In this document: in pieces, positions 1 through 52,968 of the stretch | Position numbering within the stretch: position 1 is the stretch's first letter | How the letters are laid out: each line of letters starts with the position of its first letter | Source of the DNA: Phoronis australis | Taxonomy: Eukaryota; Animalia; Phoronida | Assembly: GCA_002633005.1 (NCBI GenBank) | Contig: NMRA01000112.1 | Span: 893,202 to 946,169, forward strand | Length of the DNA stretch: 52,968 nt | Direction of reading: 5' to 3' | Made by a program: the position numbers and the translations under genes | Notes under the pieces: model-generated | The model's input: the letters and a program-made list of their open reading frames with translations, nothing else | Told to the model about the DNA's origin: nothing | The model's database searches: none

Positions 1-2050
1 GAAAACACCATGAAAAATACCTCAATACTGCCGCTCCCTGGCTCTCCTCACTGACGCCAAATATGCACTGCCACAATGTGAGTAAATCGAGTCAGCGCAC
101 AACACTTATACTGAAAAGAGGGTCAGGTCATATGCAAATTACATTCAGTCCATTCAGTCATGAATATACACGTGACCATGAGCCACCCGGAGCAAACAAA
201 CGTGAAGTATCTTACACCGTGTGAGAATCAACTGTCTTCGGATTCTCTATTTTGCGACTTTTGATTCACAACCACGTTTCTTTGAAAAGCCTCATTTTGA
301 AATGAAAAAGTGGGCTTTTGTAATAAGCTTGATAAAGAACGTCTTGAATTATACCATTAGACGATAGCCTGGTGTAGGGTCCGACAGATGACTTTCAAAA
401 AAGTACTACTTTCCAAGAGGAGAATCCAGTGATCTCAACTCCAGAGGGAGAGGAAGTGGCCGACATGTCGATGGGAACGAATCCTGACGAATCCTTCAGG
501 GAAGTGGTAACAGGGACAATCAGGGCTCCGGAAGAGTGAAAAAATGCGGACATTTAGCCGTTAGCTGTATCTTCAACCATAAAAGAGACGGGACTAAAGC
601 AGTTCAAAAGATATTTATTTTCATGACTTTGAAGGTTTACCAGCAGTTGCACCACCAACAACATTCAAAACAGTGAAAATTGCAATAAACAAATTTCAGT
701 GCTATGATGTCGACATTAACAACGAAATACACCCATATTGAATGTATCTTTAGAATTCACCTGATACCCTGTTTCACCGGCTGGTTGTTAGTACTTATGA
801 ACCTTCACAGAAAATTATACAACAATACAGGTAGATTAAATTTCAGCCTAAATATGTTGTTTGGTTTGAAAATTGGATTGCTGAAAAATGAACTGGTTAA
901 TCGTGGTTCCTAAGGCCTCATTGATGATTGCATTAAAACGCACTAGGAATAATTGATTGTTACGATATCAAGTATCGGGTCATCAGGGTCTTAGTTCATA
1001 CAACACAGTGAACTTATAAATTCTCATGAAGCTCGAAATATCGTGTCGGTGACAATAAATGAAGGCCAGCGTTTTCAAATCATTAAATGTGAGTGCTACA
1101 CCCGCGTTCCACCTGAGACGCGAACTTTTCATTTAGGCATCTTAACGCCAGAAAATTGGGCTCACCTTGTTTTTACATTGGTAAAATGGGATTGCCGGGC
1201 TGGTGAAGCAGTGACCGCTCGTTATTTTTTGAGACCATGATCGACTCATAAACCCTGGAGCATGGTCTCAACAAACAACTAACTGTCAGTCCTGTCTTAG
1301 ACATGAAATTCTGTCCAACTTAGCTCACTGCTTTGTAATGGAACGAGTGTTTATATGTACATCCGCTTTAAAACGTGACCCAGCGATCACTCAATTCACT
1401 GAACGGCGTTTCCAACGCTCCTCGCAGTTCTCTCCATCTATCATTTCTGAAGCAGAAGTTCGAAAATGACTGTTGTGAGAAATCTTACCTGGGCACGCGC
1501 AAGTGCATTGCGCTGCTATTGCTCGTTTAACGAAAGGTCTGTGGCGAGTGTGGGAGCTTCATGTACGTGCTTGGGGACTTTTGCTTAATTGATGATGAAA
1601 GTGTGTACATTTGACATAAAGTTTGTTAACCAAACTGAGCATGCTTTGTGCATTTGATGCGCTGCAGGCATTAGAAAGCGCAACCAAAACTACACTTCAA
1701 ACTTTTGAGCAACAGCCTTAAAACGAGGGGGATTCCCGACAGAGAGTTGCTGGTTGATCTACACTACCATTCTGCTTCAATGGCTCACTAAAATTTGGTA
1801 GAAAAGTATGGTAAAGTTCACGATTGCATAGGCCACCATCAGGCATCAGAACGGTAGTGTTGCTGTCCTAACCACAGACATTTCGTTGAACACCCAACTA
1901 CTCTATCCTGGCCGTCAGTCAGTGCAATGACGATTGCCTGGAGTCGCCAATCAAATTCTAACACGTCACATGCACATGCTGAAACGTTTTCAGCACACGG
2001 GGTACAAAAGTAAGTGAACCGAAGCGTGTTCGATACACAGGAATACAAAC

Positions 2051-2095
2051 ATGTGTTCCGCGAAGTTCTACGTTATCTTTCTTCTTCTCCAAGTG
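2051..2095 (+). CDS. Host gene coding exon 1: signal peptide (MCSAKFYVIFLLLQV)
   Basis: CAAAC-ATG start context, 15 codons with a hydrophobic core, GTG|GTGAGT donor in phase 0. Joined to 5426 it gives MCSAKFYVIFLLLQVNCCHG|TQ, a plausible signal-peptidase site. Confidence 0.8.
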
Positions 2096-3288
2096 GTGAG
2101 TATTACAATGTTTGTTGGTGACTTTCCACCCGTGTCCAGGACCAGTTCGTTATACACGTATTACTGATACATGTATTTTCCTTCATAACAAAAGAGGACT
2201 TCAGTGAAGCAATTCATTCTTTATCAGGGTACACATGTCCCTAACTCCCTTTGTTTTTGTTTCATTCCCAGAACTTTTATGTTCACTAATGTTACTACAT
2301 GTACGTCTTATTGAGCCTTCTTTGAACAAAGTCTGTACAGAGGGTTACGAACCTTTGTAAGTGTTGGCGAAATTACAGGTTTACAAACCATGTGTAAAGT
2401 CTACCGTTCAGGAAATTCTTAAAATGCCGTCACAGTCACAGATTTATGGTATTTGCTAACTGATACAATATTTGAATACAAGTTCTATCTACAGTACCTA
2501 TCCATATACTGAATTCCAATCAGAAGATAGTTGGGGCTTAAAACATCATCATGCTCACCCAAACTTGAGTTATTGACGAATGAGCCAATGTCTCTTATTA
2601 CAAGCAATAACTACATGCACTATTTTCAAATTGATAATTTTAGAGTTCGCCATCCCCAATCAACGTTATACACTGTAGCCTTTTCCTCAGTCGCTGATTT
2701 ATTGACTGTTCTCGTTGGTAACTGGAATAATAAAGTCGCCCCCTTGCTGCACAATTTCAATTCGTCAACAACACTAAGATACTTACAGTATCAATGCAAA
2801 CCACTATCACTTTTCTTAATGACACAAGTTCCTGTTCTTGACAAACTGTATCTAAAGCTAACAATAGTCTTTACAGTCTAACTGGTGGGTCAGCACAATC
2901 GCCCATATGATCGACACATAAATTACCTTCACATCGGTTCTTTACATGTACATGTAGATTGGGGGCTAAGTAAAATAGAAGTGGCATGCGTCCCTGCAAT
3001 TAATGAGGAGTTCTATCAAATGCTTTTAGAAAAATCAATGCAAGTACAATAAAAGTGATGGCATTTTAAGATACATATTAATATTCTGAACCCTGAAGTA
3101 AATGCCTTTATAGAAATATCAGAATTGTTTTGTATCGTCTATAACCTCTAAGTTGTGTTTATAAGTCTGTACAAGTTGCGATATTTTCTTTTGACACAAG
3201 TTGTATTAATTATTCCACCAAGGGGGTTGCGATTTTAAATCTTCCGTTTTTAGATTGAACTCCGACTAGTTTCTGAGACCACATCTCG

Positions 3289-4828
3289 CCCGGGTGAGAA
3301 TTTGACACGTTTGACACGCTCTAAAAACGTGGAGTATTGGAACGACCTAAAAACGTGTCGAACGTGTAAAACGTGGCGTGTTAAACGTGTAAAATGTAGC
3401 GTGTCAAACGTGTCAAGAACGTGTCAAAAACGTGTAATTTTCGTTCCAATACTCCACGCGTGTCAAACGTGGCGATAAACGTGTAAAACGTGGCGATAGC
3501 GTGTCGAACGTGGTGTGCCAAAACGTGGCAAAACTTGGCACTTTTGACACGCTAGCGTGTCGAACGTGGCAATAAGCGTGTAAAACGTGGTGATAGCGTG
3601 TCGAATGTGGGTTGCCAAAACGTGGCAAAAACATGGCACTTTTGACACCCTAGCGTGTCAAACGTGGCGCTTTTGACACGCTAGCCTGTAATCTGTGTCA
3701 TTGCCATGGTAGCGACCCTACATGTAGCCTGAGGCCGTGTACAAGCCATAATGTTCTTGTTTATAGCAGCTCACCATCCACCATGAGAATCCATACTGAA
3801 AGCAAATGTATAAAGGGATTTCTTCTTTAGTCACTGTTTATAGTTACTGTTGATGTAAATAATCCAAAATGTGCTAATGATATAGAATCATTAAATGGAT
3901 AATGTAACTATCCAACTCTTACCACATACTGTTGTCACTAAATTTCATTACATCTAGAATAAAATTAACACAGAAATAAGAAAATGGTTCAACATACAAG
4001 TTTGAAGTGCTTAAGCTGCTATATATATGCATATAAGTCTAAGCTTTTGAGACAGGCCAGTTGCTTGAAGACAGTTTATGAAGTAAAGAACAGACGCACT
4101 TTGTAACATCTTTGAATTACCAAGAGAGATTCAACATTTATCATAGCATTGAGTTCATGTTGATTTTGCAGCTCAAACCTCTACACACAATGTCTTATCC
4201 TCATTCAAGCTGACACAAAATGTGAGTTGATCTAATAATAACAATTATGAATTGATATACTTCTGAAGATGAGAGGCGTTCCAACTTCATATATTAACTG
4301 CATAGTCAACAGTTTCTACTGACTCTTGTTTTCTGTTACAATCAAACTTTCCTGTAAAAAGAAGGACCATTTGCAAGAAAAGTTTATCAAGCTACTGTCA
4401 ATCAGAGTATACACATACTAAACTTCTGTTAGAGCTGCACCACACTCGAAAACCACACTTCATAAGTGCTCTCCTGACACGACTGCACTCTCTGACAGCT
4501 AAACCAACTCTAACTCAGTATTTGGATATTTGAATAGGCAGTGAAAACTTTTGTGGCAAACTCTTTGATGTTATTAAGGGAACATGTTTAATCATTCAAA
4601 TTGGGTGATTACCTCCTAGTGGCCTTTTCAGAACTGCCAAGCCTATTTAAATTGTATCTTTATTGAAGAGTTCTATCATATTTTACACGTTTGACACGCT
4701 AGCGTGTCATGTTTTTACACGTTTTACACGTTAACGTGGCAATTTTGCACGTATTACACGTTTTTTTACACGTTTGACACGTTTGACACGCTCAAAAGCG
4801 TGTCAAACGTGTAAAATTCTCACCCGGG
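3289..4828. mobile_element. Non-autonomous DNA transposon, CMC/EnSpm-like, with dense subterminal ACACGT/AAACGTG repeats
   Basis: About 30-bp TIR CCCGGGTGAGAATTT(G/T)ACACGTTTGACACGCT at both ends. Repeat arrays at 3300-3690 and 4680-4815. Flanks CG/TG are compatible with a deaminated 2-bp TSD. The superfamily is an inference. Confidence 0.75.
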
Positions 4829-5425
4829 TGATGCTGGGCATTTGAGCAAATTAGGTACTTTTTATACTGCTTCGTCTAACGATTTGTTTAAATTAATAAA
4901 GGCATGTGTCAGGAAAATCACGTAAACAGTAAAAATGCAAGCATTTTCCTATAAGCAGGGATATTGTCAGCCGACCATACTATTTCCTCATGTGAGTTAA
5001 CACTTGACCAAGATTCATTCGGGTACCTGAGATCAAAGAAGCATCAAGAGAAAGCTAATCAGACACATAAAATTTATCCACCTTAAACTTAATATTTTAT
5101 GTTTGTAGAAATCTGTTCGTAATACTTGTACATCCTTCCCCCAACAGTTAGTTTGTCAATAACAAACTTAAACAAATCGTTATTAATTATTCGTCGTTAT
5201 TTAGATTAACGCGCCGACCTATTGAAATACATCATTGAGAATAAACTACAATTTACTACGCACACTGTACATGTAACTGAAACGAAGCGAAAATGTTTGT
5301 CATTTAAAAATCTTTGTTGCAATGTTAACCTTGTACATGTATATCTCAACCCAGGTCCTCTACGACTTTTTTCTCGGTCAAATAAATACGTATCTTAATT
5401 CTTTTTAATAAAATAGAAATTTCAG

Positions 5426-5589
5426 AATTGTTGTCATGGAACCCAAATCGGTAAAAAGAAGTCATTGGGTGTGGAAGGGACATTCTACAACCTCGAGTCT
5501 AAGCACCCCGGAGTGTACCGGTTTGCTGCACACATAACTGCCAACGTGAACGACGTGACCACTCCGTCAGCACTGATTCTTAAGTGCGG
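5426..5589 (+). CDS. Host gene exon 2: first half of a divergent C1q/TNF-like region
   Basis: TTTCAG acceptor, GG|GTAAAT donor, 164 nt, phase 0 to 2, open frame NCCHGTQIGKKKSLGVEGTFYNLESKHPGVYRFAAHITANVNDVTTPSALILKCG. PGVYRFAAHI resembles the C1q PGVYYFxYH strand. Confidence 0.75.
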
Positions 5590-6389
5590 GTAAATATGTC
5601 GTCAAATCTTTGCCAAACTGTCTGTCCAAATTTTTGTGTGCCCTTCAAAACATGTACATGCGTATGCTTTGAAACGGTTTTCTTTTTAACATTTATTCTT
5701 TAGGTGAATAAATTCAAATTGACAAAAAATCGCCACTCGCACATTTACAATACAGCATTTATTACTGACAGGCATACATTGTATGTACTGTACTGTACTG
5801 TACAAGGTGCTAAATCAACAGCAAACTCCCCGTCATGGTGGCCTTACACCTTGGATTTCCACTGAGTTGCATACAGCTGACTTAGTCGTGACACAAGTTA
5901 TTGTGATCACGCGCTTTGCTGGTAATACTGGCGATATCTCGAGATTTGCTTGATCTTGCGTTTCCGCGAAATTTCCGTGTCCACGGAACGCAGCCTAGTC
6001 TACTACAAATGTGTGTTAGGATATATTTTACGTAATTTAGCGTATTTCGTAACGTAAATGTACTATTTTGTGTGCAGTGTGAAAAACATTGTATTTGTCA
6101 GCGTTCCTGGACTTTTAAATGCAACATTTCCATATTGGTTATTGCTTGCAATCATTTCTTCGAACGCAATAAATCACCGATATTTGGGACGACTTCGACA
6201 GAAATCGGATGTTGTTAATTTCAAAAGTATTTTTTGTCGGAAAGCGGCTTTATAGCCTCTTTAAACTAAAGCACTTTGTTGTATGAAACGGAGTCTACCA
6301 AGATAACATGTATACATGATACATTTATCACCTTGCCGAAACAACATTCAATAAAGTTTGAACTCATTAACTCTCATGTTGACTTTCAG

Positions 6390-6634
6390 ACTTAATGTGA
6401 ATATAAAAACGGAACCGTCAGGATTCAAGCACGCAGAAATCATTTCGAAGAAGTATGATGTAGGCGCGGGAGACGAAATTCGCCACATATTCATCTTCTC
6501 TATGGCCAACGAATATCAGGAATTTGTTAGAAAAATCAAGTGCACGAGTCAACTGAAGACGACCGACACCATGGGACTCTCTGTTGAAACTATAGATCTG
6601 GCCGATCAACAGTTTGTTGGATTGAAACAGACAA
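6390..6634 (+). CDS. Host gene exon 3: second half of the C1q/TNF-like region
   Basis: TTTCAG acceptor, A|GTAAGG donor, 245 nt, phase 2 to 1, inside ORF 6358-6684. VGAGDEIRHIF resembles the LxxGDxV motif of C1q/TNF jelly-rolls. Confidence 0.75.
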
Positions 6635-7098
6635 GTAAGGGGTCGACTTATAATCTGAAATCACCGCTTTTTGTTCTGTCATAAACTTCCTGTCATTTAA
6701 TGTAAAGGTGTTTTAATGATTTGTGATTTGAACATTTACTCACTTACTTGCTATAAAGATTACAAAGATTTTTTAAAACGCAAACTTGGCAATACTGTAC
6801 CTTCTACTCACTTTATGCGGAATGAGTTCACTTTTCGACGAGTGCAATAAACGTTTGAGTGTAATGGAGAAGAGGTCTATGAAAGAAGATAAATCACCAG
6901 TTCGAAATTTCATCATTCCGCAAAGTAAATAAAACCCCTGTCTTGTTGGATGCAAATATACTGTTTGAAATGCCTCATGAAGATATTCAACAAGTGATCA
7001 TTTGGTTTATAAAATCTATTGAGGTCACTCGAGTAAAATCAGTTTTCTGTCTTCAAAAAGATGACGTGACCCCTTTCTTTTTCTTCATTTTCGTCTAG

Positions 7099-7137
7099 AT
7101 TCCAAGGTGACCCCAGTGATTCCGCTTGCAACGAAGA
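7099..7137 (+). CDS. Host gene micro-exon copy 1 (NSKVTPVIPLATK)
   Basis: Long pyrimidine tract plus TAG acceptor, A|GTGAGT donor, 39 nt, symmetric phase 1-1. Confidence 0.75.
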
Positions 7138-7609
7138 GTGAGTTATTTTTAGATATATATGCGCTCACGAAATTGCATTCTAAGCACAGAGAAGTGATTT
7201 CTTGTGATGGTGTAATAGAGAGATTGCCCAGATGTATTAGTTTATTGGAACAAGCAGGTGTTTGAACTACCATGGATTGTCCATGGTAGAGCAGTAGGAA
7301 GCCGTCATGTCTCCATCTCTGGCGTTGGAGAGACAGTGACTCCGTTCCTTCTCATTTATCTATTTCAGAAATAATGATTTTTTGTAAAGAAATCTTTTAG
7401 TTACGGACGATGGTGCATATCACTTATAAGTACGAGTCTTGATGTTACTCTTTCCTTTGCATTCAAAATTTCGTAACCTTGGTTTCTGTTTCTGTTTCTG
7501 TTTCTGTTATTTCACTATTGGTTTTAAGTACTTTTGAAAAGTTGGCGGGATTTCCGTGGAATTTCATTGCATAGAGTCGCATTTGAGTGAGTACCCATCT
7601 TTAATCCGA

Positions 7610-7682
7610 GGCACTTACTACAGAGGACATTTTAGGTGATGGTAAAGCACTTACTACAGAGGACATTTTAGGTGATGGTAAA
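7610..7682 (+). repeat. Perfect 36-bp tandem duplication
   Basis: GCACTTACTACAGAGGACATTTTAGGTGATGGTAAA occurs twice. The paralogous unit 2 has a single copy near 9160. Confidence 0.9.
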
Positions 7683-8649
7683 CCACCAAACGGAAAAGCT
7701 AACTAAAATCCATCCTAAATAGAATTAAATTTGCAAATATTTGTTTAGAGTTGTGCTGAATGAGCAGTATTCGAGTGAACTAGCATTGCTCACTTTAAGT
7801 TTTTGAGTAAAGTGAGCGGAATGTGTGTCTTTAAAGAGGCAACAAATTCGTGTTAAGTACAGGGAGCTAAATTTAGATTTAGACCTCCTACTAATATAAA
7901 GTTGGCCCTTACTTTGATGAGAAGTAAATTATGTGTTTAAATAGAACTTAAAGCAGCTTGTTATGTTGTAAGACCTTGGTTCAGCGCCTTAACGGCCCGC
8001 CGTGACAATTAGTTAATTTGCAGTTTCCGTTCTTAAGTAATAACAAACGTTAAAATCATTCCAAGCGGGACAAATCAACAATTATTTTGACTGATGAATT
8101 ATTTAATCTGAATTCGTTAAAGGTGGTAAAGTAAACGTATGTCCGTAGTTTGTGAAGGTTGGCGAGTTTGTAACCGTTTTAATCTGACGACGAATTCAAC
8201 CTCCACTCAGCCGCCATAGTGAATTTAGAGTCACTTTGTCCCAATACTTTTGACTCCCACTGTATATCTATGATTGAGGGCGTCATAACAGTTGATATAA
8301 AAGCGCTGTAGTGATTTGTGATTTTGACATAACTGATTAATTTGCTACATAGAGAACGCACGTGAAATTGGTAATACCTGATACTGCATTTGATGAGGAG
8401 TGGATTCCCTTGGTGGTGCGTTCAAGTGCATAAAACTGCTTGGAGCTAAATGGGGCACTGACCAGTTCGAAAATTCTGCATTTCCATCAAATAAATCGAA
8501 CTTTTATCTTGTTGGTTTACAAGTGTCATATTCAGATTGCCCAATGCAGTTGTCAGTCGGTGATTATTTGGTTTATAAAGTCTACTGAGGTTACTCAAAG
8601 TCGGTCGTAGAGTGACGTGCCTCCATCTTTCTTCTTCAGTTTCTTCTAA

Positions 8650-8688
8650 ATTCCAATGTGACTCCAGTAGTTCCGGTTGAAACGAAGA
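8650..8688 (+). pseudogene. Micro-exon copy 2 (NSNVTPVVPVETK) with mutated acceptor, probably skipped
   Basis: Paralogous to 7099-7137 and 10384-10422. Donor GTGAGC is retained, but the acceptor reads TAA instead of TAG. The nearest upstream AG (8638-8639) shifts the frame into a stop. Confidence 0.65.
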
Positions 8689-10383
8689 GTGAGCTATTCT
8701 TAATTGTGCATGCGAACTTGATATCATTTATACTTGTCTAAGCTCAGAGAAGAGATTTCTTGTGATGATGCAATAGAAAACAAAACCAGTGGAGAATTCC
8801 CAGACGTATTGGTTCTATGGGAAAATTCATGTGTCTGAATTACAATGGGTTATCCACGGTTGAGCCGTTGGAAGAGGACGTTTCTCCTTCCTTGACGTTA
8901 TGGAGATAGTGTCTCCGCCACTACTTATGAAACTTCTTCAGAAAACTGAATTATTTTGTAAAAAACTTTTACTTACAGCCGTTGATGTCTATCATTTACG
9001 AGTACGAGTCCTGACGTAACTTGGTCCTTTGCACTCGACATGTCGTATCTTTGTCTTATTTTACTATTATTTACAACACTTTATAAGTGGGCGGAATTTC
9101 AGTAAAAACTTTTTTGTATGGGGCGGCAGTTGAGTGAGTACCCATGATTCAAACGTGTCACTTACTACGGAGGCCATTTTAAGTGATGGAATACCACCAA
9201 CAAACTCATAATAAATTCAGTTAAATTTGAAAATATTTGTTTGTAGTTCTGTTTAATGAGCATTATTTTGACATAAGTTTCTACTGAACTAACAAGAATT
9301 GCATTCTCCTTATGAAGTTTTCAACTAAAATGAGGCGGAAAGGGTATCTTTAAACCTTTAAAAAATTCACGTTGCGTCAAAGAAACTTAATTTCGATTTA
9401 GACCACTTAACATTGGAACCTATTTAAATGAGAGCTAATTTCTGAGTTTTCGAAGAATTTTATGCTGAAAATCATGTTCAGCACATAAACGGACACACCG
9501 TGACTGGACAACTTGCCAAGTCCGATCTCAGATAATAACAGACGTCATTCCAAGAAAAAACGTCAACTATTATTTTGACTGAGGAGTTTTTAGAGAGTAA
9601 TTTCATCAAAGATAGTGAATATTCGTAAATTTTCAGTTGATGATCGCTTTAAATTTGGTGTTTTCGTGTGTTTTTATTCAGTCTTAATAGTTTCATACGA
9701 TTGTTAAACTGAGTTGACGATATAATCTACAATAGGTATAGGTTCCACTCATTTTCGTGACACGACAGCAAACTCAATGCACAGCTATAATGACTGCTAA
9801 TTACTATTGTGGCCTAGCGACCTCACTAACTTCCCTGTAAATTTCCATTCATTTTGGGTCATGGGGGAAGTCTACTTTGGTGACGAATTCGACTTCCCGC
9901 CATTTTGTCTGAAATCTTTGGCGTTTACTGTACATGTATATGTACATGTACATGTACATGTACATGTATGATTGATTGCTTCTCTTCATTTATGTAAATG
10001 TGCTATAATTACATGTATCTAACTCGCTATAGTGAAATCACACATTTTTCAAAATCTGCAGTAGGTAATACCTGCTAATACAATTGATAAGGGATGGGTT
10101 TAGTCTGCGGTGCGTGCAAGTAAAGGCTTGGAACTGATTCAAGAACATGATCGTGGAATTACAAAAGTCATTTGTTCGAAAATTCATCATTCCTTAATGT
10201 TCGTCAAACTGCTCTCCTGCTGGTTGGTAAAAGAGATCTTTTAAATGCTTCATGCAAATTGTCAACAATTGGTTATTTTGTTGACACAATCTACTAAGAT
10301 TTCTCACCCTAAATCGATTTTATCGTCATATAGAGGATCTTAGAGTGACGTGACTCACATTTATTTCTCTTCCTTTCTTTTAG

Positions 10384-10422
10384 ATTCCGATGTGACACCA
10401 GTGGTCTCAGTTTCAACGAAGA
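10384..10422 (+). CDS. Host gene micro-exon copy 3 (NSDVTPVVSVSTK)
   Basis: Pyrimidine tract plus TAG acceptor, A|GTGAGT donor, 39 nt, phase 1-1. Confidence 0.75.
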
Positions 10423-11010
10423 GTGAGTTATTCTTAATTTCGCATGCGAACATGAAAACGTTTAAACTTGTCTAAGCTCTAAGAAGATATTTCATGGGAC
10501 GATGGGACAGAAGACGAAAACAGTGGATATTTCCCAGATGTATTATGGTTCTGTGGGCGCATGTATGCGCCTGAACTACGATGGGTTCCCTAGGACTGTC
10601 CAGTGGGAGATGGGCGTTTTTCCGTCAATGACTTTGGGAAGGGAGTGGCATCTTTATTATGACTTAATGTAAATATATTTTTACTTTACAGGCGCTGGTG
10701 GCTATCCTGTACTAGGAACCTTAAAGCTACTGTTTCCTTGCATACAACAATTCCTAAATAACTGTTGTAGAACATTCGAGACAATAGCTCTTCATTTACT
10801 CCTGATAATTGTAATCAAACCTAAACATTTACTTATTTTATGTTGATGAAGCAACCATGACCCCAATAGTTGCTTTAGACATGCATGTCTTCCTGATTTG
10901 CACAATTCTCCTGAAAACTCGAAAAAAAATAACAGAATAGTATTACCTCCGGCCTTGCTACTAAACGTGAAGTTTACAACTTCTGCAATGATAATTGCGT
11001 GTTTTCGTAG

Positions 11011-11185
11011 GACAAGTGATTAAAGGGACGTTAGAGATAACTGGCAATATGGACTGGACGGAGGAAATGAAAGATCGAAACTCAGATGCTTTTAAGAACG
11101 CCAGCGAAGCGATCAAGAATAACGTGAAAAAGTCTGTTGAGAACGAAAACACGAAATCATTGGAAGTAGAAGTAACCAAATTAAG
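11011..11185 (+). CDS. Host gene exon: SEA domain, N-terminal part
   Basis: TTTTCGTAG acceptor, AG|GTATT donor, 175 nt, phase 1 to 2. IKGTLEITGNMDWTEEMKDRNSDAFK fits the SEA pattern (beta strand, W/FxxxLxDxxSxxF). Confidence 0.88.
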
Positions 11186-11446
11186 GTATTAAAATAGCGT
11201 ACGCCTAGTATAGACTTGAAAACTCGGTTCTAAGGAAGATTTAGAATGAAGGCGTGTTTTTCCTCCATGCTCACTCTTCAAATCAGAAGGCATTTAGACA
11301 CACTGATAAGAGGCTTCGTGGTGGCAAAAGCTGTTCTGGACATCTTTCCATGTCCAGTCAATTCTTTGGTTCCATTTTGAAGAAAACATCACATCACATC
11401 ACAAGCAAAAGCTTAATTGACATCGTTTGTTAGACCGAACTACATA

Positions 11447-11879
11447 CTGGGTTTTTCCGTAGATAAGCCTGTGGACGAGTATCCGAAAGTGAAAAATTTC
11501 GGACGCGTTGGTAACACCAAATAAACACTCCTGCGTTTAATCGAAAAGGAGGACGTGTAAACGGAAAGTCAAAGGCTTCATGACTTTGACATTTCACTTA
11601 AAAGTGTGTTTTTAAATTTTATGTTAATAAACGCATAGTTCTCCAGCTCTGCGTTTGTTTAATACATGTATATGGTAAATACACCACAAAACTGAATTTG
11701 TTGCTAAAAGTTGACACTTAGTGGGCTTTTAAAAGGAAATTTTCCAAATAAATGCCACACTATCTGAGGACTTGACACCAGAAAGTGTTACACCAAATAA
11801 ACACCTTTGTTCGGTATAATTTTCCGAATAAACGCCCATGGGCATTTGATCGGGTGAGCTTATCTACAGAACACCCCGG
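11447..11879. mobile_element. Tc1/mariner-pogo type MITE
   Basis: TA flanks. TIRs CTGGGTTTTTCCGTAGATAAGC and GCTTATCTACAGAACACCCCGG. Internal AATAAAC(A/G)C repeats. Confidence 0.7.
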
Positions 11880-12220
11880 TATGCGATAGTTTGTGGTGTC
11901 CATATTTTCAAAGGAAAATCAACACTTCAAGTGAGTCGGGATTCATTTCTTCTAGCATCACGTGATGCCAAATATAATGGGTCGGTATCCCTCAGGGTCC
12001 AGTTGTTTTTTATCCACCATCATCTAATCCAAACCTGTTACGCGCCGATTTTAAAGAGAGTCGGACGCAGACCGGATCCACCTATCATCGCACAGCTGAA
12101 GCGCAAAGCAATTATGCATTCCCCCTCAAACATTTATTCGGCAATGAGTAAAAGACGTAAAGGGAGATGTGGCAATAATTAAAAACCAAGTGATCGTTTA
12201 TTTTGTTTTTCTTTCTCCAG

Positions 12221-12390
12221 TAAAGGATCTGTGGTGGCAGATTTTTACGTCAAGGTGAAACCGAAGGATGACGTTGAAGAAGGAGCCGCTCTGGCAGAAG
12301 TCAAAGTGGCACTTTGGTCCACCATAGAAACTGGACAAGTTGGCGAATTGGTTGTTTCTAGGTTCAATTCGTCTCTCAGGTTGCATGATG
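12221..12390 (+). CDS. Host gene exon: SEA domain, C-terminal part with G/SVV motif
   Basis: Strong pyrimidine tract plus CAG, G|GTATGT donor, 170 nt, phase 2 to 1. The splice junction reads VTKLSKGSVVADFYV. Confidence 0.88.
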
Positions 12391-12809
12391 GTATGTTACG
12401 TCCCCGTAGCCAGAGCATGGGTGGTGCATTATAGGGGGGGGGGGCAATAGCCTCACTTTTTTCAGTGCTCCACCGCCCATTCTGGCGAAGAGTATTACGT
12501 TCTAACCATCTTGTTATGCCTTAAAATAAATCCAAATTAGGAGTTGTTAACGTCTGAGGCTTGATGTGTTAATTAATGAGACATAATGGTTTTAGGACGT
12601 AGGAAAAGACTATCTGAAGTTATTAATTTTGACCAGTTCTAGAAAACAACACAATCCGTTGTGTTTTGTGATTTCATGGGTAACTGGTTATTTACCGTAA
12701 AGGGGTTATAGGATATTGGCATTTGATTAGCATTGTACAACATAATAACTTGTTAAATATTTGGAACGTAAAACCACTCCGTGCTCAGCTATGCGTACAA
12801 AGATATATA

Positions 12810-14208
12810 TAGATTATTACATGGCGAAGTCGTTATCCCCCGTTATCTAGAGCCCCAGTGGATTTTGGAGAATTATCGCCCGAGGGGCGTTAGCCCAGAG
12901 GGTAATAATTCTCCAAATCCACAAGGGCTCTAGCTAAGGGGGATTACGGCTGAGAACATGTAATAATCTATTTATACCACATACTAAACGAGAAACATTG
13001 CAATGAATCGATTTACCTTTTCTGACTCTCCACGGCTTTGTAACTACTTTCTATGTCAGAGGCTCGGGGTCGGAGGTCGTGACCTTTTAAGAAAAGCTGG
13101 GGTATTTTTGTCAAATAATGCTTTTACTAAAAACCAATTGAAAACTTAAATATAATAGAAATAAATTGAATCTATAAATTAAGGCTTACCAACTAATATA
13201 GCTTAAAACACGTTTTTTTTAAGCTAAGCTTCGACCGGGAAATTATCGTCTTCTAAAGTAGGTTACCACTGGTAACTGAATATAGTTCTCAAGTCAAAGA
13301 TCCTTTCCGCACAGTACCCGCATTCAAACTGGACATCGGTGATTTACAAATAAGAGGACATGAGAGAAAAATTTCACTGATTTAAGATATCATTTTTATG
13401 GAAATTATGTGTCTTATTCTTCGTAGCGTATAAGTACAGTACAATGCGGTTTGTTGAACTTAGGATCATTGCACGTGTTCATTTAAGTATTCTATTTTTA
13501 CTCTTGACGACGTCAGTCGTTGCATGGTGTAGTGGTAACGTCGGCGACCAGCAATTCCGGGGTCCCGGGTTCGACTCCGTCCTCGGTTTCCCGCCAAATT
13601 GTTATCTCCCTAATAAAACTATGTTTTAATTCAGTGAAATTTTTCCTCCTGTTCTCTCACTTGTAAATCACCGATCTCCAATTTGAATGCGGGTATCGTG
13701 TCGTCGGGATCCTTTGACTTGAGCATTATAGTCAGTTACTAGTGGTAGCCTACTTTAGCAGACGATATTTTCCCGGTCGAAGCTTAGCTTGATAAAATGT
13801 GTAGTAAGCTATAATAGTTGCTAAACTTTAATTTATAGATTCAATTTATTTCAATTTTGTTTAAATTTTCAATTGGTTTTGAGTAAAAACATTATTTGAC
13901 AAAAATAGCTCGGCTTTTCTTAAAAGATCACGACCTCCGACCGGGGCCTCTGACATAGAATGTAGTTACAAAGTCGAGGCGAGCCGAGAAAGGTAGATCG
14001 ATTCATTGCAATGTTTCTTGTTCAGTATGTGGTATAAATAGATTATTACATGTTCTCAGTCGTTATCCCCCTTATCTAGAGCCCTCGTGTATATTGGAGA
14101 ATTATCAACCTCGGGGCTAACGCCCCTCGGGGGATACACCTGTAGTTCTCCAAAATACCCTCAAGCTCTAGATAACGGGGGATAACGACTTCGCCATGTA
14201 ATAATCTA
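12810..14208. mobile_element. 1.4-kb foldback/palindromic element with about 600-bp inverted arms
   Basis: The outer 44 bp (TAGATTATTACATGGCGAAGTCGTTATCCCCCGTTATCTAGAGC) are a perfect inverted repeat. The arms stay alignable inward to about 13405 and 13605. Flanks are TA-rich. Confidence 0.9.
13518..13590 (+). ncRNA. tRNA-like sequence with Pol III A and B boxes (degenerate, not a canonical tRNA)
   Basis: A box TGGTGTAGTGGTA and B box GGTTCGACTCC with tRNA spacing and a GGGTC variable loop. Acceptor and anticodon stems pair poorly. Confidence 0.6.
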
Positions 14209-15438
14209 TATGTAGACCCAGGAATCCACTGATTTTGAAGTCAAGAAAAACAGTAACTCAACCATAGTACAGGACTCATAGGCAATCGTAAATTCGAATT
14301 CAGTAGCAGGCACTAGGAACTCGTATGGAATCAGGCAAGTCTGCATGGGTTGTCGGCTAATGCATGACAAAATCAAGACAATATAAACCTTAGTTGAGAC
14401 ACCAGACCTCAAAATCAATATAGTAGATCTATAGAGAACAAAACTGTGCAATCATAGATTTTAAAACCAAAATAGCAGATCTATGCTAACTGGACCAAAG
14501 CACATAGATCAGAAAAATGAAAATAACAGACCCATACCTGGATTTAGTACAGTAACAGTATGTCCTCGTTTAAATTTTAGAATGTATCACTTATGACCCC
14601 CTTCACTAACGCTAGGACCTCGCTTAAAGGCAATACTTTGCGGGAATACGTGAGATTTTGTCATGTATTTTTAAAGCGATCTCGTGACTTTGGTTAGATT
14701 ATACAATAGCTAGGTCCTAGCGTGCATGTAGGTTCTAGCGTTACTGAACTCACGCCTGGACATAAGTCAAGTAAAGACATTGATTAGTCATGTACCAGAC
14801 ATGTCTTGATCTCTTATAGTTTACAATGTTGACAAATGCGTTAGTATATTTGTTAATGCGACCTTAAACCAGTATTAAATCAAAACAACAACATTTGACT
14901 TAAACTGTTTGAGGTTATGGCATCAGTCTCAAATTGTTCTTCTATAAGAGGGGATTGCATGCGTCCAATGACCTTGAAACTGCTTTACTTCTACAGATCA
15001 AGCCTATAAATATCATGTCACGCCGTGTCTAGAAAAATCAAAGAGCCTCTTCCTGTCAGTTCTTTGTTAGCCCTGATATCACTTTTAAACTGTAAAAAAA
15101 CAGGATACACGAACGGTCGATTTTGTAACAGTAATTGGCCCTAAGCAAGGACTTGTTTTCTTAATAGAAAGCATGAGTTTAATGCCGCTTTAACAAAACG
15201 TTACATGCTCTAGAAATTTAGTCAGTAAACAAACTCTGATTAAAAATTAATCAAATAACAGGTCACACTGTGACTGGAAATTGTTTGATTTTTTTAAACA
15301 AACAACGATCTACCAGATCTTCAAAACAATGAAATTACCAGCAATTTTATTAAGAAACATTTTGGGGCCAATTCCATCACCGCGATTTAAAGCAAGATCT
15401 GTTTTGGAAGAGTAAATTATCACGTGGGATTATTGTAG

Positions 15439-15573
15439 ACTTGCAGACACCGTGGAGCACGTGGTCTTCTTGCTCTGAGGCTTGCGGTGGAGGGGCTCAA
15501 ACCAGGACTCGGTTGGATGAATCTGGGGACCCGAAGAAGGAAACCCAAAGTTGCAATGAAGAGACTTGTCCAG
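15439..15573 (+). CDS. Host gene exon: thrombospondin type-1 repeat 1
   Basis: TAG acceptor, CAG|GTAATT donor, 135 nt, phase 1-1. DLQTPWSTWSSCSEACGGGAQTRTRLDESGDPKKETQSCNEETCP. Confidence 0.92.
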
Positions 15574-15707
15574 GTAATTATTCATATTTGTTCATTTCAA
15601 ATTTTGTGTTTGACCAGTGATTAGTCTACCGATAATTTTATTAATTGAAAGGTACGCACAAACCACAGTGCAGTGCAAAAAATCAGAATCAAACCACTGC
15701 CACTTAA

Positions 15708-17404
15708 AGGAGCATGCCACCCAAAAACCAACCTAATTTGTATCAATTTAGATCGAGTAGTTCTACTCCATAACGCCTGGTACGGTTGCGTTACCTTACA
15801 CCTGACGGCAGACGGAGGTGTTGAAATTATCCAATGACGTCATCGGTTTCACAAGCAGTCTGTTCAGCAGTTCACAACACGGGTTACTGGTGTCTGCTTA
15901 TCGCTTGAAGTCATCGTTTAACACCAGTAAATCATCAAACTTCGATGTAAAACCCTTAAAAATACACCGAGTTCTCATAAAAACGTGTTGTTTTATTTCG
16001 CTCTTACGGATTTATTGGTATTTGGACACACCGTAGCCTACAAAGTTCGCCAGGCCAATAAGGTCCGTAGCAGGAGTTTGGGGTCTGTTCGGAGATAATT
16101 TCGAAGTATTTTCCGTGAGATACAGACAGGAAAACCTAGATCTGTGTTGTTTAGACTTGTGATTTTTTGAGTTCTACACACAAAACGCTTGTTATCCTGG
16201 CCAGTGGCTCGGAGCCCGATCAGGCCCGTTTTGGTCGGCCGGGGATTGACTCGTTATCCCGGTCAGTGGCTCGGAAACTGATCAGACATCACGAACATAA
16301 GCCAGCCAAAGTTGAGTGGAAACTAAACTTCCAGTCTAGAAAATACTACACTAGTGAGCCAAAGCAATGTGCACCTTATTATGTTGGTGAATTAGCCACG
16401 AAATTGCAAATCTACTTACTCGTCGCCGGGGGGCCGCGAATTCAGGTTTCGCTTTGGCCACAGCACCGTCAGGGCAGAAGTTGTACATTGACAATCATTA
16501 TTTGAGTAATGTAAATGTAAATAAAGATTCCCCTAACCCCTGGCCGTGGGATGGAAATCGAGTTGTTTCACAACAGTTTTTGCCAGCAAGCACTTAATTA
16601 GCATGAGCTCACTCGGCCGCGGTGTCCCGTCAATTAGTTTTATTGCACCTAAAGCCGGTAACGCAGTGATTTATTCATTGCTGGCTTCTCAAATCATTTG
16701 CACTCACGAACACACCAAAGGTATAATTACAAATTACATCTAATGAGACAGGCTTTGTTTCAGTTTTATGTAAGTATTTCTTAGGGTGAGAATAATTTAT
16801 TTTGAAACAGAACGCTCAGTAATAATCGCCAACATGACAACTCGCAATCCCGACGTAGGACAAGCTAGAGCTCACCAGTCCCGCCTTCGCACGTGGATCG
16901 TTAAGTTTTACAGGCTATCAATTCGAACAGGAATACAGAGATGAAGAAATACTAGAGAGGCGCCGTGAACAAGCTCAGACAACGGAACGTATGGAGTTAT
17001 TTGGTAAGCCGGCATTCGTCAGGCACTGTCGACGTCTGCAGGCCACAGATGTTTCACGGCCTCATACATGTACATGTACTTGCGATTTACAACTTGCATT
17101 TCATTCTTCACTACCCTGAGCCACTTCCTAAGCATTTCGGACTCTCGAGGAAGAAAAAAAAACGATATACCCGCTTTCCTCGCAGCTGCTTAGTTCGTAC
17201 AAGCGGGAACGATGCACCGCAATACAGCTGCATTCACCCTGAGAATGAACCACTGACATCGCTGCGTCGTTTCTCACCTTCCTCACAGGTTAACGAGACA
17301 CCTCTTGGCAAGGTAAGGTCGACCGTACACTGTATGCGAGGCGACGTGGATATAGACAGATTAAGACTACAAAAAAGACTAATTAAATCGAGTGGCATTC
17401 TCCT
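15708..17404 (-). mobile_element. Kolobok-like non-autonomous DNA transposon with THAP-domain relic
   Basis: TTAA on both sides. TIR AGGAGCATGCCAC / GTGGCATTCTCCT (12 of 13 match). The minus strand at about 17230-17075 reads RCIVPACTN*...GISFFFLPRESEMLRKWLRVV, a THAP pattern with an in-frame stop. Confidence 0.8.
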
Positions 17405-18376
17405 TTAAGTAGTTGACTATTTTTTAATTTTTGTCCCAAACCTTTGTGACACACTACATGCTCTATGTTTTAGCGAAGCTTCCTTAAAATATCAATTTTG
17501 GTATCCCAAATACATAACAGTCTGGTTTGAGGTTAATTCCATAAGGAACTGAATGCCACAACTTGTAAAATGACTGATCTACTTCTAACATTGTTTTGCT
17601 TAAAATTTCGAAACTGCGTTGTAATCGCATTTCATACAAAAATGTGCTCAAAACCACCAACTTTTAAATCAATATAATGTTTTTCTTTTAATTTGAAGAA
17701 ATGCGAGGCGGCAGATCTCTTGATCATATAGCTAATTCGTAATACTTAATCTGTACATTTGGTTGAATCAAGGTCTCACGTGCGAAGTCTCGTTTTGAAG
17801 TATCTTCGCGCAAAGAGTCAGTGACAGCTATGAATGAGCAAGGTTGACGATCACAAATTGAGCATAGTGCTTAAAACTTAAATAATACTGTAATTTTAAG
17901 ACTATGTACTGTTTTGAACCATAGCTGAAGTTACCCCTACATAATTGCCTTATTCAAGTGTTTTCTCGGTTGTGTTGCTCTAACCATAGGCTACAACTGT
18001 TCAAGTGGAAGTGGGTAGGTACGAGAAAACGGAATATTATAAAAAATTGTGTTTGATTTACAATGACGGTCTTTACTAGGATGAATACCACTTCCTGATG
18101 ATTTGCATAGGATATTACATGTATGAATCTAGGTCAAGTTTCATGAAAGAAGTCCAATGGGTGCACCCAACTCAAGACTTCTGTATACGCCTGCTAGCTA
18201 ATCCAGATATTTCTGTTGTTAAATATGTGTATTCTGTCCTTGAAAGAAGAGAACACCTCTTAAATGGGTTACGTGTGGAAATGTGCCTGTTTATTTTTTG
18301 TTTATGGTACTTTGGGCCGGAGGCCCTTAATGCAAATAAACGTATGATGATTCACGCTCCCCTACACGTTTTATAG

Positions 18377-18514
18377 ACCAGTGGACACAATGGAGTGCGT
18401 GGTCCAATTGCTCCAAGGTTTGCGGTGAAGGCAATCGAACCAGAACTCGTTCAAATGAGAATGCAACTGTTCAGGACAATCAGACGGTATCTTGTAATGA
18501 CCAGCCTTGCGTTG
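18377..18514 (+). CDS. Host gene exon: thrombospondin type-1 repeat 2
   Basis: TTTTATAG acceptor, G|GTAAGT donor, 138 nt, phase 1-1. DQWTQWSAWSNCSKVCGEGNRTRTRSNENATVQDNQTVSCNDQPCV. Confidence 0.92.
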
Positions 18515-18689
18515 GTAAGTCTTTGCAAATGTGTGTGTCTATTATGTTTTGACATTGATTTTACACCTATACATGTAGTTAGCGTGGTTTTGTGTTAACC
18601 TGGATCGCGTTATTGAGAAGAGATATTTCAAGTTCCGAACTAAGGCAAGTTAGAGGTTATCAAAGACGTCAGTGTACACATTTTTTGAA

Positions 18690-19600
18690 TGATTTTATTA
18701 ATCAAAGCGGGATTCAACAATTGGTCGGATTTCAAAACCCGCTGACTGGACTGCAAAGCCGAATGGCTGGTGTTCTAACTTGGTGGTCGGACCCAAAAAA
18801 CGGGTTTGCCGGTACCTCAGAACAAGATGGCCACACCTCAGAAACTGATTGACCGGACCTAAAACAGTTAGCCGATGTTCAAAAACAATGGCCGAACACA
18901 TCGCCGATTTTGGGCAAAACACACAGACGGGTACGAAAAATAAACACTGGATGTCACTTAAATCCTTCAAGACATTCAAATCAATTCTCAGAGCAAGTCC
19001 GGCTGTCGTGTTTGATCACTGGCCAACTGGTTATAGCAGCTGCCATCGTGGTTTGGGTACATCCAACTAGTTTTTAGATAAGGCCGTTTTGAAGTTCGGA
19101 CAACACATTTCATCACCGGAACGTTGACACTGATGGTCTCATCGGCATGCTCAGTTGTTTTATTGTATATTCGCCTTTCTACTTTAGAAGAATGTTCTTT
19201 GATCCCCCAAATGTACTGCAATAGTGTAAGAAGTCTTCTTTGCGAGATAGCTAGAACATTATACACCAATTCCTGTCAGGAGTAGCATATCCTGGGAAAG
19301 CATCTTTTCCCGGATAGGGTTTTGTGCAGTAGGTCTGAAGTAGAGTTTCACATCGTGTGGCCTAGTCACCTTTAGTAGTAACTTGAAGACGGTCTTGATA
19401 TAGGGACGGCTACGGATGGCTTTTGGAAGTCTGTATGGCGCTGTCGCTCGATGTGTTGAAGGGTTATGTCCCAACTCTCATAATCTTTGGCATTCATAGT
19501 GATGTGTATATAATCGATCTCCTTCTGGTGATCTGGTGACATAGTTTTCCGCTCTACAGAGAAGAGCGTGAGTAGCATATTGTCTGTGCTTTGTTGGATG
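18690..19600 (-). mobile_element. Decayed Penelope-like retroelement 3' part (RT thumb, linker, GIY-YIG region)
   Basis: Frameshifted peptides in PLE order: LLTLFSVERKTMSPDHQKEIDYIHITMNAKDYESW; VPYIK...RPHDVKLYFRP; GVVYNV; TTEHADET; PNHDG. Boundaries are approximate. Confidence 0.65.
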
Positions 19601-19805
19601 ATTCGAGCGACATTTCAAATACAGCAATCTTCATTGACATGTAACACATTCTAAGGAAATGGAAGTTTAGGCTAAAAGAGGGCATTCTGATCTTAATGCC
19701 ACTTATTTGGAGACCTGCACTCACCCAATTGAAGGAAAAGTAAAACAACGCTTACTCTAAAACCAGACGCCGTATTGAACAAACCACTGAATGAATCTCT
19801 TGCCG

Positions 19806-21855
19806 TAAATTCTTAGTAATCGTCCTCTGTTTAACACTGCTACATGTACTCCACGCTTTAATATTTTGAAGTAAATATTGTCGTCTTTACCACCGGCAAA
19901 CTAATTTACCGGATTATTGCTGGATTGGACTGACTTCTTGAAGTTTTAAGCTTTGACGAGAGCTACATGTATGTATGCAGCAACGAATTTTAATGGCCGT
20001 TCCGCAAGAAAATCAAAGGAAATCAACAAATCACACTAGGGGACATCCTCCAGATTCAGCTTAAACTTTGTGTATGTGGTTCAGGTACAAAAATCACCAA
20101 ATTTGCACTTATTGACATAAGTATTAGGTGTTCATGCATTTACATGTACACTTATAATGCTCTTTTTATTGCTGTCTTCACAGTAAACGGCAACTGGACA
20201 GAATGGAAGTTCTTGAAGAATTGCACTGTAACATGTACAGAAGACGGGAATCGTATGCAAGAATATCGCCAATGTACAAACCCGGCTCCTCAGAATAATG
20301 GGTCGCAGTGCACCGGCGAAAATATCAGAGGCTGTAAAACGGAAGATTGTCTTGGTAGGAGTGTCCTATATAATTACCCAAATCAAATACGCGTCAAATT
20401 TTCATTCACCTGTCAAGAGATGACTAATCAGAATTGTGGAAAGTACACATATGAACGCTTATCACAAAACCTTTGAGACCTCCTTCTCCGGGAGGCGTTT
20501 TGCAGCGCACTTTCAAGTGTGTGGATATTAAATTGCGTATAATTTTGACAATTAAAACTGCATTAATTTTAAGTTATTTTTTTCAAAACTTTATTTTGAA
20601 AATGAGGTCGCTTCTTCCAAAACACGATTGCGTTCCTATAACGTAAGACAGTATCAGGGCCGTAACCATGAAAATAATAGTTCAACACACATGTAGCAGT
20701 GGTGGCGCCTAACTTCTTTAGGCGTCGCTATGGGGTTCCCGGCCCTCTAAACGCCCTAATTTAGCGTATAAAGTCATTTTGTCAGTCAAACATTTCTGAG
20801 AAAGTATTGTACCTCTGTCCGCAAAATATCATCATTTCCTTATAGAAAAGGAGCTTCGCGGTATCCCTGTAATAACATTGTCTTTTTAGCTGATTTGGAC
20901 CAATTTTGATCCTGCACAACCAGTTGGGTATTCGATACCTGTGATATCCTACCACAAAGCTCCTTCCGATGTCCCTGAATGAGCTGAGCCAAAGTTTTGG
21001 AACGTGGGGCGACAAATGTGAAGCGGTCGGTTTCTTTTAGTTGTTTCTGGGCTTTTGCTGTGGTTGGCAGTCGCACATGGCATAAAATGGCCGTCTCGGT
21101 GGAGTCGAGCCAGAGTGAGGATGCGTTTTGTTATGCCTTCTCACGGGCAGCGCTATAGCCCCACACTTTCAGTGCTGCGCTGCCCTTGGTCTATGGGCGG
21201 TGCACTACGGTGGACTGGGGGTCTATGGGCTCCACATTTTTAAGTGTTTCGCCGCCCATGGTTCATGCCACTTGTGAAATAGAAAATATGCAAAATATTT
21301 AAATGATTAATTCACTCAATAAGATAAGTACAGGTAATTTTCTGTCATTTAGACTGCGCACCAAGTAATAGCTCTCCTCTCACCAGCAGGAAGTGAAACC
21401 GTGATTAGTGATCAATGTTTAAAGCAAGCTATTGCTCTTTTTACGTTCTACTTGTATACCAACTAGCCTGTAAAATTGAACCTTCAATGCTCAGTGCATA
21501 TGGCGACGATTGAGCAGTGGCTGACGTATAGGAACGTGCTTTCCTTGGATACGTCAAAGCAAGTGGATGCCATAAATTCTTAGTAATCGCCCTCAGTGTA
21601 ACACGTGCTACTCCACGCAAGTACATTTTGAAGGATTATTGTCGTCTTTACCATCGCGAACTTATTTATCGGATTATGGCTGGATGGAAAAGACTCGTTG
21701 AAGTTCTTTAAGTTAGCTTTGACCAGAGCTACATGTATGTAGAAGATAAAAAATAATCATACTAGGGGTCATATTCTAGATTCAGCTTAAACTTTGTGTG
21801 TGTGATTATGGTGTGGTTATGGTACAAAAATCACCAAAATTTGCGCTTATTGACA
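19806..21855 (+). repeat. Pair of diverged about 300-bp direct repeats (about 19806-20117 and 21572-21855) on either side of TSP1 exon 3
   Basis: Shared TAAATTCTTAGTAATCG, TTGTCGTCTTTACCA, AGATTCAGCTTAAACTTTGTGT, GGTACAAAAATCACCAAA and CTTATTGACA. Confidence 0.85.
20184..20354 (+). CDS. Host gene exon: thrombospondin type-1 repeat 3
   Basis: CTTCACAG acceptor, G|GTAGGA donor, 171 nt, phase 1-1. VNGNWTEW...CTVTC...RQCTNPAPQNNGSQCTG...CKTEDCL. Confidence 0.93.
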
Positions 21856-23499
21856 ACTTAGTTTTTTACCTATAGGCTTTTTAAAGTGGTCGAACCCAGA
21901 ATTAATATTTCACTTTAAAGACAAAAACCTACATCACAGGAACGGCATCAATGTCAGAAATACAAAAATGAAATAAAAAATCAAAATCGCATGGTGCAAT
22001 CACAGGTTATCGCTATTTATGTGTCAAAATTTGACTTCATTTCGTGATATCGCTTTTTTGATTCCAAAGTCAACTTCTATTCAAGGTACATGCATGATTA
22101 TTCGTCACGACAGGGCAAATATTTTTTCTAAATTCTATGCACAAAATGTGCTTTTGATGCATGTTTTGCAAATAGTTACTTTCTACTTCCAGATATATCA
22201 AAGCAACGGAATGTGGAAAATCTTACTTCAATTACAGAAATAGGTTATGAATTGTGAAGCTTATTCCAACCCTTCTATTATCCCGCTAGTCGAAAATTTC
22301 AAAGTACTCAGTCGCCATGACAACAATATGATGCAAGTCTACTTTCAAACTTAACGTTAGCTTGGTTCACTCTTCATGGCTGAAAATATCCAAAGTACAT
22401 TCTACATGTAAGATACTTACTTTGGCAAAGGAGTGTTAGGATCAATTTGGTTTGCGTACTTATTTGTACTGAGATCACTTTGTTACATACAGGTGTAAGC
22501 GTTAGCCACAATGGAAATTTTGAAACCTGTGCGTCCAACATTTTAAGAGATGCAGTTTAGCTCTGCTAGGATGCGACATCAACTGAGAAAATCATATTTG
22601 GGTGGAATCGGTTAAACGATTAGCATCCTGTAAAAATGACAAAACTCAGATTATGTGACTCTATATACATGTACAGTGCTGTAGTGGTAAAATTTGAGGT
22701 AAGCAGGCGCCCAAAGCCAACCGTATCACCTTGAGCACTGACCGTACGGTGTAACCTACGGTGTATAGGCGTTACGTTCAAATGCTAAAAGGTGGCACTG
22801 TTTAAATATCGTATGTTATGATTATCTGGAATTAAGATGGACGTTACAGGAGGAAGTGGCCATAGCCCCCTTAAAATTTTCTCAAATTCCATGTGGCTGT
22901 TCGGGGGTGCGAATATCTGAAGGGCAAAATCCTTGCTAATACTCTGCCCTGGCCTCCCTAACACCATATCCTGGATACGCCTGTGGGCACCAGTTAGCAG
23001 CTGACTGGGGGGGGGGCACAGGTTAGACTCACGAACGGTTTCCAAAGTGCTAAAACTGTCAATAGTGTGTCAGCACAAGTTACAATCATTCGAAAACAAG
23101 CATGTAAAGAATATTTAGTTTTTTTGAAAATTTCGTAAGACGTGGAAAACAAAAATTACGCTGGAGTTCAGCGGCGTGGGTTCGACATTTCGATATTACT
23201 CAAAATTCATAAACAGGTATAATTAGAAAATATCGTAACAGAATTAGACTAATGTGACTTACTAGTTGGTTACACGTGACGGATGAAATGCATGAATTAA
23301 ATTGTCTATGTTCCTTGCTCCGGGATTTCATCAATCAACATCGGGGCCATAGCTTATACATGTATGTGTAAGGAATGGAAGAGAATGTTGGTGTTTGTAA
23401 TTATGTAAAACTTGTGTTGTATCGCTGCGGGATTTTTTGGTTCACGTACTTGTAGCTAAGTTCGGGCAATATGTCTGTTCCGTTGATATTTATAACCCT

Positions 23500-24381
23500 G
23501 TGACCTAGATTCCAAACTTGGTTGACCTATTTTTTCAAAGCAGTGAATGCCACGTAGCAAATATTTTTTTCACAATTAATACATTTATTACAAAAGACAA
23601 ATACATATACAAATATACACACAACACAAAACAACACAACAACGTACAGAGCTGTGCATAAAAATAACGAGAAAGCATTTCATTGTCACTTCGAAGTTAA
23701 AAAGTACTGATGAAGTGTTGTTGATAATGTATCATAAACCAAGGAATATTCTTATGCCTCACTTGATTAATTCATACCTGATTCAATTGGAGCTTCCAGT
23801 CCACTGAAACTGGGTGTGTCTGTAAACAATGAAACGATTTTTTTCTCAGCCTCCTCCATGGGTTTGGGGCGAGAGCCTCCTCCCGTTTTCTTCACCTCTC
23901 TTTGCAGTTGGTTCTTTGAGGCTCTCGCCCCAGACACCATGTGCCTCCACTTTTCCTTTGTGTCATACGCTGTTCTGTTTGCTGTTCCCAGACTTGTGAT
24001 TTTGGAAGCTATATCTTTCCAAACAGAGTTCTTTTCGGCCTTCGTCACTTTCTGGCTGAACTTGCTGTTAATTACTTGCAAATTCGACTCGGCAAGTTCA
24101 GTCTCAAGGTTGATTTCGTGCTTTGTCCAATTACAAGATCTTTTCTTTTCAGCCATTTTGTCTGTGCCATGGTAACACGAATTATGGGTATTGCCTTATA
24201 TGGAATCCAATTTGGCTATCCATCGTATAACATAGATATCCGCCGGATAGTTATCCGAACCTTATCCAAGCTTTGTGCACCCAAATTTATACGCCGGGTA
24301 ACTATCCGGCGTATAAAACTTATCCGGCGTATAAGCTGTTATCCGCCGAATAGTAATACAGACTTTTATGCAACCAGGCCC
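23500..24381 (-). mobile_element. PIF/Harbinger transposon fragment (one end plus the Myb gene)
   Basis: Terminus GGGCCTGGTTGCATAAAA on the minus strand from 24381 and subterminal TATCCGGCG/CGCCGGATA repeats at 24237-24350. The other end and a transposase were not identified, so the left boundary is a guess. Confidence 0.65.
23778..24156 (-). CDS. Myb/SANT-like DNA-binding protein exon (NAIF1/MSANTD-like), PIF/Harbinger accessory ORF
   Basis: MAEKKRSCNWTKHE...KNSVWKDIASKITSLGTANRT...KEKW...KKTGGG is the characteristic Harbinger Myb/SANT signature. It ends at a CAG|GTATGA donor. Confidence 0.85.
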
Positions 24382-24885
24382 AGATTCTCACCAGAAGAAA
24401 AAATACACAATTGACGTAAACAATTATGAGATTACTGACAATGCAGTTACAGATGTGATCGACTGTAATCACTTATAAGAGATCTAGTTTTATCATACAT
24501 AGTGGATGAAAAGGCCGTGTGCTATCACACATTGAAATACCTCAAAACTACAAATTAAGGTAAAAACATTGTTTTAAATTTACAAACACAAGCAACCTAA
24601 ACGATACCGCATTTGACCAATTAGTTATGAATGAGTTGTTGCTATGATAAACACGAAAATCATATCCTCTGTGTCTTAACCGTGTTGTCATTTAGTCAGT
24701 GTAAGCAAATAAAATCATTTATAGTTATAAAAAGCTTTATATTACGATAAATCATCAATTAATTCAATAAAATTATCCTAGTAATTCTCATCTTTAACAC
24801 GTCTTGTTTTGATAGTCTGGTGCCGGTCCGGTACTGCGGTATTACAAGTAGCAGAAGGGTATTTACCAGATAATTTGTCATTTAA

Positions 24886-26190
24886 AAGGGGCCTGAAGTA
24901 AAGTATAAAGGTTGGTTACTGGCATACACATATTCCTGAACAGTGCATAGTATTTTTCTTTTTTACTTTGAAAATTAAAAAATTATTAGTTCCATAACGC
25001 CCCACTGCGAGCGCTGTTTTTCGTGACGTCACTGAAGCTGTACAGCACAAAGAGATACATGTATAAAGGTCATTAGCCGTGCGAGTACGTAGTCTAGTCG
25101 AGAGATCAACACGTGCATGCTCACAATTTTTTTCAATTTTCTTTCCTGTGACGTTGATTCCTCGCGGGGCCTAGCCAGCCAGATAGCCGTGTATGAAGAC
25201 TATCTTCAAAATACAGCAAGGCACCAGTAGCATTGTGTGTTGAGCTCCGTTGGACTCCGAAGTTTCACATAGCGCGGACAGAGTTCTGCTCGTCACCTTG
25301 TCGCGAAATTTATATCAACGTGTAGAGCTACATGTATAAACCGGCAGGGGAGCGTGCTAATATTTGAGTGTCAAACGACTCTCACCTTGCCCGCTGGAGC
25401 CGTTTAAATGAAAACCAATCTAGTACACGTTATATCGGTATCTCATAATTATCGGGCTTTTGTGACGAAGAAAACAGTACGCACGTCGGTGCAAGGACCG
25501 TTGTATACATAACGTAGAATTGTCGTGAGGACTTGACAGGGACTCAGGGGTCTCACACTCCGCTGATTTATCCACATTATTTTGGAAACGCTTTGCCCAG
25601 TCACACATTGTGTGTCATAAAAGAGATAAGCATACCTGCAGCTGACGTGGCAAGTAGAGGTACTCTCGTTTGTCACATTGGTGTAGACTCGAAGTTGAAC
25701 AGTGGTTTTCTGTTGACCCCAGACCGTCCGGAGTTGCACCATATATCAACTCCGGAAAGTCTCTCACGACGATTCAGCGTTATGTTTAGTATATGCAGCT
25801 TGCACCAAGGCAAGGCTACGCAGTCGGGGGCTCATTCCTAGCTGCCGGGTGCCGAGAACGGCATTGTTCCACTAATAGTCAACACTACACGGCAGTAAAC
25901 TTGTATTATGATTTTTGAGAGCCGAGATCGCAGATGGATTAAACACTTTAAGCACAGTTCTGTGGTAACCGAGAGGCACTCAACCAATGAGCTACATGTA
26001 TACACTGAATAAGCTTAATTTATCTCATTTCCTTCACCCCCTGTACAGCCTTAGTGACGTCAGACGCCCGTTAGCCAATGGTAATTAAGATTAGTAAAAA
26101 TATTTTTTTACAAAAATGTGATTTATTATATAGACTTTATTCATAAATTAAATTACATCAAAATGCATGTTATTATACTTCAGGAACCTT
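24886..26190. mobile_element. Second Kolobok-like TTAA-flanked element
   Basis: TTAA at 24882-24885 and 26191-26194. TIR AAGGGGCCTGAAGTA / TACTTCAGGAACCTT (13 of 15 match). Subterminal inverted GTGACGTCACT motif near 25025 and 26055. Confidence 0.7.
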
Positions 26191-26897
26191 TTAATGTCAA
26201 GTTTGTTCCGTATAACGACTAGTTTATAATTGCTGCTATTTTTCATGCAATAAAAACATACTTTATCAGTTCAAATTTCTTCGCAATTCCGCAACGACAT
26301 ATAAACAGATTCTGCCGCTTAGCCCTCTGAAGCTCTGTGTAAATGCGCGTTAAAACTTAGTTCGCGCGATATGTATGACAGATACTTCACCTGAGTTTAA
26401 ATCGGCTTGCATGTCACGTATCGAGATATAATAACACATAGTTTTCATCGCGTGAGTTGTATAACATATATCTATCAAGAGGAATCTATCTGGACTCAAC
26501 AATCTGACTTCAAACGTGATGAGTGTTCACGAGTGTTTTAACGTTTTGCAGATGTTCCATTGTTTATAAGTGTTTTTAATACTGCGCATGCTCATATGTC
26601 ACGTCAGAGTAAGTGGAAATATAGGGTCGATATCGTTAAAGTAAAAGAAGGGCGTTGTTATTATTTTGTTAATCGTGTTTCATCGTAAATCGTTTTTAAT
26701 AATAAGAATTTAGTTGTGCACCATCGGCACAATGAGGGTGGTTACAAATTCAGCACGGCCTAGCAAAGAATTGTAGAAAGCGCAACACAACCTGTTGGGC
26801 ACTGAGGTACATGTATGCACCGGCTGCCATGTATGCGAAATCATTCTTTGAGGAAATATATACATGTTTGAATAAATAGCGAGTTTTGTAATTTCAG

Positions 26898-27376
26898 CTC
26901 ATACTCCTTTTGTCTTGCCTTCAGCTCCGCATAGCTTATTGAAAGCGGGATATTTGAAAAAGATACATGAATGGCTTCCTGGCAAGCACTTCCACTTAGA
27001 CTATAACTCTTCTGTGAAGGGAAGCTCTTTAGAGGACAGCTTCAAAGTAACAAACCCCAAACTACTAGTTGGAGTAGACGATAAAGACGGCAAGGTATTC
27101 GGTGTATATACCAAGAAGAACTTGTCTGAGGATATAGCAAGTGATCAGGATGCATTCATATTCCGTTTTGCCTCAGTGTGCAGCACAGATTACTGCCCAG
27201 GACAACGGTTTGTGGCACAAAGCAACTCAACCGAAACCAATGAGACTGCATCCAACTCATCGTCACTGCTTTTGGCAACGCTGATGCAATGTAAGAACGT
27301 TTCTGAATTTGGTATGCCTCAAAACATGAGCTGTTCCGGCCAATGGGCTGCTGGCGAAGCTTACCTAGTTGACTGA
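26898..27376 (+). CDS. Host gene terminal exon: TLDc-like domain
   Basis: TTTCAG acceptor in phase 1, open to TGA at 27374-27376. SLLK...KIHEWLPGKHFHLDYNSSVKGSS...KLLVGVDDKDGKVFGVYT...DQDAFIFRF follows the TLDc motif order (WLP; LLYxxSxDGxS; GxxFGxY; DxxxFLF). Linkage to the TSP1 exons is inferred from phase and proximity. Confidence 0.78.
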
Positions 27377-30152
27377 CGCGCTGTTTAAAAATGTATGTAA
27401 TTGCTTGTTGAAACAGTCGATTTCATAAAAGTGGTTTATCAAAACCAGGTTTAAGTCTCAAACCTCGTCTTTCAAAACCTGGTGTATTTTTGGCCTGGTT
27501 TTCATGGAATCTTGATCACATGGGTACAAATGACCAACAGTGATAGAATATAGTGCAGACTTTTACTGGTGAATATGTTATCAACAAATGAATAGAAAGA
27601 GGTCTGAAGATTTTCTCAGATGACGAAAATGTTTCCTCAAAGAATTGATTAGAGAAAAAACCAATACTGTAGATATCAAGAAAATTGGTACCAAATTAAT
27701 TCAACGTAAGCAAAAGACCTAGAGAGATACTGGTCTAGCCTGGACTGGCTGCACAATTCCTGCAATCCGAGAAATGCCCCCAATAAATACATGTACACCA
27801 CTTCACCCATCGAAAGTTCAAAACAGAGAATACGCACACAGACACAGGTGATGAAACATTGTATGTTGCCACTATCCAAAACGGGTAACGCCCATATAGA
27901 CAATTTTAGGGCTAAAATTGATGTGATTTTATGATATTTTCTGCCTCTTGCACTTTTTAAAGCGAATTATGTCTTATTCATACGTACATGTAATTCTTCT
28001 GAATTGAGGGTTCCATACTATATTAAACGGAGTCGAATCAAAATTTAACATTTCCTTTTGAAGGAAAAGCTGTATCACGCAAACGGTGTCGTCTGCAGTA
28101 CAAAAGAAAAAAACAATCAAAATCGAACGGCGCAAAGAAAATGTCAATCGCTAAATTTGGTCAACTTGAAACAGATTTTGACACTTGTTGATCTCCAATA
28201 AGAGACAAAATGTCATCTCGTAAAAGTACTGGGCACATAGGATTCAAACATTCGAGGAACTTCAGAATTACATCCACCAAAGTGATTAGCAATTTCTGAC
28301 AGCACCTACGGCTGGTGCTACATGTACATTGACACAGACTTTCTTAAAACTTTGTGAGAGCTTGGTCTACCCCTAGATATGCACTAAAACAGTTTTGGTT
28401 ATTCTGACACAAACCTAGTTTTCATTTTATGCTGATCTTGGCAAAACGTTTTTTTGACAATTATTTCAGTAAAAAGCTGCCAAATTTGAAAGACAGCTGA
28501 GAGATTATACAAATAATGAATAACTATAATTTTTATCTGAATGTAACTGACCTTAAAGTCCAGAAACACGTTTGATATTTAAGATCAACATTTCAGTACT
28601 ACTTAAAAGTAGTGGATTTTCATCAATTCAAAATTGCGAAGTTTTCAACGTACTGATTTAGAACAGTTTCAATGAGAAAGTGAAGACAATTATATTTTGG
28701 CTACAGAAGGTTGTGCTCTTACCAAAAGAGGTCATTAGTAAGCGGAAATGTTTGCAAGTTTCAAGTAAATTTTTCAGGGAAGTTAAAAGTAGACTGAAAG
28801 GTGCATTACGGTCGTTGGTGTCGTTTGAGATGGGTACGAATTGACTGGTTAAGTTTCAGTAAATTCTGCGGCGGGTCATGTAGAATATTTTTAGGTCATA
28901 GGTGCTCTTAGAAATTGCTACTTAAACTTTTTTTCAACACATTCAAAAGAACCTGCGTGGCAAAGAAAGCAAGCTGGGAGAACTTTGGGTAGGAACAATT
29001 TGTTTTGGAATTTTCGAGAGTTAGCCATGAAGAGAATGATACATGTACAGTACGTTGACACTCTCATCTATGGAGTTAGAGCAACTCGACCGGTTCACTA
29101 ATTAAACTCCACCGTTGTATTCAAACAGACCTTCCAGTGTCTGCTGCTGATTATGTTGGGCAATCAGGCGCGAAACTGACCATCATGTAATCAACGAGGG
29201 AGACAATAGTATTTTTCAAATTTTCATTTTGATTTTTTTTTGATAGCATATTCCAACTCTTCCAGGAGTTGAAAATTGAGGAAAGTCGAGAATCATCGAA
29301 CAAATCCGGGCATTGTGGTCCTTATTACAAATGATAACATTATGGACTTAATGAAGTTCACAGACAGCTTGACTAACAGACTTCGTCACCCCCACTTAAT
29401 TGATATACTTCGGTTTGATTGACGGATCTAGGATGTCACAAGGGGCAGCAATAAATTAGGAAACGGTGTCTGTGCATTGCTCTATTAACGGCATCCCCAT
29501 GGGATTTTTTAGTAGTTATTTAATTTGCTATTAAGCGGTGAGTGTACATGTATTCCCTTTCTCAACATTTTTGTACTCTAAATGTTGCTACTACGAGAAA
29601 TAGATCGCTGTAGTAAAAATTAACATACAATTCTTATCTAAAAAGTCACACTGATTCAATGGAAACCCAACTTGACTTGATGGTCGAATTTCAATTTTCC
29701 ATGCATTGTAACAGAACGTGCGAGATTTATGTGACTGTGCACGATCTAAAGTACATGTAAGTGTTTTAAAGTCTTGAATCATGGTTGTTCAAATCCCACA
29801 CAATTGCCTCCATTGTAGCACAGGTGTCAGTCAGAGCCCGAGGTTCATGCATTCACATATGTTACTTTTAGCAACTTAAATAAGAGCAACGCGGACCGTT
29901 GAAATGCGCCCACTACTGCACCTCAAATGTTTTACTTCTAGGGAGTATCATGATAATGGCCATTAGATGACTCCGACGACCTTGAACCCATTCAAAATGG
30001 AAAAATTCGACGTTTCTCAAATTAGTAGCAAAATATTTATGAAAATTCGCTAATAAATGTAAGTCCAAAGATACAAAAGCAAACGTGAACAAAAATTGCC
30101 ATTAGGAACCACACCAGTAGTCGAATCCATCCACATGTTGTCGATAGGAATA

Positions 30153-31541
30153 CAGTTCATCTTGCTCCCGAAGCTTATGTGGCCACTGTTAATCTACGAC
30201 GGCACGTCCTCTTCAGCTGAGGAAATGGAAAGAGCAGCGAGCCGCTTCATTCGAAGGTGGCTTGGTCTACCTGCATCATTCACCAACGTCGGGCTGTACT
30301 ACAAGTCATCGAAACTTGTTGCGAGCCAGCATCACTCTGCAGAATACATCTGACCAGGCCATCAGTGGTTGCATCACCCAGTCACGTACCGGCAGTATGT
30401 GGTCCACCACGTCGGCAATCAGCGAAGCAGAAAGCCGGCTGAAACACAAGCAATTAATTGGAACTTCTTGCCAGGGTAGGCAAGGACTGGGCTAGAAGAC
30501 CGGGAATCCAGCAAGGAAGAGACTTAAAAACCCAGACAGAGACAGAATAATCAGAGAAGTTAGATTGTCAGAGAACGAAGGAAGGCATGCCCGAGCAGTT
30601 CAGATGGGTCAGCAGGGGGCGTGGACGAAGTGGGACAAAGTCTTGCAAAGGGAAGTAAAGTGGGCGGATTTGTGGAAGATTTCACCTTTGAAAGCAAAGT
30701 TTCTCATCAGATCTGTTTATGATATACTGCCTACTCCCAGCAACCTTGCTATTTGGGGTCTTACTGACAACCCGAGCTGTATTCAGTGTGGACGCAGTTG
30801 TTCTTTAGAACACATTCTGTCATCTTGCATCGCGTCTTTGGCAACAGGAAGTTACACCTACCGACATAACCAGGTACTGAAAGTTTTCGCAAGGGTGTTG
30901 GTGGACGAAGTCGAGAAGCCACCAGAACAAGTGGCGACGAGGCAAGTAAGGGGAAGACACCAACACAAAAAGGCATCCTTCATACAACCAACGACTGGAA
31001 ATTGTGGGTTGATCTTGCCGGTCACCAGTCATCCTTCCCACAGCACATTGTCCAGACTACACAGCGCCCTGACTTAGTTCTTTATTCGGACAGTTCCCAC
31101 CAGATCATCCTGATCGAGCTCACAATTCCATGGGAGAGTAGGGTAGAAAAAGCACATAAGCGGAAGAACATGAAATATACTGATCAGAGGAGTGACTGCC
31201 ACGTTAACGGGTGGAGGTGTTGGAGTTTTTCTGTGGAGGTTGGTTGCCGTGGTTTTCCGGCCAGCTCAGTTAATGCTATGGCAAGGTCTCTGGGCGTCTC
31301 TGCGAGAGGAAAGAAGGTTCCTCTACGCGATGTGGCCACCGAAGCTGAACAGGCATCTTGTTGGATTTGAATGAAGCACCAACAGCAATACCATCAACAA
31401 CCTTCAGGCAGAGCCTGATCAACTCTGTTGTCCCGCCTACTAGAGATGGTCTTGGTTTAGGGACGAAACCATTAAGGACAGTAGGAGACCAACTGAAGAT
31501 GACGGTTGAGCACAGTTCCATCAAGTGTTTAAAGTAAGTTC
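30153..31541 (+). mobile_element. 5'-truncated RLE non-LTR retrotransposon (HERO/NeSL-like), copy A
   Basis: CCHC knuckle CIQCGRSCSLEHILSSC and restriction-like endonuclease RPDLVL...IELTIPWE...KRKNMKY...VEVGCRGF. Stops and internal deletions present. Aligns to 33762-35212. Confidence 0.93.
31415..31515 (+). ncRNA. Candidate hammerhead-like ribozyme with non-canonical pseudoknotted topology in the retrotransposon 3' UTR
   Basis: AUGG-UC (31446-31451) pairs with GAAA-CCAU (31465-31472). UUGGUUU (31452-31458) pairs with AGACCAA (31486-31492), which directly precedes CUGAAGA (31493-31499). Further helices GUCCC/GGGAC, CCUACU/AGUAGG and UCAAC/GUUGA. Activity is untested. Confidence 0.55.
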
Positions 31542-34500
31542 TTGTTATCGGCAAAGCCGTGACTTCAATGAATAGGATGGATGACACTTGGAAAGACAAG
31601 AGATATCGGGAGAGACTGATGACAGCATCGGGTTCAGCTCGGATTACATGTAGCTGTCCGTCTGAAGTGTTCGCGAGGACACACCCATTCATATTGCTAC
31701 GTCCAAATTATCAGAAAGATAACCCCAGAACTCCCCGAGAGGGAGGATGCAAGAAGAGTCCAACGACAGACCTCAAACGGCAACGACCGGACCGAATAGG
31801 TCTGCGATTACGAACAGCGATTTAGCATTAAGAACCCGTGTGTGTGGAAAGATTCTGAAGAATGTAAGAGGGTTGAATATCCACCAAGGAAAGATGAAGT
31901 GCTTACGTCAGGTTGCAAGGCAACGCTTGGGCGCCACGTCCAGTGAGACGGGGGAGGGATTAAGCCAGGTCTCAAACCACAGTGCAGAAGACCTCCCAGC
32001 TACGCAACAGCTGGAAGCATTAGTAGTAGAATCTGAAGTATTTCAGAATCCAGTTCCAGCCAATTCAGCAGGTCCACCAGATACTGCAAAGAAGGATCGA
32101 ATCAAGTGGCCATCAGCAGCTGATAAGAAGGCGTGGTCAGCCTTAGACGATGATCTGGATAGCATCTTACGTGTCACTCTTCGAGGTCTAGGAGAGACAA
32201 AGATTGAGGCTATGACTCGGATCGTTTACCAAGTCAGTGTGGACCGCTTTGGAACAGTAGAGAAAAGAAAGGAAACATCAAACCCATGAGGACCAAACAG
32301 ACGACAACGGGAAATACATGTAGCGACTATCTGCAGAGAGCTTAGAGAACTCTGTCGCCTGTGGAAGAGTGCAGCTGAGCACGTAAAAGCAGGAATTACT
32401 CACCTGACATCTGAGGTTCGCAAGCGACTATTGTCCCTCCGCAAAGCAGAACGAGGTGCACAAAATAGGAAAAAACGGTCAAGGCAGAGGGAGAAATTCA
32501 TTAGGCACCCCTATCAGTATGCTTCAAGGCTTTTAGGCATGAGCAAAAGCGGAGCACTTACCTGAACCAGGGCAGACTTAGAGGATCACCTTGCCAAAAT
32601 TCACAGCGACGAGTTGAAAGATACTCCCCTTGGCGACTTTCCAGGTCTAGAGGCTGAAGATTTACCAAACGAAGGTTTTGATCTGGGGGACATTAAGAAG
32701 TCAGAAGTGGATAGCACTGTGAAGAAAGCCCGATCGGGGTCAGCCCCTGGTCCAAGTAGAATTTCCTACAAGGTCTATAAGATGTGTCCCAAGTTGAGAG
32801 AAAGACTCTGGAAGCTCTTTAAGATTCTCTGGAGGAAGAGCGTAGTTCCAGCACAGTGGGGGCGAGCTGAAGGATTTTATGTTCCGAAAGAAGAAGGCTC
32901 GAAGCAGATTAGCCAGTTTCGACCAATTTCACTGCTCAGCGTGGAGGGAAAGATCTACTTAGCAATCCTATCCGGAAGAATGACAGATTTCATGATCAAG
33001 AACAAGTATATTGACACATCTTCACAGAAAGGGGCGGGCTACCAGGCTTTTGTGGATGTCTGGAACATAATTCTATCATAAGTGAACGCATACACCGAGC
33101 GAAGAAGGGCAAGAAAAAGAATCTGCCTTTGGTGTGGCTCGACATGGCAAATGCGTACTGTTCGGTACACATGTGTTAGTTCATCGTGCCATGGACATCT
33201 ACCACATTCCTAAGAAATTCAAGAGTATAGTGAAGTCATACTATAGCTCGTGTGTTATGCGTTTCACGGTCGGAAGCTTCACTACGAAGTGGCAAAACCT
33301 TGAAAAAGAAATTATGACGGGCTGCACCATTTCAGTCATCCTGTTTATCTTGGCAATGAATGTCCTGCAGAAGAGAGCCCAATCTGAGCGGAGAGGTCCC
33401 AAGCCAGATGAAGGCAGACAGCCGTCAGGTAGAGCTTTTGTTGACGACATTACAATTGTGACAGAGTCACCAGTGGGTGCCAGAACAATTCTCCGTTGCC
33501 TAGAATAGCTCAATAAATGGGCCCGTATGTCATTCAAGGCAAAGAAGTCCAGATTACTAATTATCAACAGAGGCGTGTTGCTCAAGAGACAGACGTTTTC
33601 GATAGCAGGTTGCAGAGTTCCAACAATAAGTGAACAACCAGTCGAGTACTTTGGCAAGTACTAAGATAGCAGCCTACGAGACACATCCCGTGTCAAGAAT
33701 GTGAAAGCCTAGGTATAGCTTGAGAACACGGCATACCCGTAAGATTCAAGCTTTGGTACTACCAGTTCCTCTTGCTCCCGAAGCTTATGTGGCCACTGTT
33801 AATCTAAGACGTCACGTCCTCTCCAGCTGAGGAAATGGAAAGAACAGCGAGCCGGTTCATTCGAAGGTGGCTTGGTCTACCTGCATCATCTAGCAACGTC
33901 GGGCTGCACTGCAAGTCATCGAAACTTGTTCTACCGGTCTCATCTGTGGTGGAAGAATACAAAGTTACCAAAGTGCGAGCCAGTATCACTCTGCAGAATA
34001 CATGTGACCAGGCCATCAGTGGTTGCATCACCCAGTCACGTACCCGCAGTAAGTGGTCCACCACGTCGGCAATCAGCGAAGCAGAAAGCCGGCTGAGGCA
34101 CAAGCAATTAAAGGAACTGCTTGCCAGGGTAGGCAAGGACTGGGCTAGAAGACCGGGAATCCAGCAAGGAAGAGACTTAAAAACCCAGACAGAGACAGAA
34201 TAATCAGAGAAGTTAGATTATCAGAGAACGAAGGAAGGTATGCCCGAGCAGTTCAGATGGGTGAGCAGGGGGTGTGGACGAAGTGGGACAAAGTCTTGCA
34301 AAGGGAAATAATGTGGGCGGATTTGTGGAAGATGTCGCCTTTGAAAGCAAATTTTCTCATCAGATCTGTTTATGATGTACTGCCTACTCCCAGCAACCTT
34401 GCTATTTGGGGTCTTACTAAAAACCCGTGCTGTATTCAGTGTGGACGCAGATGTTATTTAGAACACATTCTGTCATCTTGCAGCGCGTCTTTGGAATCAG

Positions 34501-35212
34501 GAAAGTAAACCTACCGACACAACCATGTACTGAAAGTTTTCGCAAGGGTGTTGGACGACGAAGTCAAGAGTAAACCAAAGTCGAGAAGCCACCGGATCGA
34601 ATTTATCAGTTTCAGAAGAAGTGGCGACGAGGCAAGTAAGGGGAAGACACCAGCGCAAAAAGGCATCCTTCACACAGCCAACGACCGGAAATTGTGGGTT
34701 GATCTTGCCGGTCACCAGTCATCCTTCCCACAGCACATTGTCCAGACTACCCAGCGCCTTGACTTGGTTCTTTATTCGGACAGTTCCCACAAGATCATCA
34801 TGATCGTGCTCACCAGGTAGGGTAGAAGAGGCACGAGCGGAAGAACCTGAAATATACTGATCTGAGGACTGACTGCCACGTTAACGGGTGGAGGTGTTGG
34901 AGTTTGTCTGTGGAGGTTGGTTGCCGTGGTTTTCCGGCCAGCTCGGTTACTGCTATTGCAAGGTCTCTGGGCGTCTCTGCGACAGGAAAGAAGGTTGTTG
35001 AACGTGATGTGACCACCGAAGCTGAACAGGCATCTTGTTGGATTTGGAAGAAGCACCAACAACAATACCATCAACAACCGTCAGGCAGAGCCTGATCAAC
35101 TCTGTTGTCCCGCCTACTAGAGATGGTTTAGGGACGAAACCATTAAGGACAGTAAGATACCAACTGAAGATGACGGTTGAGCACAGTTCCATCAAATATT
35201 TAAAGTAAGTTC
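31542..35212 (+). mobile_element. Near full-length but inactivated RLE non-LTR retrotransposon (HERO/NeSL-like), copy B
   Basis: N-terminal zinc-finger remnant CGKILKNVRGLNIHQGKMKC. RT motifs SAPGP, QFRPISLL, WLDMANAY, MTGCTISVILF, AFVDD. CCHC knuckle and RLE domain. Multiple stops and frameshifts; ancestral stop at 35093-35095. Confidence 0.95.
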
Positions 35213-36655
35213 AGTGGCAAAATTTCGAAAACATCTTGCAGGGGTTTAGAACATACAGACATAAATGCAAAAATGTTATCTACCACAGTAGTTGGACCCG
35301 TTTAGAAATTCACGTCGGTCTTGTTCTTGTCACTAGAAACACAATTGCCAATTTTCGTAATCCTAGCCGTGGTTTCGCAGATACAGAAACAAACAAAAAT
35401 TCAGACTAGAAAATGATTAAAATGGCCATTTATTGGTGTAGAATACGTCAAATCCATCACAAAAAAGAAAGCTGTTGTCGTTTTCATTGGAAAAATTTGC
35501 CCATTTCCATGAAAAAGCATCAAAGAACTCTGAAGTTACAGATGACAACGTAGAAAAATATAATATCCACTAGGGAGCACTGCTGTTGCTGGAATAATCT
35601 GAGACTGGCAGTCATCTATTGGAAACTCCATGGGAACACATCTGCTGCATTTCAAATACAGTAGATCTTGCAAAGGGCAAAGGAGATACAAAAATTAAAA
35701 TTTCGACTGGGGCAGAGTATTTGAACAAGTCCGAAAAACAACGTCATCTTCGGTCTGCTGATCAGGAACGCATCTCCAAATCTTAATAATAACCTCCAAG
35801 CAGTTTAAAATGGCACTAATATGCGCAGAATACGTCAAACTAGCGCGAAAATGAAAAATCATCTTCTTAATAGAATGTTATTTGCAAAATCTCATGATCA
35901 TAAAAACAGCCGCGAATCAATCCAAAAAGCGGGAACCTGTCGCCACTGTACTAGAAACCTAATTGGCAAGGAGATTCAAAGATACAGAGGACAACGAAAA
36001 AATGCCACTAGGGAGTGGGGGAGGGAGCGCAGCGGTAGTCATATCCGTCCAAATGACGTCATTGTCCGACAGAGGTCAACCTGATAACTAAAATTGCCTT
36101 GCCACAAGGGAAGCAAGTCTGATCCGTCAAAAGGTCGTCGTGGTCCGTTGTACACTGGCTAACTTTATCCTCCAGAGCGTTTAGGAGATGCAGTCGAGAT
36201 ACAGCCGTGGGCGCAAAAAACATACAAAACTACCACTAGGAGGCGCCACAGTACTCGAAGTCATAGAAAAATCATGGTCAGCCGTCCTCTCCTCTTCACT
36301 GGAAGAGCATATAAATGTACATGTATGCCAACTGTTTACTTATCACCCTTAGATTGGTTTCGTTGATAGCGGGAAAGACGCCAAGAACAAACTCAACAAC
36401 AGTAAGGATGGCACTATGTGGTGTAAAATACCTCAATCAATCTGAAAACGAGAAGATATCGTCAGTTCACTAACTGATGCCTATCTGCCAATTTTTATGA
36501 AAATCCGTTGAGGACCTCCGAAGGTAGAGAGGAAAACGTCAACAACTAAAATTGCCACTGGGGGGGGCACACCGGTTGTAGGATCTGTCCTAAAATTCGC
36601 TCACGCGCCCTATTCATAAAAACAACGTATCTGCAAAATTTGATGACCATGCATG

Positions 36656-37382
36656 GAAGACTTTTGGAGATACATGTAAAGCAGCGGATGCCGGACGGAC
36701 GCTGAGCGGAAGGGAAGGACGGTATAATGCCTCCAAAATAATTGTGGGTTTAAAACTAATTATTTACGTTAATTTGGACCCGGTGACAATTTGTGCAACA
36801 ACTGTCGCATTCGTTGTCATATATCATTGTATTCTTAACATCAGTTTTTTTATTTATGTATTCGTATATAATCATTGTATATAGACTTCTTTGTATTTTT
36901 TTACCCAGATCAAACGCCTGGTCCGCGTGTATTCATTGTATTCGACAACCTTAAATACAACATTTTGAAAACGAAAACCTTTTCTTTACGAATACGCATA
37001 TATATGTATCCGCTGTNATCGAAGACTTTTGGAGATACATGTAAAGCAGCGGATGCCGGACGGAGGCTGAGCGGAAGGGAAGGACGGTATAATGCCTCCA
37101 AAATAATTGTGGGTTTAAAACTAATTATTTACGTTAATTTGGACCCGGTGACAATTTGTGCAACAACTGTCGCATTCGTTGTCATATATCATTGTATTCT
37201 TAACATCAGTTTTTTTTATTCATGTATTCGTATATAATCATTGTATATAGACTTCTTTGTATTTTTTTACCCAGATCTAACGCCTGGTCTGCGTGTATTC
37301 ATTGTGTTCGACAACCTTAAATACAACATTTTGAAAACGAAAACCTTTTCTTTACGAATACGCATATATATGTATCCGCTGT
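36656..37382 (+). repeat. Near-identical about 360-bp tandem duplication around a single N (probable assembly artefact)
   Basis: 36656-37016 versus 37021-37382 differ at only a few positions, and the junction is the N at 37017. Confidence 0.85.
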
Positions 37383-39090
37383 CAAAACCGCAACTTATGA
37401 AATGCGATAGCATCACCGTAGCATTAGCGTGTTTCTATTGACCGAGAACTTTGATTAGTCAAAGACAACGAGTTTTCAAAACGAAGCGGAATCTTGTTAA
37501 CATGAACGTAAACTATGAACAAGTCTAGTACGTTTAGCTAAAAGCGGAGACCTCGATGTAATCACTGAGTCCCAGTCCACACCGACTGCTACGTTTTATT
37601 TGAAAACGTACTAACTTTTTCTTCGCGTTTCCAAAACGTTCTCCGTCCATATTTTGTTGTCATATTAATTTCAAGAACTTCTCCTTCAACGCGGACACAT
37701 TATGCCAACGAAAACGCAACTTTTTCTTGCGTTTACCAAGCCTAGGAATACACTATTCGTGGATAGGTATCGGATGCATATAGCTCGAAGTCATAGCCTC
37801 CGGTCAATTACACCAACCAACAGGAAAATCAAACAGAAGATATGGTTTTGAGGTGAGAGGTTTTTTGTTGGCATGTCTGGTTTTGTGTTTCTGTTGATAG
37901 ACGTGGTCTGTTATAAATCTAGTTAGCAAAGATGGCGTTCGATAGGTGGCAGCCCTTTATCAAATACAGGGAGTGTTAGCTTAACACATGAAGATACAGT
38001 GTACCTAAAATATTGTATGGGTGCCGAACTCGCAAGCAACTGGCCTTGAGAAAATTTTGCATGCACATTCTAGGGAACTAGATGCCATAGCTACTGAAAA
38101 TAATTCGTTGTTATGTGGAGCTGCGTGAGCATCATAAAACTGGGCAGTCGGGAACAAAATCAACTCTTGCACGCAGTGGCGTATCAGCCGCCGATATTAA
38201 ACCATTGAGCCAGCCCAGTGACGATGCAACCTTTCATTTGCAGATCTCAGGAACAGTAGTTACCACCCTGTAAACTTGACAGTATTGGCTCAGTACGGTA
38301 TATCTGTTGCTTGATAACGCTTGTACCGCATACCGGTTTACGTTTTTTGGGCCACTAATGTCCCAGTACCTTCTAACGACACCAACCGAGTGAACCCTTC
38401 CATTACCGACCCGCCGGTATTGGCCCCATTTCGCTTGAGCGGTAAACACAAAATTGAACACAAGAGGGTAGTTAGAGGCTTGCCCACAGGAGTCCCGGGC
38501 TTACTTTTTTAACGCTAAAAACTTTTCAGGTTTCTTAAAAAATCACCATCAGATGTCTGTGAGAATAACACTTTTCACTTAAATGCCGGCAACTGTATTA
38601 CAGTATAATTTTATTTTTTAAAGAAAACTTTTCACCAGATGACCCTCATGAAAAAGCCGTCATTTTGAAATTTCCGTTAAGAACACTTGAGTTGTTAAGA
38701 GATTTTGTACAGATTGAAACCAGCGTGTGTAACAGAATAGTGAAGAATTTTGACTGTGAACTTCATTTTTCTGGTAAGTTTCATATTTGTCCACTTTGAA
38801 TGCTGTACCAGTGTCTGTAAGAGTACATGTATACAAACCTGATTTATACCACAGACGTTTTCAGCTTCTGGTCGTCTCCAATACAAATTAGGCCTACAAT
38901 ATACTACAAGATATGACACTCGGGACTCGCCCGTATCAAACACAAAATTCAATAAATGTACACAAACAGGAGTCAAACAAACCATGAGCATTATTTCTTT
39001 CTTATGACAGCATTTACGGTGTTCTGCTCCAGCCACAGCCAAAAGTGTCCAAAGCTTCTGATCGTCACCAACACATTATCTATATTATAG

Positions 39091-41427
39091 TAGAGTGAGC
39101 AAACCAAAATGCAAATTTCATCAGAAAAAATTGAAAAGAGGATTAAATGGGAGCTTTAGACATGCCACTTATACGACTTTTTTAATTTTTCAAATCGGTT
39201 GGGCGGTTAGTCTCGAGTTATTTAAATTTTGGACCCTCAAAAATGGCCTTTTTTCAGCAAACAGCACCCTGAAATTTCAGGCCAGAGAAAATGGCAAGTT
39301 TAGACAATTATATGTGGGAAACCATAGCTTACTTTGTTCCTAAAACAAGAAAGAAAATCTTTTGCAAGTAGGTTAATAAGATGGCATCGACAAAAAAACC
39401 CACAAACTATTATATTTTGCACCCGCAAGAAAACAAAAATTGAAAAATTCACCATTTTCAACGTGTGTGTCAGACGATTGACTGTGGGTTTGTTTAAAAG
39501 GTAGCTATGCTTTGAGATTGTGCGTACATGTAGATGGAAACTGGGTCATCAAATCCACTAATTAATTTATCATATGATAAGCCCTAATTAGACAAGTGAA
39601 ATATGTTGTTAATTAAGTAATCAACTACAAAGAAGAGTAACTACGCTAGCGCCCTCTTTGAAGATTACCTCAATCAATCAACCAAAATAATCAAATGTCT
39701 TATCTGCTATCCAAACTAGGACACTCCACTTGTTGGATGACTGTCCTGTTAGTGAATCTTCGAACTACGCACACTATACCATGTATAGCAACAGTGTCAC
39801 CGTCTCTGGTGATGCAACGCTTGCAGGCAATTTCTTCTACCCGCGATTCTTCTCGCTGGTCACATTCTCTGGCTGGTGACTCAACACTTCAGGTATTATC
39901 TTTCTACTCACGATGCAAATGACAAGCTCTTAGTTAACTTCCTGTTCGTTAACCCTTGCCCTTGCCAAGATCCTTTCTAGAATCTTCCACGAGATGGCTC
40001 TGTCGTACAATTCCCTCTGTACACTGTAGCAAGTCTTTATGCTTCAACTACTATAGCTCATCTGAATATCTTGTTGACTTAAGGTCACATTATAATATTC
40101 TACTTATTTAGTTATTGGTTAATAAAAACACATGATCATATCCAATCATATCATTGGATGTGACAGTTTGTTCTCAAATTTCCTAGAATCTCTAGAGTAC
40201 TTTGACCCCAGAACCCAAAGTTGTAAACACCATTTAAAATTGATTTTGACGTTAAAGTACATGTCAACAAGTCTGACTACATGATTTAAATGTACATGTA
40301 CATGTGCACAAATTTTGGGCAACTTAAAATGGATCTATTCTTACTAATTACTTAACCAATATTTATTCTGATATGGTGTTTTAAAAAGGGAGAAACTTAT
40401 TACCTTGAAAATGACGTCATTTATTTAAAAACCTGTGACGTTATGTGAACTATTTTTTCCCAAATAAGATCAATGTTTTCACAATCGTATGTTGTAGACC
40501 ATTTGATAAAAAATAATAATATGTATTTTTCATTAAACAAAATTAAATTGGGCCCTAATATTTTAAAGAATTTTAAATCAATTTCATTCCTGTCAAATAA
40601 TATAGAAACTGGGAGGTGTTGTGTTGGTGACTTTCCAAAAAAGCATATTCGTATTCTAAAATGTTTCGATACATTCTAGCGTTGACTGAACATTTATTTT
40701 AATCAAAATGAAACTAATCATAGCGCCACCACGAGGTAGAAAAATGTAACAAAAAATAATTTTGGAGAAAATAGAAAAAAGACTCTATTTTTAAAACTGA
40801 AGTTAGTTAAATTGAATTTTAAAAAATATTCTACACTATCTTAATAAAAATATTTCACCAGTTTGGGCCACTTTTGTAATTAAGAGAACTTTTGAATGGT
40901 TCTGTAAAGAACATTTGACCAATTAGGTTCGAGTTTAGCTTGAACCCTGGAAAGGTCAACATGGTTCTTGAAAAATAACTGAAGTTATCTTTTTAGAAGT
41001 GTTCCTAAATCGAAATGGTGAGATAAAGTGAAAAAAGTACATTTTCTCATATTTTTGTCAAAAATAAAAAGTGTACTCTCAGGCTTGAAAGCAGCATTTT
41101 TAGCAGTTCGATACAAATATCATTAAAATCGGTTCAGTAACAGCCATTTAGCAGCTGAAAGTTTGACTCGTACGGTAAGTCACAAGAATTTACGGTGATT
41201 GAAAAATATGTGAGGTGCTCGCTTTACTTCAATTTTTAAAAATACTCATTAATGCCCAAATATTTTTAATGGATATCAATAGAAAGAAGAAGAAATTAAA
41301 TATTGCACCGGCATACTTTTCATTTTCCACCACGTAGTATGATAATAGATGTGAGCTTGTAAATATCATGAAAAATGGCAAACTTTCACTCTTGCTGAAT
41401 TTCCGTCATATTGGTTTGCTCACCCTA
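39091..41427. mobile_element. hAT-like non-autonomous element
   Basis: TIR TAGAGTGAGCAAACCAA / TTGGTTTGCTCACCCTA (16 of 17 match) with an AT-rich interior. No 8-bp TSD could be recognised. Confidence 0.65.
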
Positions 41428-41544
41428 ACTCTTTATATGTGCGTCGGCTTTTTAGGAAGATTTTTGTGCTTTGACCGCAGATTTTTTTGCGAACTCGCTG
41501 GAGCAGGACACCTTGAAAGGCATTAGAAGAAAACAATTGCTAAT

Positions 41545-42055
41545 GGTTTGTCGAAACCCTGTTTGTGTAAATTTTTGAGTTTTGTGTTTGATGTGGACGG
41601 CTGAAGTGAAGCACCTGTGGAATTCCTTGTTCCGAGTGTGATACCGTGTAGTGTTATACATGTATACTGTAGCTGAGAACACTTTGAATTGCTCATGGTT
41701 TGCTGAACCCTGGTTTTGTGTAAATTTATTCAGTTTTGCGTTTGATATGGACGGCTGTGAAGCACACATGAAATTTTTAGTCCTGAGTGTCATACCGTGC
41801 GGTATATATTTATAGTGTATTGGGTACGATCAGAAGGTGAGGACGTCTGTGAGTTATACCACAGGCATCCTCAGCCTCTGAGTCTGACCGTCCCAAATAC
41901 ACTATAATACTAAAAGGTCGGACACTCGGCTTATGAGAAGATTTTTGTGTGAAGAAAAGCACTCATGGAATTCATAGTTCCGAGTGTCATGCCTTGTGGT
42001 ATTATATATAGTGTATTGAGGATGATCAGAAGTTGGGGATGCCTGTGATTTACAA
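41545..42055 (+). repeat. Degenerate tandem repeat, about three units
   Basis: Recurring AACCCTG-TTTGTGTAAATTT, GTTTGAT-TGGACGGCTG, AAGCAC and GAGTGT-AT-CC-TG blocks. Confidence 0.7.
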
Positions 42056-43659
42056 CACGGGCCGAGGAATTTCCCGATGACCGATAAGTTAACCATATGA
42101 TAAACCTATAGGTAGGACACTAAAAGTTTGCCAAGCCTCGCCTGCCAGCTTCTACTGCTCTAAATCCAAGTGGTACCTGTGTGCACCTCCCTCAGACTGG
42201 TATTACATAAACGGGAATTCCTGACCACTTTTGAACCTGTACCCTTTGGGTGCCCCTGATGATAAAAAGTGTGTCTTTTTCAAAAATTTGTGTCCGGCAG
42301 ACATGGTGTTATAAAATGGTAACATATGAAATAAACCTCAAGGGCATTGAAAATTAGAACAGTCATGCTGACGTAAAAGCTTTAAACAGGAAATGGTAAT
42401 TTACGATCAGATATTGGAAAATGTTAACGGCCTCTTCACTCATTTTAATGAAATCTGCAACATTACCCGTGAGTTGTTCGGCTGTAAGTTGACTTGCATT
42501 TTTTGGAATAGTTCGTTTTAAAAGATGCGCCTGGGGGTAGCACTACTGCCCTTTTGTATGCACTAATAGCACAAATGCGCATCCAGGAATATGCCTGCAT
42601 AAACATCAGAAACCTTGTTTCCTTGATTTCTTTGAAGTGTTCATGTTGTGAGTGGTGAATTGGCTACGGAATATCTGATGCCTGACCATAGTTTTAGTTA
42701 CTGAAAATTAGCTATCGGCAACTGCCAGTTTTCGCAGTAATCCTAAGTTAGTGATTCTTCCGTTTTAAACAAGGTCATTTTATAAACCCAGAGTTTAAAT
42801 ACATTCAAAGCGAAATTAAATTATGTAAGCCACACTCAACTGGCATTCGTGGGCGGGCTAAAACAGAGCTTCGGAATTGCTTCGCCACTGTCTATGAAAA
42901 ATCTGGATTTGTAAGTCTGCCATGAACGTCAAAAAATAACCTTGATGGGCTTCAACATGTTTGTTTGCAAATCACCACACGAAGGCAGTTTAATATGATA
43001 AAGTGAAGAAAGGTGTTCAAAAATTTGTTTGGTGTTGATTTCGTTGAATTCCATGCACATTTGAGTAGAAAATATTGAGCAAACCAATTGTTTAACTCCA
43101 ATCATTATGTTTTATCATGTAACTCAGTGAGTGACCTTATTGGTGATCGAGGAACAGATAAACTAAAGTGTCTGGTTTATATTTGCCAGTTTCGCGTCAG
43201 CATGACTATTTGACTTTTTAAAGTATGATAACAAAAAATATTTCTTGCTAAGCAATTGAAAATTGCTCCTGAGCATCAGTTTTCATGAAACACCTGCTAG
43301 TATAGAAAAATTGAGAACATTGCGACGCTGATACACAGAACCTAATCGTGTTTGCCTTGAGGATTCCTCTTTGATTGAATTTGTTGTTTATTTGCGTAAT
43401 AAGTTAAGTGCAAAGTTTACATTGCTGATCTAGGAATGAAGTGAAAATTTTCTTCTGTAACCCGTTTCTCCCATGGAAAGTTGTTTGAATTCGACCTCCG
43501 AAACTGTGCTGTGGGGCTTTAAAGACGGTTATGAACTATATGCCCATTTACATGTTCTGCATCTCATTTTACTTGCTTCACAACGAAACTTCAAATGCCC
43601 GCAAAATCAAAATCCAAAACAATGGCGGGCAATTGGTGATCTTATGAAACGTAGTCTAC

Positions 43660-44210
43660 GTTTTGTTGCTGTGTATACTTACAACATTGCTGACCTTGTG
43701 CACACGAGGCATCGTTCAACAGAAGAGGCACCCAGCCTCGTCTCCAAGCCTCAAGACTGTACTGATCAGATAAGCCATTTGAGACTTGGTAATGGGAAAT
43801 GAAATGTGTCAGAATTTTTACAGAAATTGCTGGAATGTCACAAGTAATTTCGAAATTTTCTAGAGTTTTATATAATACTAAAAACTACTGGTAAATTGCA
43901 GCAATTTTGGTCGAAATCATCGCAAAAATGATTTATTCTGATTCGAAAACAGATTTTTACTGTTCATAAATAAGAATTGAAAAAATATAACTTTTATTTT
44001 AGACAATAACTAAAACATTGCCTTCTGTCGCATGAATGGCTGCAGTATGAAAATAATAACCATCTGTCTTTGTTCAATGACGTCAAGGCATCATTCAATT
44101 ATTCCCATAACCAAGCCTTAAATGGATAAACCGATCAGCGCCATCTTGACGCTTGGGGACAAAGTTGAAAAGGTCACATCAGTGTCAACTGTGTGTAAAC
44201 ACAGAGCAAA
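43660..44210. mobile_element. Old foldback/MITE-like inverted repeat
   Basis: GTCTCCAAGCCTCAAGA...CTGATC...CCATTTGAGACTTGGTAATGGGAA (43740-43799) is the reverse complement of TTCCCATAACCAAGCCTTAAATGG...GATCAG...TCTTGACGCTTGGGGAC (44102-44160), with weaker outward extension. Confidence 0.7.
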
Positions 44211-45454
44211 ATCATCAATTGATGCTCATAAGACTTTTTGTAACAGATTGTGAAGTATTTTTTTTAGGAATTTTAAAATGGTAACAAAATAGGCATTTTG
44301 GGAAGAAATGGAATAAATAATAAGCCGCTTCTGAAAATATTTATTACAAGAAACTGAAGTCCTACAACCAGCTGTAATACTTGTGTTAACAAAGGATAAC
44401 ATATTTATATCTTACACATTTCAAATAAGTTTCATGTTGGGATTGTATACAATGTCTTTAGGTAATTCTAATTATTCATAACGTATCTGGAAAATGTATA
44501 GTGGAGTCGTTTAGTTTGTACTCTTAGATACTAAGCAGGGTTTGTTTTATTTCAGGGATGATCAAGGAGCACAGTAATGCAAATGCGAATTTTATAGTAA
44601 AAGAGGCGCCATGTTCCGAAAGGCTGGCGACAGGGCGGGAGGGCAAAGACTATGTGAAGCTGCCAGTCCACTAATAAGCCCGCGACAGTTTTGTAAAAAA
44701 TAATTAGTTGCTTAGTTTTTATTTATATAATTCATAATTTTATGTAAGTATTTTACCTGAGCAGCTTCATAATCAGAAAAGTATTAAACAACAAGAGCCT
44801 TTTCTTCTTGTAAGTCACAGCTGCACATGCAATAGGATATAAATCACCAACAAAGCAAACGTTGTAAGAGTTATAAACCTGAAGCATTGAAAAAACAAAT
44901 CTATTGTTATACCCACAAACATTAATATTTCTCAGTGCATTAGGCCTGTAAAGGCAACACAAGTGGTTGAATATTGGCACAGTACTGGACCACCACTGCA
45001 CTTTCGCCTATGTGATTAGTATTCATCTCTTTCACGAACGCGGGGCGCTGCTGTCGTGTTGATCGAAAACGAGGCGCCTTGACAAACATGGCACCGTCCT
45101 GCAAGGTGTTGTGGTCAAAAGACTTATCAACGTTACCAAAAATCAAGTTGTCTGATGTTGAATCGATCTCCAAAAACATACCAATACTTACGGCAACTAG
45201 ACTTTTACCCTCCTCAGCCATTCCTTAGTAGTTTTCCCTCTTTTGAAAAAGTGTGGAAGTCAGGGATATACCCAGGCTTTTAGTCTTGAAAAACCCTGCT
45301 CGCCAGCTGCATGGGCGAGTGCCGGAGCCAGAAAATCTACTCGCCATGCCCGAAGTTCGGTCACCCGGCCGTTGGCGCCAGTCACCACAAACTTGCTGCT
45401 AATTTAAATAAAAATCATCGTTTCGTGCACTGATGTCACCATCTATTAGGGCTA

Positions 45455-46571
45455 CCGTATTCGCTCTAATAAGCGCCCAGGGGGACTCTTTTTGTAGCCT
45501 ACGGCAGTTAAAACCTGGTCTCCGAAACGGGTGAAATCGGAAGCTAGGATTCATCAAATTTACGCGCTGTGACGTATGTGTAACCTATGACAGACTAGCT
45601 ACAAAACTGTGGTGCATTGCTATCAAACTCTGTTGTTAAATTACGATCTTTTTAAAAAAATGTGCTGAAATCCCAGGGCGAAAACTTGCCGACTGATGCG
45701 TCGCTGCTTCGCGATCGTCGATAGGACAACTTGAATTCTTGAGTAAAAATAGTTTCGACTCAAATTACCTGAAATCCTCCCAAATAGCCTTTCCTAAGAT
45801 TCTTAAGTTCCTGTGGACTCGGAGTCGGGATTAACCGCAGATTAAGTCAAAATCTGCGCTAGATCGCACCCCGCAACGAGAAAAATCTGGACGAACACAT
45901 ATGTTGTTGTCACGTGACGTTTGTATTGAAGTGAATCAGCTGGTGTGCACCGAGTGAGCGAGCGCGTGCGTGTCATCAGTGTTCATTTGCCAGAGTAGCA
46001 GGCCCAATGAGCTGTATAATGTAGTATATTTATCTCATTGAGCAGGCCCACATGTTATATGTGGGCCCTAGCGCGCGCTTCTTGGCCAAGTTTCGATTCG
46101 CGGTTTTTATAATTTTTCGTGTACCCAAAACAATCTGGATTCCTGTTGTGGGATAAGATCTGTACGGGAAAGATACAATACCAATCCCGTTGACCTGAGT
46201 ACGCTGCGTCTGTTCTCGATCAGGGCCAGACCATGTAGTGTGACACTTTCCTCGCAAGGTGAGATCAGCAAACCTTTTGCGTTCTTTTTGAAGCACTGCG
46301 GAATGGTTTGAAGAGTACAGCCACGGCTACTAATACCGACATAGCGGCGAGGCTCGTGGTCTACTAGAAATTACGCAAGCAATGATTTTTCAGAACTGTC
46401 GGATATTATTGATAAATTGAATACATTTACGGTAGAATTTTTGGAACTGTGAGGTGAGACATTTTTCGCACTGCTATATACACATTCATGGACTGGGCGC
46501 TTATTTTAGCGAAGTCTGAAAACGAGTGGGGACGCTTATAGGGGCATGGGCGCTTATTAGGACGCATGTTG
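45455..46571. mobile_element. Tc1/pogo-type MITE (CCGTA...CTAATAAGCGCCC ends)
   Basis: TA-CCGTATTCGCTCTAATAAGCGCCC on the left. Repeated GGGCGCTTAT and GGGCGCTTATTAGGACGCATGTTG-TA on the right. Confidence 0.6.
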
Positions 46572-46799
46572 TAAAAATAATTTTGGCTAAAATGACATTG
46601 TACATTACAATAAGAAATCAGTTCCAAGAAATGTGGTATTTTATTGCTATGAGCACATGGACCGGTCTTCCACCTTTCTCCCCTTTTCTTCGTTTCGGAC
46701 TAGTCCACAAATTCTTTGTGCACGACCACACACTGTGTTTTTGACGAATCGCGTAACGGGTGACATGTACTGAATCGGTAGGGTCGCACTGCGCCGATG

Positions 46800-47480
46800 N
46801 NNNNNNNNNNNNNNNNNNNNNNNNNNNNNNNNNNNNNNNNNNNNNNNNNNNNNNNNNNNNNNNNNNNNNNNNNNNNNNNNNNNNNNNNNNNNNNNNNNNN
46901 NNNNNNNNNNNNNNNNNNNNNNNNNNNNNNNNNNNNNNNNNNNNNNNNNNNNNNNNNNNNNNNNNNNNNNNNNNNNNNNNNNNNNNNNNNNNNNNNNNNN
47001 NNNNNNNNNNNNNNNNNNNNNNNNNNNNNNNNNNNNNNNNNNNNNNNNNNNNNNNNNNNNNNNNNNNNNNNNNNNNNNNNNNNNNNNNNNNNNNNNNNNN
47101 NNNNNNNNNNNNNNNNNNNNNNNNNNNNNNNNNNNNNNNNNNNNNNNNNNNNNNNNNNNNNNNNNNNNNNNNNNNNNNNNNNNNNNNNNNNNNNNNNNNN
47201 NNNNNNNNNNNNNNNNNNNNNNNNNNNNNNNNNNNNNNNNNNNNNNNNNNNNNNNNNNNNNNNNNNNNNNNNNNNNNNNNNNNNNNNNNNNNNNNNNNNN
47301 NNNNNNNNNNNNNNNNNNNNNNNNNNNNNNNNNNNNNNNNNNNNNNNNNNNNNNNNNNNNNNNNNNNNNNNNNNNNNNNNNNNNNNNNNNNNNNNNNNNN
47401 NNNNNNNNNNNNNNNNNNNNNNNNNNNNNNNNNNNNNNNNNNNNNNNNNNNNNNNNNNNNNNNNNNNNNNNNNNNNNNNN
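46800..47480. other. Assembly gap (N run)
   Basis: Continuous N. Confidence 1.
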
Positions 47481-50371
47481 TACACTATCGCCCCTGTATG
47501 CCTGCGCCATTCAGGCCTAGAGCGGGTTAAGTTCCAATTTCAGTCCGTTCACAGCTTCGCACAACATAATAAGGTCACATTTTCTTCGTCTATTCACAGT
47601 TATTCCACGACCCATCTACCATATCTTAAGTTGTTTTAACGTTTTAAGCGTAAAATTCACCATAAGAACTCCAGTAAGTTTTAGCGTGTGTAGCAAAGAC
47701 TCGGGGCAAAACAAGACCAATATGGCGGGTTTTGCCCCCTTTCCGGTGACGTCACAGTGACTAGCGAGAAACTCGCAAGTGAGCTATTGATGTTTAACGT
47801 AAAGTTTCATTCAGCTGCTTGTTTGGGTGCCCGGTTCATGGAAGAAAAAAGTTACGGGTCGCAGTTAGGTAGTTGTTTGTGTACATGTACATGTCTGGTA
47901 ATGGTTACCAGTTTTAGAATAAATAGTACGGGTTTCAATTAATTGTTTATTGTTAGCAAGGTAGTATTTGTTAGGCCTGTATTACAGTCATTGAAATTTG
48001 TATTTAGTTGGTTCACTTCTGCACCACTCAGGTAAAAATGTAGCTCTCACAATACAGTACAAAAACAAACGAAATCATGACATCCATCCTCAATTTGCGA
48101 CTTACAGAGACAGCACGCGAGATACTACCGATTTTCAAGGATAGGTCAACCTTTTCCCATCATAAAGTTTTGAGTGCAACGTAATTCAGCCATGGCTGGC
48201 ACATAAATATACAGCAACAAATAGGATTTCATTTCTACAATCAATTTCAGGTGTCAGCACTAAGTTCTGAGCTCAAAATTCCACAGCAAAGTTCCAGTCT
48301 GACAAAAAAACCCATTTAATTCCCTGCTCAAAAATGTCAAGAAAGGTGTTTTGCAGCCATTCCCCAGATTGTACCATTCCACCCCAAAGCCATAATACTT
48401 TAACAACCAATGCTTACATCAATTGGATATCTTCTCAGTTCTCCCAGAACAACATGATTTAATCAGTTACTTACATGTACAACGCCAAACAGCTGCTTAC
48501 AGATTTTCAATTACACACACTCGATGCTAGAATATCCTAGTTTCCAAACCTTTCTGTCATAATGATTAGGGACTCGTTTAGCAAACATACCGAGAGCAAT
48601 CTTCGATGACAATCGGCCACAATTTGAATGAATTCGTTTGACAATAAAACTAGCTTCTTGTGCATATGAGACAATGTTTTTGTTGCTTGCGTCCAGATTA
48701 ACCTAGTGGTAAATTAAATTACCAGTGATTACCACTAGGTGGAGCTCTTGAAAATAACACGTTTTACTGTATCTGGGAAGCGAAGGAAGCACTCATGTTG
48801 TAGTATTTGAAAAAATAAGGAGAACAAGCAAAATGAAAAGACCATGGTAATTTTTTTGTCACTAACGCTCACTTGCTTATACAACAGAATTTCATAGCAT
48901 TAAACCAAGATTGATGAAAATTCACTGACGTCAAATTCATTTTTCGGATGAAATGGAAGTTATTGACGCCTTAAATTGTCATTGAACGGTGATTTTATCT
49001 GCTGCCAAAGCTTTTTAGGATAATGAACACTTCAGTAGTTTATCATGTCTTTTCCCTTCGAGTTAAGGTTCGCTTAAAGGTTTTGTCTCATTATTTAAAC
49101 TTAAGAACAGATATGTCTGAGTGTTTTGGTAACTATCAAAATGGGGATTCTGCACTGTCATTCCCCATTCCACCATAACTGAGGAAAATTCCTGAACAAT
49201 CACATCGCACGCAGTTGATTTATGTGTCAACCGAATTCTCTCTCCAACCCGACTCCTCCCAATAAGCCGTCCAGAAACTGGCCGCGCCTTTCAGCCTTTC
49301 ATTTAATAACCTAATCATATTCATGACAATCATAATTTGCCCTGTAATCACTGAGTATAATGAGCTTACTGCAAAACTGCTAACGGCACAAACAAGTAGT
49401 TCGGCTCACCTAATGCATCACTTTAAATATATATTTGCATGCTCTTAAACATGCTAAAATAGAGCAAGAACTATACGAACGACAATGCCGTTTGAATATC
49501 ATCTACCCTACTCAAAGAGCAATTGTCTTCATAAACAACGTGTAAATATGAAAACAAAAAGAAATCTTTAAAAAGGTGACATTTGTTCTAATGACGTAAC
49601 CAAGTGGCTCACATAGCCCGCTTCACTGCTGTGTTATTTTCTAACACCACGTCACGAAACTTACCAAATAAAACGGTTCGTTGATTTACAGGGGACGATT
49701 TTCGACATAAAACTCGTTCTTAAAACATTTGGCAATTTGCAACCTACTTCATATTCACATTGTCGGTATAAGTTTTGTTTCTAGTAACTGATTTTATCAA
49801 GCAGTGCGAGACAAGAATTTAGCCTGCAAGTTCCACGTTAAAGTCGGACACAAAATGAAATGAATCAGAGAACTGTAGAAGATAATCCACAGCACGACGA
49901 TCAGTAGACGAACAGTAGAACTGTTCTGCTCCGTCAAATAGAGCATTACCGTTACATGAACATACATAAACGTTGATCTCGCAACTTGTGTGTGAGAGTG
50001 ATTTTTAAAATTAAGTTTTAACATCTATTGACAAGTTACAGTTATATGAATCACATCAGTCAACTGAGGGTAAAAAGTGATGAGTCGTCTTGAATATAAT
50101 GGAAAAGGTTACCAGTTAGATGTAAAGCATTGAGATCGCTTGCAATAAAAAGAAATCAACATTTTTAAAAAGTGGTATCTTTAATATCATTTCTCAAGAT
50201 TTCTAATCCAGTTTTCTTTCTTAGGTGTTCATGTACGGTAACTCTCTCATGCAGAAAGTAACCAGAGCAGATTATTATGTCCTCTTCAATGTGGCTATTC
50301 GGAAAATCTACAATAACTAGAGGGCGTGCGTGTACTAGTGGTGATAGATTAACAGCCTCGATTTCGCGAGN

Positions 50372-50523
50372 TATGAGCACATGGACCGGTCTTCCACCTT
50401 TCTCCCCTTTTCTTCGTTTCGGACTAGTCCACAAATTCTTTGTGCACGACCACACACTGTGTTTTTGACGAATCGCGTAACGGGTGACATGTACTGAATC
50501 GGTAGGGTCGCACTGCGCCGATG
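50372..50523 (+). repeat. Identical copy of 46648-46799, each copy abutting an N (probable mis-scaffolding)
   Basis: One copy ends at the gap at 46800 and the other starts right after the N at 50371. Confidence 0.85.
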
Positions 50524-50939
50524 CAGTGTTTTTTACTGCCGGAACATCGACACGATGATCAAACTGAACCTTAAATTCATGATAAAAACAGCACAAGGAG
50601 GAGGAAAATTATTCATATTCATCTGGGAAACGATACATAGTGCTTTTGCGCTCTGAAATTCGCTCGCCACCGGGCGACCGGCAAGTCAACTTCTACTCGC
50701 CCAGCACCATTTTTACTCGCATTGACGACTGGGCGAGTGGCTAAGTATTTCCATGGGAAGGATACCGACGAGATATTACTGGAATTGGTACGTTCAGGCA
50801 CTGCACAGTACACCATGGCCAGCTGATGATCACTCACGAGGTTTTATCAGTGTGCCTCGTTTTCGATCAGTATTTAAAGATGGCGCGGGAAGATGGCGCT
50901 TTCGTGAAATACGTGAATATTAGCTTAATATGAGCACAA

Positions 50940-51200
50940 CAATGGCCCTGTACTGGACCAACATAGTCTGCCAATGCTTGCCCTTTATAGGACCGAAACC
51001 GGTTTTTGGCCCAGCAATGGCGTGGTACTGGACGGGTCCTTTGCTGGCCAGATATCGCAATTTTTTACCGAGGCTAATACGGAGGTGTGCAGAATGTTAT
51101 TGGGACAGCACTGGCCTACATCTTTGGGCCAGTACAGAAGACAGTTGAGGGCCAGTATTGGCCTACTACACTTTACGTCCGAGTTTACTGGGCAGTACTT
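50940..51200. repeat. Array of short GGCCCAGTACTGG-like repeats (transposon subterminal type)
   Basis: GGCCCTGTACTGG, GGCCCAGCAATGG, GTACTGG, GGGCCAGTACAG, GGCCAGTATTGGCC and TACTGGGCAGTACT. A related motif occurs at 44975-44990. Confidence 0.6.
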
Positions 51201-52968
51201 ATGTCAAGGCAAGATAACATTGAGCAGACAAATATTGACTGTGGCAGTGCTCATTGTTCAAGTGAATATCAATGTGTGATCAACTACGATAGACCTCATA
51301 CGTTCTCGAAAAATCTGATTTTGGCAGGCAAATGGCACAAATGTGTGTGCTAAACCAGAGTTTGGGAGATGTCGCCTGCCGGCGAAGTAAGACATTGCTT
51401 GCCGAAGACTAATATACATGTATGTAAGGATCATTGCGAGAAAACATGGTTTGAGCCACATTGAATGATTCCAGTCATCGCCGGATTGGTGAAATGGTAA
51501 GGTTATTGGTATTATCAAATATGTACATATTTCATTTTGATCAACCGGAAGTAATGAAATCGTCTTCAAGTTCGCCGAAAGGCCGTGCTGCTTATGAAGT
51601 TGATAACAATCGTCACGTGGGCGTTAACTTGTAGTTTCTGTTTTTAAGTTGACCAGGTTGCAATGCTTAACTGTGTGGCCTAACTTCATTTTATTTTTTT
51701 GCGTTTCCGTTGAAATTTTGTATAAATGACCCGCAACAATACCGATGATAAGATTATCATCGCGGGGATACCCAGTGCCGTTTCTTTGTGCAATGTTTTT
51801 GGCTGCCACAACCCAAAAACGCAAGCAACACATTTACTTGAAACTTTCAAACAGTTTGCACATTGTGACTTTTTCTGTATTGGTGTTAAAACTTGCCAAT
51901 GAATTGGAATATTTGTTTGAACACAACTCAAATCCTCACAGACTTTTAAAGTGTACACCTAAATCTAACGCCCACTCCTGATATTTGGTGTTTCCATTGC
52001 AAACAATGACCCCTTGACGCTACGCCGGATTGATCCGGTAGAACCCTACCTTTTCATACCTCAAGAGTCAGTTTATTACCTGTTTTGCGATATTTTGATT
52101 TTGACTTTCGGAACATGTTGAGCCCATAACAAGGGCTGTGACGACCTGTATGTCAATTTAGTAGAAAAAGTCTCGACCTGGCCTGTAGGCCGCAGCTTGA
52201 CGTCGTTGCACCAAAAACACACGACCAATGCTACATTGGGGAGGATGTGATGGAGACCATAATATTCTGATATCCTGACTGCAAGACCCACAGAGGACTT
52301 GTGTATGTGGCTGGTGGCTATTTATTCCTCACCAAGTATATATTTATATATGGACATATCTGTGGCATTCTTCGTATTTTCTGAATAACTTCATCTGGAA
52401 ATACAACTTTGATTCTGGTACATTTACAGTGATGAACATGTGTAACGCAATGATTGAACTGTTGCCTTGCTTGTATCGAATTTACGCCCTAATTAGTTTT
52501 CCATTTTTGCTACTTATGTTTTACTGTACCGGTAGTGCGATGATGACCAGTAGTGTTCATAGGCTGAGTGAGTCGCGGTATACTCCCCGTTTAGAAGAGA
52601 AGTAACCGCATCCATGTTTATGGAAAGTTTCAGACAGATTATTATTTAAAATGGTTTATTCTTATTAAAATGACATGGGCAAGAAACTCTGTTTATTTTC
52701 TTTCCAGTTAGGAGTACATCTTTCGCCGCTGTGATTTTATTACTTTTAGTAAGGCGGTTCTATCCAGTGGTTACAATATATGCGGGCACAATGGGGCTCG
52801 GGGGGCTCGAACCAAACTGTTGTAAGTACCGAGTATTATGGCATAGCATATTGAACTCGTGTGTATCTACTAGCTGAGTTTAAAGCGTATATAATAGGCC
52901 TTTTGCGAGTTTATAACAATAACGCGAGATTATGTGAGACTTAACTGTGACGTCACGGGAAGTGGGGC

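Follow-up and report, generated by a model that had tools for sequence, protein, structure and literature searches.

The window analysed here, meaning the whole stretch of 52,968 nucleotides of Phoronis australis DNA, carries a predicted gene of 11 exons, which join into 1800 nt encoding a protein of 599 amino acids with no internal stop codon (Table 1). All ten introns of the model are of the GT-AG type, with phases 0, 2, 1, 1, 1, 2, 1, 1, 1 and 1, bearing out the sequence-only reading of this locus, which had proposed 11 exons of consistent phase and an ORF of this length. The predicted order of the product is a signal peptide, a weakly C1q-like domain, a short linker, a SEA domain, three TSP1 repeats and, in the last exon, a TLDc domain. 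Exon 11 has an alternative in-phase acceptor at position 26925, use of which would cost the protein nine amino acids. No Rfam families or tRNA genes were found in the window.

Table 1. Predicted features of the SEA-TSP1-TLDc gene (positions are those of the window)
Feature	Position	Strand	Description
Exon 1	2051..2095	+	Start codon (A at -3); predicted signal peptide MCSAKFYVIFLLLQV; donor GTGAGT, phase 0
Exon 1, signal-peptide cleavage	2051..2095	+	Likely near G20/T21, judged by eye
Exon 2	5426..5589	+	First part of N-terminal domain of about 136 aa, possibly C1q/TNF-like; PGVYRF motif
Exon 3	6390..6634	+	Second part of N-terminal domain; GDEI motif; open frame of 109 aa
Exon 4	7099..7137	+	Linker mini-exon of 39 nt; copy 1 of a triplicated intron-exon block
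Second mini-exon copy	8650..8688	+	Acceptor AA instead of AG; probably skipped
Exon 5	10384..10422	+	Linker mini-exon; copy 3 of the triplicated block
Exon 6	11011..11185	+	SEA domain, first half; Pfam PF01390, E 1.2e-5, just under cut-off
Exon 7	12221..12390	+	SEA domain, second half; starts GSVV (G238); no Pfam match alone
Exon 8	15439..15573	+	TSP1 repeat 1, short type; WxxW; 4 Cys; PF00090, E 1.2e-7
Exon 9	18377..18514	+	TSP1 repeat 2, short type; 4 Cys; PF00090, E 3e-8
Exon 10	20184..20354	+	TSP1 repeat 3; 6 Cys; PF00090, E 1.4e-5; phase-1 donor GTAGGA
Exon 11	26898..27376	+	Divergent TLDc in a single exon; 4 Cys; 7 N-glycosylation sequons; stop codon
AATAAA	27782..27787	+	Candidate polyadenylation signal, the first 3' of the stop codon

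The description of the N-terminal domain as C1q-like is tentative. A PDB sequence search with exon 2 returned adiponectin as its only matches (24 residues, E 1.6 against the single domain), and we take the spacing of the PGVYRF and GDEI motifs to fit the C1q pattern; against this, neither exon 2 nor exon 3, each searched alone, gave a Pfam match. Exon 3 likewise had no match in the ESM Atlas and two in the PDB, both with E > 1. The linker consists of two mini-exons of 13 aa each (26 aa), with a serine and threonine content of 22% over residues 140-180, or 29% with proline included. To call this region mucin-like was an overstatement, and a mucin (PTS) domain was rejected, the linker being short and not a long Pro/Thr/Ser-rich tandem tract.

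The SEA and TSP1 modules could be confirmed. The SEA match to PF01390 is confined to the first half and scores 25.8 bits against a cut-off of 26.4, while the GSVV at residue 238, which opens the second half, is presumably the self-cleavage motif. All three TSP1 repeats exceed the PF00090 cut-off of 21.6 bits (32.3, 34.2 and 25.6 bits, respectively), with repeats 1 and 2 having four cysteines rather than the six of repeat 3. Extracellular mosaics with SEA and TSP1 domains include membrane mucins, adhesion receptors and proteins of the spondin/hemicentin types. Like these, the protein has a SEA domain with GSVV, TSP1 repeats with WxxW and module exons bounded by phase-1 introns; unlike them, it lacks a transmembrane (TM) or GPI anchor and a long mucin tract, and has a TLDc as its end module. 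No named orthologue was found.

The last exon is likely to encode a genuine yet very divergent TLDc domain, judging from sequence profiles and a modelled fold. In the ESM Atlas, exon 11 as a single sequence scored 0.96, with 208 of 256 features and all 30 matches being TLD, at a recognition value of 1660, where the tool trusts a high score from 2300 up. The Pfam TLD profile (PF07534) gave 20.4 bits (E 5.1e-4, profile positions 4-94 of 170), which is below its gathering score of 24.5 bits, and the closest sequence match in the PDB was the zebrafish OXR2 TLDc (E 0.043). Two purpose-built TLDc profiles scored exon 11 at 13.2 and 15.8 bits, compared with 11.6 and 9.3 bits for the best of 2000 shuffles, and the hhalign probability for a TLDc was 87.5. 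Identity to 38 TLDc domains is 13-25%. A single-sequence AlphaFold fold reached a pLDDT of 32 and an alignment-based model 71.7, with low confidence in its middle third (residues 88-129); an insert rich in Ser, Thr and Asn, which holds three sequons, is of low confidence. High pLDDT values mark the retained core and last strand, and G482, S484, G509 and probably E594 match conserved TLDc positions. In a structure comparison with this model, all ten TLDc entries listed had Z-scores of 8.8-11.1 (129-136 residues, rmsd 2.8-3.5), with the next non-TLDc fold at Z 3.8. The check by predicted structure and Foldseek that had been suggested for this exon gave TLDc domains at ranks 1-15 (TM 0.37-0.46), zebrafish OXR2 being first. 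This agreement in fold is partly circular, because a TLDc alignment went into building the model. The TLDc-like character ascribed to the last exon is thus upheld, though below the Pfam cut-off.

Several features point to passage of this domain through the secretory pathway. Seven of the eight Asn of exon 11 lie in N-x-S/T sequons, a proportion reached by none of 100,000 whole-exon shuffles; the excess has a P of up to 3e-4 in local shuffles and of 8e-4 when the S/T-rich insert is left out, the comparison rate across the ORFs of the window being 57 of 359 Asn. The sequons NSS, NST, NET, NVS and NMS had already been noticed along with several cysteines, and NLS is present in addition. Exon 11 lacks both an in-frame ATG upstream of the TLDc domain and its own signal peptide, and would thus need an upstream secretory exon. 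Secretory passage is supported by these two sequence features, the sequon excess and the missing ATG. The earlier prediction of a signal peptide and no obvious TM segment also held: the N-terminus is the most hydrophobic stretch of the 599-aa protein, and the best 19-residue window past residue 25 averages 0.87, from which no TM segment is predicted. Membrane anchoring was rejected for this reason, and also because the C-terminus is the last beta strand of the TLDc.

The V1 subunits A, B and C and the EG stalk of the V-ATPase face the cytosol. According to PMC8804929, these are the parts contacted by Oxr1. The characterised TLDc proteins are OXR1/Oxr1p, NCOA7, TBC1D24/Skywalker, mEAK7, TLDC2 and Rtc5p. 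PMC8608904, PMC13570293 and PMC5614904 locate them in the cytosol, the nucleus or mitochondria or at the surface of organelles and connect them with V-ATPase binding, and the literature consulted treats the TLDc as an intracellular domain that protects against stress. PMC8608904 regards the TLDc as a domain for protein-protein interaction and numbers its conserved residues as Ncoa7 G815, S817 and G845 (Oxr2 G673, S675 and G703), and evidence of enzymatic activity is absent according to PMC5614904. Like the characterised proteins, exon 11 appears to have the same fold (129-136 residues) in a C-terminal position; G482, S484 and G509 align with the equivalents of Ncoa7 G815, S817 and G845 in 4ACJ, the surface Gly and Ser important for V-ATPase binding in Ncoa7 being those retained as G482 and S484. 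E594, the probable equivalent of Ncoa7 E938, lies five residues from the end, as does E796 in 4ACJ (model residue 152 aligns with chain residue 801, ends only). Unlike them, exon 11 follows a signal peptide, SEA and TSP1 domains, has seven sequons and four Cys, shares 16-20% identity with them, scores below the Pfam cut-off, and has no counterpart of the Gly-rich bend from Ncoa7 G896 that is needed for binding (there is no GG in residues 531-599, a region that aligns unreliably).

The conserved residues, including probably that of Ncoa7 E938, would fit a TLDc that has kept its classical role and, made as a cytosolic isoform or working on plasma-membrane or luminal pumps, still acts on the V-ATPase or has an antioxidant function. 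This is very improbable: besides the cytosolic orientation of the V1 parts bound by Oxr1 and the missing bend, sequon N477 lies five residues upstream of G482, and exon 11 offers no ATG for a cytosolic isoform. The predicted signal peptide, extracellular modules and sequon excess also argue against access to cytosolic V1.

The sequence-only reading had found the architecture unfamiliar, and the exact combination of SEA, three TSP1 and TLDc was indeed not found elsewhere in the sequence searches made; an extracellular TLDc, by contrast, is not unique to this gene. Uncharacterised coral mosaics from Pocillopora (P0001, P0003), Oculina (P0004), Porites (P0005, P0094) and Acropora (P0006) combine a signal peptide, EGF and TLDc or collagen, Ig and TLDc, and three of them start with a hydrophobic leader. 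As in this protein, their TLDc sits after extracellular modules (EGF_CA; collagen and Ig). However, the coral domains are canonical, with the FHxxC-x-xxGPT and TFGGG motifs that are absent from exon 11, are present in two to three copies in most, have other partner domains and carry few sequons (16 of 184 Asn, against 7 of 8). Secreted-type TLDc proteins were also identified in Bacteroidota (L035, L046, L047, L074, L077), Desulfatibacillum (L020) and Myxococcota (L003, L012, L069), where the domain likewise sits in signal-peptide-bearing proteins predicted to be exported or displayed at the surface, with collagen, fn3, Ig-like, SprB, C-type lectin or Cys-rich repeats as neighbours; these differ in being prokaryotic, with canonical TLDc motifs and without SEA or TSP1, and are uncharacterised. 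By analogy, the coral and bacterial cases would provide a precedent for a TLDc in an extracellular position. Among titles and opening parts of abstracts, no literature on a secreted TLDc was found, most subscription papers and supplementary proteome tables lying outside the search.

Close relatives of exon 11 were not found. There were no matches at E<=1e-3 among 1.84 billion representatives, none among longer proteins (457 candidates) or proteins of near length (28 candidates), and none in metagenome, viral or prokaryote contigs or plasmids. Pairwise scores with the coral domains are at most 1 bit, and the coral TLDc clade (support 100/99) excludes exon 11, whose own placement is unsure, because a branch of 2.88 changes per column is too long for the tree, which contained no OXR1-type row, to place it. 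Exon 11 pairs with a TLDc on a viral contig, L139 (94/76; best pairwise score 19.3 bits), which was not accepted as evidence for transfer.

Such divergence, with the very long branch, the low identity to the 38 TLDc domains, the missing Gly-rich bend and the low-confidence insert with its three sequons, could also mean that the fusion is real but that its TLDc has degenerated into a structural cap or a scaffold for glycans and binds no specific ligand, leaving the work to the N-terminal domain, SEA and TSP1. We consider this unlikely, since the core, the last strand and three residues at conserved positions, probably with E594 as a fourth, are kept, and a fast-evolving recognition surface would look equally divergent.

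The RNA-seq check proposed for the splice from 20354 to 26898 yielded no junction. The material comprised three raw-read runs (X1, X2, X3), which are three samples of one study, and one contig set of the same species, compared over positions 10000-29900 and 26650-28150, about 18-19% of each run being read for the latter; in that share of the three runs, no read spanning the junction was found. X1 and X2 left exon 11 uncovered (depth 0), and X3 reached a depth of no more than 2, in part of the exon's 5' third. Over 10000-29900 the matches are mostly to intronic repeats, and among 15 of 76 joints listed none matches a modelled intron; within 26650-28150 no joint was found, and of the 27 loose ends the 18 listed all lie away from the exon 11 acceptors. 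Fusion of the TLDc to the TSP1 exons rests on phase and context, because RNA gave no junction.

Intron 10 is 6.5 kb long, in phase 1 on both sides, and contains transposon-like DNA. Within it, an ATG-GT stretch at 24631-24700 codes for a hydrophobic, signal-peptide-like 23-mer with a phase-1 GTAAGC donor compatible with exon 11. Together with the missing junction, this would suit a separate small gene or alternative transcript giving a stand-alone secreted TLDc, with the SEA-TSP1 gene ending elsewhere. The start context of the stretch is poor (T at -3), though, and the 18 kb of other introns hold four comparable stretches, at which rate about 1.4 would be expected in intron 10 by chance. The SEA-TSP1 gene would also be left without a recognisable last exon: of 41 acceptor candidates, 15 have at least 25 open phase-1 codons and outside exon 11 none looks domain-like by eye, and a crude scan up to 52968, which also misses several modelled exons, found no further internal exon. 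A separate gene thus appears improbable. We regard it as still less likely that the locus is silent or decaying, or that exon 11 stems from the insertion of a TLDc copy that is not expressed and is in phase by chance. The near-zero RNA depth in three runs, the dead acceptor of one mini-exon copy and the lack of relatives would fit such a fate; but 1800 nt across 25 kb are free of stops and frameshifts and have canonical splice sites, the sequon excess implies selection on a luminal product, and a gene restricted to certain tissues or stages could escape three samples of a single study.

To a single gene we give somewhat better than even chances: it would encode a secreted, N-glycosylated mosaic in which the diverged TLDc, through its predicted splice to the third TSP1 exon, forms the C-terminal binding tip of an adhesion or recognition protein, not a V-ATPase regulator. 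MUC1-type SEA domains undergo self-cleavage and their halves remain bound. In the phoronid protein, the signal peptide would bring the chain into the ER, where the TLDc may acquire as many as seven N-glycans and perhaps also two disulfides, and the SEA domain may self-cleave at G238/S239 with its halves staying bound. The TSP1 repeats would form a rod able to bind matrix or glycans, and, should it prove C1q/TNF-like, the N-terminal domain may form trimers. Having neither a TM segment nor a GPI tail, the protein would leave the cell and end up in mucus, matrix or a body fluid. Nothing in the data favours one of the suggested mucus, shell-matrix or immune roles over the others, or indicates that the animal possesses a shell. 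Exon shuffling probably added the TLDc as a phase-1 terminal exon, and its ligand, at a best guess, would be a protein or glycan exposed on the surface of cells or microbes.

Judged from their predicted architectures, secreted TLDc domains are less unusual than first thought, with corals and bacteria also encoding such proteins, and together with exon 11 these cases suggest that there is an unstudied class of extracellular TLDc proteins. For a glycosylated TLDc that tips a secreted protein, V1 would be hard to reach, and the domain would therefore have to do something else. It is possible, if rather doubtful, that the TLDc has a second, undescribed role as an extracellular binding module, resembling a lectin or C1q head, in bacteria and corals, and that this gene is an independent recruitment, in which a SEA-TSP1 protein acquired an intron-free TLDc copy as its last exon and the domain later gained seven glycans and new cysteines that suited it to an extracellular ligand. 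The coral families would be the easier entry point, because the present gene is divergent, is the only one of its kind found and depends on an unproven junction. If the proposal is true, secreted TLDc domains would allow intrinsic TLDc activity to be tested apart from the V-ATPase, and the ligand of any of them would bear on the function that the TLDc fold has by itself.

The gene model was rebuilt from the sequence as 1800 nt in 11 exons encoding 599 amino acids, with no internal stops, GT-AG borders at all 10 introns and phase-1 introns flanking the module exons, in agreement with the sequence-only reading. The window itself is eukaryotic, with ~39% G+C, slight CpG loss, long introns and many repeats, and its SEA and TSP1 exons point to an animal, probably an invertebrate. 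The exon 1 product, MCSAKFYVIFLLLQV, is the hydrophobicity maximum of the chain and is predicted, from hydropathy and pattern, to be a signal peptide. As also proposed earlier, the protein has no transmembrane segment, since no 19-residue window past residue 25 exceeds a hydropathy of 0.87. All three TSP1 domains (exons 8-10) lie above the Pfam cut-off, while the proposed SEA domain is matched in exon 6 over half a domain, slightly below cut-off (E 1.2e-5), and exon 7 opens with GSVV, the SEA self-cleavage motif. A mucin-like part had been claimed and was dropped; exons 4 and 5 are 39-nt mini-exons copied out of a triplicated block and form a short linker. Exons 2-3, a possible C1q-like domain, had no match in Pfam or the ESM Atlas, and the PDB matches of exon 2 were to adiponectin only, over 24 residues (E 1.6 as a single domain, 5.8e-6 from a three-copy construct).

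Features of the gene and its surroundings (positions in the window)
Feature	Position	Observation
Exons 1-11	2051-2095, 5426-5589, 6390-6634, 7099-7137, 10384-10422, 11011-11185, 12221-12390, 15439-15573, 18377-18514, 20184-20354, 26898-27376	
Triplicated intron-exon block	6896-10635	68-76% identity; bears the 39-nt mini-exon; middle copy has AA for AG, acceptor lost
Inverted repeat	12804-14214	600 bp, 86% identity; flanks, by eye, a short SINE-type, tRNA-like element near 13500
Intronic/3' repeats	15700-17410, 22670-22750, 25190-25800, 27413-27491	Deep RNA coverage, identity 90-95% or lower
Myb/SANT-like DNA-binding ORF	23767-24195 (-)	Inside intron 10; PF13873, E 8e-12
Signal-like ATG-GT stretch	24631-24700	Intron 10, phase 1
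Two broken non-LTR retrotransposon copies	30063-35212	RVT_1 (weak), zf-RVT; 30153-31541 vs 33763-35212 87% identical
Tandem 365-bp duplication	36653-37382	98%; one N near join
Exact 152-bp duplicate	46648-46799 / 50372-50523	Adjoins gap of ~680 N

Exon 11 is a TLDc domain, but a highly divergent one. As a single sequence it reached 20.4 bits against Pfam TLD, short of the 24.5 cut-off and covering just the first half, and its top PDB sequence match was the OXR2 TLDc (E 0.043). In the ESM Atlas it scored 0.96 with 208/256 features, and 30 of 30 matches were TLD (recognition value 1660, weak by the tool's standard). Independent homologues were sought with a TLDc motif, giving 119 matches in prokaryote and 27 in viral contigs, from which 47 segments of 46 loci were picked by eye for a profile. 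Exon 11 scored 13.2 bits against it (best of 2000 shuffles, 11.6) and ranked first in a six-frame scan of the window; a second profile (36 domains, 18 of them coral) gave 15.8 bits, the best shuffle reaching 9.3. Single-sequence AlphaFold gave no usable fold. A model on a 39-row alignment (pLDDT 71.7; first 80 residues and last strand confident, middle weak) retrieved TLDc at Foldseek ranks 1-15 and, with VIA, at Z 8.8-11.1 over 129-136 residues (next fold 3.8), a match that is partly circular because the alignment consisted of TLDc domains. The TLDc call of the sequence-only reading is upheld.

The modelled splice from 20354 to 26898 was examined in RNA from a single study under the same species label, as three raw-read runs (18-19% of each covered), and in one contig set. 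RNA mapped to 10000-29900 was dominated by intronic repeats, and no modelled intron is among the 15 joints listed of 76 there; 26650-28150 had no joints. Two runs left exon 11 at depth 0; the third reached no more than 2, in part of the exon's 5' third, with the flanking intron at similar depth. These samples thus hardly express the gene, and the junction is therefore neither supported nor refuted; a locus silent altogether is considered improbable. The deep RNA on the tabulated intronic and 3' repeats comes from expressed copies at other genomic sites rather than from this locus. The repeat family of the inverted repeat is likewise abundant in the reads, and ARAGORN and Rfam had no match to its tRNA-like element. 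The Myb/SANT-like ORF probably derives from a Harbinger-type transposon, and both duplications are possible assembly artefacts.

From the sequence, splicing of the TLDc exon to the TSP1 exons is likely, because the phases match, its TTTCAG acceptor resembles the ones ahead of exons 2 and 3, and no alternative terminal exon could be recognised. The signal-like stretch in intron 10 counts against fusion and could mark a separate small secreted TLDc gene at exon 11; its occurrence is near what chance would give (the remaining introns have 4 such stretches in 18 kb), and we consider this gene unlikely. Exon 11 has neither an in-frame ATG ahead of the domain nor a leader of its own, and an upstream secretory exon is therefore required.

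Passage through the secretory route is suggested by the sequons noted earlier in exon 11, where 7 of 8 Asn lie within N-x-S/T, a number reached in 0/100,000 whole-exon shuffles (mean 1.33); the test followed up that remark and was hence not blind, though the margin is wide. With local shuffling P was 5e-5 to 3e-4, and without the S/T-rich insert 4/5 Asn remain in sequons (P 8e-4), while window ORFs of at least 80 aa have 57/359. That the domain is a passive glycan scaffold is, like the separate small gene, an unlikely reading.

Characterised TLDc proteins are intracellular and V-ATPase-binding in the available text of PMC13570293, PMC8608904, PMC8804929, PMC5614904 and bioRxiv 10.1101/2025.05.24.655954; there, "secreted" does not occur in PMC8608904, nor "secret" or "extracellular" in PMC5614904. 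Exon 11 G482, S484 and G509 align with Oxr2 G673, S675 and G703 (numbering in the available text of PMC8608904), and E594 probably corresponds to E796. The Gly-rich bend required by Ncoa7 for V-ATPase binding has no counterpart. V-ATPase regulation is unlikely on topology, and a classical TLDc role is very improbable.

No close relative of exon 11 was found: 1.84 billion representatives held 0 hits at E<=1e-3, and searches of longer proteins (457 candidates), near-length proteins (28 candidates), metagenome, viral and prokaryote contigs and plasmids were blank. The SEA+TSP1x3+TLDc architecture was not found outside this gene in database searches. An exon-shuffled extracellular TLDc had been put down earlier as an unrecognised architecture, but TLDc in an extracellular setting is no rarity. 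With a 52-aa TLDc fragment from locus L073 as query, 711 of 767 candidate proteins matched, and six of the 120 listed combine extracellular domains with TLD: EGF_CA+TLD in three (Pocillopora, Oculina), each with a hydrophobic leader, and collagen+Ig+TLD in three (Porites, Acropora), the others being mostly short unnamed fragments. These coral secreted-type proteins (P0001, P0003, P0004, P0005, P0006, P0094), titled "uncharacterized" or "hemicentin-1-like", have canonical TLDc domains, arranged as leader+EGF_CA+3 TLDc or as collagen+Ig+TLDc; some of them carry a hydrophobic anchor at the N-terminus.

In the prokaryote collection a signal-peptide-like leader preceded TLDc in 6 of 20 loci inspected by eye; all 10 scanned were above the TLD cut-off and 9 adjoin fn3, SprB, Ig-like, collagen, Stig1, NHL or C-type lectin. 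A few of these loci appear to be eukaryotic contaminants of genome bins. TLDc proteins that bacteria export or bear on their surface (L003, L012, L020, L035, L046, L047, L069, L074, L077) include those of Bacteroidota (leader followed by TLDc and, after it, fn3/SprB/Ig), Myxococcota (up to three TLDc alongside Cys-rich Stig1 repeats or C-type lectin) and Desulfatibacillum (leader+collagen+TLDc). A distinct viral-contig subfamily has open frames of 270-310 aa (L121, L124, L126, L127, L133, L134, L135, L142, L144, L146), L126 and L127 being tandem copies on one contig. In a tree of 66 rows, with no OXR1-type row, the coral domains group in a single clade that excludes exon 11 (branch 2.88). Exon 11 has a TLDc fold but is not to be classed with V-ATPase-binding TLDc proteins nor with the coral group. 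Its single-exon structure would, as a hypothesis only, fit a captured processed copy.

Extracellular proteins of such build usually carry a binding head where TLDc sits here, and the coral and bacterial proteins recall this placement. We somewhat favour a soluble secreted adhesion or recognition glycoprotein, in which an N-terminal globular domain, linker, SEA domain (which may self-cleave) and TSP1 rod would lead to the TLDc tip, acting in mucus, matrix or body fluid. Judged on titles and the openings of abstracts, literature searches showed no paper on secreted TLDc, including for corals among the matches listed, nor any on TLDc in Naegleria. A broader class of secreted-type TLDc proteins is present in databases and seems undescribed; of these, the coral family probably offers a more promising target than the gene examined here.

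Follow-up and report, generated by a model that had tools for sequence, protein, structure and literature searches.

In the open-licence literature, to which our comparison was confined, the mobile elements found to carry a tRNA-type promoter are retroelements, namely SINEs, Cassandra, Helenus, and Ajax, joined by one capture of a headless SINE in MER6, a MITE that took up a SINE and spread it (PMC6887750). No DNA transposon with a retained tRNA-type promoter was found in that literature. The element described here lies in a 52,968-nucleotide stretch of the Phoronis australis genome (hereafter the window) and carries A and B boxes between long inverted arms; the comparisons that follow draw on parts of the papers cited. 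MER6/MER6A, a Luchetti-type composite MITE, resembles it as a non-autonomous DNA transposon whose ends carry TA and whose copies all contain a captured SINE piece. However, what MER6 retained is the body of the SINE, its tRNA head being lost, whereas the present element keeps the tRNA-derived boxes, and the 24-bp TIRs of MER6 contrast with arms of 600 bp that hold nested hairpins (PMC6887750). Helenus/TRIMp3 is likewise non-autonomous and bears tRNA-derived A and B boxes in a mostly non-functional cloverleaf, the boxes being thought to stem from a SINE insertion. Yet Helenus is an LTR retroelement in need of its promoter, with direct LTRs, a PBS, a PPT, and, in animals, 4-bp TSDs, whereas the arms here are inverted and no PBS or PPT is seen; its box A is mostly TRGCY, against TGGTG here (PMC10886601). 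The 11-base A-box motif of our element is absent from the supplement text of that paper that was searched, in which line breaks could hide a match.

Non-autonomous Cryptons offer a different set of parallels, in that they are high-copy and non-coding, lack a variable TSD, and end in a short AT-rich core (PMC3212892, PMC5753468); the standard of comparison was a direct core of 4-6 bp at both ends with no true TSD. Among animal Cryptons non-autonomous elements outnumber autonomous ones, and an oomycete Crypton, CryptonF-2_PI, has TIRs of 602 bp (PMC3212892). Salmon Crypton ends have also been aligned with Eulor5/6 in this literature. On the other hand, animal Cryptons are reported without terminal repeats in the consulted part of PMC3212892, unlike our element, and none of the Cryptons described in the consulted parts of PMC3212892 and PMC5753468 has a tRNA-like centre. 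Finally, the A-to-I-edited palindromic Harbinger repeats of Xenopus are a case of a self-folding DNA repeat that can form its own dsRNA within transcripts, as this element could (PMC5625713).

The element consists of two inverted arms around a unique spacer (Table 1), in good agreement with the arms of about 600 bp and the spacer of about 200 bp described in an earlier note made from the sequence alone. Its ends, which lie within TA-alternating sequence, are placed to within 6 bp (12804-12810 and 14208-14214). Over 606 aligned columns the arms are 85.8% complementary; a global alignment shows 72 substitutions and 14 gap columns. The longest exact inverted match is the outermost part of the arm (47 bp, 12807-12853), which is the identical 44-bp terminus of the earlier note, counted there from 12810. 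That note did not mention a further level of folding: the outer 170 bp or so of each arm is a palindrome on its own, so that the terminal motif occurs four times per element. No open reading frame of at least 90 amino acids lies inside the element, in line with its description as non-coding, and terminal inverted repeats combined with a lack of coding capacity are what is expected of a foldback or MITE-type DNA transposon. The RNA fold predicted for the element has an energy of -875.6 kcal/mol; microRNA matches to the terminal hairpin in Rfam fell far under the gathering scores. A BLAST search for a second copy within the window returned self matches and fragments of at most 27 bp.

Table 1. 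Features of the element and its surroundings (positions in the window)
Feature	Position	Strand	Basis or remark
Predicted exons of host SEA/TSP1-domain gene	11011-11185, 12221-12390, 15439-15573	+	AG/GT ends
Predicted host intron, 3,048 bp	12391..15438	+	between exons 12221-12390 and 15439-15573
Whole foldback element	12804..14214	.	inverted-repeat alignment; contig loose ends
Left arm	12804..13399	+	complementary to right arm
Left terminal hairpin, nested in arm	12804..12976	.	78% self-complementary; terminal motif again, inverted, at 12957-12976
Unique spacer, 213 bp	13400..13612	.	found in many family copies
Candidate captured unit, TG...CA, 189 bp	13408..13596	+	between 5-bp near-direct repeats; weak, chance possible
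tRNA-derived unit, exact tRNA spacing, broken stems	13518..13590	+	mapping on standard tRNA numbering
A box	13525..13537	+	promoter-motif scan and tRNA numbering
B box	13568..13578	+	promoter-motif scan and tRNA numbering
Right arm	13613..14214	-	complementary to left arm
Candidate Pol III stops (T4 13624-13627, T5 13640-13644)	13624..13644	+	both within right arm
Right terminal hairpin	14033..14214	.	72% self-complementary over 14038-14209

Contigs from four public runs, representing at most three samples, were aligned to positions 12501-13700 at 80% likeness; two of the runs, X1 and X2, may share their source with the window. A run that may be of RNA (X5) consists of contigs and was left aside in matters of expression. 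In X1, from which 4008 contigs aligned, depth rises from 41 in the flank to 27,000-683,000 in every bin within the element (flank depth in X2, 4.6). The tRNA-like part lies at about 1013 times (X1) and 1452 times (X2) the depth of the flank, the remaining spacer at 2282 and 3342 times, and the arms, of which each copy counts twice, at 5979 and 8391 times, summed contig depth being a guide to the order of magnitude and not a copy number. Contigs break off at sharp common ends and continue into unlike flanks, with loose ends piling up at 12802, 12803, and 12807; those that end with unlike flanks at 12802-12807 number 95 and 40 in X1 and 34, 76, and 45 in X2. Such dispersed copies with shared ends are a further mark of a DNA transposon, and the element is one aged copy of an abundant, high-copy non-coding repeat. 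The tRNA-like unit is family-wide, as the earlier note had anticipated. Its depth is nevertheless below that of the rest of the spacer in both runs, which suggests that some copies may lack the unit or differ in it by more than 20%. In a run under another species label (X6), whose share was small and which may contain DNA of the same animal, contigs of low depth cover 13324-13485 and 13474-13612. The host intron also holds a distinct short repeat (12600-12690), whose depth in X1 rises to about 2000 against 41 in the flank.

We consider the element to be probably a non-autonomous foldback DNA transposon with hairpin ends, dependent on a Crypton-type recombinase and carrying a captured A/B-box passenger. 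It would move as DNA, since its central promoter faces seven runs of at least four T, two of them those at 13624 and 13640, on the way from the B box to the right end of the element, and no RNA copy of the whole could arise from it. The enzyme would be supplied in trans, a tyrosine recombinase of the Crypton type that acts at the short TA-rich core of the element ends. At both ends there is a TA-alternating core, TA stands immediately outside TAG (12810) and CTA (14208) and again at 12806/14212, and most family contigs match several bases past TAG. With eight choices of boundary, a search for target duplications yielded 2-bp repeats only, TA among them, and no direct repeat of 3-10 bp. Academ elements, which have TAG termini and TSDs of 3-4 bp or 9-10 bp, were rejected as a class for want of any 3-10 bp repeat, although the copy is old and decay is possible. 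A tyrosine recombinase at a short TA-rich core has, in our judgement, a somewhat better than even chance of being the enzyme, against a smaller though substantial one for a DDE enzyme that duplicates TA. This choice of class rests on the structure of the ends and on the palindromic Crypton families of Repbase, which we take to be a parallel for that structure.

The ends of a second, sister family found in metagenome contigs bear on the same choice. At least 119 metagenome stretches match a hairpin pattern derived from the terminal motif, with 26 true palindromes among the matches listed; an ATAGA end just outside the pattern is present in 12 of these 26 and in none of the 93 others listed. Members (L123, L129, L132, L138, L157, L163, L185, and others) share with our element a terminal hairpin of about 160 bp bounded by the same TATTACATG motif and an outer ATAGA. 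They differ from it in having a single hairpin end and a length of 0.5-0.65 kb (three loci read out), in lacking a strict pair of A and B boxes in the 26 loci tested, and in showing no BLAST similarity past the motif. The alignment of their inner flanks to the element was reached by 167 of 5,000 shuffles, so that likeness beyond the pattern is short. The sister family is abundant, occurring as a solo 160-bp palindrome or at one end of an element of 0.5-0.65 kb, and its loci look, on our reading, like animal repeats. Among the matches listed, TAWA precedes the sister ends in 11 of 14, and the one solo hairpin with both ends present (L132) is flanked by TAAA at one end and by TATA at the other, which leaves no strict TA duplication. 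A short recombination core accounts for these ends better than strict duplication of TA would, and they thus favour the Crypton-type recombinase.

Other observations weaken the Crypton assignment. No autonomous partner or recombinase gene with the same ends was found in metagenome, viral, and prokaryote contigs, which hold little animal DNA, and PMC3212892, in the part consulted, describes animal Cryptons without terminal repeats. The longer elements with the same termini that the earlier note had envisaged as encoding a recombinase or transposase did not turn up in these collections. The family-specific terminal pattern had no match in metagenome contigs and none in prokaryote genome contigs. 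The 15-base terminal motif occurs in at least 120 viral-contig stretches, where BLAST matches to the element extend over no more than 21-30 bases; the hairpin pattern has eight matches in viral contigs, none palindromic, and two viral matches to the sister motif were set aside, both falling within coding sequence. A 744-aa frame next to hairpins in locus L158 belongs to no Pfam family and was rejected as unrelated.

Among the alternatives, the closest rival keeps the same history for the passenger and assigns the element, as a foldback MITE with termini TAG...CTA, to a DDE family of the Tc1/mariner type that duplicates TA, which we regard as possible but rather unlikely. It gains from the TA directly outside both termini and repeated at 12806/14212, and from the long TIRs usual in DDE-type MITEs, of which MER6 is one case. 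It is at odds with the sister ends, preceded by TAAA as often as by TATA, with the different flanks at the two ends of the sister solo hairpin, and with the family likeness that continues past TAG. Moreover, mariner MITEs do not typically have hairpins nested in their termini.

At the centre of the spacer, the A and B boxes stand at tRNA spacing, as in a type 2 Pol III promoter and as the earlier note had read them. On standard tRNA numbering T8, A14, G18, G19, A21, G53, T54, T55, C56, A58, and C61 are all in place without a gap. The strict A-plus-B match is the only one in the window. With the consensus motif as search pattern, shuffling gives an expectation of 0.00025 matches for the spacer (20,000 shuffles), 0.0013 for the whole element (3,000), and 0.01 for the window (100). 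General likeness to ten prokaryotic or phage tRNAs reached a best value attained by none of 1,000 shuffles, a result that does not name the source tRNA; the A box is presumably Gly- or Gln-like. The stems, by contrast with the boxes, are broken: the acceptor stem has 4 of 7 pairs, three of them G-T, the anticodon stem 3 of 5, and the T stem 2 of 5, and position 33 is C and not T. The D stem is complete in this copy (4 of 4 pairs, two G-T), yet the family-majority letter at 13539 (97%) disrupts its G12-C23 pair, which counts against selection on a cloverleaf. The unit is, to judge from its letters, a tRNA-derived promoter-like sequence and not a tRNA gene. The T-runs that had been noticed near 13624 and 13640 are real but belong to the right arm and not to the spacer loop, and T5 at 13640 mirrors an A5 in the left arm. 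A Pol III RNA ending at them would measure about 110-130 nt. Directly upstream of the A box, positions 13508-13515, when given the family-majority letter at 13508 (99%), form a perfect 8-base CRE/ATF palindrome, which may be due to chance; ATF sites occur upstream of some Pol III genes.

The loss of the tRNA stems and the further pair broken in the family majority favour the view of the unit as a passenger. The A and B boxes would have been captured once, by the ancestor of the family, from a SINE head or a tRNA-bearing LTR. They would since have multiplied as a passenger that contributes nothing to the spread of the element, even if some copies could still bind TFIIIC or yield a Pol III RNA of 110-130 nt. 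Alternatively, the promoter may be the part under selection, with the short RNA or the recruitment of TFIIIC benefiting the host or the element (through open chromatin or insulation from silencing), an option that we hold to be improbable though worth stating. Boxes and spacing are exact although this copy departs from the family majority by at least 3.7%, and none of the 11 spacer differences among the 40 best-supported of 189 difference rows falls within a box; however, no private change in 24 box letters has P ~0.29 at a rate of 5% and is uninformative for those 40 rows. T-runs stand at a usable distance, but they are part of the arm. A diverged X6 contig departs from the fit at 13548, with 18 of the next 30 letters alike, and keeps the B-box register with 8 of 9 letters (P ~0.04, hypergeometric, from a hand count made post hoc); this hint of selection comes from a single contig that may be another tRNA-like repeat. 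DNA transposons move without an RNA intermediate, and the element, if it is one of them, would not need the transcript. For Helenus, Kojima infers selection from the conservation of its boxes (PMC10886601, in the part consulted).

The capture of the unit in the ancestor of the family, as we prefer to see it, has also to be weighed against the insertion of an independent SINE or Helenus-type solo LTR into this one copy. What speaks for such an insertion is a TG...CA stretch that nearly fills the spacer and is bracketed by 5-bp near-direct repeats with one mismatch (13403-13407 and 13597-13601); a scan for stretches bracketed in this way gave three candidates, a level that chance can give. The stretch would be in keeping with a SINE or solo LTR inserted long ago in the loop of a simple palindrome, and the likeness to a Helenus solo LTR consists of TG...CA and the chance-level repeat, the sequence being by eye unlike the animal LTRs in the consulted part of PMC10886601. 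With a free abundant SINE one would expect extra depth over the unit and a pile of loose ends at its borders. Neither sign is present: the unit, at roughly 1000 times flank depth, shows no excess over the adjoining spacer, contigs run on from arm into spacer, and the 24 loose-end rows listed, of 837, include no pile at the borders of the unit. The unit is thus not a local SINE insertion, and the insertion into a single copy is largely refuted and very unlikely. By the same observations, together with the lack of a tail, SINE2 was rejected as a class. Nor did any free SINE or LTR turn up from which the unit could derive. The earlier statement that the unit has no SINE tail or TSD stands as regards the tail (no poly-A or simple-repeat tail) and any TSD of at least 7 bp closely bracketing it, and is qualified by the 5-bp near-direct repeat at the spacer edges. 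Similarly, its description as integral to the element is right in that it is family-wide, but the ancestral capture of a SINE head or solo LTR explains this equally well.

A non-autonomous retroelement of DIRS-like type, with inverted ends and transcription from this Pol III promoter, is scarcely credible. Inverted, non-identical ends without a TSD are features of DIRS-type elements (PMC13465315, in the part consulted), but the promoter is central, the seven T-runs in the right arm make a full-length RNA impossible, and the spacer holds no separate internal complementary region. Weakest of all, a functional tRNA gene carried by the element is refuted for this copy in spite of the invariant box letters, by the 2 of 5 pairs in the T stem, the missing U33, 0 genes in ARAGORN, the lack of any Rfam tRNA match to either 1.6 kb or 171 bp of sequence even with E allowed to reach 10, and a fold no better than that of shuffles (z-score -0.06). 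The small-RNA gene of its own that the earlier note gave the element is not supported in that form, the cloverleaf being broken.

Differences between the arms date the copy. Among the 40 best-supported of 189 difference rows, a choice that favours high majority shares, 24 fall in the left arm, and in 22 of these 24 the family-majority letter is the one that this copy has in its right arm, with a majority share of at least 97% at 20 of the 22 positions. At least 20 of the 72 arm substitutions are hence private to the left arm of this copy, which places it at least 3.7% from the family majority. The copy is therefore not young, and many arm differences are later than its insertion, contrary to the earlier suggestion that they pre-date it. 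A part of that suggestion may hold: in two left-arm rows the share is close to one half (46% and 61%), and these may go back to an old difference between arms or subfamilies, while the 47 bp of exact match at the terminus are more than the private rate alone predicts (P ~0.03), so that some older interior asymmetry or conversion is plausible besides the private mutations.

The element sits in a predicted intron of a gene with SEA and TSP1 domains, a placement read from the sequence that agrees with the host pre-mRNA setting proposed before. The three predicted exons have no stop in one common frame; the first matches SEA (E=1.2e-5, just under the curated cut-off) and the last TSP_1 (E=1.2e-7), and no domain family was found in the middle one. 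The same intron holds small nested inverted repeats at 14600-14748, and the intron that splits the SEA domain contains a MITE-like stretch with 26-bp inverted ends at 11443-11883. Upstream of the SEA exon, a segment of several hundred bases occurs in three diverged direct copies (65-76%) between 6896 and 10635, with no Pfam family in the frames tested. A fragment of a TLDc domain at 26876-27373 on the forward strand (E 5.9e-4) may be a further exon, downstream, of the SEA/TSP1 gene or may belong to a gene of its own. Elsewhere in the window, an element of 1.5 kb (3286-4831), whose 35-bp inverted ends agree at 94% and which has many sub-terminal repeats, is likely another non-autonomous DNA transposon. 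At 23770-24195 on the reverse strand lies a Myb/SANT-like domain (PF13873, E 8.5e-12), of a kind that often occurs in Harbinger elements. A broken retrotransposon with reverse transcriptase-like and restriction-like endonuclease-like frames (30063-35212), which its motifs would place in the non-LTR class, has an internal duplication of 1.4 kb at 87%. There are also diverged tandem units with short hairpins (41590-42070) and two possible assembly artefacts, an exact 152-bp duplicate adjoining an N gap (46648-46799 and 50372-50523) and a 365-bp tandem pair at 98% (36653-37382).

The host pre-mRNA would fold the arms into a long double-stranded stem, and a high-copy repeat of this kind can place long dsRNA stems in introns. 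It will also mimic tRNA or SINE heads in annotation. The terminal inverted repeat with a hairpin of its own offers a route by which the abundant, poorly classified palindromic repeats of animals could be linked with their enzyme. More tentatively, and with the odds against it, the family may be the DNA-transposon counterpart of SINEs and TRIMp3: recombinase-moved, hairpin-ended, and with a tRNA-type Pol III promoter kept by selection. If the boxes are indeed under selection, this would be a DNA transposon family that uses a Pol III promoter, and it would set about a thousand TFIIIC/Pol III sites across an animal genome, each at the tip of a 600-bp foldback.
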